Below the pieces are notes generated by a model. The model made no database searches. It had not been told where the DNA came from and worked only from the letters and a program-made list of their open reading frames with translations. From positions 64,684 to 96,683 of the forward strand of contig JBHLPL010000001.1 in NCBI GenBank assembly GCA_048939465.1: a stretch of 32,000 nucleotides of DNA, given 5' to 3'. The stretch is from Promethearchaeota archaeon. GTDB taxonomy: Archaea > Asgardarchaeota > Odinarchaeia > Odinarchaeales > JBHLKK01. Both the position numbers and the translations under genes were made by a program. Below are positions 1-32,000 of this stretch, piece by piece; the first letter of the stretch is position 1, and the number at the start of each line of letters is the position of its first letter.

Positions 1-546
1 AAGAACCCTCCTGAGATTGTTGGCTTCCAACAGCTTGTTGATTAGCTCCTTTGCTTCATCCAGATTAATGTCTGATATGACAAATGATTTTACGATTTCC
101 AAAAGCTGACCTCTGACCTCTAAGCTTTTCCCGTAACCTGTTCCGTCCAGGGCAAGTAGAGTATAGGCAGTCTCAAGTATTTCTTTATCAAACCATTGCA
201 CGACCAGGTATTCATTTGTAACCCTTCTCAAATCTGTGGCGGTCTTAACGTCTTTGAGTATATGTGCTAGCCGTTCAATAAACGTTTCAAAAATCGCAAC
301 TATGTATTCTTGGACATTTGCGTCTATTCCGTATCTCTTCAACTCTTTTTTTATAATCTTTCTAAAGCCGGACTCGGTTATCTCTCCCTTCAAGTATTTA
401 ATGAACGGAGCAAAAAGATCTTTTTTGAGATTGTCCAAAGAGGGCGGCTTGAGTTCCCTGACTAGCCTCTCAGTCATTCCCCACACTATGAAATAGTAGA
501 AGTCTCCCATTGCCTTATAGTATTCGCTAGCGAATTCCTCACCCAA
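1..546 (-). CDS. Hypothetical alpha-helical protein, 3'-truncated by the window edge (not in ORF track)
   Basis: Translated by hand: TTG at 546 after SD GAGGTGA, then 182 stop-free codons to base 1 (MGEEFASEYYKAMGDFYYFIVWGMTERLVRELK...KLLEANNLRRVL). It starts 7 bp after the ATPase stop, so it is probably in the same operon. Confidence 0.8.
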   Translation of the reverse strand, partial: MGEEFASEYYKAMGDFYYFIVWGMTERLVRELKPPSLDNLKKDLFAPFIKYLKGEITESGFRKIIKKELKRYGIDANVQEYIVAIFETFIERLAHILKDVKTATDLRRVTNEYLVVQWFDKEILETAYTLLALDGTGYGKSLEVRGQLLEIVKSFVISDINLDEAKELINKLLEANNLRRVL

Positions 547-553
547 TTGCTGC

Positions 554-3160
554 TCACCTCTCATCAATGAGGTTTATCAGAGTATTCAAGAGTTCGCAGA
601 ACTTCCTGGCGTCTTCTTCGCTAGATGATACACCGACAAGAGATGCGATAGCGATTCTGTTGTTCTTTGCCGAAGTAATGGCAATTCTCAAGTTTCCCTT
701 TCCAGCCAAAATTACAGGTATCTCCTCATCTGATGGCACACTATCGATTGTCCAATTCTTGGATTTCAGTAAATCATGGATCTCCTGCAGGACTACTTGA
801 GGTTCCTTGGATACTTTCTTGTGACAAGTCTTGGAATATACCTTGATATCACTTGGGAACAAATGTTCGTGATATCTATACCTCATAAGTCTATTTAGAA
901 ATCTTTTTAACATGTCATCTGGAACATCAAGGGTCTTCGGTGCTGGTATTTCATAAGATCCGGCCGCTGCCACTTTTTCTGAGTCTTCGGGGTTGGCCCC
1001 TTCTTCAATGACTTCTTCGTCAGGTATTGCATATTCAATAAGCTTTGGAGATGCTTCTCTTCCGGCATGCTGACTTGTTCTGGGTCGAATTCTCAAAACA
1101 AATCCCCGGTTCGTAGTTAGTCTGGTTGACTGATCCATTATTATGGGGGTTCCAACTGGAAGGCTTCTTATGAAACTCGACTTTGAAATTTCTTTGGGAA
1201 TCTCTGCCGGGGATCTTTTCATGAGTGCCTTAATATCATCTGCATAAGTCAAGTTGTGAGCAATCAGAATATCTACTTGAGAGAGGATACGGGCGTCAGT
1301 TGCTGCTGGTTGTTGGGTACACAACAACAGCCCACATCCCGGTTTTCTGCCTTCTTTAGCGTAATCAATGAGGGGCTCAGAAGCAATTGTCTCTCCATCT
1401 GAAGGGACTACTTGCTGGGCTTCGTCTATTAGAAGCCAGGTTACTGGTATCTTTTCTTCTATATCCCCATATCCGAGATGTTTTGCCTCAATCGTTCTGG
1501 AGATCTTCTTTCGCTCTCTTAGGATCTTCCGTGCAAGAATCCCAACTACCAACTCCCGGATACTGTCCCCCAGAAAGCTTACATCTACTATAGTAATCTG
1601 ATTTGGAACAACTATTTCGTTGAATGCTGTCCCTTTCTTAGAGAATATCCCCCATTGTTTGGCGGATTCCAGTCTAGAAATAACGGCTCTTCGAGTATCA
1701 AGTCTGAATCCTCCTTCCTTGGAAAGGATTTCCGTATCATCTTGAACGCACTTTATCATATCGTCAATAGTGTAATCTTCTCCTTTACCATCAATACGCA
1801 TTCGGTTTCCATAGGCATCCACCACGGAATAGCCGTCTCTAACCTTATTGACTACTCTTCCGGTCAGAAAACCTCTTGGACTGGACTGCTCCAGTTTAAA
1901 GAGATAACACCAATCATCTGCAGTAAGCTCACCAGGCTTTATCGAGAATGCATCATCTCTTGTTTGTTCTGGAATCTGATGGAATAATCCTACAGGAACT
2001 AGGACCTGAACGTTTGAATATCCCTCTGGGTCTAGTTTCCATTCCCCAAGATTCTCTAGCTCGTCCTTCTCCCAGTTCGGATATTTCATGCTCCAAAATA
2101 TGCCCATCGGATCAACTATCACAACAGCTATCCCGAGACCACATCTAGCTAGTTCTTCAGCAATGACTCCGAGTGTGTATGATTTTCCGGATCCCCGATG
2201 GCCGCATATGAAAATAACGTGGGGTTTCACTGCGTCTACCAGTACCTTACGGCCGAAATACCCTTTACCGCCAGCAGGTTTTTCGCAGATCCTCCCAATA
2301 TACAAAGTCCCACGACATCCAAATTTCTCTTGAAATTGCTTGGTCCTCCCAACAATAACTGACTCTCCGAGACAGTCATCAAGGAGTCTCAGCTCCTCCT
2401 TCATTGCGGGGCTGTATTCAACAGGAAACGATTCCTCCTTGAGGACTCTCATCTCCCCCCTTACGTGGTTGATGAGCATCTGCAGTTCTTCTATACTTCT
2501 CGGAGGTATGGTCAGCATGCTTTCTATATATTTCCGAAGCTTATCCTTCTTTGGATAGTGCCCAGAGGAATATCCTGAGAGTTCCCACAGCATAAGCTCG
2601 ATAGTCTCTTCTTTCGTCAGCCCCTCAAAAGGCACTGCGTCAACTGAAGCGGTGTCCAGAAATTTTGAATCACCCAACGCGAGGTACAAAAGGAGGGACG
2701 CATTTATCCTATCGTTTCCGTCGAATTCCTTCAGCATACTGATAGCATTCTCTAGGTATCTCGGTTCTTTTTTCACGTTATATGCCTGAAGAAGTATGCG
2801 AAATCGATGTACGTCTATCTTGTTGTTAGATAGTGCGTAATCATATACCTTCTTCTCAGCCTCGTCAATATTTATTTCTAAGGCTCCCGAGGCTCCTTTC
2901 AATGCTTGAATGGTTTCCCAGGTATTCTTCAAAGGATCATCCTGAAATGCCCATTCCCCGGATGGTAATTGTGAGGAGAGAATGTCTTCGACAATGATTG
3001 ATGCTATTTCCAGAAAGACAAGGTCTTTTGTCATCTGATAGACTCGTACGCATGCATCGACGAGGAACGGTCTATCAACAGCTCTTGCGGATTCGGCACT
3101 GAAACTTGTTATGTAGTCTAGGATATGTGGTAATATTTCACATAGAGGTCTTCCATGCAA
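554..3160 (-). CDS. Multidomain HerA/FtsK-superfamily (DUF87-type) P-loop ATPase with N-terminal helical-repeat domain and small C-terminal alpha/beta domain
   Basis: Walker A GHRGSGKS in HVIFICGHRGSGKSYTLG, IVDPMG strand, Walker B LLIDEAQ, KEGRKPG and TQQP motifs typical of HerA-like ATPases. TTG start after GGGGGA SD. Confidence 0.85.
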   Translation of the reverse strand: MHGRPLCEILPHILDYITSFSAESARAVDRPFLVDACVRVYQMTKDLVFLEIASIIVEDILSSQLPSGEWAFQDDPLKNTWETIQALKGASGALEINIDEAEKKVYDYALSNNKIDVHRFRILLQAYNVKKEPRYLENAISMLKEFDGNDRINASLLLYLALGDSKFLDTASVDAVPFEGLTKEETIELMLWELSGYSSGHYPKKDKLRKYIESMLTIPPRSIEELQMLINHVRGEMRVLKEESFPVEYSPAMKEELRLLDDCLGESVIVGRTKQFQEKFGCRGTLYIGRICEKPAGGKGYFGRKVLVDAVKPHVIFICGHRGSGKSYTLGVIAEELARCGLGIAVVIVDPMGIFWSMKYPNWEKDELENLGEWKLDPEGYSNVQVLVPVGLFHQIPEQTRDDAFSIKPGELTADDWCYLFKLEQSSPRGFLTGRVVNKVRDGYSVVDAYGNRMRIDGKGEDYTIDDMIKCVQDDTEILSKEGGFRLDTRRAVISRLESAKQWGIFSKKGTAFNEIVVPNQITIVDVSFLGDSIRELVVGILARKILRERKKISRTIEAKHLGYGDIEEKIPVTWLLIDEAQQVVPSDGETIASEPLIDYAKEGRKPGCGLLLCTQQPAATDARILSQVDILIAHNLTYADDIKALMKRSPAEIPKEISKSSFIRSLPVGTPIIMDQSTRLTTNRGFVLRIRPRTSQHAGREASPKLIEYAIPDEEVIEEGANPEDSEKVAAAGSYEIPAPKTLDVPDDMLKRFLNRLMRYRYHEHLFPSDIKVYSKTCHKKVSKEPQVVLQEIHDLLKSKNWTIDSVPSDEEIPVILAGKGNLRIAITSAKNNRIAIASLVGVSSSEEDARKFCELLNTLINLIDER

Positions 3161-3202
3161 ATGGTTTCCCCCATTGGCAGATTCAGATGTTTTCAGAAGG
3201 AA

Positions 3203-3817
3203 TCATGACCTGCTTTCCTTTAGTTTCTTAATTTCTTTTTCCAGCTCTGAGACCTTCTTCTCCGGTGCTGGAAGAGCAATACCTGTTTCAACAGTTATCT
3301 CCTGATCGATTTCGGTCAACGTTTTTTCAATTTCCTTATCACTAATCTCTTGCGAAACCGTGATTTCGAGTCCTGATTCAGCGATCTCTTTCGACACCTC
3401 AAATTGCTGTAGCTGACCTTCAACTTCTTTAATCAATTTGGCTATCTTTGGTACCTTCACAGCGTTCTTAAGTCCCCCAAGGACGTTACGGAGACTACCT
3501 AATATTTTGGACAAATCAGTAACAGATTCGCTTTGTCTGAGTTTTACAATTAGTCCCTCTATGGTCAATCTGTAGTTGTCAATGCCAACTGCCCACTTCT
3601 GAAATTGCAGGTAATGCTTTGCGTACGTCTTTGCAGCCTCATTATTGCCCTTGATACGTTGAGTTCGAGCTTTAGTACGGCTCTTGTCGCCTTCTCTTTC
3701 CAGTTGCATCCTTTGTCTATCGAGTTTCCGTGTGAGCAAATCCAACTGAAAAATGGCCTTCTCAAGCCTTTTTCTCTTAGACCCCCCTAACCAGTCAAAC
3801 AAACGGCCTAACGACAA
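3203..3817 (-). CDS. ESCRT-III subunit, Vps2/Vps24/Vps46 (CHMP1-3) class
   Basis: N-terminal amphipathic helix (LGRLFDWLGG), basic helical hairpin (LDRQRMQLERE...GNNEAAKTYAK), acidic C-half and terminal MIM1-like LEKEIKKLK. Divergent from vps4. TTG start after GAGGTG. Confidence 0.85.
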   Translation of the reverse strand: MSLGRLFDWLGGSKRKRLEKAIFQLDLLTRKLDRQRMQLEREGDKSRTKARTQRIKGNNEAAKTYAKHYLQFQKWAVGIDNYRLTIEGLIVKLRQSESVTDLSKILGSLRNVLGGLKNAVKVPKIAKLIKEVEGQLQQFEVSKEIAESGLEITVSQEISDKEIEKTLTEIDQEITVETGIALPAPEKKVSELEKEIKKLKESRS

Positions 3818-3858
3818 CTATTACACCTCATTAGTCACTGAAAGGTTGTACAACACAC

Positions 3859-3876
3859 ACAATTAAAGCTTACGAA
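3859..3876 (-). promoter_or_regulatory. Putative BRE-TATA for the ESCRT-III/ATPase operon
   Basis: Minus strand CGTAAG-CTTTAATT about 45 bp upstream of the ESCRT-III start, inside the divergent gap. Confidence 0.4.
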
Positions 3877-3978
3877 ATTACATCAAATACGGCTTTTCAT
3901 CACCTAAGTTTTTTAGGTTTGTTCTTCTAATAGTTAACTAGCCTATCGCAATGTCTACAGAATCCTATTTTCCTGAGG

Positions 3979-5142
3979 TTGGGATTGATGTCTGATAAGC
4001 TGTTCAAATACGCCACCCAGATGGCGAAGGAAGCTGTGAAACTTGACAAGCAAGGCAAACAGAAGCTGGCTGTACAGAAATATATTCATGCGGCCGATAT
4101 CTTGATGAGGTTTCTGAAATTAACCGAGAATCCCGCACTGAGAAAAGTATGTTATGAAAAGGCGGAGCAGTATGTGCAAAGAGCTAAAGAACTACAAGGT
4201 GTAACACCAGGTCTGCCGGCAGTATCAGAAAAAGCAGCGGGGAAAGCGCTGACCAAGGAAGATCAAGCCCTCCAAGAAGCAATCTCGGATACCATAATCA
4301 CTGAGAAACCAAGTGTTGAATGGGAAGACGTAGCAAATCTAGAGACGGCAAAACAAGCCTTGAGAGAGGCTGTTATCTTACCGATGCTCAGACCAGATAT
4401 TTTTACTGGTGCAAGGGAACCTTGGCGTGGATTATTGTTGATCGGACCACCCGGATGTGGAAAAACACTGCTCGCAAAAGCTGTGGCGAACGAATGCAAC
4501 GCAACATTCTTCAGCGCTGACGCAGCCTCTTTGGTTTCAAAGTGGCTGGGAGAATCGGAAAAACTTGTAAGCACATTATTTACCGTTGCACGAAGTAGCT
4601 CCCCTTCCGTTGTGTTCATCGACGAAGTGGATGCTTTGGCAACAGTTAGATCGGGTGATGAGGTTGGAGGTGAGCGGAGAATGAAGACGCAGCTATTAAT
4701 AGAAATGGATGGGGTTCGAAAACGAAAGGGAGAGCAAGTAGTAGTTCTTGGCGCCACGAACAGGCCATGGGATCTTGACCCGGGTTTTCGTAGAAGGTTC
4801 GAAAAAAGAATTTATGTGCCCCTTCCTGATAAGGAAGGCCGTCGCGAGATATTTAAGATTCACGTCAGAGGAATTGAAATAGCTTCAGATGTTGATTTTG
4901 ATGAACTAGCGACTCTTACTGAGGGATACTCCGGCTCAGATATTGCGCTGATATGTAGGGATGCTGCCATGATGCCAATACGTGAACTGGATACCGCAGG
5001 CACGTTGACTAGGAAAGATATCAAAGTTCGATCGGTAGATCGTGAGGATTTTCTGAAGTCCATGAAAAAGGTTAGGCCAACTGTTTCACCAGACGAACTG
5101 GAGAAATACGAGGAATGGACCAAAGAATTCGCATCAGAATGA
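3979..5142 (+). CDS. vps4: Vps4 AAA+ ATPase with N-terminal MIT domain
   Basis: Three-helix MIT (AKEAVKLDKQG...YVQRAKEL), WEDVA, GPPGCGKT, FIDEVD, GATNRPWDLD..RRFEKRIYVPLP, C-terminal helix PTVSPDELEKYEEW. The real start may be ATG 3988. Confidence 0.95.
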   Translation: MGLMSDKLFKYATQMAKEAVKLDKQGKQKLAVQKYIHAADILMRFLKLTENPALRKVCYEKAEQYVQRAKELQGVTPGLPAVSEKAAGKALTKEDQALQEAISDTIITEKPSVEWEDVANLETAKQALREAVILPMLRPDIFTGAREPWRGLLLIGPPGCGKTLLAKAVANECNATFFSADAASLVSKWLGESEKLVSTLFTVARSSSPSVVFIDEVDALATVRSGDEVGGERRMKTQLLIEMDGVRKRKGEQVVVLGATNRPWDLDPGFRRRFEKRIYVPLPDKEGRREIFKIHVRGIEIASDVDFDELATLTEGYSGSDIALICRDAAMMPIRELDTAGTLTRKDIKVRSVDREDFLKSMKKVRPTVSPDELEKYEEWTKEFASE

Positions 5143-5156
5143 ACTGGTGATATATA

Positions 5157-5903
5157 TTGTCGGTAAGGGAAAAGCCACGTAAAAAAGCTGGGAAGTCTCA
5201 AAAGGAAGAAACTGACAAGAAGGAGCGAATCAAAGAAGAGCTTGAGGAACTCAAGGAAGAAGTTGAAACAATGGTGGAGGCAGAAGAAGCTGAGACAATA
5301 GAAGAGGTTGAGAAAATCCAAGAGCCTAGCGCTAGGCAACTTCCGAAGGCGGTTGCTGAGGAAATCTCCTCTGAATTGGAGAAGATCTGTAACTTATATG
5401 AATGGGTTGCAAATCCTGAACAAGTCAGATGGATGTATTGGATGCCCTCCAATAAAGAGCATATTGATTCATGGAGAGACGAATGGGCTGATTTCTTGTT
5501 TCAATGGGCCCGAGCAAAAATCCTTCATATAGTAACACTGGTCTTGCTTATGGGTGAACACCCATTTGATAAGTTATCTCCAAAGGTGGATTCGCTGAGA
5601 GTTATTATGAAAACCCTAGCTGAGAAGGATCTTGCTGAATTCTTGGATAATAAAGAAACCAGATTGCGAATATACTGGAGGACTCTTAATGAGTGGGCAG
5701 AAATAATCTATAACTGGGCACTCAATACCGGAAGAATGGATATAAGTGTTTTTGATGTTATTAATGACAGAGGGGAAAAGTGGGGCTTTCACACGCTGCC
5801 AGCGAAAGAAATTAGACTCATCTTCAGGATTATGGTAGAGCGTGGGTTGGCCCGTTGGATGGACGAGAAGAGAGGCCATATTGAGATAAGAGTAGACTTT
5901 TGA
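5157..5903 (+). CDS. vps25: ESCRT-II Vps25 (EAP20)-like tandem winged-helix protein with charged N-terminal extension
   Basis: Vps25-type Trp pattern (SWRDEWADFL; LAEFLDNKETRLRIYWRTLNEWAEIIYNW; FHTLP..I...MVERGLARW). 14 bp after vps4; TTG start after GGTGA. Confidence 0.85.
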   Translation: MSVREKPRKKAGKSQKEETDKKERIKEELEELKEEVETMVEAEEAETIEEVEKIQEPSARQLPKAVAEEISSELEKICNLYEWVANPEQVRWMYWMPSNKEHIDSWRDEWADFLFQWARAKILHIVTLVLLMGEHPFDKLSPKVDSLRVIMKTLAEKDLAEFLDNKETRLRIYWRTLNEWAEIIYNWALNTGRMDISVFDVINDRGEKWGFHTLPAKEIRLIFRIMVERGLARWMDEKRGHIEIRVDF

Positions 5904-5945
5904 CCTGTCTTTCGCGGTTATGCACCATCTAAGCGGATTATCTTG

Positions 5946-5960
5946 CGAAAATCTTAAATC
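5946..5960 (+). promoter_or_regulatory. Putative BRE-TATA for the surface protein gene
   Basis: CGAAAAT-CTTAAAT about 65 bp upstream of the ORF. Confidence 0.4.
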
Positions 5961-6023
5961 TTTTTATGTGAATATTATAACAGATCACGCGTAACTCCGA
6001 TTCATGGATTAGATTAAGATGAA

Positions 6024-9000
6024 GTGGTCGTCATGCAAGCCAAAAGAAAAAATCTGCTAATATCTCTGGTCTTCACACTATTTCTGATCTCAACGCTCTC
6101 ATCAATTACAGTTCCACCCGTCACAGCTTCTCCAGATACTGCTGACTGGTGGAATTATAACTGGAATCAGAGGGTTCCAGTGATGATAAACACAACAGGT
6201 CACAACACATCCGACATACCGATAAAGATCGAAGGAATTAATTTCACTCAGCTTCTACTGGATCTGGGTGTCGGCTCTCCCCACGATAATAACTCGGTAA
6301 GAGTCGTGGAGTGGAACGTAGCATCGGAACTGAACACTGAATTACCGAGCTTATTTGCTCCTGCAGGCACGTATGACAGCTCCAGCAATGCTGTAGGTGA
6401 TGTTTACTGGACAATGAATGGAACAACACTTGAAAACACAAACAGAACCTTCTATGTATACTTCGATACTACTGATGCTCCTGGTGGTCCCAAGAGCCCA
6501 CCAAGCTACAGTGTGGATCCTCGTCTACCTGAAGGAATAGCCTATGTAAGAAACGCTAAGGACGATATATCTTATGAATCGGCCCAACAACTTGCTGCGG
6601 AATATGGGCTCGCCCAAGCTGCACTGTTCAATGAAAGCGTGAAATCAGGAAGTCATTACAGGAGCGGATCGGGTTGGCAAAACAACAGTATAGATCTCGT
6701 ACCTGATGACTACTCAATGATAATACTTGGGTCAGACTCCCTAGACGGTGGCGAAATACCTGGAAAACTCGATATAGACTCCCAATTCAGATCAAACTTG
6801 GAAGCTTTCATTGCTGGCGGCGGGATACTTGTTATTCAACAGATAACGTCAAGCGATCCTGCCCAGCCACTGACTGGAATTCAGTTCACAAGCTCTCACG
6901 GAGAAAGCTATAAGAAACCACTGCAACAGCACGAAATCACAACTAATCCAAACAATATTCGAACTGAAAATCTCAATTCGCTTTCAGATGGATTTGATAA
7001 AATTACGGACTCTACTCGCTACTCTTCGATAGCCAACGTGACAGATAACGGCGGAGGTCCAACAGGCCATCGAATCAGAATCATTCAGAGAGGAGCAGGC
7101 TATGTTATTGTAGAGGTACTGGGATGGACCTCAACTGGCGATATAGATAAGTGGAAACAGATCTTTGAAAACTATCTGAATTATCATATCAACCACACAA
7201 AGGATAGTCTGGCCATAACCGTTGGCAGCCAAGCAGAATATAGTCTGATTAACGATGTTACCGTAGTTGTAACAAATCATGAAGGATTATTCGTTCCTGA
7301 CGCAAATGTTACTATGGTCAACACGACAGCCCAGGCAAACAATCTTAGTGGCTACAACCAATGGGCATTAACAGATAGCAACGGCCAAGTTTTCTTCCCG
7401 GATGTACCAGATAACAACTATAATGTTACGGCAACTTACGTAACTAACATGGGAGATAGCACCGGAATTCTGAACGATACATTTTCAAACTTCAACATCA
7501 ATTATACTCAAACCCTCAATCTTAAAGTAAACATTACAAGGCTATTAGTGAACATCACTGATGTAGATAATATGACCCAGTATGATCTGATACCTAACTG
7601 GGCAGAACATTATATCGTTGGCCTTTTCAACCAGTCCGATGGGAGTCCGATGGCCAACACAACGACAACAACCTTGTACGAGTCTGGTGGTATTAACTGG
7701 CTTGTAGGAGAACTCTGGTGGCATAATTCATCGGACAATCATGTGATCAAAGTATTGTATGAGCATCCTGATTATTCGAATACACTGACTCTTAACGAGA
7801 CTAGTAACATACAACTTGATGTTTCGACTTCCTTCAACGTCAACGTCAGTATGACAAGGCTGACTGTTTTTGCCCGTGGGTATCCGACCATCGATCCGCT
7901 TGTTAATGTGGTTCTTGAGTTGAGCAACGATACGCAAGCAATAGCTAATGTCACAGCAGACGATTCAGGAGCGGTAGTCTTCTACTGGAGGACTCAACCC
8001 TCGCAGAATTACTCTATACGCGCATTCTACTTCGATACACTGGTCTCATTCATCAAATTCCATGAAAGCTGGTCTGATTGGAATGAAAGCGTTAGCCTAC
8101 CACTTCCAAATGCTACCGAAAAGCTGATTGATATTCAGCTGGGTGCGGAGTATGAGACGGATCTTGTACTAACTGCTTTTACCCCCGACGTCACGTATGG
8201 GGATAACGTAACGGTCACCGTGTATTTCAATGTCACAAGTCCTTCGCCAAGACCCGTAACTGGAGCAACCGCCAGATGCTACCTCAGAGTGGGAACAACA
8301 GATATCTTTATGGAAACAATGACTGAGGCAGGTTCCGGATATTATACACTGACATTCAACACGACTCACTACGGTGGCATAATAGGCGATGAAAACATAG
8401 AATATCGTATCTTAGTAATTGTTGAAAAATCAGGGTATACCTCTCCTACGCCGATATTCACCGACCTGACAATCAGGGGGCTCGCAACAACTTTGGATTG
8501 TTCAATCTCACCAGAAACCATTTACTGGGGCGACCTCATAACAGTAGACGTTACGTACGAGGATTTGGAGGACGCAACAGTCTCATACATAATTGGAAGT
8601 TGGGATTCTGGCGTATTCAGTGATCTTGGAAATGGAAACTACCGCACCTCGATAGACACCTCTAAATCGTCCTTCTGGGGAGACTACATATTAAAAATAA
8701 CTGCCGAAAAGCCGAATTATGAAATGAAGTACGCAGAAATAGCTCTTAGAATCAATCAGATACAGACTCTGATAAACGGATCTCGTATACTTGTCACATC
8801 ACCCATCAGCGTGTATGCAATGGAAGACAGTTTAATACACTTCAACTACACAACAGCTGGCAATATCGGCATCAACTCGACAGTCCATCAGTACTACTGG
8901 GAGAGCATATCAAGCGGTAGTGGCTACGGAGACTTGTCTTATCTTGGGAACGGTATGTATGGGCTGGATTTTGATACTTCGAACAGATTTGTTGATGAAT

Positions 9001-9980
9001 ACACAATTGCTGTTATATTTGAGAAATCGAATTATGAGGCAAGAACTGCTACATTCAATCTGAAGGTACTCGGGAGACCCGCAGATTTTGAAACCGTCAG
9101 TTCATCCGTTTCAGCTGCTCACGGTAATGAGGCAACATTCAGCTTCCACATTTCAGATGCTCTAACCGGTCTTCCTCTTGAAAATGTGTCCATAGTCCTA
9201 GACTGTAGCATAAATCCGGCATATTTGTCTTGGATTAATGGTAGTGGATGGTATAACCTAACCATACTCACTGCAAATCTTTCGCCCGGTTCATACGATA
9301 TCAAATTGGTCATTACTCAATCAAACTACACAACTGAAGTCGAAAACGTTCATATGACCGTTGAATATGAAAGAATCCTTGGGATGCCTTGGCCTTCATT
9401 TATTCTAATGATTTCATTCATAGCTGGTGCCGTTGCTGCTACTGGGGGCCTTTTCAGATTCTACACTTGGAAGAAAGTACCGCCTCTTGTCAGGAACATC
9501 AATAAGAGCCTCAAACACATGCAGCAAGGAGAAGTTGTAAACATAAAAAAGACGTTTCCAGACACAAAGGATAGGGACTATGTTCTCGGAGAATTCCTGA
9601 ACGAAGAGCTGGAGATTCTGGGAATAAGATCTGCAGCCTATGGGGAAGAAGGTTCTCAACTGCTCTCCATAGTTTCGGCGGCGACTTCATCCGAAACCGA
9701 AACAACGGAGTCTGAAACGCAGGTTATCAGGGCAGCGGAATCTGAGACTTTGCCTGAACCGGAAGCAACACAACCTGAAATGAAGGAATCTGAAGCAATG
9801 CCAAAAGAACCAGTCGAAGAACTTGAGGTAACCAAGGAACCTGAAATAGAGAAACCGGAGAAGAAAAAGCCTTACTCGGCAAAAGCCGGACCTAAGAGGC
9901 TAAAGACCAAGAAAACAGAAAAGAGAGAATCGAAATCAAGGTCAGGGAAGTCAAAGGCAAAAAACAAGGTGCAGAAATAA
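6024..9980 (+). CDS. Large type I membrane surface glycoprotein (DUF2341-like N-terminus, beta-sandwich/Ig-like repeats, C-terminal TM helix, cytoplasmic tail)
   Basis: Signal peptide (KRKNLLISLVFTLFLISTLSS), WWNYNWNQRVPVMIN...FYVYFD DUF2341-like block, about 40 N-x-S/T sequons counted by eye, one TM (WPSFILMISFIAGAVAATGGLF), then an acidic/Pro and Lys-rich tail. Confidence 0.85.
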   Translation: MVVMQAKRKNLLISLVFTLFLISTLSSITVPPVTASPDTADWWNYNWNQRVPVMINTTGHNTSDIPIKIEGINFTQLLLDLGVGSPHDNNSVRVVEWNVASELNTELPSLFAPAGTYDSSSNAVGDVYWTMNGTTLENTNRTFYVYFDTTDAPGGPKSPPSYSVDPRLPEGIAYVRNAKDDISYESAQQLAAEYGLAQAALFNESVKSGSHYRSGSGWQNNSIDLVPDDYSMIILGSDSLDGGEIPGKLDIDSQFRSNLEAFIAGGGILVIQQITSSDPAQPLTGIQFTSSHGESYKKPLQQHEITTNPNNIRTENLNSLSDGFDKITDSTRYSSIANVTDNGGGPTGHRIRIIQRGAGYVIVEVLGWTSTGDIDKWKQIFENYLNYHINHTKDSLAITVGSQAEYSLINDVTVVVTNHEGLFVPDANVTMVNTTAQANNLSGYNQWALTDSNGQVFFPDVPDNNYNVTATYVTNMGDSTGILNDTFSNFNINYTQTLNLKVNITRLLVNITDVDNMTQYDLIPNWAEHYIVGLFNQSDGSPMANTTTTTLYESGGINWLVGELWWHNSSDNHVIKVLYEHPDYSNTLTLNETSNIQLDVSTSFNVNVSMTRLTVFARGYPTIDPLVNVVLELSNDTQAIANVTADDSGAVVFYWRTQPSQNYSIRAFYFDTLVSFIKFHESWSDWNESVSLPLPNATEKLIDIQLGAEYETDLVLTAFTPDVTYGDNVTVTVYFNVTSPSPRPVTGATARCYLRVGTTDIFMETMTEAGSGYYTLTFNTTHYGGIIGDENIEYRILVIVEKSGYTSPTPIFTDLTIRGLATTLDCSISPETIYWGDLITVDVTYEDLEDATVSYIIGSWDSGVFSDLGNGNYRTSIDTSKSSFWGDYILKITAEKPNYEMKYAEIALRINQIQTLINGSRILVTSPISVYAMEDSLIHFNYTTAGNIGINSTVHQYYWESISSGSGYGDLSYLGNGMYGLDFDTSNRFVDEYTIAVIFEKSNYEARTATFNLKVLGRPADFETVSSSVSAAHGNEATFSFHISDALTGLPLENVSIVLDCSINPAYLSWINGSGWYNLTILTANLSPGSYDIKLVITQSNYTTEVENVHMTVEYERILGMPWPSFILMISFIAGAVAATGGLFRFYTWKKVPPLVRNINKSLKHMQQGEVVNIKKTFPDTKDRDYVLGEFLNEELEILGIRSAAYGEEGSQLLSIVSAATSSETETTESETQVIRAAESETLPEPEATQPEMKESEAMPKEPVEELEVTKEPEIEKPEKKKPYSAKAGPKRLKTKKTEKRESKSRSGKSKAKNKVQK

Positions 9981-10053
9981 GGGACGCCTAAGGTGCCCCC
10001 TGAATCAATTTAAACCTCGGAGCGAACCCCCTCATTCCTATTTTCCTGTTTAC

Positions 10054-10800
10054 TTATGAGTTTTTACTTGCCTTGCCTCCTAGCCCGGGAAAGTAGTACT
10101 TTTCTCCTCTTGAATAGCTAGGATCCATTCTGGTAACCTTGGCTTTTTTTAATGCCTCTAATGCTCTTTTGACTCTGGTCTCGTTCCACCCGGTTTTCAC
10201 CATGATTTCCTCAGGAGTCGTCCAGCCTTTCTCGCTTGCAATGTTCAATATCTCATTCTGATCATTTCCCAGCTCCACAGAAATGAATTGAACAACCTTC
10301 ACGTCTGACTTCAACTTCATGATTCCTGGTATCATATCTTCTTCTTCCATTTTCCTTATGGCCTTCATAACATCCTCTACTGATATCTTTCCCTTGATCA
10401 TTCCTGTGTTGACCAATAAAACAGCTTCTGGAATTGTCATAATTCCACCTGTTTCTTGCCTTCTCATCAGGGCTCTCTGATAAAGAAGCAAACCCAGTTT
10501 CTCATGATCAACTTTAGTTCTGAAAAATCCCTTCCTCACCACATCCTCTTCTCTCACAATCTGGGTAATAATAGCGCTTTTGGGAATACCGAACTTCTTT
10601 CTAATCTTTTCAACTTCCGAGCGGAACTCGGGATTTATGTCGAGCAGGATTCCATACTTCTTGACTATCTCTACCAGCTTTTCCCTCGTACGCTTGGCCA
10701 TTTCAAGCTCGCTTGCCATATTCTGAAGTCTCAACTCAACGCCTTTTTCTTCCAAGGCTCGTTTTGCTCTCATCTCCTTCTCAATTTCGTAAAGACCCAA
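10054..10800 (-). CDS. vps22: ESCRT-II Vps22 (EAP30/SNF8)-like protein
   Basis: Vps22-type N-terminus (MGLYEI...INPEFRSEV..IRKKFGI), GGIMTIPE winged helix, GWNETRVKRAL..L and D.SYSRGEKYYFPG ending. TTG start abuts the vps28 stop. Confidence 0.9.
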   Translation of the reverse strand: MGLYEIEKEMRAKRALEEKGVELRLQNMASELEMAKRTREKLVEIVKKYGILLDINPEFRSEVEKIRKKFGIPKSAIITQIVREEDVVRKGFFRTKVDHEKLGLLLYQRALMRRQETGGIMTIPEAVLLVNTGMIKGKISVEDVMKAIRKMEEEDMIPGIMKLKSDVKVVQFISVELGNDQNEILNIASEKGWTTPEEIMVKTGWNETRVKRALEALKKAKVTRMDPSYSRGEKYYFPGLGGKASKNS

Positions 10801-11598
10801 TCAAACGCCCCCCTCGGACACTTCCTTCAGCTTAGCTTCAAAGTCTTTAAGCCATCTATCCGCTTGGAACCCAAGCCTTTCGGCCTCCTCTTCACTGACA
10901 GTCTCGCTTGGTTTTCGAGACTTAAGCCTGTCGCGCCATTCTTCAATCTCCTTGATAACCCAGTACTTCGCATTGAATCCAGGAAATCTCTTCATAATAC
11001 TCAGAAGCTCGTCTAGTCGTGGAACAAGCATATCAACTCTTGCTACGTCCTTCAGTCTTGTAAGATCCATCACAGTAATCAGATTCGTTGTGATGTCGAG
11101 CGTTTTAGAAGCGACTGTTGCAGGAGAAGCTGTCAAAATCTCTAGAAGAGCGCCTGTCTCACCCTCTGCAAGTTTTAGTTTATTGATCGCCAAAGGAAAC
11201 TCCCTTACTATTCCTTCATCTTCCAAGAACTTGGCAACGTCGATATTCAGTTCTTCCAATCTGCCTTTAGCCTTGAATGCGCCTGTCATTAGCGCTCGGA
11301 CTTGACGCTTGTACATTGCTGGCTCTATTCTGGCTTCCTTGAAACTCTCGATTATGGATTCCAGTGTTGCGATGCATGCATAGAGTTCTGCCTGTTTGTC
11401 AAGAACGTATTTTCTCTGGGAAGGACTGAGCCTCTGAAGTGCTTCAGACTCCCCCCCTCGAACCGACTCGCTTAGTGTCGATTTGTATTCCGACGCAGTT
11501 GAGCTGTTTTCAAGGGGCTCTTTTGGGGCTTCTTCTTTTTTCTTTTCCTTTCTTTTCTTTTCTGCCTCGGATGTTTCACGCTTTCTGGTTACTTCCAT
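10801..11598 (-). CDS. vps28: ESCRT-I Vps28, full length (N-terminal core plus C-terminal four-helix bundle)
   Basis: QAELYACIATLESI..F....I....Y N-domain motif; ITVMDLTRL...VDMLVPRLDEL...EWRDRL...EEAERLGFQ C-domain motif. ATG 11598 follows GGTGA SD (ORF track starts at 11607). Confidence 0.9.
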   Translation of the reverse strand: MEVTRKRETSEAEKKRKEKKKEEAPKEPLENSSTASEYKSTLSESVRGGESEALQRLSPSQRKYVLDKQAELYACIATLESIIESFKEARIEPAMYKRQVRALMTGAFKAKGRLEELNIDVAKFLEDEGIVREFPLAINKLKLAEGETGALLEILTASPATVASKTLDITTNLITVMDLTRLKDVARVDMLVPRLDELLSIMKRFPGFNAKYWVIKEIEEWRDRLKSRKPSETVSEEEAERLGFQADRWLKDFEAKLKEVSEGGV

Positions 11599-11628
11599 CC
11601 CGTTCACCAGCGAGTGAGAAAAAGAATA

Positions 11629-12384
11629 TTACTTCTTCAGTTCCTCAAGCTTCTTGGTAACCAAATACAAGTCTTTCTTATAACGTTTATAGAGCTTACC
11701 ATACTCTACGTCGCTGATTTCGCCCGATTCGTACTTCATCTCGAGGTTTTGCAGGAGGTCCTCAGTTGCGATCTTTTCACCCTCAAGGTCCAATATCCTC
11801 TCTTCTTTTGGGTCGCCAAGTTTGGGGGCCTCATGTTGGCCTGAAAGCGAAATGCTTCGAGCGTCCATCGCTCCGCGTATTCTGGCCAGTTCCTCGTCCT
11901 TTTTCTGCATAACATCTCTCAATCTTAACGTTTCTCTCTCAAGGTTCAGAACCTTTGATTGGAGTTGTCTAACGCCTTCCGAAACCGCGGCTGTAGGTTC
12001 CAGAGCAGTTGTGGCTGTTGCGGGGGCAGAAACATATATGGGTCTGGGCGGCTTACGTGCAAAGAGACCTTTCAGTGTATTGACAACCTGATGGATGTGA
12101 TATTCTGGACGCCATTCGGAGAGTATTTTCAGGCTAACTTCTCCGGATTGCCTATTGATCTGGGGGTGATCTGTCGGCGTAATCATTTTCACACTAGGCG
12201 CTGACCTTGGAAAGTCATCAGGTAATGCTATCTCAACTTCGAATCTCCTCTTCGCGTGTTGTCCTCTACCCGGTATGGAACCTCTCCAAAGCCTCAGGTT
12301 TCCTCTGACTGGAGTAAATTCCTGCGCTCGTCTGTACATGAGTTGGGCTTCTTTAGCAACAATCAATTCAGCATCTTCAGACAA
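11629..12384 (-). CDS. vps23: ESCRT-I Vps23/TSG101-like protein: UEV domain, linker, coiled coil, steadiness box
   Basis: UBC fold (LPDDFP..PSVKMITPTDHPQI..SGEVSLKIL..W.P) with Ser in place of the catalytic Cys. Coiled coil LQSKVLNLERE; steadiness-box-like ATEDLLQNL...GEISDVEYGKLYK. TTG 12384 follows GGAGG (ORF track starts at 12426). Confidence 0.85.
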   Translation of the reverse strand: MSEDAELIVAKEAQLMYRRAQEFTPVRGNLRLWRGSIPGRGQHAKRRFEVEIALPDDFPRSAPSVKMITPTDHPQINRQSGEVSLKILSEWRPEYHIHQVVNTLKGLFARKPPRPIYVSAPATATTALEPTAAVSEGVRQLQSKVLNLERETLRLRDVMQKKDEELARIRGAMDARSISLSGQHEAPKLGDPKEERILDLEGEKIATEDLLQNLEMKYESGEISDVEYGKLYKRYKKDLYLVTKKLEELKK

Positions 12385-12480
12385 GTGATTGCCTCCCTTT
12401 TGGGTTTTTTCAAGAATAATTATCAAGAACAGACATAAAAACTCTTGCCATATTGTGCTTCTCAGAAGGAAAAGGAATGA

Positions 12481-13824
12481 TTATTTCAGAAACTTCTTTT
12501 CAAACGAATTGACTACTTCTTCAAGGTTTGGTCTACCAATCTCTTGGAGTTCGTACCTGACCCTTACAGTCGGTTTGTCAATTCTGATAATCCTGGTTAA
12601 ATCTATTGGCGTTCCTATTACAACAACATCACAGTCGGCCGCATTGATCGTGTCCTCAAGATCTTTTATTTGCTCTTCGCCGTAGCCTACAGCAGGCAGC
12701 ACTTTACCTATGTGTGGGTATTTCTCAAAAATCCTTTTGATAGATCCAGTGGAATAAGGACGGGGGTCAATAACTTCTGCTTCAAGTTCTCGAGCCATGA
12801 TCATGCCCGCGCCGTAAGCCATACCGCCGTGTGTTACGCTCGGACCGTCTTCGATGACCAAAACCCGCCTTCCTTTTATCGACTGATCTTTATCTATGGA
12901 CTTCTTCATAACCGCCCTAATTATCGTTGCCTTTGGATTCACGTGTTCTATATTATTCCTCACATATTCTACGTTTTTTTGGGCCGCAGTATCTACCTTA
13001 TTGATTATTACCACGTCTGCCATCCTGAGATTTGCCTCGCCAGGATGATAAGTAATCTCATGGCCTGGTCTGTGAGGATCTGTTATCACGATATGTAAGT
13101 CGGGTTTGATAAATGGCAAGTCATTATTGCCTCCATCCCAAATAATTACGTCTGCCTCTGCCTCTGCCTCTCTCAGAATCCTTTCATAATCTACGCCGGA
13201 ATAAACTACAATTCCTTGTTCTATGTGTGGGGCATAATCTTCCCTTTCCTCAATTGTGCAGTCATATTTATCCAGATCTTCGAAAGTCGCAAATCTCTGA
13301 CTTATTTGGTTTATTAAGTCTCCATAAGGCATTGGGTGCCTTATGACAACAGTGCGATATCCCTTACTCCGCAATATCCTACTCACTCTCCGCGTTGTTG
13401 GTGATTTTCCGGCTCCGGTTCTGACTGCGCACACAGAAATAACCGGTTTTCTGGATGTCAGTGCTGTGCTTTTGAGACCCATCAGTCTGAAATCTGGGCC
13501 ACATGAAAGCACGATAGAAGCTTTATGCATTACTTCCACATGAGAAAGATCACTGTATGCCAGAACTACTTGGTCTACATCATGTTCTTTTATTAGATTT
13601 GGCAAATCCTCCTCGGGATATATAGGAATCCCATTGGGGTAATTCGGACCAGCTAACTTGGGATGATACAATCTGTTGGCAATATTGGGTATTTGAGACG
13701 CTGTAAATGCGATGACGCGATATCTTTTGTCGTTCCTGAAGTATACGTTGAAATTGTGGAAGTCCCTTCCCGCAGCACCCATTATGACTACTTTTATCTG
13801 TTTCACCAACCTCACCAACTTCAA
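12481..13824 (-). CDS. Cyclic 2,3-diphosphoglycerate synthetase-like P-loop NTPase (COG2403-type)
   Basis: IMGAAGRDFHNFN, AFTA.QIP.I, RTGAGKS, RHPMPYG, TIEEREDY, DGGNND, EDGPSVTHGGM motifs. The real start is probably TTG/GTG at 13809/13806. The actual substrate is uncertain. Confidence 0.8.
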   Translation of the reverse strand: MKLVRLVKQIKVVIMGAAGRDFHNFNVYFRNDKRYRVIAFTASQIPNIANRLYHPKLAGPNYPNGIPIYPEEDLPNLIKEHDVDQVVLAYSDLSHVEVMHKASIVLSCGPDFRLMGLKSTALTSRKPVISVCAVRTGAGKSPTTRRVSRILRSKGYRTVVIRHPMPYGDLINQISQRFATFEDLDKYDCTIEEREDYAPHIEQGIVVYSGVDYERILREAEAEADVIIWDGGNNDLPFIKPDLHIVITDPHRPGHEITYHPGEANLRMADVVIINKVDTAAQKNVEYVRNNIEHVNPKATIIRAVMKKSIDKDQSIKGRRVLVIEDGPSVTHGGMAYGAGMIMARELEAEVIDPRPYSTGSIKRIFEKYPHIGKVLPAVGYGEEQIKDLEDTINAADCDVVVIGTPIDLTRIIRIDKPTVRVRYELQEIGRPNLEEVVNSFEKKFLK

Positions 13825-14144
13825 CCCTATTTGATAGGAGACGGTCTACCAAAGATTGGGGATGAAAATTGCCGAGTATTTATGTCCTTCTTCTTTATAT
13901 ATTTTTGACACTTGAAATTCCGGGCATTTCTAATTCCGAAATAGGAGAATCAGATCCTTGATCGGTAATCAGTGTATATGGATTCGATCTATCAAGATTC
14001 CAAAAAAAGGAAAATCTTCTTGACGCTCTTCCCTATCGGCGGGTAGAATTGGCGCAGTCTGCGCACCCAGAAAAGAAGCAAACTACTCCCCCCTTCAGGA
14101 AGGAGTCTCCTTGAGGTGGTTTAGATGGATTCTCCAATTAATGA

Positions 14145-14669
14145 CTACTCACTCTGGGTTTTCAACTTCGTAAAAAGTTGCTTTAACTCCATGTTTAGTG
14201 CTCTTCGGACATTTACTGGACTGATAGGTATTGCGGGTCTGGGCGGCTCAGCTGCTCCTTGTGCGGCCACAGGAGTAGCTCCGCCTGTAGCTGCGGGTGC
14301 AACTCCAGGAGCAGTAGCGGGGGTAGGTGACGGTGAAGCTGAGGCAGACGTAGAGGCTGGAGCCGTTGGCGATACTGCTGAAGGTCTTATTGCGGTCTCT
14401 GCAGGTTTCCCAGCGGCCCCTTGGGAAACGGTACTTGCAGTGACTGGAAGAGAGACTCGAGACTCAATCGAGTTAATCCTACTCTCTATTACGCCTATTT
14501 TGATTTCGAGGTTCTTGGACAGACTATTCAGGTTTTGCTCCAGCATATCAATGGCGTTTATAACGATTTCCATAACTCTGCTTAGTATCGTACTAATTTC
14601 CTGGATACGCTTTGGTTGTGACAGCGTTTCATCAATAAGCCTTACGAAGTCTTCTCCCATATCGAACAC
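14145..14669 (-). CDS. Hypothetical protein: N-terminal coiled coil, Ala/Pro/Thr/Ser-rich linker with PTAP, C-terminal amphipathic helix
   Basis: Heptads (LEQNLNSLSKNLEIKIGVIESRINSIESRV), low-complexity linker, terminal helix RRALNMELKQLFTKLK. Starts 15 bp after the DedA stop. Confidence 0.75.
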   Translation of the reverse strand: MFDMGEDFVRLIDETLSQPKRIQEISTILSRVMEIVINAIDMLEQNLNSLSKNLEIKIGVIESRINSIESRVSLPVTASTVSQGAAGKPAETAIRPSAVSPTAPASTSASASPSPTPATAPGVAPAATGGATPVAAQGAAEPPRPAIPISPVNVRRALNMELKQLFTKLKTQSE

Positions 14670-14684
14670 CGTCTATGATTATCA

Positions 14685-15527
14685 CTAAACTTTGCGGTTT
14701 ATAATCTTTTCTTTTGTATGACTAATAATCATCGCTGTCTTTTTCCCTTCTTCTTTCCTCCTGTCCGAGGCAACCTCGTGGTTAGTGTTTTGGGTCTCTT
14801 TTGCTTCCATCTTCTCCCCCGAGATCTCTTCCTTTCTTTTCTCCTTGGTTATGAATGAACCCCAATCTATTCTGAGCATCAGATAGACCAATAGAATCGT
14901 TCCCAAAATTCCTATCACGGTACCTGCTGTGCCCCCGCCTCCAAATAATGCTTCAACCAGCGGCCGGAAAAACCTCCCTCCGTAAGCCAAGATTGCGCAT
15001 AGAACTATCTTCCCCAAAATGGCTGCGACAACCGCTTTGACAATGCTATACTTCATTACGCCTACAGGGATAAGAAGCATATCATCAGGTAAAGGCGTAG
15101 CTGCGAACAAGAATATTGCTGCAAATCCATACTTCTCAATTAACTTCTTCATGGATTCTATTCTCTTACCGTATTTTTCTTCGATTAGCTCCCTTCCTCC
15201 CCGCCCTATCGCATAGGCGCTCAATTCTCCAATAGCTGCGCCAAATCCGCAGACTAATGCAAGTATCAGCGGCTCAATAAACTCCTGGGTTCCCAGAAGG
15301 ATTACAGCCAGAGCGTAGGGAACGGGTAGGAAAACTGTGAAGTTGCCAAAGGTGGATATTAGGAAGGCCCCGAAATAGACAGACAGTGGACTTCCCACAG
15401 CAAAGTTGAACATCCCAATCGTTAAGCTGTCAAAGAAATTGGCAATAGCTTCTATTGAAAACAGAACCACCAATGCTATTCCGGTGATTACAAAAGCTAT
15501 TATGAAAATAATGTCTCGACGTTCCAT
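14685..15527 (-). CDS. DedA/VTT (SNARE-associated Golgi protein, Tvp38/TMEM41-like) membrane protein
   Basis: FLPVPY re-entrant helix, GAAIGELSAYAIGRGG, FLFAATPLPDDMLLIPVG, GKIV motifs; several TM segments. Confidence 0.9.
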   Translation of the reverse strand: MERRDIIFIIAFVITGIALVVLFSIEAIANFFDSLTIGMFNFAVGSPLSVYFGAFLISTFGNFTVFLPVPYALAVILLGTQEFIEPLILALVCGFGAAIGELSAYAIGRGGRELIEEKYGKRIESMKKLIEKYGFAAIFLFAATPLPDDMLLIPVGVMKYSIVKAVVAAILGKIVLCAILAYGGRFFRPLVEALFGGGGTAGTVIGILGTILLVYLMLRIDWGSFITKEKRKEEISGEKMEAKETQNTNHEVASDRRKEEGKKTAMIISHTKEKIINRKV

Positions 15528-15597
15528 GCTTCATCCGCTCGGTCTGCATCGCGATATGTATAACGTGATGTATAGTAATATAAGCCAATAAGCATAT

Positions 15598-16563
15598 ATG
15601 ACTATTTCCACTCCGAATTCTCCGTTAACCTTGATGGAGGATATACTGCTGGCAGAGCTTAAGGCCCTTGTAGAAATAATTCGGTTGCCCAATTGCCTCA
15701 TGGGTAGCTTGACCACGTCGATTTCCGTATTGACAGTAGACAGCATCCTAGACCTGACAGCCGGAGTAAGCCTGTCCGCTGTTAGCCTCATCTGGTTGCT
15801 TGTTATTGCCTATATTACTTACGTCTTTGCAGCGGCTGCAGGGAACGTTGTAAATGACGTATTCGATATCGAAGTAGACAGGATAAATCGGCCAAATCGG
15901 GTGCTTCCAAGAAGAGCACTAACTGTGCGTCAAGCTAAGATATACACAATTCTGCTTTGGCTGGCCTGTTCATTCTGCGCCTTCTTAACAAGCATCCCGG
16001 CTGGAATTATTGCTACAACCTTTTCACTAGTTGGTTTCGGTTATGCATCAAGGGCCAAACTGCTAGGAATATGGGGGAACTTCACCGTTTCGTTTTCTTT
16101 TGCCTTTGGTTTGATTTACGGCTCTCTAATAACTTATTATGCCGCTTTGGGCACGCTGGGTCTCCCCCTCCTAATATGGCTTTACTTCTTCACGGCGTTC
16201 TTTATCCTTCAGGGCAGAGAAGTGATTAAGGGGATGGAGGATGTTGAGGGTGACCGAGTGAGGGGTGTGAAAACCGTAGCTTTGGTTTACGGCTTTAGGA
16301 GGGCATCTATCGTGGCTGCTCTTTTCAATATCATAAGCATGATTTGCTTCACAGCCGCGTGGTTTCTGAGTTGGTCCGGCTGGTCGTCCTTACCAAATAT
16401 CTGGTACACCGTTTTTCTATTACCCGGCGATGGTATTGTGCTGGCTTCTACAATCTTGATCTTAATGAAATCATCTTCATCTTCAGCTCAGAATAGAGCC
16501 AGTTTCTATTCCAAAATAGGAAGTCTCCTAGGTCTGTTGGCATTCTTGGTAGGAGCACTATAA
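15598..16563 (+). CDS. UbiA-family prenyltransferase, probably digeranylgeranylglyceryl-phosphate (DGGGP) synthase
   Basis: IRLPNC, GNVVNDVFDIEVDRINRPNRVLP first Asp-rich motif, REVIKGMEDVEGD..G..T second motif, multiple TMs. The start is probably at or after 15634. Confidence 0.88.
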   Translation: MTISTPNSPLTLMEDILLAELKALVEIIRLPNCLMGSLTTSISVLTVDSILDLTAGVSLSAVSLIWLLVIAYITYVFAAAAGNVVNDVFDIEVDRINRPNRVLPRRALTVRQAKIYTILLWLACSFCAFLTSIPAGIIATTFSLVGFGYASRAKLLGIWGNFTVSFSFAFGLIYGSLITYYAALGTLGLPLLIWLYFFTAFFILQGREVIKGMEDVEGDRVRGVKTVALVYGFRRASIVAALFNIISMICFTAAWFLSWSGWSSLPNIWYTVFLLPGDGIVLASTILILMKSSSSSAQNRASFYSKIGSLLGLLAFLVGAL

Positions 16564-16573
16564 ACGGTTTTCT

Positions 16574-16606
16574 GAGAGTCTGCGCATCTCGAATTGCGTA
16601 GTTCTC
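16574..16606 (+). terminator. Imperfect 12-bp hairpin just after the DGGGP synthase stop
   Basis: GAGAGTCTGCGCA-tctcgaat-TGCGTAGTTCTC pairs with one bulge and two G-U pairs. No U-tract follows. Confidence 0.3.
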
Positions 16607-16780
16607 AACATAAAGCTGATTTCATTAAAGATTCAACATTAAAACCTACTGCGTCTCGTAATGTTTTTATACTATTATGACAATAATTTATGTAGCTAAA
16701 CTACAAAATTGGGAACCTCTCGATGATGTGTCTGCTGAGTGACCTAGAAACTCTACACTAATCATTGTGAGGGATATGCA

Positions 16781-17638
16781 ATGATTCATTCGGTTTATGT
16801 AATCCGAAGGACAGGAGAATGCCTATTCTCCAGAGTATATGATAAGAACGGAATCGACGAAGCCCTAATATCCGGCTTCTTAAGCGCTCTACAATCTTTC
16901 ATAAATGAAATCAGTGGAGATTATGTAAGGACTCTGAAAACTGGAAATGTGAAATTTGTCTATAATTTACTGGATGATCTGATATTCGTATTCTGCGTCG
17001 ATCTAGAAGAAGATGAGGAAAAACTGAGAAAGAAGATAAATCTCACTCAGAGTGTCTTCGTAAGGAGATTTGGCAGCATAATAGAAGGCTGGAATGGTCA
17101 AACCAGCATCTTCGAATCCTTCAATGTAACAGTAGATGACATTGTTACAGATCTCGTAAAGGTATCCGTAATTGGATTTGGGGGTGTCGGTAAGACGACT
17201 CTCCTCAAGCTTATTCTAAGGGAAGAAGTTCCCGTACAACACATTCCAACAATAGCGGTTGATATCAAAGATCTTAACGGTGTAAAATCCCCGGCAAAGG
17301 TGGTCATGTGGGATTTTGCTGGACAACAGCGTTTTGAATCCCTTTGGGATGTGATGATTAAAGGCTCAGACGTTATTCTAATTGTTACGGATTCTTCCAT
17401 GTTAAATATAGTAAAGACCAAGAAAAAAATCATCTCCCTCATTAAAGAGCATAATCCCGGCGCGAGAGTTATTGCTATTGCAAACAAACAAGACCTTCCG
17501 AATTCGATAAAGCCAAGAGCAATTAGTGACCTTCTAGGCGTACCGGTTTATGGAATTGTCGGCATAGACCCTTCAAATCGAGGGCAATTGCTTGAGATAA
17601 TAGGCGATACTGTTAATAGCTGGCTAGAATATTCATAA
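16781..17638 (+). CDS. Longin domain fused to an Arf/Rab-like small GTPase
   Basis: Longin pattern MIHSVYVIRRTGECLFSR...LISGFLSALQSF...FVY...LIFVFCVD; G1 GFGGVGKT, G2 IPTI, G3 WDFAGQ, G4 NKQD. Confidence 0.88.
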   Translation: MIHSVYVIRRTGECLFSRVYDKNGIDEALISGFLSALQSFINEISGDYVRTLKTGNVKFVYNLLDDLIFVFCVDLEEDEEKLRKKINLTQSVFVRRFGSIIEGWNGQTSIFESFNVTVDDIVTDLVKVSVIGFGGVGKTTLLKLILREEVPVQHIPTIAVDIKDLNGVKSPAKVVMWDFAGQQRFESLWDVMIKGSDVILIVTDSSMLNIVKTKKKIISLIKEHNPGARVIAIANKQDLPNSIKPRAISDLLGVPVYGIVGIDPSNRGQLLEIIGDTVNSWLEYS

Positions 17639-17684
17639 ACTATCCACTAGGCCGTTTGTTCATTCGCCGCTGGAGTAGGGCTTA

Positions 17685-18437
17685 ATGTTTCTTGTGGGGG
17701 CCGTAGGAGACATTCATGGACCGAAGTATCTATACCTGTTTAAGAATGGACTAAGCTCACTAAAAGGAAATGTCTTAGACGATATTAATTGTCTATTTTT
17801 TGCCGGCGATATCATATCAAAAGGCCATACTGAAGATCTCCAAGCGGTAATAAGGACCATCGATGACTTTGAAGTTAGATGTCCTTTGATCTCCTGCTTC
17901 GGTAACGAGGAGTATGAAGAAACGCATAACATAATACGAGAGAAATTCGGCAGTAGGGTTACATTCCTGGATGATGAGTCTTTTGTCTTGAACCTGAAAG
18001 ACGATAGGACACTAGGGATTGTGGGATCTAAAGGGAGTCTAGATCGACCCACATGGTGGCAAAGTAGGAATATTCCAAACATCCTTCAGATATATTCTCA
18101 GAGAATCAGTGTAATAGGTGGTCTCCTTCAGAAATTGAAGACTGATTTCAAGATCTTACTCCTACATTATGCTCCGACTTTCAAAACATTAGGTGGCGAA
18201 GGAAGAACTTTTTACCAGCAATTAGGAAGCAAAAAGCTTGAGACTATAATCAGCAGAAGCAAACCGGACGTAGTTATCCATGCCCATGCCCACAATGGAC
18301 GCAGATTTGCCCTTTTGGGTGAGATTCCTATATACAACGTTTCTCTTCCTCTTACCCGGACAATCACAGTCATAAAACTACCGGGATTTGCTATCTCCGA
18401 TTCCTCGGAAGATAATAAGGAAGAATATACATCATGA
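17685..18437 (+). CDS. Calcineurin-like metallophosphoesterase (Icc-related)
   Basis: GDIHG, AGDII, GNEE, HYAP and HAHAH metal-binding motifs. Confidence 0.9.
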   Translation: MFLVGAVGDIHGPKYLYLFKNGLSSLKGNVLDDINCLFFAGDIISKGHTEDLQAVIRTIDDFEVRCPLISCFGNEEYEETHNIIREKFGSRVTFLDDESFVLNLKDDRTLGIVGSKGSLDRPTWWQSRNIPNILQIYSQRISVIGGLLQKLKTDFKILLLHYAPTFKTLGGEGRTFYQQLGSKKLETIISRSKPDVVIHAHAHNGRRFALLGEIPIYNVSLPLTRTITVIKLPGFAISDSSEDNKEEYTS

Positions 18438-18716
18438 ATACTTCAGTGTTATTTATGTTTATATGACTTAAAAAACATCTAACTCCTTGTTGTGCAAAAC
18501 GACTTTATCCCTTTCACCGTCGCTTAGTCCGGCGAGACACGATTCTGATAAGCTAATCTGATTGCTGTTGCCGATTGGATAAGGTCTTGTAGATCGCTTC
18601 AATCTGATGAAAATGTGAGGGTCAAATCCTTTAATCTGAAAATGCTGCCCTTGAGAGCGACCAGAATAGCCCGACTCCTCGTGAGGTCAAACAACCCGTT
18701 TGCTTGAGGGAGTTTC

Positions 18717-20522
18717 ATGAAGACTGTGAGAATCTGCAATTTTTGTGGAAGCAGAGAAGCAACTCATTATTGTGAGGAGTGTGGAGCCTCATTCTGCAGC
18801 AGGTGCGCAAGAAAGAAGAAGATCCAAATTAGCATATGTGTAAATTGCGGTGCATCTGTTGACAAACTCAGAAAACAGAGTAGTATTACGGCCTGCAATG
18901 ACTGTAATCCGTCAAGCACAAAATCTGCGATAAAATACATAACCCTATGCCCTGATTGCTCTTCAAAGACGGTAGTACGCATCAAGAAAAAAAACCATGA
19001 TTTGTTGATCAAACTCAAAAGTGCAGTTTCAAGTCTTATATCCGGCTACTATATCCTAAAACAATTTTTGGCTGAAGTGAATACCGTACGGCGCAGGATA
19101 GTAGCAATGAGGTATTATGGATTTAGACAGTATCCTGAACTCGAAAAGACATTGATTGCTGTCTATTCTGAAGTTCATACGTTGGGTCAGAACTTTGTCA
19201 ATACAGTATTCAAAACATTACAGGGAGTAGATTCTGAATTGCTTGTGGTTCTAAGGAAGAGACCATGGGACTCCAAAGATTTTCCCTCGGTAGAATCTCT
19301 GACAGAACAACTTAGAAAAGATGGACAGATGACTCAGAAAGACTTGATGAACAGACTAACTGATTTAAGACAGCTATTTATCGACCTTCTTCCTCTAATT
19401 GGGTCTCTGGAGTACTTCAGACAAGTGTACGATAGCATAGGGGAGCATTTAATCCTTGATAAGTATGAGAGAATCATCTGTGCGTTTAGCAAGGTGTCTC
19501 TGTCATCGAACTCATCCAAGCGGAGCAAGAATAACGGAACCTTGGTTCTTACAAACCGCAGAATAGTTCTTCATCAACAAGCAAAGGGAAAAGGGGCTTT
19601 CAATGTAATTGGGGCAAGATTGACTGATTTAAACTCCTATCATGTCGATGAAACAGATGGAAGAATAACTCTGGAAACAACGAATGGTAGAACGGAGTTC
19701 CTTGTTTCACAGAATGCTGCGAGTTTATTCAAGAGATCTCTAGAGGTAACCGACCGATACGACGGGAATTTAGTAGATTTGGATCGCTTAAATCGTCTCA
19801 TTAATATCCAGTGGGTTTCTTCGGAGTTATATCGTCTGAATAAGAAACTGCAGCTAGAGGTTCTCAATGTGCTGGGGGAGAAACCCAGACTTCTCGATTC
19901 AGCAGTTGTTGCTACATCTGTCTTTAGAGAGTACTCAAATGACACTCCTGAGCCACCGCAGGAGGGGCCAAATGTCTCGTTTGGGATCAAGAAAGACGAT
20001 CCCAAAGAGGCCATGAATTCGGAATCTTATAAGGGAACCAAGCCGGCAGGCGTTATTCGTCGCATTGTGAATTTATTTAAGAATAATAGAAATCGTGAAT
20101 TATCCGATCTAGTTCTGGAAATTGGCAGAAAGAACAGAACCAATACGGGCGGGATGGTTCCTTTAGCTGAAGTGTACCTATCGATAAAAGAACTCAGACC
20201 TAATCGGAACATCGATGTTGAGGAAGTTGAAAAAGCAATTGAAACACTTAAAGAAAAAGGACTTATAGTTGATTTTAGGGAACATAACTCTGGAATAAAA
20301 GTTGTTGAGTTCTTTCCATTAGAGTTCAGTAGTGATAAGAATACTGTTATAGATTTGGCAGCAGAAAGAGGTCACCTGACGCTTGAGGATGTCATACGCA
20401 ATACGGGATGGTTAGGGGTCAGAGCTGCAAGAGCACTTAAAGGGTTAGAGAAAATTGGGATAGCCAAGCTTGACCCTACATATTCTAGGGGAAAGCGTTG
20501 GTATTTCCCATACCTGAAATGA
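18717..20522 (+). CDS. Vps36-like ESCRT-II subunit: Cys-rich Zn-finger region, coiled coil, PH/GLUE-like domain, EAP30/Vps36 winged helices
   Basis: Six CxxC pairs in the first ~80 aa; NGTLVLTNRRIVL PH-like strand pair. The C-terminal ~140 aa align by eye with the Vps22 paralogue (TGGM.P..E; GIKVVEF; GW...RA.RAL..L; DPTYSRGKRWYFP vs DPSYSRGEKYYFP). Confidence 0.8.
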   Translation: MKTVRICNFCGSREATHYCEECGASFCSRCARKKKIQISICVNCGASVDKLRKQSSITACNDCNPSSTKSAIKYITLCPDCSSKTVVRIKKKNHDLLIKLKSAVSSLISGYYILKQFLAEVNTVRRRIVAMRYYGFRQYPELEKTLIAVYSEVHTLGQNFVNTVFKTLQGVDSELLVVLRKRPWDSKDFPSVESLTEQLRKDGQMTQKDLMNRLTDLRQLFIDLLPLIGSLEYFRQVYDSIGEHLILDKYERIICAFSKVSLSSNSSKRSKNNGTLVLTNRRIVLHQQAKGKGAFNVIGARLTDLNSYHVDETDGRITLETTNGRTEFLVSQNAASLFKRSLEVTDRYDGNLVDLDRLNRLINIQWVSSELYRLNKKLQLEVLNVLGEKPRLLDSAVVATSVFREYSNDTPEPPQEGPNVSFGIKKDDPKEAMNSESYKGTKPAGVIRRIVNLFKNNRNRELSDLVLEIGRKNRTNTGGMVPLAEVYLSIKELRPNRNIDVEEVEKAIETLKEKGLIVDFREHNSGIKVVEFFPLEFSSDKNTVIDLAAERGHLTLEDVIRNTGWLGVRAARALKGLEKIGIAKLDPTYSRGKRWYFPYLK

Positions 20523-20567
20523 TGTTGAAGAAATCTCTTGAGAAAGCCCATCAGCCTGGCTTTTGGT

Positions 20568-21011
20568 TCATCGCCTTCCCTCGCGGGAACGGCGGTAAGA
20601 TCCCCTACTGTAGGGTCTTCGTCTTGGTCTAAATCGGTCCTGTTCATATTGTTTTTCGGAGAGATTGTTCTCTGTGTTTACATCGCCAAACTCGGCATCC
20701 TCAAATGACTCAATCGTACCATATCTACCGATATTTAATCGCAAGGATCCCTTGAATACTGTACAGTATCCGTTGTTGATTTTGTATATCTGATCTATTT
20801 CCACCTTGTCAATGTCCTGATTCCAAAGAGTTAAGTACACGCTACCAGTCTCGTCACCCACCAGAGCTTCGGTGACTCTTAGTTGTTCACCTGTCTTTCT
20901 TGAGAATACCTCTCTTGCCTCATTCTTAGAGGCTACCTTAACTTTTACGTTTACACCTCTAGAGTTCGGATTTAGCTCTTCTACGACTACAAATTCCTCA
21001 GATTCGCTCAT
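20568..21011 (-). CDS. ssb: Single-OB-fold single-stranded DNA-binding protein (crenarchaeal-type SSB)
   Basis: VNVKVKV, EALVGDETGSVYLTLW, NGYCTVFKGSLRLNIGRYG, Arg-rich tail. ATG 21011 is preferred because the ORF-track start (21116) sits against the TATA box. Confidence 0.9.
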   Translation of the reverse strand: MSESEEFVVVEELNPNSRGVNVKVKVASKNEAREVFSRKTGEQLRVTEALVGDETGSVYLTLWNQDIDKVEIDQIYKINNGYCTVFKGSLRLNIGRYGTIESFEDAEFGDVNTENNLSEKQYEQDRFRPRRRPYSRGSYRRSREGRR

Positions 21012-21117
21012 TTTAGTTACATCTCTATTCATATACTTTGTTCGTTTAACAAGGATAGCAAAACAAGTCCCTAGAGCAAGTTTTACATCCTTAAGCGGTA
21101 TCGGGTTAGATTCCAAG

Positions 21118-21132
21118 ATATTTAAACCTTAC
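21118..21132 (-). promoter_or_regulatory. BRE-TATA promoter for ssb
   Basis: Minus strand GTAAGG-TTTAAATAT upstream of ssb. Confidence 0.55.
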
Positions 21133-21157
21133 TATATGGAAGAAATAGCTTTCTCGA

Positions 21158-21805
21158 TTACTCTTTTTCTTTTTCCTCTTCTGGTATGTCTTCTTTAAGC
21201 CCTTTCTTAATATCTTCAAGTTCCTTCCGTATTTTGTCCTTCTTCTTTTCAGCGACAGCCTTCTCTTTTTCGGTGGGAATCTCAGGTAACTCTTCTTCTA
21301 TGGCCACTTCCTCTTGAAGTTTTGCTAACTCCCTCTCTACGTCAATGTCTTCGCCTTCATCCAAAGCTGTGGCACTTAACATCTCACTGGTTTTCTCTAT
21401 CTCATCAACCAGTTGTTCAGTTTTTAGCATAACTTCAGTAGCTTTCTCACTTGACATAAGTCTTCTTGCTTCTTCAAGTTGTTCAAGACCAACTTCAAGG
21501 GCACGTCCCATGTCGGCAGTATCTCTAGCAGTCTCGATCATATCAATAACATCTTCTAGGCTGCCTACCTGTCTATGATAACGATTCATCCATGTGGTAT
21601 ATCTTTTCCATTTTCGAAGATGTGTCCTTGCCCCATCTGTGTTTCCTTGCCTTACAAGCTCTCTTGCTCTCTGCTTGCTTTCTCCTGCCTTTCTTTCAAA
21701 TCCACGAACTCTGAGTGTCATCTTGTTGATTGTTGCACGCATTTCTGTAACTGCTTCGTCTCTGCTTTCCTTTTTCTTGGGGAATAGCTTCCTCAGAAAA
21801 CCCAA
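21158..21805 (-). CDS. snf7: ESCRT-III subunit, Snf7/Vps20/Vps32/Vps60 (CHMP4-6) class
   Basis: MGFLRKLF amphipathic N-helix, AR.LVRQGN.DGAR..LRK.K, LEDVIDMIETA...DMGRAL, acidic DIDVERELAKLQEE and LPEIPT. TTG start after GAGGTGA. Confidence 0.88.
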   Translation of the reverse strand: MGFLRKLFPKKKESRDEAVTEMRATINKMTLRVRGFERKAGESKQRARELVRQGNTDGARTHLRKWKRYTTWMNRYHRQVGSLEDVIDMIETARDTADMGRALEVGLEQLEEARRLMSSEKATEVMLKTEQLVDEIEKTSEMLSATALDEGEDIDVERELAKLQEEVAIEEELPEIPTEKEKAVAEKKKDKIRKELEDIKKGLKEDIPEEEKEKE

Positions 21806-21845
21806 ACAACTTCACCTCATCAATACTAGAATTGACATTTTGAGC

Positions 21846-21864
21846 TTATTATACTTTACTTTTT
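21846..21864 (-). promoter_or_regulatory. Putative BRE-TATA for snf7
   Basis: Minus strand AAAAAGTAAAG-TATATAAT about 40 bp upstream of TTG 21805. Confidence 0.4.
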
Positions 21865-21916
21865 AGTTCTCCTATTTCTAAACCTTATGCTCTGTCGAAA
21901 GGAGCACTGAGTCTCC

Positions 21917-22213
21917 TCATTCTTTCTTATCGTCTTTGCCTATTTCCCTTATTAGCGGCTTTTCCTCCTTCAGTCCGAGAATTCTGAACTTGGGGTATTG
22001 CTTTTCCAATTGTTCTCTCAGTCTTTCTTTATTTACGTTTCCGTGCGTTTCAACATTAACAATCGGTCTGTCGCCTTCGTATGTTACTTGAATCGGATAA
22101 CCGCCTGCACCGCCAAAATCGTCGTTCAGAAATCTCTTTTCTAAGGCCTCAGATAATCCGAAATCTTCATCAAATGGATCAGAAATGGTTCCCTTTTTTT
22201 TCTTTTTGCCTAA
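21917..22213 (-). CDS. Small hypothetical protein (~98 aa) with no canonical start codon (not in ORF track)
   Basis: Hand translation: (L)GKKKKKGTISDPFDEDFGLSEALEKRFLNDDFGGAGGYPIQVTYEGDRPIVNVETHGNVNKERLREQLEKQYPKFRILGLKEEKPLIREIGKDDKKE*. Composition is protein-like (beta-beta-alpha). A G7 SD-like run lies 6 nt before the TTA codon. Confidence 0.65.
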   Translation of the reverse strand, partial: LGKKKKKGTISDPFDEDFGLSEALEKRFLNDDFGGAGGYPIQVTYEGDRPIVNVETHGNVNKERLREQLEKQYPKFRILGLKEEKPLIREIGKDDKKE

Positions 22214-22514
22214 AGGGTTCCCCCCCTGCTGAAAAATATACCCAATTATCTTATGATTTACGGAAAAATAAAAAACTAATGGTTTCCGATAAGGTTTATC
22301 GTTTGAGGGTTAGGTATGGTTTCCTAGAAATGCTTTTCATCAGGGAATTCGCATACTTCCCGCATGTGGGTGGTTTTGCTGTCACTGAAGGGAAAATCGA
22401 GGAAGCACGGGAGAGGAGATTGAGAAGGCTTGGGAAATAAGTTCACGAGGGCTGTCAAGAGGGATTGTTATACGTCTATGATCGACTCAATGAGTTGAAG
22501 GACCAGGAGGAATT

Positions 22515-23174
22515 ATGTTGGTTGGCAAAAAATACTCATCGCTCAAAAAGAAAATCGTAGAAATAGAAAAAAAGCTCCTTGAAAAGGGTTTTGTTGTTGG
22601 CCCTGCAGGAAATGTAAGTGCTAGGACTCCCGAAGAGGACAAGATCCTCATAACTCCAAGTGGAGTAACTCATGATAGGATTAAGACTGAGGATATCCTG
22701 ATCGTAGATTTTAAAGGTGATATCTTAGATGGTGAGCTTGCCCCCTCGAGTGAAATAGAAATGCACTTGTCTATATACCGAACGCAAGAAGATGCTGGTG
22801 CAGTAATCCACTCTCACCCACCCTTTTCCACAGCTTTGGCAGTCGTTGGGGAAACTATTCCTCCTCTTACGGATGAATTTGTGGTTTTCGTTGGGGGGGA
22901 GGTGAGACTGGCAGATTATGCTGTTGCTGGGAGCGAAGAGCTGGCAAATAATGTTATTTTGGCCATAGGAGGCAGCAGGGCAGTTCTGCTTTCAAATCAC
23001 GGACTTCTTTGCTACGGGAGGGATTTGGACGATGCGCTGTTTGTTACGGAACTTGTGGAAGAAACAGCCAGAGTACTTGTCCATGCGTTGACAATTGGCA
23101 CCCCCAAACCCTTGCCGAAAGATATCATTGAAAAACAAAGAGAGACCTTCAAAATGATAAAATCTCGACGATAG
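22515..23174 (+). CDS. Class II aldolase/adducin family (L-fuculose-1-phosphate aldolase-like)
   Basis: GNVSAR, ITPSG, PSSE..MH..IY, HSHP and NHG Zn-binding motifs; AGGAGG SD. Confidence 0.9.
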   Translation: MLVGKKYSSLKKKIVEIEKKLLEKGFVVGPAGNVSARTPEEDKILITPSGVTHDRIKTEDILIVDFKGDILDGELAPSSEIEMHLSIYRTQEDAGAVIHSHPPFSTALAVVGETIPPLTDEFVVFVGGEVRLADYAVAGSEELANNVILAIGGSRAVLLSNHGLLCYGRDLDDALFVTELVEETARVLVHALTIGTPKPLPKDIIEKQRETFKMIKSRR

Positions 23175-23241
23175 GTAGTAACTATGCCTTCAATCAGTTC
23201 TGGCATAACGTTCGTGGTAAGTCTTTCGGAGTTCGTCAGAT

Positions 23242-24018
23242 ATGAGAATATCTTTTGATAGAGTTGCACATGTTTATGATAAAACAAGAGGCCTCCCTAA
23301 TCGAGTGATGAGTCAGCTAATCGAAAGGCTAACCGAAGAGCTATCCGATAAAAGAACTATTCTAGATGCAGGTGTTGGGACTGGAAGGTTTGCAGAACCT
23401 TTAACGGATATTGGACTCAATGTTGTTGGAATAGATATTGCGAAGGAAATGATGAAGAAAGCAGCTGAGAGGGGCTTAGATAAACTGCTTTTGAGCGATG
23501 TCCTATTCCTCCCGTTCAGGGACAGTTCCTTTGAGGTCACGATTTCAATACATCTTCTTCATCTGGTCCGCGGGTGGAAAAAAGCCCTACATGAAATCTG
23601 CAGAGTAACTACAAAAGAAATGATTTCGATGGACTACAGATACAAGAACCCGATTCGTACGGCCTATGACCGTCTTCTCAGAAGCCATGGGTATGAACCG
23701 CGCAGGGTCGGAAAAGGAGAATGGGAATTGAAAGATATAGTGAAACCTTCGAAGTCATCGTTTGTAGCTTCCTTTAATATTGATGCAAATGAAACTCTTG
23801 CTTATCTCGGTCAAATGGTTTATTCGAGTCAGTGGGAATTGCCAAAAGGCATAAACGATAAGATTGTAAGTGAATTGGGAGCGCGATTTGCCGATAGGCT
23901 GATTCCTCAGGAACTGCACCTTTTAGTGTGGGATGTGGAAGACCTAAGAGATTTTTGCGGCAATAGCTTGAGACCAGCCAGATGGGATACCTGCCTCGAT
24001 GAAGACCGGCCTACATAA
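23242..24018 (+). CDS. Class I SAM-dependent methyltransferase
   Basis: SFDRVAHVYDKTR, ILDAGVGTGRF motif I, GIDIA, LPFRDSSFE. Confidence 0.9.
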   Translation: MRISFDRVAHVYDKTRGLPNRVMSQLIERLTEELSDKRTILDAGVGTGRFAEPLTDIGLNVVGIDIAKEMMKKAAERGLDKLLLSDVLFLPFRDSSFEVTISIHLLHLVRGWKKALHEICRVTTKEMISMDYRYKNPIRTAYDRLLRSHGYEPRRVGKGEWELKDIVKPSKSSFVASFNIDANETLAYLGQMVYSSQWELPKGINDKIVSELGARFADRLIPQELHLLVWDVEDLRDFCGNSLRPARWDTCLDEDRPT

Positions 24019-24034
24019 CGGGTGCCGTACTGAC

Positions 24035-25285
24035 TTAATGACTGAATATACTTTTCCATTTTGCAGGAACATTTTTGCTATAGACAATCTCTTCTGCACC
24101 TAAGAATTCACCTAATTCTTCGATCGTATTAATCACCATCTGACCTTCTTCCTTGGTCAAGCTTACGTCCTCTTCTGCGTAAATTGCGTTGATTTTCAGT
24201 CTTTCATTCTTCCGATCCATCACTGGATCTATGCGACCTATGAATCTGTCGCCCTGCAAAATTGGCATAGCATATTGACCATATTTGCGCTTGAACTGGG
24301 GCACATAAATCTCTAGCCGGAAGCTGAACTTGAAAACCTGTTCGGTACGTTGGCGATCACAAATCAGATTATCGAAAGGAGAAAGGAGCGTTGTTCGGGA
24401 CCCCCATTCGGCACTAGATATTCGGTCAATCATGGGCAGGTCACTAACATGGACGTACCAAGATCCAGGCCAAAGTCTACCATTCTTGTCGTCCTCTATG
24501 CGCACGCGTGCAATATGTCCTTCGGATTCAAGATTTTCGAGCACTTTGCTCAAATCCCCGTAGCAATTCCGAATATAATGATTACGAATGTGGATGGCAC
24601 GTGCCACACCAAGGGCACGTAATGATTTTTCTGCGCCCCTTCGAGCAATCTCGGCTTCGGATAATATTTCTTTTGGGGCCCAGTCGGGTAAGAATCGGTC
24701 TGTAAGGTCCCACCACTTCCGTCTGCCTGCACGTTTTGCAACCATAATCTTACCTGTGGCCCAGAGATAGGTAAGCATCTGGTTGACATTCCGACCAGCG
24801 GTCCAGCCTGTGGACTGCCAATCCGCAATTGCTACATTCTTGAAGTGGCTGGATGGAAGGGGACCGTGATCCCGAATCTCGGTAAGAATATGGTTACGCA
24901 AAACCTTATTCTCTCCAACCCAGGCACGAATCTTCCGGGCCCAGGGTGAGTCTCCAGCATAGGCGGTGCGCATTAACCCGTCGAAGATCGGATAGTCTTC
25001 GGTAGGTACTATTGAAGTGGCATGCGCCCAGTTCTCAAAGAGCTTCCGTTCCTTCCACATTAATCTGTCAAGGCATCTCGGATCGTAAGGACCTAGACGA
25101 CTCCATAATACGAGTAAATGGCTGGGAGCTACAACACTTATCGGATCTATCTGTATACATCCTAGGCCTCGAAGGACCTCTAAAATACCGATCTCGTTGG
25201 CCGGAGGCCGAGGACCCGCTAGATGCTGGCGCATAACTGCCAAACGCCTGGCCAGCGCAGGTGTGATAACACGCGTAGAATTCAT
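24035..25285 (-). CDS. ycaQ: YcaQ-like (HTH_42/AlkZ superfamily) DNA glycosylase
   Basis: IQIDPISVVAPSHLLVLWSRL (QxD motif), LFENWAH, LLSPFDNLICDR, FRLEIYVP..KRKYG.Y.MPIL.GDRFIGRID. Confidence 0.85.
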   Translation of the reverse strand: MNSTRVITPALARRLAVMRQHLAGPRPPANEIGILEVLRGLGCIQIDPISVVAPSHLLVLWSRLGPYDPRCLDRLMWKERKLFENWAHATSIVPTEDYPIFDGLMRTAYAGDSPWARKIRAWVGENKVLRNHILTEIRDHGPLPSSHFKNVAIADWQSTGWTAGRNVNQMLTYLWATGKIMVAKRAGRRKWWDLTDRFLPDWAPKEILSEAEIARRGAEKSLRALGVARAIHIRNHYIRNCYGDLSKVLENLESEGHIARVRIEDDKNGRLWPGSWYVHVSDLPMIDRISSAEWGSRTTLLSPFDNLICDRQRTEQVFKFSFRLEIYVPQFKRKYGQYAMPILQGDRFIGRIDPVMDRKNERLKINAIYAEEDVSLTKEEGQMVINTIEELGEFLGAEEIVYSKNVPAKWKSIFSH

Positions 25286-25754
25286 GTATCAGGAGATATC
25301 TCGGTGCACATATAAGCATTGTTTCCCATTCTTTTTGAAACATGACTTTTATGGGTGCAGGACCAGTAACAGGCGCAGCTATCTGAGTCATTCGATGGGG
25401 TGGTATTTTACTAGAATGGAAGGGACCAAACGATTTCAAGCACTCTCTGAATGACGTCAGATGTATTCATGTCTTTTGCTTGTGGCTGAGTACAGTGGCG
25501 TGCATAGGCGATATTTTTGGTGGAGCGGCGCAGCAGAAACGGAAGCTCCGGAAACCAGTATCCTAAAGACGAAGTTAGAGCAATTTGAGTACCGGGGCTC
25601 AATCATCAATAACGCTTAAATAACGGATCCAGAACAAAAAGGACTTAAAGCCCCCGTCCGAAATCGAGATTTCGTCGGGACAACTCAAGCACTCGAAGAA
25701 TCTGCTTGATACGGCTGAGAGATATTTGAATCACAGATTGGGCGAGGTCTATGG

Positions 25755-26726
25755 ATGAGTGGACTCATACTCCTGCCGATGATGCTTGCTGGATCGTTAG
25801 TCATCATGGCTGTATCCAGCCATTTTGCCGTAGCATCGATGGAAAGAATAATCGAGTTTACAGGCTTAAGTGAAGCCGCTGCGGGGATTGGGATTCTTGC
25901 AGTAATGACTTCCGCCCCTGAAATGACTGTAGCCCTTTTTTCAGTCCTCCAAGGAGCTCCCGGAATAGCTATAGGTGACATTTTGGGCTCAAACGTATTT
26001 AATCTAGGGGCGATCATGGGCATACTAGGGATGATCGGTTTTCTCAAGACGTGCTGTCCTGATACTGTTATGATAACACAGTTAACAGATATTCTTTTTC
26101 TAACCGCATTAATCCCCATACTCATTGTGATATTTGAAATAGCAACTCCAGTCGTTGGTGTAATTCTCTTCGGGGTCTTCATACTCAATATCCATTCTAT
26201 GACAAAGAAGAGAACATTAATCCCGGTTGCAAAAGAAGAAGAAAAACCTTCAATACCCAAGACAGACAGATTCTCAAGAATCGTTAAGGACCGCAAGATA
26301 GCAGTCGTGGCAATACTGATTCTTAGTCTCGCCGGCCTTATGACTGCTGGAAGTCTGGTGGTCTCATCTGGCACAGGAATCGCCACTCTGCTGGGAGCCC
26401 CCCCGATACTGGTCGGGGCGAAGATTGTTTCGTTGGGTACTTCCCTACCAGAGCTTACTCTTGACCTTACAGCTGCTCGACGAGGACGCGTGCAAATGGC
26501 ACTGGGAGACATTGTAGGGTCCAATCTAATGAATTTGACCTTTGTATTGGGGCTTGTCTTCATCACCTCATCTTTTACAGTTGACACAACCATCTTTTCA
26601 GAAATTCTACCATTTCTGCTGATCACGACCCTCATTTTCTGGCGTTTTCTTATGAGAGGCGAAATTTCAAAAGTAGGGGGATCGCTTCTATTGGTTTCCT
26701 ACATATTATTTCTTATAATCGTCTGA
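25755..26726 (+). CDS. Na+/Ca2+ (CaCA, YrbG-like) antiporter
   Basis: Two alpha-repeats, TSAPE...GDILGSN and GTSLPE...GDIVGSN; about 10 TMs. Confidence 0.92.
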   Translation: MSGLILLPMMLAGSLVIMAVSSHFAVASMERIIEFTGLSEAAAGIGILAVMTSAPEMTVALFSVLQGAPGIAIGDILGSNVFNLGAIMGILGMIGFLKTCCPDTVMITQLTDILFLTALIPILIVIFEIATPVVGVILFGVFILNIHSMTKKRTLIPVAKEEEKPSIPKTDRFSRIVKDRKIAVVAILILSLAGLMTAGSLVVSSGTGIATLLGAPPILVGAKIVSLGTSLPELTLDLTAARRGRVQMALGDIVGSNLMNLTFVLGLVFITSSFTVDTTIFSEILPFLLITTLIFWRFLMRGEISKVGGSLLLVSYILFLIIV

Positions 26727-26730
26727 AGCT

Positions 26731-26745
26731 GTGAAGATATAAATA
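26731..26745 (+). promoter_or_regulatory. Putative BRE-TATA for the M28 peptidase gene
   Basis: GTGAAGA-TATAAATA. Confidence 0.4.
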
Positions 26746-26834
26746 CAGAATAAATCGAGTCCTCCTTGGATTCTATGCAATAAGTATTTTTACTACGAGT
26801 TCAATTGTACTAGAAATTCAAGGAGGATTGAAAC

Positions 26835-28076
26835 GTGGTTGAATTACATCCTTCCATCTCTATATCTCGACTGCATAGACATCTTTCAGAACTCGAGAGA
26901 ATTGGCAACAGGTGGCCTGGATCTGAAGGCGAATCAAAAGCCCAAGAGTATATATATTCTTACCTAAGAAGCTTGGACATTGACGATGTCTTCCTAGATG
27001 AGTACGAGTTCCTCCAATACAAACCGGTGAAATTCGAGCTTAGTCTGACAACACCTGTAACTGATAACATAGTATGTAGACCGATGTCCTATACTGAAAA
27101 TGCATCCGTTTCTGGGGAGATAGCTTATGCGGGAAGTGGCAGTCCTGAAGAATTCAGATCAATCGATGAGCAAGGTATTGAAATAGAAGACAGGATTGTC
27201 ATGGCGACGACTGATATCCCTTTTGAGATAACCCCTCTGGTCGAAGACAGAGGAGGCATTGCATTAATAGCTGTTTCAAATGCACCGGAGTCACTAATAC
27301 GAAATTGTGTTGGCAAATTGTATCCTCCGGAGATTTCAAATCCTGAAAAACATAAACGAAGGATTCCAGGCGTAATGATCTCCAGGGGGAGTGCCAACAA
27401 GATTCTGCTGTTAAAGAACAAAGGAAAAGTGGAAGCAAAAATCACGCATGAAGGTGAATACAGAAAATCAGAATCAAAGAATGTGGTAGGGGTTCAAAAT
27501 GGTGAAGGGGGAACGGAAGAGTCTGTCGTAGTTGGGGGTCATTACGATACACAGCTGGAAGGAACTGGAATTTGGGACAATGGAACCGGCACGGGCGGGG
27601 TGTTGGAATTTGCCAGAGCATTTAGTAATGTAGGCTCTGAACGTAAGATAATGTTTGTAACATTTGGATGCGAAGAAGTAGGACTGTGGGGTTCAGAGAG
27701 CTTTGTGAGGAAGCGAGAAAAAGAAGTAAAGGATAACTGTCGTGGTATGATAACTCTCGACACAGTAAGCACATCCCTCTGTCCGAATAATACTATCTGG
27801 GCAAACAATCAGGCCATGGAATTGGCAATAGAAAAAGCATCACAACTAAAATGGCCAGTTCACTACACTGGCGACCTATCAATTTCCTTCAGCGATTATG
27901 CCCCCTTTAACGCACGTGGCATTCCAGCGATGTGGATATTTGAATATCCTCCGATACATCCTTATTATCATACAGCTAAGGACAAAATCGAATTCATAGA
28001 TTTTGTAAAATGTCGATCTACACTCCAGGTAAATGCAGCGTGCGTGACGGCGATGGCAAAAACCAGACTTCAATAG
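26835..28076 (+). CDS. M28-family aminopeptidase with PA domain, no obvious signal peptide
   Basis: GGHYDT, DNGTG, GCEE.GL.GS, LDTV, SDYAPF, YHTAKD motifs; PA insert YAGSG. Confidence 0.9.
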   Translation: MVELHPSISISRLHRHLSELERIGNRWPGSEGESKAQEYIYSYLRSLDIDDVFLDEYEFLQYKPVKFELSLTTPVTDNIVCRPMSYTENASVSGEIAYAGSGSPEEFRSIDEQGIEIEDRIVMATTDIPFEITPLVEDRGGIALIAVSNAPESLIRNCVGKLYPPEISNPEKHKRRIPGVMISRGSANKILLLKNKGKVEAKITHEGEYRKSESKNVVGVQNGEGGTEESVVVGGHYDTQLEGTGIWDNGTGTGGVLEFARAFSNVGSERKIMFVTFGCEEVGLWGSESFVRKREKEVKDNCRGMITLDTVSTSLCPNNTIWANNQAMELAIEKASQLKWPVHYTGDLSISFSDYAPFNARGIPAMWIFEYPPIHPYYHTAKDKIEFIDFVKCRSTLQVNAACVTAMAKTRLQ

Positions 28077-28209
28077 TGTGTGATAATTATTAGAACATAT
28101 GTTCTAATGAAAACCTCTATCTATCCCCACTGCGGATTTTCTTTATGCCTGAAAGCAGACAGATAAAGGTGTCAATCGACCTCTCTCTCAGAAGGAAGTG
28201 CAAAATTCC

Positions 28210-28629
28210 TTAAGAAATGATCTCAAAAACTATCCTAGGTCTAGATGGCCACGTCTCTTTCTTGCCAGCTTCCCAAGCAATTGAGACTCTTGTGCCTACT
28301 TTTACGTCGTCGAGGCTTGCAGTCTTTATCATACCTATGAATGGTAACCCCTCATCAAGTTTAACCACGCCCACGATATAGGGTACAAGGTTTTTGAAAT
28401 CTGGTGATGCCACATGAATTGCAGTATATGTGACGACGGTTCCTTCTCCTTTAAGCTGAGTCCACTGTAAATCATCGGAATAACAGTAAGGACATAGCGG
28501 TCTGGGCGGTAATATTGTCTTGCCGCAATCCTTGCACTTGCAAGCCATCAATTTGCCCTCCTCACAGAAGCTGTAAAACTGATCTATTGTAAATGGTTGT
28601 TCTTTAGTCTCTCCCTTCTCCAAGCTCAA
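28210..28629 (-). CDS. DUF35-family Zn-ribbon/OB-fold acyl-CoA-binding protein
   Basis: CKDCG...PPR..CP.C, G.VVTYT.IH, PY.VGVVKLDEG. TTG start overlaps the thiolase stop (ORF track starts at 28644). Confidence 0.9.
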   Translation of the reverse strand: MSLEKGETKEQPFTIDQFYSFCEEGKLMACKCKDCGKTILPPRPLCPYCYSDDLQWTQLKGEGTVVTYTAIHVASPDFKNLVPYIVGVVKLDEGLPFIGMIKTASLDDVKVGTRVSIAWEAGKKETWPSRPRIVFEIIS

Positions 28630-29804
28630 TCTCCTCTTCTGCAAATTGTTACGACAGCGCTCGCACCCGGACCCCCAAGGTTATGGGCGAGCCCAACTTC
28701 GGCTCCAGATACTTGCCTCCCATTAGCCTGTCCAGTAAGCTGTAGATAGATTTCATAGAGCTGGGCTGCACCAGTTGCACCGACTGGATGTCCTTTACAC
28801 TTAAGCCCACCACTTGGATTGACAGGCTTTTTCCCCCCCAATTCCACTACTCCTTCCCTTATCAGAGTTGCTCCTTCTCCTTTTTCACAAAAGCCCAAAT
28901 CCTCGTAAGCTATGAGTTCGGAGATCGTAAAACAGTCGTGAACCTCGGCAACATCCACGTCTTTTGGTTCTAAGTTCGCTGTGGCATAGGCTTCTCTTCC
29001 TGCTTCAACGTTTGCCCTGAACGTTGCATGCTCATAGTCTTTCTCAAAAGCCAGAATGCTGTCACACGCAAAACCCTGTCCAATAATGTCAACCGGCGTA
29101 TCAGTGAACTTCCTTGCAATCTCAGGCTTTGTTATGATGAGCAGTGCAGAACCATCTGTGATCGGGCAACAGTCATAGAGTTTAAGGGGCCATGAAATTA
29201 CCGGAGATCCAAGCGCTTTCTCAAGTGTTATAGGTTTTTGGAAGTGGGCCTTCGGATTCAATGCGCCACTTTTATGGCTCTTTACGGAAATCCTAGATAG
29301 ATCTTCTTCAGTTGTTCCGTACCTATTCATGTGAGCCGTAGCCATTAGTGCGAAAAACCCTGGAAACGTGAGGCCGCTCCACTGATCGAAGTGAAAATCA
29401 TCTGCCATATTAATGAGCTCAGTGGCCTTCGGTGTGCTCATATTGGTCATCTTCTCTGCTCCGCCTGCAAGAACTATATCATAGAAGCCAGCTGCGATAG
29501 TGGCCACGCCAAATCTTACCGCAGCACCTGCAGAGGCGCAGGCAGCTTCAGTCCTAATGGCAGCTTTGGGCAACAGACCCGCCCAAGTATTTGCTGTGGC
29601 CCCAGCGTGTCCTTGGTGTTCAAACCCCTCAGACATCATACCCAAAAAGGTGGCTTTGATGTCATTCTTGGGATCTAAGACTGGGCATCTTTCAAGAGCG
29701 TCCTTGAATGCTTCTAGGAATAATTCACGCCAGTAGAGCCCTTCCCTTCTGCCAAACTTACTCATTCCGGCCGAGACTATGCTAGCAATGGGCTTTCCCG
29801 CCAT
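28626..29804 (-). CDS. Thiolase (acetyl-CoA acetyltransferase), SCP2/archaeal type
   Basis: EAACASAG catalytic Cys, DCCPITDG, EVHDCFT, GHPVGATG and HNLGG motifs. Confidence 0.93.
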   Translation of the reverse strand: MAGKPIASIVSAGMSKFGRREGLYWRELFLEAFKDALERCPVLDPKNDIKATFLGMMSEGFEHQGHAGATANTWAGLLPKAAIRTEAACASAGAAVRFGVATIAAGFYDIVLAGGAEKMTNMSTPKATELINMADDFHFDQWSGLTFPGFFALMATAHMNRYGTTEEDLSRISVKSHKSGALNPKAHFQKPITLEKALGSPVISWPLKLYDCCPITDGSALLIITKPEIARKFTDTPVDIIGQGFACDSILAFEKDYEHATFRANVEAGREAYATANLEPKDVDVAEVHDCFTISELIAYEDLGFCEKGEGATLIREGVVELGGKKPVNPSGGLKCKGHPVGATGAAQLYEIYLQLTGQANGRQVSGAEVGLAHNLGGPGASAVVTICRRGD

Positions 29805-29941
29805 GTCTAGGTCACCATGCTCAAATCTTACCAGCCTAATCGTATTGCACCTAAGATAAACCTTTCGTTTTCGCGAAACAAAGTTATATTCTAAAAAAAC
29901 TAATTATGATACACTTCAGGATTCAAGTAGGAGAAGGAAAA

Positions 29942-30739
29942 TTGTTTAAGGCTGCTTATGTTCAGACGAACCCAATACTCGGCGATAAGATGGCAAACAT
30001 AGAAAAAGCATCTGAAATGATTATTGAGAGCGATTATGCCAATCTTTATGTGCTTCCAGAGCTTTTCAACACAGGATATGCCTTTGTGAGTAAGAATGAA
30101 GTTCGTCTCTTGGCGGAGGAAATTCCAGAAGGAGTTACCACACAAAACTTGATAGAACTGGCCAAGAAGAAAGGTACTCACATTATAGCTGGAATAGCTG
30201 AAAAAGATAGTTCGAAAATCTTCAATTCAGCAGTTGCTGTGGGTCCGGAAGGCTTAGTCATGAAATATAGAAAGATTCATCTATTTTACAAAGAGAGGAA
30301 TTGGTTCGACCCTGGTGACATTGACTTCAGAGTATTCAAAGTAGACGGTGTCAAGGCCGGAATCATTATATGTTTTGATTGGATATTTCCTGAAGCCATT
30401 AGGACGCTTGCATTGAAGGGCGCAGATTTGATATGCCATCCATCGAATCTGCTTTTTCCGTACGCTCAAAATGCAATGCTTACTCGGTCTATAGAAAACA
30501 GAGTCTATACTCTTACCGCTAATAGGATAGGAGCTGAAAACAGGAATGAGGACAAGTTCAACTTCACCGGAATGAGTCAGATAACAAGTCCAAAAATGGA
30601 GCTGTTGATGAGAGCGAGTGACAATAAGGAAGAAGTTGGAATTTCCGAAATAGATGTTAGATTATCACGAGACAAATCGATAACGTCTCTAAATGACATT
30701 TTTAAAGATAGAAGGACGGAGTTCTATTCAACATCGTAA
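29942..30739 (+). CDS. Carbon-nitrogen hydrolase (nitrilase superfamily)
   Basis: Glu-Lys-Cys triad: LPELF, YRKIHLF, ICFDWIFPE. TTG 29942 follows a purine-rich SD (ORF track starts at 29906). Confidence 0.9.
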   Translation: MFKAAYVQTNPILGDKMANIEKASEMIIESDYANLYVLPELFNTGYAFVSKNEVRLLAEEIPEGVTTQNLIELAKKKGTHIIAGIAEKDSSKIFNSAVAVGPEGLVMKYRKIHLFYKERNWFDPGDIDFRVFKVDGVKAGIIICFDWIFPEAIRTLALKGADLICHPSNLLFPYAQNAMLTRSIENRVYTLTANRIGAENRNEDKFNFTGMSQITSPKMELLMRASDNKEEVGISEIDVRLSRDKSITSLNDIFKDRRTEFYSTS

Positions 30740-30799
30740 TTTTGAAATAGGGAGAAACTATAATCAGAAATCGTAATCCCCTTCATATGTGGAATTAGC

Positions 30800-32000
30800 A
30801 TGACATTCGAACTGAAATCAGAATTTCATCCGAAAGGTGATCAGCCAAAGGCGATTGAAAAGCTGGTTCATGGCATAAAAAAAGGCTTAAAACATAACGT
30901 TCTCCTTGGAATCACGGGATCTGGAAAGACATTTGTGATAGCGAACGTAATAGACCGACTTCAGCTTCCTGCGGTCATTATCGAACCAAACAAGACATTA
31001 GCCGCCCAGATAGTAAGTGAGCTCAGAAGGTTCTTTCCGGAAAATGCTGTTGAATACTTCGTAAGCTATTATGACTATTATCAACCAGAGGCATACGTTC
31101 CGCCAACCGATACCTATATTGGAAAAGACTTCTCGATAAACGAAGAGGTTGAAAGACTTAGGCTTTCAGCCGCACACGCTCTGGTATCAAGAAAAGATGT
31201 AATAGTTGTTGCAACGGTCTCATGCATGTACCCAAGCAGTTCACCTGAAGACTACAAGAGTTCCATAGCTGTCTTCAAGGAAAAAGACAGGATTTCAAGA
31301 AAACAGGCAATTGAGAACCTAGTAAACATTCAATATGAGCGTAATGACTTTGACTTCAAACCAGGCGCTTTCAGGGTTAGGGGGGATATCCTTGAAATAT
31401 TCCCACCATACTCGAACGTAGCAGTTAGATTGGAATTCTTTGACGATGAAATAGAAAGGATCTCAGAGATTGATCCGCTCAAAGGAACAACACTTAGACG
31501 CACTAACTTGACCTATGTTTACTCCGCCAAGTACTTCACCACCCCTGTCACGAAGGTCAGAGGTGCTTTGACAACGATAGAAGAAGAATTAGAAGCCCGA
31601 CTCAGAGAATTAAGAAAAAAGGGGAAGATACTGGAGGCTGAAAGATTAGAAAAACGTACCCGTTACGACTTAGAGATGCTTAGTGAAATGGGGTATTGCT
31701 CTGGAATTGAAAACTATTCGCTTCATCTGGATGGAAGAAGACCTGGTGAGAAACCTAGTGTACTTCTGGACTTTTTTCCAGAAGAGAGCCTGATGATTAT
31801 TGATGAGAGCCACATTACAATTCCTCAAATCAAGGGGATGTATTTGGGGGATAGAAGCCGCAAAAAGAACTTGGTTGATTATGGTTTTCGTTTACCTTCG
31901 GCATATGATAATCGTCCCTTGACATTTGAAGAATTCGAAAAATATATGAAAAAAGTAATCTATGTTTCTGCTACTCCTGGACCTTATGATATGGATATGG
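30800..32000 (+). CDS. uvrB: Excinuclease ABC subunit B, 3'-truncated by the window edge (not in ORF track)
   Basis: Hand translation: MTFELKSEFHPKGDQPKAIEKL..GITGSGKT..PNKTLAAQ..FVSYYDYYQPEAY..GIENYS..IDESH..GFRLPSAYDNRPLTFEEF..VSATPG. Confidence 0.97.
   Translation, partial: MTFELKSEFHPKGDQPKAIEKLVHGIKKGLKHNVLLGITGSGKTFVIANVIDRLQLPAVIIEPNKTLAAQIVSELRRFFPENAVEYFVSYYDYYQPEAYVPPTDTYIGKDFSINEEVERLRLSAAHALVSRKDVIVVATVSCMYPSSSPEDYKSSIAVFKEKDRISRKQAIENLVNIQYERNDFDFKPGAFRVRGDILEIFPPYSNVAVRLEFFDDEIERISEIDPLKGTTLRRTNLTYVYSAKYFTTPVTKVRGALTTIEEELEARLRELRKKGKILEAERLEKRTRYDLEMLSEMGYCSGIENYSLHLDGRRPGEKPSVLLDFFPEESLMIIDESHITIPQIKGMYLGDRSRKKNLVDYGFRLPSAYDNRPLTFEEFEKYMKKVIYVSATPGPYDMDM

Follow-up and report, generated by a model that had tools for sequence, protein, structure and literature searches.

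A HerA-type ATPase with an N-terminal helical toroid is encoded beside ESCRT-III genes in seven or more families of Asgard archaea, related short forms stand in two ESCRT loci of Thermoproteota, and the best explanation, which we hold with moderate confidence, is that this ATPase serves the ESCRT-III system of archaea as a dedicated accessory motor. The case analysed here comes from a Promethearchaeota archaeon of the order Odinarchaeales, in a stretch of 32,000 nucleotides (the window; Table 1). ESCRT is the best-studied part of the eukaryote-like cell biology of Asgard archaea, with division, vesicle formation, protrusions and repair as candidate roles, and its parts list for reconstitution has so far held only ESCRT-IIIA/B and Vps4. 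Two uncharacterised families now join that list, the toroid-HerA ATPase and a helical partner with three bundles, and the conservation of a HerA-type motor and its partner in an ESCRT-III operon is a concrete and testable lead on what ESCRT does in these organisms.

Table 1. Features of the ATPase operon and of other ESCRT genes in the window, numbered from its first letter
Feature	Position	Strand	Basis or remark
Helical partner, N-terminal part in window	1..546	-	Rest left of window (L001:16196-17230)
HerA-fold ATPase, 868 aa	554..3160	-	Pfam DUF87, structure match
C-terminal alpha/beta domain of ATPase, residues 738-868 + stop	554..949	-	Predicted alpha-beta-alpha-beta4-alpha, pLDDT 82-94
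Acidic disordered linker of ATPase, residues about 705-734	959..1048	-	pLDDT below 50
Small beta domain (HAS-barrel position) and HerA-type RecA-like core, residues about 250-705	1046..2413	-	VIA, Foldseek, motifs
N-terminal (alpha/alpha)6 toroid of ATPase, residues 1-243, 12 helices	2432..3160	-	AF2 model, pLDDT about 90
Spacer, 42 nt, with SD-like GGGGGA ahead of ATPase TTG start	3161..3202	-	Read in sequence
ESCRT-IIIA, Snf7 family, 204 aa, heads operon	3203..3817	-	Pfam Snf7
Vps4 (MIT + AAA + Vps4_C)	3979..5142	+	Pfam; NCBIfam CdvC 8e-102
Vps25-like ESCRT-II subunit with acidic N-terminal extension	5157..5903	+	Pfam ESCRT-II 2.8e-12
ESCRT-IIIB	21158..21805	-	Pfam Snf7 1e-19 (search of own genome)

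A preliminary description of this DNA had proposed an operon of ESCRT-III, an 868-aa ATPase and a helical ORF, with 42 and 7 nt between the genes, that is divergent from vps4-vps25. The ORFs and the divergent pair, the latter identified by Pfam, are as claimed; the first gap is exact and the second is right if the partner starts at TTG 546, the ORF list offering an earlier TTG at 567. An SD-like GAGGTG lies 6 nt ahead of the TTG start of ESCRT-IIIA, and GAGGTGA, overlapping the stop codon of the ATPase, precedes the partner start at 546; the N-terminus of the ATPase is set by its homologues, whose alignments begin at residue 2. The operon terminates left of the window edge, where a convergent coiled-coil ORF comes after the partner gene, and then genes for a RING-Arf GTPase, E2, E1, Yip1 and HDAC. 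A promoter and terminator scan of the bacterial type, which is not applicable to archaea, gave nothing above shuffled sequence.

The toroid-bearing orthologue is present in 32 of 400 Asgard genomes, from eight families. In seven of these families every genome (20 of 20) has a same-strand Snf7 gene beside it, 6-410 nt upstream and/or 50-1155 nt downstream; in the eighth, f13, a Snf7 gene follows 1.2-2.9 kb downstream, past the partner gene, in 5 of 12, and two well-flanked f13 loci have none within 6 kb. The usual Asgard order is ESCRT-IIIA, ATPase, an optional helical partner and ESCRT-IIIB, with linked examples in Hodarchaeota, Jordarchaeia/Freyarchaeota, Helarchaeota Hel_GB_B, Wukongarchaeum and Heimdallarchaeota MAGs. 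Both linked loci of Thermoproteota carry a short form of the ATPase: on a contig labelled 'Nitrososphaeria' the order is Snf7, Snf7-like, Vps25-like, ATPase and Vps4, and in a Bathyarchaeota MAG Vps4 is divergent from Snf7, Snf7-like, Vps25-like, Zn-ribbon and ATPase genes. The linkage tracks the toroid or C-terminal domain, as no Snf7 gene lies within about 6-8 kb of any of about 90 control loci that encode the ATPase core only (0 of 31 in Asgard archaea, 0 of 59 in other archaea). The 59 core-only relatives show synteny only at the level of lineages, with the housekeeping genes GlmS, PGM, thiolase and TGT and one unannotated ORF of 507 aa, and these neighbours give no clue to an ancestral function. 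An apparent Snf7-ATPase fusion of 1169 aa (G125) proved to be an artefact, in which a run of N bridges two genes.

The Snf7 gene that adjoins the ATPase is the A-type paralogue, its B-type partner having been relocated by 18 kb. ESCRT-IIIA matches Pfam Snf7 at 8e-14 (52 bits, the cut-off being 27.3), has CHMP1B, CHMP2A and CHMP3 as nearest solved relatives in the PDB, is 44-51% identical to the Snf7 protein whose gene precedes that of the ATPase in loci of the Jord, Hel and Loki types, and has a conserved tail with VETG..LP..P and ELEKEIKKLKE. ESCRT-IIIB, which is encoded downstream of the ATPase in other Asgard lineages and is here 18 kb away, has Heimdall AB_125 ESCRT-IIIB as its nearest solved relative (3e-17) and shares 29-37% identity with the Snf7 protein encoded on the downstream side at other loci.

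The helical partner, 344-351 aa at full length, is 36% identical (E 6e-79) to a 345-aa ORF that follows the Jordarchaeial ATPase, and its family lies downstream of the ATPase in the Asgard families f1, f13 and f16. It is linked to ESCRT-III in its own right, since in family f28 it stands between two Snf7 genes where no ATPase is present. The AF2 model (pLDDT 80.7) is all-helical, with three predicted bundles, and found no match as a fold (best VIA Z 7.8, on single bundles; Atlas TM at most 0.32). Nothing like a Bro1, BAR or MIT protein stood out in these fold searches.

That the ATPase is a HerA/FtsK-like translocase, as first described, is borne out for the HerA fold. Pfam DUF87 ('HerA central domain') matches at aa 318-546 (1.3e-13), the best Foldseek matches are HerA (E 1e-17), and Sulfolobus HerA (4d2i_B) aligns over 340 residues with a VIA Z of 32.9 and an rmsd of 3.4, followed by HerA-DUF, the DndH C-domain and VirB4 (Z 25-26; 25.3 for VirB4) and then FtsK (18.9). 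Across 54 homologues no variation is seen in Walker A (G320-S327), in Walker B (D579, E580) or in the arginine of GRKPG (R605), so that the fold comes with both Walker motifs and the arginine finger of a HerA-type ATPase. With archaeal HerA (4d2i, 9x1m) it has in common the beta domain, the RecA-like core, the helical insert, Walker A, Walker B and a GRK.G arginine motif, at 22% identity over 340 residues, and by analogy a ring translocase mechanism would be expected here too. It differs from archaeal HerA in its additional N-terminal toroid and C-terminal alpha/beta domain, and in its place in an ESCRT-III operon.

It is not a canonical repair HerA, a candidate rejected on its equivalog scores, its neighbours and its position in the tree. 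NCBIfam HerA models cover only aa 514-683 and score far under their cut-offs, both for canonical HerA (NF040937, 44 bits against 800; NF040819, 31 against 970) and for anti-phage HerA (NF042944, 36 against 850); the VirB4/CedB type, which the preliminary description had named for comparison, is missed as widely (CedD, 20 bits against 600; VirB4_plasma, 19 against 590). The nurA, mre11 and rad50 genes, already noted as missing beside the operon, are likewise absent from the genes left of the window; this genome has its HerA-NurA pair on another contig (C116), and NurA occurs nowhere but there, next to a DUF87 gene other than the one in the operon, and on C134. In the tree, the NurA-linked HerA of the same genome and two other paralogues fall outside the branch, supported at 99%, that holds the whole subfamily, far from the ATPase. 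The preliminary description had named clustering with canonical HerA, or a linkage unique to this genome, as grounds for abandoning its proposal; since the linkage recurs and the ATPase does not cluster with canonical HerA, neither ground applies, and the proposal is partly supported, with DNA clearance, cargo loading and DNA exchange as candidate activities.

The twelve helices of the predicted toroid lie within residues 10-242 of the AF2 model, and VIA aligns 216-232 of its about 243 residues with at least ten toroid proteins, among them GH76 mannanases, YPO2471, the thioester domains of alpha2-macroglobulin/C4 and class II terpene synthases, at Z 11.5-12.7, a range where helical repeats may match by arrangement alone. 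Profile (A3) and Pfam matches to six-hairpin proteins are weak yet consistent, all pointing to one superfamily, and Atlas features place the toroid with squalene cyclase and prenyltransferase clusters (0.79-0.83). As a modelled twelve-helix toroid that superposes on these proteins, it can be counted a probable member of the six-hairpin toroid superfamily. Its only invariant residues across 22 orthologues are W192, P203, R209 and E236. Toroids of the (alpha/alpha)6 type usually bind glycans, isoprenoids (lipids) or peptides, not DNA or ESCRT-III.

The linker that leads to the C-terminal alpha/beta domain differs in length between lineages. A tail of 104-125 aa aligns to this domain in most toroid-bearing forms and in the short forms of Thermoproteota, and Jord/Frey-type forms have a tail of ~230-250 aa. 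Most relatives have wHTH or DUF835/SAP tails in its place, and in close relatives, with cores 45-49% identical, it is replaced by a MarR/TrmB-type wHTH or SAP. Sequence comparison gave no usable match for the domain in Atlas features, and only coiled-coil noise in a PDB profile search. No likeness to known ESCRT-III-binding modules is seen in either extra domain, the C-terminal one being barely tested by fold search: there is no MIT match in the ATPase or the partner by Pfam, nor an MIT entry in their VIA lists, where whole-model searches test small domains poorly. A complex prediction of toroid and C-terminal domain with ESCRT-IIIA scored 0.13 against a mark of 0.32, which counts neither for nor against binding.

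A partnership of the ATPase with ESCRT is probable. By analogy with the HerA/FtsK superfamily, the ATPase would assemble as a hexameric ring and, at the expense of ATP, draw a polymer through the channel at its centre. In solved HerA rings the docking face for NurA or defence effectors is the N-terminal one, on the side of the beta domain, and because the toroid is fused just ahead of that domain, the mouth of the channel would carry a crown of six toroids. Recruitment of the ring to assemblies of ESCRT-III, or to the neck of membrane that they form, would fall to the toroid and/or the C-terminal domain, and the helical partner would act within the same assembly. Working on double-stranded DNA, such a motor would clear the neck ahead of scission in the manner of FtsK; alternatively, it may load DNA into vesicles or protrusions made by ESCRT.

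Given that partnership, DNA is somewhat favoured as the substrate and protein is possible. The preference for DNA arises from the solved structures nearest to the ATPase, which are those of DNA translocases, and from the wHTH or SAP tails of close relatives, although the wHTH argument is soft, since wH domains can bind proteins as well, as they do in ESCRT-II. Two preprints, as far as their accessible text goes, also count for DNA, reporting that Asgard ESCRT-III/Vps4 homologues are chromatin-associated when expressed in mammalian cells (bioRxiv 10.1101/2021.11.29.470303) and that ESCRT-dependent vesicles of Sulfolobus carry and transfer DNA (bioRxiv 10.1101/2021.02.09.430445). It is rather unlikely that the ATPase is instead a protein motor, which would thread or remodel ESCRT-IIIA/B polymers together with Vps4, or drive into forming vesicles some protein or glycoprotein that the toroid recognises. 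The synteny fits this equally, as do the glycans, lipids or peptides that the toroid fold typically binds, and some ATPases of the superfamily act on proteins: EccC and EssC, which move them, match the core at Z 15-19. The discussion in PMC10936438, in the part available, also allows that wH domains of the kind found in related tails could be protein-binding in ESCRT systems. DNA translocases are nevertheless the best matches by a wide margin, with HerA well above EccC and EssC, a Vps4 with its MIT domain is already encoded next door, and no MIT-like module is recognised in the ATPase.

We think it quite improbable that the gene order was kept without shared function, the ATPase being a housekeeping HerA paralogue of DNA metabolism that was inherited beside ESCRT-III. 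Many ESCRT-bearing Asgard genomes are consistent with it in having no ATPase: at E 1e-60 it was not found in 296 of 400, among them those of the two largest families (0 of 135 and 0 of 31) and of a sister family of the same order with four genomes 93-98% complete, so that the ATPase is dispensable for ESCRT. Toroid-bearing copies of Bathyarchaeota, moreover, stand among unrelated metabolic genes with no ESCRT gene within 7-8 kb. Against this, the linkage spans classes with only 33-45% identity and outlasts three arrangements (IIIA and IIIB flanking the ATPase; IIIB moved 18 kb away; clusters of Snf7, Vps25-like and Vps4 genes), one Thermoproteota locus having the ATPase directly between Vps25-like and Vps4; it goes with the extra domains, gaps are short and starts coupled, and the co-inserted partner is tied to ESCRT-III by itself. 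In a quick tree the ESCRT-linked forms split into adjacent clades, and the branches between these are very short and have poor support; a single clade of the forms with toroid or C-terminal domain is not rejected (p-AU 0.167), which is no proof of a single origin.

A HerA of defence or of a mobile element (Sir2-HerA, DUF4297-HerA, or a conjugation or packaging ATPase) inserted beside ESCRT genes is extremely improbable, for while PADLOC HerA and mad8 models match (25-58 bits) and the fold is common to VirB4 and the viral packaging ATPase B204 (Z 17), those PADLOC matches are at family level only and with no effector gene adjacent, no Sir2 or nuclease effector, integrase or capsid gene is found nearby in the window or its left flank, nor T4SS or Ced genes in the window or the 18 kb to its left, GC content is uniform across the region, and the position is stable across classes, unlike that of defence islands. 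Anti-phage HerA systems (Sir2-HerA, DUF4297-HerA and HerA-DUF; 8wld, 8zit, 9c1m) do have the HerA core in common with the ATPase, and place their effector on the N-terminal ring face, where the ATPase has its toroid fused in cis; a Sir2 or nuclease effector is replaced here by a toroid with little conserved surface, and a defence-island context by a stable, vertically conserved locus.

FtsK/SpoIIIE, of the same superfamily (the E. coli FtsK motor being the FtsK match above), is the paradigm for moving DNA at a closing membrane neck, which the proposed role of an accessory ESCRT motor would resemble, and HerA-type ATPases were reportedly proposed by Iyer and colleagues in 2004 as the archaeal counterparts of FtsK/SpoIIIE. 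FtsK/SpoIIIE proteins have membrane-spanning segments, an FtsK_SpoIIIE domain and a gamma (KOPS-reading) domain, whereas the ATPase lacks all three, with no membrane helices predicted in its AF2 model and no FtsK_SpoIIIE match in Pfam; FtsK is targeted by FtsZ divisome proteins, and the ATPase would be targeted via ESCRT-III. Vps4/CdvC is likewise encoded beside ESCRT-III genes, is hexameric and acts on ESCRT-III, the last two traits being only expected of the ATPase. Vps4 is an AAA+ protein with MIT, in contrast to an ASCE P-loop ATPase of the HerA-FtsK type without it, and as Vps4 is also present the ATPase would be an addition to it, not a replacement.

The window is otherwise typical of the Asgard ubiquitin-ESCRT cluster (Hatano et al. 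2022, PMC9192718; Makarova et al. 2024, PMC10936438), with E1, E2, RING, ESCRT-I/II, Vps4, ESCRT-IIIA and ESCRT-IIIB. Neither the ATPase nor the partner is mentioned in the main text of the former, or in the main and supplementary text, so far as accessible, of the latter, whose table S2 may list the gene without comment; nor did the ESCRT literature searched in full text yield any mention of a HerA-, DUF87- or FtsK-type ATPase in Asgard ESCRT loci, in agreement with the suggestion that the module is undescribed. As the linkage recurs and no paper describing it was found, the ATPase is probably an unrecognised second motor of a machinery that eukaryotes inherited. More doubtfully, though still possibly, the HerA-type pump and its helical partner are an ancient, overlooked ESCRT component that coupled DNA handling to scission. 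Such a component may predate the split of Asgard archaea and Thermoproteota; it would clear DNA from, or load it into, necks, vesicles or protrusions in step with ESCRT-III scission, and the archaeal ancestors of eukaryotes would have had a two-motor ESCRT whose second motor was lost later. Should DNA be what the motor moves, ESCRT-III of Asgard archaea acts at the meeting point of DNA and membrane necks, which would bear on chromosome segregation, on DNA-carrying vesicles and on eukaryotic ESCRT at the midbody and nuclear envelope.

No RNA dataset is among the runs listed as carrying this stretch of DNA; those that do contain it are metagenomes of mangroves and sediments, produced in several studies.

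The 868-residue ATPase encoded beside ESCRT-III in the window belongs to the HerA family, in which its architecture and its conserved system context are both new. The ORFs, spacers and start motifs, as read, show the gene layout of the preliminary description (ESCRT-III, HerA-like ATPase and a helical ORF, with gaps of 42 and 7 nt, divergent from vps4–vps25) to be accurate. The 42-nt spacer behind the Snf7 gene includes GGGGGA ahead of the TTG start of the ATPase, and the third gene most likely begins at a TTG 7 nt past the ATPase stop, with GAGGTGA overlapping that stop codon. This third gene, here termed the helical partner, has no family match in Pfam or NCBIfam; it is complete at 344–351 aa when the 18 kb left of the window are read, and the operon terminates there. 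The source assembly is 1.96 Mb in size and 91% complete, and the window corresponds to 64684-96683 of its contig C138. Neither the ATPase nor the helical partner is named in the ESCRT literature searched, which included part of one large supplementary table.

To the left of the operon lie, in order, a convergent coiled-coil ORF, a RING–Arf GTPase, E2, E1, Yip1 and HDAC genes. The RING–Arf gene encodes a RING finger fused to an Arf-like small GTPase and adjoins the E2/E1 genes. On the other side, downstream of vps25, a 1318-aa ORF has a CarboxypepD_reg-like domain as its sole domain match and a 1262-aa counterpart at the corresponding position of the sister genome (locus L002), and is probably a surface protein within the ESCRT cluster.

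Coordinates of features in the window, in the source genome (G000) and in extracted loci (L handles; L001 includes DNA left of the window)
Feature	Position	Strand or orientation	Basis or remark
Snf7-family gene (ESCRT-IIIA), 204 aa	3203-3817	-	Pfam and NCBIfam Snf7
ESCRT-IIIA C-terminus	3203-3300		VETG..LP..P, then ELEKEIKKLKE
HerA-type ATPase, 868 aa	554-3160	-	Pfam/NCBIfam DUF87/'HerA central domain' and C-terminal HerA motifs
Helical partner gene	start probably TTG 546, past left window edge	-	ORF
Vps4	3979-5142	+, divergent from ATPase operon	Pfam
Vps25-like ESCRT-II protein	5157-5903	+, divergent from ATPase operon	Pfam
1318-aa ORF	6024-9980
ESCRT-IIIB	21158-21805
RING–Arf-like GTPase	L001:14744-15475
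Canonical HerA–NurA pair	G000:C116:13967-15972
Partial NurA match	G000:C134:138-416		very start of contig
Loci with a helical partner of 355-385 aa (genomes G307, G308)	L111:6586-9899, L112:6585-9848		alone between two Snf7 genes
Kinase and FHA loci, Thermoproteota-labelled	L116:5230-10473, L132:2193-11114
ORF of ~507 aa, Methanofastidiosum-type genome	L137:4910-6433

The ATPase scores far under every HerA equivalog cut-off in NCBIfam, and no nurA, mre11 or rad50 lies beside the operon, including in the 18 kb left of the window, so that the absence of these genes noted in the preliminary description extends past the window edge. The source genome holds five other DUF87 genes, and because one of them, on contig C116, adjoins NurA, the canonical repair pair exists elsewhere in the genome; there is also a second, partial NurA match on contig C134. 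The phylogenetic comparison with canonical HerA that had been proposed likewise sets the ATPase apart: in a phylogeny of the ATPase core, a long branch with 99% support parts its subfamily from the NurA-linked HerA of the same genome and from two other paralogues. Within the subfamily the window ATPase pairs with that of a congener, and this pair lies among Jord/Frey, Hel-type and related forms. Deep branches of the tree have little length and poor support, and grouping all toroid- and C-domain-bearing forms into one clade is not rejected by an AU test (p 0.167).

To assess the ESCRT linkage, 400 Asgard genomes were searched with the ATPase and the flanks scanned using an HMM of Snf7 trained on 13 seed genes. 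Full-length orthologues bearing the N-terminal toroid domain described below were found in 32 genomes, which belong to eight families, and are 33–47% identical outside the genus. In seven of these families 20/20 genomes have a same-strand Snf7 gene as the immediate upstream and/or downstream neighbour, related genomes being non-independent samples in this and the other linkage counts, and the linkage is therefore not unique to the source genome. In the eighth (Heimdallarchaeota-labelled MAGs) the gene after the ATPase is that of the helical partner, and five of the 12 genomes have Snf7 1.2–2.9 kb downstream. The same arrangement is seen on contigs of other collections, from Hodarchaeota, Jordarchaeia/Freyarchaeota, Helarchaeota and a Loki-labelled MAG, the last of which has the gene within a textbook ubiquitin–ESCRT cluster (E1, E2, ubiquitin, RING, Vps23-like, Vps28, EAP30, Vps25, Vps4, Snf7, ATPase, Snf7). 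The ATPase is not found at E 1e-60 in most of the genomes searched, including a sister family within the same order, and so the motor is clearly an accessory rather than a core ESCRT component.

The Snf7 genes on either side of the ATPase form two orthologous groups, the upstream one, which includes the window's ESCRT-IIIA, being nearest to CHMP1B/2A/3 and the downstream one nearest to the solved Heimdall ESCRT-IIIB. In the source genome ESCRT-IIIB has been displaced by 18 kb, and the ATPase still stands beside the A-type gene. The C-terminal tail of ESCRT-IIIA carries sequence motifs, nearly invariant in the Hod, Jord, Hel and Wukong orthologues, that resemble paired MIM-type docking motifs. 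An apparent Snf7–ATPase fusion in one genome (G125; L063:2167-5676, a 1169-aa frame) is false, as a run of N joins the two genes, a trap for automated fusion detection.

The linkage to ESCRT-III, Vps25-like and Vps4 genes is conserved, holds across classes and tracks domain architecture. Within Asgard, Snf7 was found within about 6 kb at 0/26 loci of a shorter, toroid-less form, in the family where this is common, and at 0/5 other divergent loci. Scanning species-representative genomes gave 80 loci, with Snf7 nearby in 18 of 21 toroid- or C-domain-bearing ones (of the other three, two are on short contigs and one is from Bathyarchaeota) and in none of 59 core-only ones, these coming from Methanofastidiosa, Theionarchaea, Hadarchaeales, Iainarchaeia, Micrarchaeota, Thermoplasmata and a Hodarchaeaceae paralogue. 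Beyond Asgard there is a form of 747 aa in which the C-terminal domain is present and the N-terminal region is shorter. On a contig named 'Nitrososphaeria' this form stands in the order Snf7, Snf7-like, Vps25-like, ATPase, Vps4, and in a Bathyarchaeota MAG Vps4 is divergent from Snf7, Snf7-like, Vps25-like, Zn-ribbon and ATPase genes; these Thermoproteota orders are unlike those of Asgard, a difference that speaks against adjacency being simply inherited. Elsewhere in Bathyarchaeota, copies stand without ESCRT neighbours. In the Bathyarchaeota MAG genes for a Ser/Thr kinase and for an FHA protein follow, and the two Thermoproteota-labelled ESCRT loci both have such a pair next to the cluster, which hints at phospho-regulation. 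Among the core-only relatives, a ~507-aa ORF of no clear family overlaps the ATPase stop by 4 nt at one locus and eight similar ones in Methanofastidiosum-type genomes, and is possibly a partner of this non-ESCRT branch.

An AlphaFold2 model from 54 homologues (mean pLDDT 89.5) divides the ATPase into four parts, with an intact HerA-type active site and two extra domains. Residues 1–243 form twelve helices that superpose on (alpha/alpha)6 toroids over 216–232 residues with Z 11.5–12.7, a range that can arise from helical repeats; the matches include GH76 mannanases, YPO2471, alpha2-macroglobulin and C4 thioester domains, class II terpene synthases and cellobiose epimerases. The sequence profile of this domain gives weak matches, nearly all to six-hairpin proteins, its Atlas features lead to squalene-cyclase and prenyltransferase clusters, and we accept a toroid fold for the modelled domain. 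Residues about 250–705 match Sulfolobus HerA (Z 32.9, rmsd 3.4, 340 residues), followed by HerA-DUF, DndH and VirB4 (Z 25–26), TrwB and FtsK (Z about 19) and EccC/EssC (Z 15–19). Since all the homologues keep Walker A, Walker B and the GRKPG arginine unchanged, the enzyme is predicted to be active. A predicted acidic disordered linker (705–734) leads to a confidently modelled alpha/beta domain (738–868) without a match in sequence-based searches. Close core-only relatives carry MarR/TrmB-type winged helices, or DUF835 and SAP domains, in its place, and so the C-terminal region looks like a swappable adaptor.

By analogy with its family the ATPase would act as a hexameric ring translocase. In solved HerA complexes, NurA or defence effectors dock on one ring face; the toroid would be fused at that face and crown the channel entrance, and either extra domain, or the two together, may bring the ring to ESCRT-III assemblies, perhaps in concert with the helical partner. 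DNA is the favoured substrate, because DNA translocases are its closest relatives in structure, tails of the DNA-binding type occur among its relatives, and preprints report chromatin association of Asgard ESCRT-III/Vps4 homologues in mammalian cells (bioRxiv 10.1101/2021.11.29.470303) and DNA cargo in ESCRT-dependent Sulfolobus vesicles (bioRxiv 10.1101/2021.02.09.430445). A protein substrate is a serious rival, given that proteins are moved by some members of the superfamily, EccC for one, and that the usual ligands of toroids are glycans, lipids or peptides.

The helical partner is 36% identical (E 6e-79) to a 345-aa ORF after the Jordarchaeial ATPase, and follows the ATPase in three families, in every genome of which a profile run against the 400 genomes recovers it. 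Its own model (pLDDT 80.7) has three helical bundles and no convincing match in fold searches. With the profile it is also recovered from a fourth family, which lacks the ATPase at E 1e-60. In two genomes there, with no HerA-like ATPase at that cut-off, it lies alone between two Snf7 genes, which makes it an ESCRT-III-linked family in its own right. From these placements, either the ATPase or the partner can occupy the slot between ESCRT-IIIA and ESCRT-IIIB, and so can the two together.

Follow-up and report, generated by a model that had tools for sequence, protein, structure and literature searches.

Gene order points to a rearranged ubiquitin-ESCRT cluster in an archaeon of the order of Odinarchaeum

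Introduction

The closest described system to the locus reported here is the ubiquitin-ESCRT cluster of Candidatus Odinarchaeum yellowstonii LCB_4 (Hatano et al. 2022, PMC9192718). Asgard archaea also have a family of adaptor proteins, Znr_PH_CC_SB, catalogued as cog.011556 (Makarova et al. 2024, PMC11188069). The UEV-Vps23 cluster of Hodarchaeia carries genes for Yip1 and a Rab-like GTPase, according to a preprint (bioRxiv 10.1101/2023.07.25.550441), and the title of a further paper connects VMP1 with ALIX, an ESCRT accessory protein (PMC10895845).

We analysed a window of 32,000 nucleotides, meaning the whole stretch of DNA under study, from a Promethearchaeota archaeon. By genome tool placement, the host belongs to the same order as Ca. 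Odinarchaeum and to a different family; one source labels metagenome-assembled genomes (MAGs) of the same genus 'Candidatus Hodarchaeota', as against this placement beside Odinarchaeum. The original prediction, made from the DNA alone, saw three ESCRT blocks interleaved with membrane genes at 3203-21805 and proposed that they may form a membrane-biogenesis and trafficking supercluster. We argue instead that the region is, with good probability, the known Asgard ubiquitin-ESCRT cluster rearranged by two inversions, that most of the interleaved genes are ancestral neighbours, and that only the proximity of the DGGGP synthase to ESCRT-III and the PH adaptor predates the class.

Results

Pfam and PDB searches recovered every gene named in the three predicted ESCRT blocks, each where it had been placed. 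Block 1 consists of ESCRT-IIIA, Vps4 and Vps25. The ESCRT-IIIA gene (3203..3817, minus strand) encodes a protein of the Vps2/24/46 type (Pfam Snf7, E=8e-14; best PDB matches CHMP1B, CHMP2A and CHMP3) and is transcribed divergently from vps4, an arrangement shared by all relatives compared. The Vps4 AAA ATPase (3979..5142, plus strand) matches Pfam MIT (46 bits), AAA (143 bits), AAA_lid_3 and Vps4_C (48 bits), and is 44-93% identical to its aligned relatives; 34 of 41 relatives have it as a single-copy orthologue. The ESCRT-II gene vps25 (5157..5903, plus strand; Pfam ESCRT-II, E=3e-12) starts 14 nt past vps4, and this pair is kept in all sampled relatives. Block 2, on the minus strand, consists of the genes for Vps22 of ESCRT-II (10054..10800; Pfam EAP30, E=3e-16) and, from ESCRT-I, Vps28 (10801..11607; Pfam VPS28, E=8e-17; matched in 33 of the 41 relatives) and UEV-Vps23 (11629..12426; Pfam UQ_con/UEV with a CdvA-like coiled coil); these three proteins and Vps25 each exceed the Pfam gathering score. 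Block 3 consists of a Vps36-like gene, a gene for a single-OB-fold SSB (20568..21116, minus strand; Pfam Ssb-like_OB and NCBIfam SSB) and, with the SSB gene behind it, ESCRT-IIIB (21158..21805, minus strand), which is of the Vps20/32/60 (Snf7) type (Pfam Snf7, E=8e-20; PDB Heimdall ESCRT-IIIB 9ftl, E=3e-17, and also yeast Snf7). The ESCRT-IIIB-SSB pair is kept only in families f1 and f2. Judged by best PDB matches, two ESCRT-III paralogues are present, one Vps2/24/46-like and one Vps20/32/60-like.

The cluster extends beyond these limits, both within the window and past its edge. A HerA/FtsK-like ATPase gene (554..3160, minus strand; Pfam DUF87/HerA, E=1e-13) is transcribed behind ESCRT-IIIA in the same unit, outside 3203-21805, and its orthologues adjoin the Zn-ribbon/PH adaptor or Vps4 in five relatives (G007, G011, G021, G028 and G040). 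Upstream, the contig continues with genes for Yip1, E1, E2, ubiquitin, RING and a RING-GTPase, all within 5 kb of the window, with ubiquitin, E1, E2 and RING at 2.1-4.2 kb (locus L125) and a Zn-ribbon-Yip1 gene adjoining E1. By analogy with eukaryotic and published Asgard systems, ubiquitin, E1, E2 and RING would mark cargo, which UEV-Vps23 and Vps28 (ESCRT-I) would bind; Vps22, Vps25 and the PH-domain Vps36-like protein, at the ESCRT-II level, would bridge to the membrane; ESCRT-III of the Vps20/32/60 type would polymerise, followed by the Vps2/24/46 type, and Vps4 would recycle both.

The genome is a metagenome-assembled draft (152 contigs, estimated contamination 3.8%), which would leave room for blocks joined through mis-assembly or mis-binning. 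However, the GC content of the region is uniform (0.40-0.48), and the same gene order is found in two same-genus contigs (G001:C54 and G002:C95), in a 230-kb NCBI contig, and in an independent metagenome contig of 18,315 nt from another study, which spans 4072-22000 with 35 differences (99.8% identity). Every junction is bridged by the same-genus assemblies and the independent contig, so that the chimera against which the original prediction had warned is excluded and an artefact has practically no probability.

The ESCRT genes are not contiguous here, unlike those of Odinarchaeum: seven non-ESCRT genes interrupt them, or eight with SSB, which separates the Vps36-like gene from ESCRT-IIIB. The P-loop protein, a 174-aa coiled-coil protein and a metallophosphoesterase, which are among the separators, were absent from the original prediction. 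In Odinarchaeum (G003, G004, G005) the order is Vps23-28-22; Vps25<-Vps4; IIIA-IIIB-SSB; longin-GTPase<-(MFS)<-UbiA; DedA-174aa-Ploop. SSB, the longin-GTPase, UbiA, DedA, the 174-aa gene and the P-loop gene thus stand beside ESCRT in that genus (G003-G006) as a flanking block, not interleaved. In Hermodarchaeota locus L059 the order is E2-Ub-RING-u182-Vps23-28-22; 25<-4; IIIA; adaptor<-metallophosphoesterase<-UbiA. No ESCRT-IIIB gene was recognised in the L059 locus itself; the gene adjoins IIIA in L049, L054, L056, L058 and G026.

Starting from the contiguous order of Odinarchaeum and Hermodarchaeia, an in-place inversion of the segment from Vps23 to ESCRT-IIIA, followed by one of the adjacent segment from ESCRT-IIIB to the P-loop gene, would give the exact order and strands of the window. 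Three insertions (HerA with its partner, the surface protein, and the longin-GTPase) would then complete it; alternatively, the metallophosphoesterase and the adaptor may have been lost in Odinarchaeum. All adjacencies within each inverted segment are preserved in the window. Because two inversions reproduce its order, the interleaved genes would be ancestral distal neighbours of the cluster, and the three-block layout appears to be a product of rearrangement, not of design. The call of the ancestral order assumes that Hermodarchaeia form a valid outgroup. The inversion breakpoints showed neither repeats nor mobile elements, so gene order is the sole basis of the model. About 60 kb around these genes is collinear between the family of the window and Odinarchaeum, including about 20 kb upstream and reaching onto contig C34; linkage of ESCRT and membrane genes within the class can therefore be plain inheritance. 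SSB, the P-loop protein and DedA would be ordinary genes held close by slow genome shuffling in the class.

Among the interleaved genes, the first (6024..9980, plus strand) encodes a type-I membrane (surface) protein of 1318 aa, with a signal or anchor at residues 10-31, a CarboxypepD_reg domain, a Ser/Thr/Asn-rich ectodomain, and a hydrophobic helix (1118-1137) followed by a Lys/Glu-rich tail. It occurs at the ESCRT locus in the same genus only (G001 and the 230-kb NCBI contig), and none was found at Odinarchaeum or other ESCRT loci compared. The P-loop GTPase-like protein (447 aa; 12481..13824, minus strand) resembles cobW and cyclic-2,3-DPG synthetase (weak cobW/HypB matches; PDB cDPG synthetase, E=1e-6) and falls in a widespread Atlas family, 'putative GTPase', whose members are mostly bacterial. 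It is single-copy and 50-67% identical across Asgard archaea, and its linkage to ESCRT is confined to f1, f2 and G032, the last being the one case in a distant lineage, in a further family outside the class. The 174-aa protein (14145..14669, minus strand) had no match in Pfam or NCBIfam; an alignment of its orthologues shows a Pro/Ala linker and invariant N-terminal and C-terminal helices, and in G002, G003, G004 and G006 the gene is likewise located between DedA and the P-loop gene. The DedA/VTT-domain membrane protein (14685..15527, minus strand; Pfam VTT_dom, 52 bits against a cut-off of 33.9) has about six hydrophobic segments and is weakly similar to UptA models; its gene is divergent from UbiA, an arrangement found only in f1 and f2. 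The longin-domain/small-GTPase fusion (16781..17638, plus strand) matches Pfam Fuz_longin_1 at residues 5-98 and Arf/Roc/Ras at residues 126-254; at E<=1e-30, this genome yields four matches and relatives 0-6. Only 54 nt lie between the start of vps23 and the P-loop gene upstream of it, and 15 nt between DedA and the 174-aa gene that follows it. Such closeness may reflect co-transcription with ESCRT-I/II in this genus, in which case new co-regulation could arise.

The supercluster would make one selected unit of DedA (flipping), DGGGPS (synthesis), the longin-GTPase (targeting), the surface protein (cargo) and ESCRT (scission). These genes all lie within 19 kb, the divergent DedA and UbiA pair and the DedA-174aa-Ploop array are kept between two families at 37-58% identity, and genes for Yip1 membrane proteins and for small GTPases are repeatedly found near ubiquitin/ESCRT clusters (bioRxiv 10.1101/2023.07.25.550441). 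The other DedA copy of the genome is fused to a polyprenyl-diphosphate phosphatase, so the copy in the window could play a different lipid role. However, the conservation within the class is equalled by the general collinearity, and the surface protein is confined to this genus. A genome-wide survey of positions in 40 relatives outside the class never placed DedA orthologues near ESCRT, and it placed the longin-GTPases, a multi-copy family, away from ESCRT in every family. In an initial survey, each genome had between 4 and 119 GTPase-like candidates, which makes chance adjacency likely. Synteny of the interleaved genes with ESCRT therefore held within the class, as the flanking block of Odinarchaeum, and was absent outside it for DedA, the longin-GTPase, SSB and the surface protein. 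Of the linkages expected to recur in unrelated lineages, that of UbiA did so, in Hermodarchaeia, Thorarchaeia and G009 and not in five other families; those of DedA and the longin-GTPase did not. With most interleaved genes unlinked to ESCRT outside the class, the supercluster as a whole is not supported. It has largely failed its own synteny test, and we consider it very improbable.

UbiA (15598..16563, plus strand; Pfam UbiA, E=5e-31) is a DGGGP-synthase candidate of the prenyltransferase family. Its best PDB match, over the full length, is the M. jannaschii DGGGPS 6m31 (E=5e-27), and residues N86, D87, D90 and D94 of the Asp-rich motif are invariant in the alignment. The three best NCBIfam models, of which PRK12884 carries no name but 'prenyltransferase' and the other two are for DGGGPS, all score below cut-off, with 156 and 138 bits against equivalog cut-offs of 296 and 353; such scores are expected for a divergent lineage, and we keep the protein as a predicted DGGGPS. 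The genome has one other UbiA gene, with a much poorer score (E=2e-6). Next to the adaptor lies a calcineurin-like, 'Icc-related' metallophosphoesterase of a widespread archaeal family (17685..18437, plus strand; Pfam Metallophos), which was not found in Odinarchaeum genomes.

The distance between UbiA and ESCRT genes is 1-15 kb in Hermodarchaeia (G026), in Thorarchaeia (G010, G030, G039) and in G009, which represents one further lineage; no mention of such an association was found in the literature searched. A narrower link of the lipid synthase to the ESCRT adaptor is possible: the DGGGP synthase, the metallophosphoesterase and the Zn-ribbon/PH adaptor would cooperate, and local ether-lipid synthesis or head-group trimming would make a patch that the PH domain reads, recruiting ESCRT-II/III. 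The three genes form a co-directional array next to ESCRT-III in G026, with gaps of 23 and 70 nt, and the trio is also found in G016, L049, L054, L056, L058 and L059, all Hermodarchaeia, the one lineage outside the class in which the metallophosphoesterase accompanies UbiA near ESCRT; the window keeps the order of the array, metallophosphoesterase between UbiA and adaptor, with the longin-GTPase inserted. In G009, UbiA is directly behind ESCRT-IIIA, and of the non-ESCRT genes that the window has within 10 kb of UbiA, the metallophosphoesterase alone stays beside it outside the class, the other kept neighbours being ESCRT genes. In Thorarchaeia, the distance from UbiA to the adaptor is always 11-13 kb, but the interval is filled by unrelated genes (TFIIB, TldD/PmbA, methyltransferases). 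The UbiA-ESCRT link is missing from the closed genomes G017, G027, G029 and G040, including those of f4, f13 and f19, and from the near-complete, 8-contig G011 of f7. The metallophosphoesterase, from its generic family, is unlinked to UbiA in Thorarchaeia, f7, f13, f15, f19 and two non-Asgard archaea, and its presence does not follow that of the adaptor across genomes. Moreover, UbiA is the only good DGGGPS candidate of the genome and would thus be an essential housekeeping gene. We regard a cooperating module as rather unlikely, and prefer inheritance of ancestral neighbours.

The Vps36-like protein (601 aa; 18717..20522, plus strand) matches Pfam EAP30 (E=2e-11) and, below threshold, Vps36 GLUE (22 against 24.1 bits). 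In an AF2 model, Zn ribbons (residues 1-88) are followed by a helical region, a PH domain (residues 253-346; a seven-strand sandwich and a helix), a disordered linker and a tandem winged helix (EAP30). The best Foldseek matches of the model are human Vps22/Vps36 and PH domains including the Vps36 GLUE domain 2cay (TM 0.62 by target). In the PDB search by sequence, the winged helices came closer to Vps22 (E=6e-6) than to Vps36 (E=3e-3). The full architecture was met in only three protein clusters of 64-100% identity, and the protein was not found in Odinarchaeum genomes.

Discussion

Like eukaryotic Vps36, the Vps36-like protein combines a PH/GLUE-like domain, a helical region and two winged helices, and is co-encoded with separate Vps22 and Vps25. 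In eukaryotes, however, the zinc fingers sit inside the GLUE/PH domain. Because the Zn ribbons of the window's protein are N-terminal and its winged helix is closer to Vps22, we read it as a predicted fusion analogous to Vps36, orthology being unsupported. It also resembles the Znr_PH_CC_SB adaptors (about 500 aa): residues 1-390 align, with invariant Cys pairs, the helical region and a PH-type motif, and the gene adjoins ESCRT-III, like the adaptor genes of other Asgard archaea. The C-terminal steadiness-box hairpin of those adaptors is replaced here by the Vps22-like tandem winged helix.

Trafficking-type membrane and GTPase genes adjoin ubiquitin/ESCRT genes both in the Hodarchaeia cluster and in this region, which has the Zn-ribbon-Yip1, the RING-GTPase and the longin-GTPase; unlike the window, the Hodarchaeia cluster has no lipid-synthesis gene reported in the consulted portion of that preprint. 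The VTT domain, above the Pfam cut-off, aligns the window's DedA with a superfamily that includes bacterial UptA and eukaryotic VMP1/TMEM41B, and the archaeal protein may have a lipid role; the ESCRT linkage of this archaeal DedA is limited to one class.

The cluster of Odinarchaeum LCB_4 is the nearest match. Both loci have ubiquitin, E1, E2, RING, UEV-Vps23, Vps28, Vps22, Vps25, Vps4 and two ESCRT-III paralogues, and both are accompanied by SSB, the longin-GTPase, UbiA, DedA, the 174-aa protein and the P-loop protein, with protein identities of 33-61%. Whereas ESCRT is contiguous in Odinarchaeum, the two inverted segments of the window part ESCRT-IIIA from ESCRT-IIIB, and the window has in addition HerA with its partner, the surface protein, the metallophosphoesterase and the Vps36-like protein.

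Gene content of the ESCRT locus

All genes that the original prediction had named were confirmed in position by six-frame ORF translation and by Pfam, NCBIfam and PDB searches. The Vps2/24/46-type ESCRT-III gene (ESCRT-IIIA, 3203-3817) lies on the minus strand and is followed, in the direction of transcription, by the gene of a HerA-like ATPase (554-3160). Divergent from it, on the plus strand, are Vps4 (MIT, AAA and Vps4_C domains), Vps25 and a 1318-aa surface protein, whose signal or anchor segment is followed by an ectodomain rich in Ser, Thr and Asn, a single hydrophobic helix late in the chain and a tail rich in Lys and Glu. A minus-strand run of six genes encodes, in transcription order, DedA, a 174-aa coiled-coil protein, a 447-aa P-loop protein (12481-13824), UEV-Vps23, Vps28 and Vps22. 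Divergent from DedA, on the plus strand, are UbiA (the candidate DGGGP synthase, DGGGPS), a longin-GTPase, a calcineurin-like metallophosphoesterase and a 601-aa Vps36-like protein, and a Vps20/32/60-type ESCRT-III gene (ESCRT-IIIB) and SSB converge on this run from the minus strand. The P-loop protein, the 174-aa protein and the phosphoesterase are additions to the predicted list. The system continues upstream of the window on the same contig, C138, where genes for Zn-ribbon-Yip1, E1, E2, ubiquitin, RING and RING-GTPase proteins lie within 5 kb.

Two ORFs are probably not genes. A plus-strand ORF of 187 aa (14125-14688) was rejected because conservation and synteny support the minus-strand 174-aa gene, and an 86-aa ORF (15531-15791) was set aside, UbiA orthologues aligning only from about residue 18. 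In the 174-aa protein, the conserved helix at the C-terminus has a pattern, L-x-x-E-L-x-x-L, like that of the ESCRT-IIIA tail; a predicted complex of this helix with the Vps4 MIT domain scored 0.19, against a mark of 0.32, which counts neither for nor against binding. A PTAP sequence in the same protein was rejected as a conserved late-domain motif, as it is confined to the genus, lies within a Pro/Thr/Ala-rich linker and is absent from the Odinarchaeum orthologues.

Soundness and placement of the contig

The GC content was even along the window, and all junctions were covered jointly by two same-genus assemblies. The same gene order, with independent gene calls, was found on a 230-kb NCBI contig of the genus, and an 18,315-nt contig from a mangrove metagenome of another study spanned 4072-22000 with 35 differences. 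Public sequencing runs that contain this genome come from mangrove or sediment sites, and no RNA run is listed among them. A chimeric contig is ruled out, since the junctions are shared with independent assemblies.

The window's genome (1.96 Mb, 91% complete) was placed by the genome tool in the same order as two Odinarchaeum genomes, G003 (closed, 1.42 Mb) and G004, and long collinearity with G003 supports this placement. Same-genus MAGs are labelled 'Candidatus Hodarchaeota archaeon' at their source (GCA_048886755.1, JBHLKL010000001.1, L126), as against an Odinarchaeota order by the genome tool; the source label may be a misclassification.

Interleaving as the probable product of inversions

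In three Odinarchaeum genomes (G003, G004 and G005) the genes follow the order u182 (a 182-aa protein), Vps23, Vps28, Vps22, then Vps25 and Vps4 read in the opposite direction, then ESCRT-IIIA, ESCRT-IIIB and SSB, then longin-GTPase, an MFS transporter and UbiA, again reversed, and finally DedA, the 174-aa protein, the P-loop protein and a GTPase. The history that we propose has two steps, in which the segment from Vps23 to ESCRT-IIIA would have been inverted in place first and the segment from ESCRT-IIIB to the P-loop gene second. Applied to the Odinarchaeum order, these two inversions give exactly the order and strands of the window. A Hermodarchaeota locus, L059, is also contiguous, with E2, ubiquitin, RING, u182, Vps23, Vps28 and Vps22, then Vps25 and Vps4 reversed, ESCRT-IIIA, and the Zn-ribbon/PH ESCRT adaptor, phosphoesterase and UbiA, reversed. 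For this reason the contiguous form is probably the older and the window's form derived. ESCRT-IIIB was not detected within L059; it adjoins ESCRT-IIIA in other Hermod-type loci and in the Hermodarchaeota genome G026. Scans of the window for tRNAs, Rfam families and repeats found nothing at the block borders, the breakpoints being without repeats.

Beyond what Odinarchaeum has, the window's lineage carries the surface protein, HerA and its helical partner, as well as the phosphoesterase and Vps36-like genes; searches of three genomes from the Odinarchaeum family found neither of these latter two. The u182 gene (weak DUF7260 match) lies at L125:11637-12185 on C138, about 0.5 kb upstream of the window. 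Many Asgard families keep it between RING and UEV-Vps23, and here the inversion has parted it from Vps23; the protein is probably the uncharacterised asCOG005522 protein of bioRxiv 10.1101/2023.07.25.550441.

Linkage of the interleaved genes outside the class

Neighbours shared within the class prove little, because almost all ORFs translated from 40 kb of G003 and compared with the whole window genome mapped to C138 or, in order, to a second contig, C34. For each interleaved gene we located the matches across the whole genomes of 40 relatives (19 families) and compared their positions with those of Vps28 and Vps4. DedA orthologues were found near ESCRT genes only in the window's family (f1) and the Odinarchaeum family (f2). 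Longin-GTPases form a multi-copy family (4 to 119 GTPase-like candidates per genome at first look), and outside the class the better matches in these relatives all lay away from ESCRT. SSB stands behind ESCRT-IIIB in f1 and f2 only, and the surface protein holds its position in this genus only. The P-loop protein, which is single-copy, 50-67% identical across Asgard and a member of a broad 'putative GTPase' or cyclic-2,3-diphosphoglycerate-synthetase-like family common in bacteria, was remote from ESCRT in all relatives but f1, f2 and one further genome, G032.

These results speak against a recurrence of the DedA and longin-GTPase linkage in unrelated lineages. What does recur across classes is UbiA, and the P-loop protein once; DedA, longin-GTPase, SSB and the surface protein do not. 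Inversions, and the slow shuffling of genomes within one class, account for most of the 'membrane-biogenesis supercluster' first proposed. No other genomic evidence shows the beginnings of eukaryotic membrane trafficking as well as the ESCRT clusters of Asgard archaea; an eye-catching interleaved layout can come from simple inversions, and function should not be read from adjacency within one slowly rearranging class.

The single P-loop linkage outside the class, in G032 (C17:150-172 kb, L017/L018), has the protein (65% identical) just behind the Zn-ribbon/PH adaptor beside ESCRT-III, with a Yip1-E1-E2-ubiquitin-RING-u182-Vps23-Vps28-Vps22 run another 7 kb beyond. The window's P-loop protein is 60-67% identical to those of distant Asgard families, as against 50% to the sister family Odinarchaeum, and it resembles cyclic 2,3-diphosphoglycerate synthetase across about 110 residues. 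A second DedA copy of the genome (G000:C90:6601-8124; L124:1602-3125, minus strand) shares a 507-aa protein with an undecaprenyl-diphosphate-phosphatase (UppP/BacA) domain, which looks like a carrier-lipid recycling fusion; this would free the ESCRT-linked DedA for another substrate.

Yip1 and HerA neighbours

The Zn-ribbon-Yip1 gene lies on C138, 4.3-5.0 kb upstream of the window (L125:7641-8426), and recurs by ubiquitin or ESCRT genes in G003, G004, G007, G009, G028, G032 and all Thorarchaeota UbiA loci. In f1, f2 and G032 it adjoins E1 or is at most 3 kb away from it; it lies a few kb from ubiquitin in G007 and G028, adjoins Vps25 in G009, and is immediately downstream of UbiA in essentially every Thorarchaeota locus. 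In the preprint bioRxiv 10.1101/2023.07.25.550441, Yip1 and a Rab-like GTPase stand beside UEV-Vps23 in Hodarchaeia, the sole published Yip1-ESCRT link that we came upon.

The HerA-like ATPase has orthologues (38-47% identical) at 1-6 kb from the adaptor in four further families (G007:C16, G011:C2, G021:C54, G028:C76 and G040:C1); those of G007 and G028 are also within about 2 kb of Vps4. Odinarchaeum, Hermod and Thor genomes yielded none.

Candidate DGGGPS beside the ESCRT adaptor

The best PDB match of UbiA was the M. jannaschii DGGGPS (E=5e-27), and two DGGGPS models were among its top three NCBIfam matches; the genome has only one other UbiA gene (E=2e-6). In Hermodarchaeia (G026, G016, L049, L054, L056, L058 and L059), UbiA, the phosphoesterase and a Zn-ribbon/PH protein of about 500 aa form a tight co-directional array abutting ESCRT-III, and in G009 (family f5) UbiA is directly behind ESCRT-IIIA. 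In Thorarchaeia (G010, G030, G039 and five named loci) the distance from UbiA to the adaptor is constant at 11-13 kb, with unrelated genes in between, among them TFIIB, TldD/PmbA and methyltransferases. Across 80 UbiA-anchored loci, the window's adaptor, phosphoesterase and ESCRT genes alone were kept near UbiA outside the class, and not SSB, DedA, the P-loop protein or the metabolic genes further downstream. The link was absent from closed genomes of families f4, f13 and f19, from the near-complete 8-contig genome G011 (f7), and from UbiA loci labelled Jord-, Borr-, Njord-, Hod- and Promethearchaeia. Because the odds of chance placement within 15 kb are roughly 1% per 3-Mb genome, the pattern of proximity is non-random, and one ancestral arrangement that is slowly decaying would explain it just as well as selection.

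The association of DGGGPS with the ESCRT PH adaptor survives the cross-class test, and we found no report of it in the papers searched: a lipid-synthase gene stays beside an ESCRT membrane adaptor across class-level divergence, which makes it a lead. A functional link between the two is a hypothesis, and a rather unlikely one. Slightly less likely still, DGGGPS, the phosphoesterase and the Zn-ribbon/PH adaptor would be an ancestral module at the level of an operon, shared by the Odin and Hermod classes and loosely by the Thor class, that couples local lipid synthesis or modification to ESCRT recruitment, and in one family the adaptor would have gained Vps22-type winged helices and so become a third, Vps36-like subunit of ESCRT-II.

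The phosphoesterase is a member of a generic family of archaea, termed 'Icc-related'. In most Asgard families, and in two further archaea, its gene lies apart from UbiA. UbiA and the phosphoesterase as a general archaeal pair were rejected, the pair being missing from one Methanomassiliicoccales and one Nitrososphaerota locus and from UbiA loci labelled Bathyarchaeota and Nitrososphaerota. The joint loss of phosphoesterase and adaptor in Odinarchaeum looked suggestive and was dropped, as their presence does not track across the 40 relatives, in which f13 has the phosphoesterase without the adaptor, and f3, f5, f9, f10 and f14 the adaptor without the phosphoesterase.

A Vps36-like protein in the window's family

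Residues 1-390 of the Vps36-like protein align with proteins of about 500 aa beside ESCRT-III in Hermod, Thor, G032, G009 and G012 (alignment A4), sharing invariant Cys pairs, a long helical region and a PH-type motif. An AF2 model (pLDDT 69) has Zn ribbons (1-88), helices (89-239), a PH sandwich (253-346), a disordered linker (390-479) and two winged helices (480-596), and the best Foldseek matches were human Vps22, human Vps36 and PH domains, including the Vps36 GLUE domain. The full architecture was found in three protein clusters only, at 64-100% identity.

The adaptors of about 500 aa match the Znr_PH_CC_SB family, a likely ESCRT-I component (Makarova et al., PMC11188069), whose C-terminus is a steadiness-box-like hairpin, whereas in the Vps36-like protein this place is taken by an EAP30 tandem winged helix that is a paralogue of the local Vps22. 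Hatano et al. 2022 (PMC9192718) reported that they could find no homologue of Vps36 in Asgard archaea, and raised the possibility that Odin Vps22, a monomer, has a partner yet to be discovered. As modelled, the Vps36-like protein has the right domain plan for a partner of an Odin-type Vps22, and this family-specific adaptor is a candidate for the one suggested by these authors, although it comes from the sister family instead of Odinarchaeum itself and is by sequence a paralogue of Vps22 rather than an orthologue of Vps36.

Follow-up and report, generated by a model that had tools for sequence, protein, structure and literature searches.

The gene analysed here, from a Promethearchaeota archaeon, encodes a protein of 601 residues with the domain order of eukaryotic Vps36. 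It is likely this lineage's orthologue of Znr_CC_PH_SB, in which tandem winged helices (wH-wH) of the Vps22 type now stand in place of the C-terminal coiled coil and steadiness box. The Vps36-like order most likely came from an independent fusion and is not ancestral to Vps36. Znr_CC_PH_SB (asCOG cog.011556) is an Asgard family with a presumed membrane role, and is presumed to be an ESCRT-I component (Makarova 2024, PMC10936438). No Vps36 homologue has been found in Asgard archaea, and Vps36 is held to have arisen during eukaryogenesis (PMC9192718). Asgard archaea are said to manage with Vps22 homodimers (PMC9192718); Vps22 was described as a homodimer in Heimdall and Loki and as a monomer in Odin (Hatano et al. 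2022, PMC9192718). The lineage studied here is related to Odinarchaeum, the archaeon with the monomeric Vps22. The parts of the fused gene are as follows, with coordinates given in the window, i.e., the whole stretch of 32,000 nucleotides that was analysed.

18717..20522, plus strand: fused gene (P0001), ATG start, ORF of 601 residues with zinc module (Znr), helical bundle, PH domain, linker, and wH-wH
18717..18980, plus strand: zinc module, residues 1-88, six CxxC pairs forming about three Cys4 sites
18981..19439, plus strand: three-helix bundle/coiled coil, residues 89-241, AF2 helices 89-133, 141-180, and 186-241 with pLDDT of about 90-95
19452..19751, plus strand: PH domain, GRAM/GLUE-like, residues 246-345, seven strands and a C-terminal helix
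19773..19937, plus strand: post-PH helices, residues 353-407, AF2 helices 353-362, 366-386, and 395-407
19938..20078, plus strand: disordered linker, residues 408-454, pLDDT below 50 over residues 403-454
20079..20519, plus strand: tandem winged helices WH1 and WH2 of the EAP30/Vps22 type, residues 455-601, from Pfam EAP30, BLASTP, and Foldseek

The ATG start is kept in the orthologues, which were found in two further genomes (G044 and G053) and in two Logan contigs, with 64-77% identity and a shared gene order. Their ORFs are uninterrupted, 601-610 residues long, and flanked by the same neighbours, the copy in G053 being cut by the contig end. The fusion was seen in one genus only (three genomes plus the two metagenome contigs, which share one gene order); it was not found in the sister family or in the remaining Asgard genomes searched. 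Word-based protein searches, with the full-length protein or its residues 455-601 as query, gave nothing beyond three orthologue clusters. Identity among the orthologues is highest in the wH-wH part (81-88%) and lowest in the linker (42-63%).

The initial annotation had placed this gene in a differentiated Vps22/Vps36/Vps25 set; of the other ESCRT genes, the genome does carry an ordinary Vps22, a single Vps25, and a Vps28. The relevant neighbours in the window are these.

5157..5903, plus strand: Vps25, no second copy found in the genome, PF05871 E 2.8e-12; presumed partner
10054..10800, minus strand: canonical Vps22 (P0002), Pfam EAP30 profile positions 2-211, E 3e-16; presumed partner or paralogue
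21158..21805, minus strand: Snf7/ESCRT-III gene, convergent with the fused gene, Pfam Snf7 E 7.5e-20

The canonical Vps22 matches Asgard Vps22 proteins over its full length. Outside the window, 2.4 kb upstream, there is a gene for a ubiquitin-like protein. A gene for an SSB-like OB-fold protein lies between the fused gene and Snf7, both here and in the two independent Logan contigs. In two genomes with a canonical Znr_CC_PH_SB gene (G074 of family f6 and G022 of family f12), that gene borders a cluster of Vps22, Vps25, Vps4, and Snf7 and runs convergently with Snf7. The fused gene keeps the usual place of its parent family, convergent with Snf7.

Residues 1 to about 370 are homologous to Znr_CC_PH_SB, with matches in 215 of 301 Asgard genomes (E down to 1e-39). 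Relatives of the family were represented by 75 clusters among 1.84 billion proteins, with E down to 3e-31. All six CxxC pairs that had been reported are present exactly as listed (CNFC at residue 7, CEEC at 19, CSRC at 27, CVNC at 41, CNDC at 60, and CPDC at 78), and each of the 12 cysteines is conserved in at least 90% of 63 family members. The module is beta-rich and was modelled confidently by AF2. The cysteine spacing would fit a two-zinc cross-brace followed by a one-zinc ribbon. Across the family, this region gives weak Pfam matches to B-box, double-zinc-ribbon, and TFIIB-ribbon profiles; the proposed B-box likeness amounts to no more than a Pfam match below the threshold (E 1.3e-3). The coiled coil announced from the sequence corresponds to the three long helices of residues 89-241 in the AF2 model, and these are homologous to the CC part of Znr_CC_PH_SB.

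The fused protein shares with Znr_CC_PH_SB the three conserved zinc sites, the helical bundle, the PH domain, the start of the following coiled coil, and the place of the gene within the ESCRT cluster, where it is convergent with Snf7. It differs in that the C-terminal coiled coil and steadiness box are absent, their place being taken by the linker and the Vps22-type wH-wH. Matches to canonical family members mostly stop at query residues 350-390. The post-PH helices are a remnant of the Znr_CC_PH_SB coiled coil, where homology to the parent family ends; in AFDB matches the same residues, 353-407, align with the N-terminal helices of SNF8. Among 63 relatives, Pfam found a PH domain in 27, a weak Vps23_core/steadiness-box signal in 10, and EAP30 in three, all three from the fused lineage. 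In P0001, Pfam gave no Vps23_core signal, with EAP30 in its place. No second Znr_CC_PH_SB member was found in the source genome, which is 91% complete. A search of that genome with the steadiness-box profile PF09454 gave no match, and the same profile gave none in the control genomes. The asCOG cog.002441, which has three zinc ribbons, a steadiness box, and two winged helices, was considered as the family and dropped, as it is of the Vps25 type according to the legend in PMC10936438.

The segment NGTLVLTNRRIVL, for which a PH-like fold had been suggested, falls inside a confidently modelled PH domain whose seven strands and helix span residues 253-345. The PH fold of the middle region is borne out by the model, by VIA, and by Foldseek. 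The mean pLDDT of the AF2 model was 84.5 for the whole protein, with clear domain limits, and 86.4 for the domain model. VIA Z scores against PH/GRAM domains reached 12.9 (MTMR2 PH-GRAM), with 10.8 for the EAP45 GLUE domain. In Foldseek, Lam6 matched with E 2.2e-4 and the yeast Vps36 GLUE domain (2cay) came at rank 2 with E 2.8e-4 and TM 0.72; GLUE is tied with other GRAM-like PH domains in the fold searches. The GLUE profile PF11605 scored 22.0 bits (E 1.8e-4), which is below its cut-off of 24.1 bits, and bPH_3 gave E 7e-3. The profile of the family had five matches in the PDB, the sole eukaryotic PH domain among them being yeast Vps36 2cay (E 0.046). Among the named Atlas clusters the highest-placed one is a fragment of Vps36 (score 0.83), and it serves as a lead only. 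A single-sequence PDB search with residues 230-400 returned only chance matches to antibodies.

The C-terminal part had been described as paralogous to the Vps22 gene at 10054..10800, and BLASTP agrees (37% identity over 127 residues, E 7e-28). Pfam EAP30 (PF04157) matches residues 460-585 with E 1.8e-11 and 44.6 bits, above the cut-off of 26.8. This match covers only profile positions 90-217 of 219, which indicates that the N-terminal part of Vps22 is missing; the replacement of the Vps22 N-terminus seen by the initial annotation is thus upheld, positions 1-89 being unmatched. Compared with Asgard Vps22 (cog.002769; HeimAB125_14050 and Odin Vps22; PMC9192718), the fused protein has the same wH-wH core with 33-42% identity, but it has no SB-like N-terminal helical hairpin and sits on its own long branch in the tree. 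With the winged helices as query, Foldseek matched chains A and B of 3cuq/2zme, human SNF8 (2zme_A) giving E 5e-8 and an rmsd of 2.1 over 147 columns. In a phmmer search of the PDB they scored 31-32 bits against SNF8/Vps22 versus 23 bits against Vps36, and with a profile of the fused clade Vps22 alone was found at E <0.01. Canonical Asgard Vps22 likewise scores higher against eukaryotic Vps22 than against Vps36.

An ML tree of non-eukaryotic EAP30 domains placed the fused winged helices on a long branch outside the clade (100/100) that holds the genus's own Vps22. They grouped with 387-residue paralogues of family f16, a position that may reflect long-branch attraction. A recent duplication of the genus's own Vps22 as the source of the winged helices is not favoured by this tree, yet a tree in which the two are kept together is not rejected in the AU test (p 0.112; 0.098 when the long branches are left out).

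The initial annotation had read the protein as a differentiated Vps36-like subunit. The Vps36-like layout of PH domain, helices, and tandem winged helices stands: in a whole-model search of 550,129 Swiss-Prot AlphaFold models, ranks 1-9 were all eukaryotic Vps36 (E 1.7e-11 to 1.6e-9), query residues 246-597 aligning with residues 10-379 of 386 in the match. The fused protein shares with Vps36/EAP45 (2cay, 2hth, 2dx5, 3cuq_B) the order of GRAM-like PH domain, helices, and WH1-WH2, and the alignment takes in nearly all of human Vps36. Like yeast Vps36, it carries zinc fingers in the same polypeptide and, like Vps36, it occurs alongside a Vps22 and a Vps25 encoded separately. It differs from Vps36 in an N-terminal extension of some 245 residues that comprises the zinc module and the helical bundle, in zinc sites that lie at the N-terminus instead of within the PH domain and are not of the NZF type, in an unsplit PH domain, in winged helices nearer to Vps22 by sequence, and in a distribution suggestive of an independent fusion. 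Prometheoarchaeum MK-D1 has another Asgard protein that combines two winged helices with an N-terminus unlike that of Vps22; named "VPS36", it is regarded by its authors as the Vps36 counterpart. According to the preprint, it has an N-terminal OB fold and no PH or ubiquitin-binding domain (bioRxiv 10.1101/2025.11.01.685982).

A reading of the protein as a differentiated Vps36 orthologue is not supported. Our sequence comparisons suggest that orthology to Vps36 is improbable, because the N-terminus belongs to Znr_CC_PH_SB, the winged helices are nearer to Vps22, and the fusion is confined to one genus. If it were an orthologue, an ancestral Asgard Vps36 would have survived nowhere but in this lineage and in eukaryotes. 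What speaks for such a survival is that the best fold matches of the whole protein are all Vps36, aligned end to end, together with the weak but repeated GLUE signals (PF11605, the family profile against yeast Vps36, 2cay at rank 2, and the Atlas cluster). We nevertheless find it improbable: the fusion occurs in a single genus among the Asgard genomes searched, the orthologues of the N-terminus form a family with a steadiness box at its end, the scores of the winged helices are higher against Vps22 than against Vps36, just as for canonical Asgard Vps22, and the GLUE match is not separated from other GRAM-like PH domains. The winged helices and zinc ribbons could also suggest a nucleic-acid-binding or regulatory protein that merely resembles EAP30 and has no link to ESCRT, since both features are common in DNA-binding proteins; weak Pfam matches to MCM_WH_arc and TFIIB ribbons and the neighbouring SSB-like gene would agree with this. 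Such a protein is very hard to reconcile with an EAP30 match above the Pfam cut-off, with 37% identity to the Vps22 of the same cluster, and with a gene that lies inside the ESCRT cluster and whose parent family has ESCRT links in further genomes. In a fragmented metagenome-type assembly of 152 contigs, one might suspect that two adjacent genes were joined by an error of assembly or gene calling. Such an error can be practically dismissed here, as the ORF has no internal stop codons and recurs uninterrupted at 601-610 residues, with the same neighbours, in two independent Logan assemblies as well as in G044 and, truncated where the contig ends, in G053.

A stand-alone adaptor that does not pair with Vps22 deserves more weight, although we think it rather unlikely. 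Its winged helices would bind Vps25 or ESCRT-III directly, thereby bypassing or replacing the hand-over from ESCRT-I to ESCRT-II that is made by the steadiness box of its relatives. The presumed place of the parent family in ESCRT-I (PMC10936438) is in line with this, and so are the position of the gene beside Snf7 and not Vps22, the absence of the Vps22 N-terminal helices, and the monomeric Vps22 of the related Odin lineage (PMC9192718). Conservation within the protein is highest in the winged-helix core, and this core has the full Vps22 WH1-WH2 fold, which is compatible with either pairing with Vps22 or acting alone. A complex prediction with Vps22 and residues 346-601 of the fused protein gave a score of 0.02 and makes no call either way.

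We favour a lineage-specific domain swap, which would covalently tie a membrane- or ubiquitin-reading module to ESCRT-II and so make the fused protein, as we propose, a convergent analogue of Vps36. The PH domain, and possibly the zinc module too, would read a membrane signal or a ubiquitin/ESCRT-I signal, and the flexible linker would pass it to the winged-helix core. This core may stand in for one Vps22 in an ESCRT-II-like assembly and recruit Vps25 and then ESCRT-III, so that the protein would work like eukaryotic Vps36 by convergence. As a counter-point, the missing Vps22 N-terminal helices (EAP30 positions 1-89) may contribute to pairing of the Vps22/Vps36 type. In other Asgard archaea the same job may run in trans, with Znr_CC_PH_SB using its steadiness box to pair with Vps22 at the SB-like N-terminus of the latter. 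We raise as a speculation, unlikely yet conceivable, that the PH domain of Znr_CC_PH_SB was the source of the Vps36 GLUE domain and that Vps36 came from a like fusion with a duplicated Vps22 core, the function being split in most Asgard archaea over two proteins that pair through SB-like helices. If true, the fused gene would be Rosetta-stone evidence for a partnership of the adaptor with Vps22.

The finding adds an archaeal protein with the full Vps36 layout, PH domain and winged helices, where surveys state that Asgard archaea lack Vps36 (PMC9192718). Even if convergent, it indicates that an arrangement like that of Vps36 can readily arise from components which Asgard archaea already have. 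The logic of the fusion links the widespread Znr_CC_PH_SB adaptor to ESCRT-II, and the protein offers a simple soluble-domain system for the study of how archaeal ESCRT is targeted to membranes or ubiquitin.

A fused protein of 601 aa is encoded by the ORF at 18717..20522 (+), whose start codon is ATG. The six CxxC pairs described in the initial annotation were all found, at residues 7, 19, 27, 41, 60, and 78, and the proposed C-terminal paralogy to the genome's own Vps22 (10054..10800 (-)) was confirmed by BLASTP (37% identity over 127 aa, E 7e-28). In Pfam, EAP30 was detected above the cut-off on residues 460-585, covering profile positions 90-217 only; residues 246-290 gave a sub-threshold match to the Vps36 GLUE family PF11605 (E 1.8e-4, 22.0 bits against a cut-off of 24.1), and the matches to a bacterial PH family (bPH_3) and to B-box were sub-threshold as well. 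The ORF is also present in two sampled genomes of the same genus, G044 and G053 (where it ends at the contig end), and on two Logan contigs from independent metagenome assemblies (L106 and L107), with 64-77% identity, and this recurrence rules out an assembly chimera. Among these orthologues the tandem winged helices are 81-88% conserved, the zinc module, helices, and PH part 55-76%, and the linker 42-63%; conservation thus tracks the domain limits.

The whole protein was modelled with AF2 on an 84-row alignment (mean pLDDT 84.5), giving the following parts:

Residues 1-88: zinc module, beta-rich (AF2 model)
Residues 89-241: three long helices (AF2 model)
Residues 253-345: seven strands and a C-terminal helix (AF2 model)
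Residues 353-407: further helices (AF2 model)
Residues 403-454: disordered stretch (AF2 pLDDT below 50)
Residues 457-601: two winged helices (AF2 model)

The middle region, which had been proposed to adopt a PH fold, is clearly PH, and modelled alone it reached a pLDDT of 86.4. With VIA, its matches were MTMR2 PH-GRAM (Z 12.9), BBS5 (12.0), Lam6 (11.9), and mouse EAP45 GLUE (10.8); Foldseek placed Lam6 at rank 1 (E 2.2e-4) and the yeast Vps36 GLUE 2cay at rank 2 (E 2.8e-4, TM 0.72). From these ranks the domain is a GRAM/GLUE-like PH, with GLUE among the best fold matches of the model, yet not singled out. Searched against the PDB, the sequence profile of the PH family gave only five matches below E 10: yeast Vps36 at E 0.046 and again at 1.4, two bacterial PH domains, and a glutathione synthetase (E 8.2) that is likely a chance match, a suggestive but marginal outcome.

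When the whole model was compared with the PDB, human and yeast Vps22 came first (E 5e-8) and Vps36 next (E 1e-5). Against the full-length Swiss-Prot AlphaFold models, every match at ranks 1-9 was a Vps36, with rat, Arabidopsis, and fission yeast among the species (E 1.7e-11 to 1.6e-9), with query residues 246-597 aligned to residues 10-379 of the 386-aa protein, and SNF8/Vps22 followed from E 7e-9. The TM-scores to the Vps36 models were low, as expected for domains joined by flexible linkers. The fused protein and Vps36 have the order PH, helices, WH1, WH2 in common end to end, and together with the nine top ranks this upholds the Vps36-like architecture first suggested from sequence.

To trace the N-terminal part, residues 1-450 were used as query; of the 301 Asgard genomes sampled, 215 gave homologues (20-27% identity, best E 1e-39), ORFs of 500-780 aa whose match mostly runs from query residue 5 to about 290-390. 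When 1.84 billion representatives were scanned exhaustively with HMMER, 75 clusters came up. In Pfam, 27 of 63 relatives carry PH, with B-box or zinc ribbons too, 10 of 63 a weak C-terminal Vps23_core/steadiness box, and only three EAP30, all of them from the lineage studied here. The winged-helix part, searched with local phmmer against all 83 collected proteins, matched only the EAP30 proteins of this lineage and the genome's own Vps22. The relatives match the description of cog.011556 by Makarova et al. (PMC10936438), named Znr_PH_CC_SB or Znr_CC_PH_SB, a presumed ESCRT-I component with a membrane-associated PH domain, "likely ancestral in Asgardarchaeota". The pairing of helical bundle and PH is kept throughout this adaptor family. 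Residues 89-345 (window 18981..19751) also align in Foldseek to RhoGEF DH-PH modules (ARHGEF2, FGD1/3/4, p115, Vav1; E 7e-6 to 1e-4), probably a generic resemblance of long helices followed by PH.

No other Znr_CC_PH_SB member was found in the genome (91% complete). The same query found no adaptor in any sampled genome of families f2, f13, f17, and f20, one of which is the sister family (0 of 4 genomes, each at least 93% complete); the adaptor is widespread, yet several losses or replacements have clearly taken place. The canonical gene of two other Asgard families faces Snf7 in convergent orientation and marks the edge of a Vps22/Vps25/Vps4/Snf7 cluster. In the window and both Logan assemblies, a metallophosphoesterase gene precedes the fused gene, and an SSB-like OB gene and Snf7 follow on the opposite strand. 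From the homology, the sole membership, and the Snf7-convergent position, we read the fused gene as a positional and sequence orthologue of Znr_CC_PH_SB whose tail would have been swapped. At two loci (L104, G074:C1:360500-368500; L105, G022:C133:1-8000) the canonical gene closes a compact cluster in which Vps22 lies on the strand opposite to Vps25 and Vps4, followed by one or two Snf7 genes and then the adaptor, convergent with those; from the listed coordinates, a distance of about 3.3 kb separates Vps22 from the adaptor in at least seven f6-family genomes.

The ESCRT genes and neighbours in the window are:

3203..3817: Snf7, first of two
3979..5142: Vps4
5157..5903: Vps25
10801..11607: Vps28
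11629..12426: UEV/E2-like gene
16781..17638 (+): longin-Arf-like GTPase (Fuz_longin_1 and Arf), directly upstream of the fused gene
17685..18437 (+): metallophosphoesterase, directly upstream of the fused gene, kept there in at least one Logan contig (L106)
20568..21116 (-): OB-fold gene, SSB-like (PF21473, E 1.4e-16), flanked by the fused gene and Snf7, likewise in the two Logan contigs
21158..21805: Snf7, second of two
21917..22213 region: small ORF upstream of Snf7; L106 has a gene call of 98 aa here (4395-4691 (-)), and L107 a truncated call of 59 aa in the matching position, where that contig ends

The whole genome (1.96 Mb, 91% complete) holds two EAP30 genes only, the fused gene and Vps22, and one Vps25. 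On the same contig, 2.4 kb ahead of the window and shortly upstream of the ESCRT region, there is a ubiquitin-like gene (L103, G000:C138:62120-62317 (-)), whose match to PF00240 exceeds the cut-off with 28.2 bits.

Against eukaryotic Vps22 the winged helices reach 31-32 bits, compared with 23 bits for Vps36, and a profile of the four fused proteins matches Vps22 only; canonical Asgard Vps22 likewise prefers eukaryotic Vps22 over Vps36. They may be a fast-evolving local duplicate of Vps22, or a paralogue of older or transferred origin. An ML tree of 75 winged-helix domains, Asgard only, gives the fused clade a long branch (1.36) and places it outside the 100/100-supported clade of the genus's own Vps22, the sister family, and four other families, which does not favour the local duplicate; the fused clade's weak join to 387-aa paralogues of another family carries a long-branch warning. 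When the fused clade is constrained to group with the genus's own Vps22, 17.6 log-likelihood units are lost, with an AU p of 0.11 (14.3 units and 0.10 after long-branch removal), values that leave room for a local duplication. Second EAP30 paralogues, with N-termini unrelated to Vps22 and without Pfam match, were seen at L061/L062 (G058, G041; 386-387 aa), L063 (G111; 805 aa, with a long coiled coil), and L064 (G048; 220 aa), and it seems that Asgard families combine ESCRT-II cores with many different front ends.

Vps36 was not found in Asgard archaea by Hatano et al., who proposed homodimers of Vps22, the Odin Vps22 being a monomer (PMC9192718). The MK-D1 "VPS36" of a 2025 preprint (bioRxiv 10.1101/2025.11.01.685982) carries an OB fold at its N-terminus in place of the PH domain of Vps36; because of that OB fold, the OB protein in the ESCRT block studied here may not be accidental. 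In the literature, no report was found of a PH and winged-helix ESCRT-II protein in archaea. What is new is a domain architecture made from two known Asgard families and restricted to one genus.

We propose that the PH domain, and perhaps the zinc module, would read a membrane or ubiquitin/ESCRT-I cue; the ubiquitin-like gene upstream of the window is noted in this connection. The linker would tether this reading module to the winged-helix core, which is predicted to take a Vps22-like position and recruit Vps25, then ESCRT-III. Asgard Vps22 carries an SB-like N-terminus (PMC10936438), and other Asgard archaea may use a non-covalent version of the link, between the adaptor's steadiness box and that N-terminus. 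The fusion is of interest mainly as a natural experiment in the possible origin of Vps36 and as a handle on the Znr_CC_PH_SB adaptor. If the non-covalent pairing is true, the fusion would be a Rosetta stone for the pairing of adaptor and Vps22.
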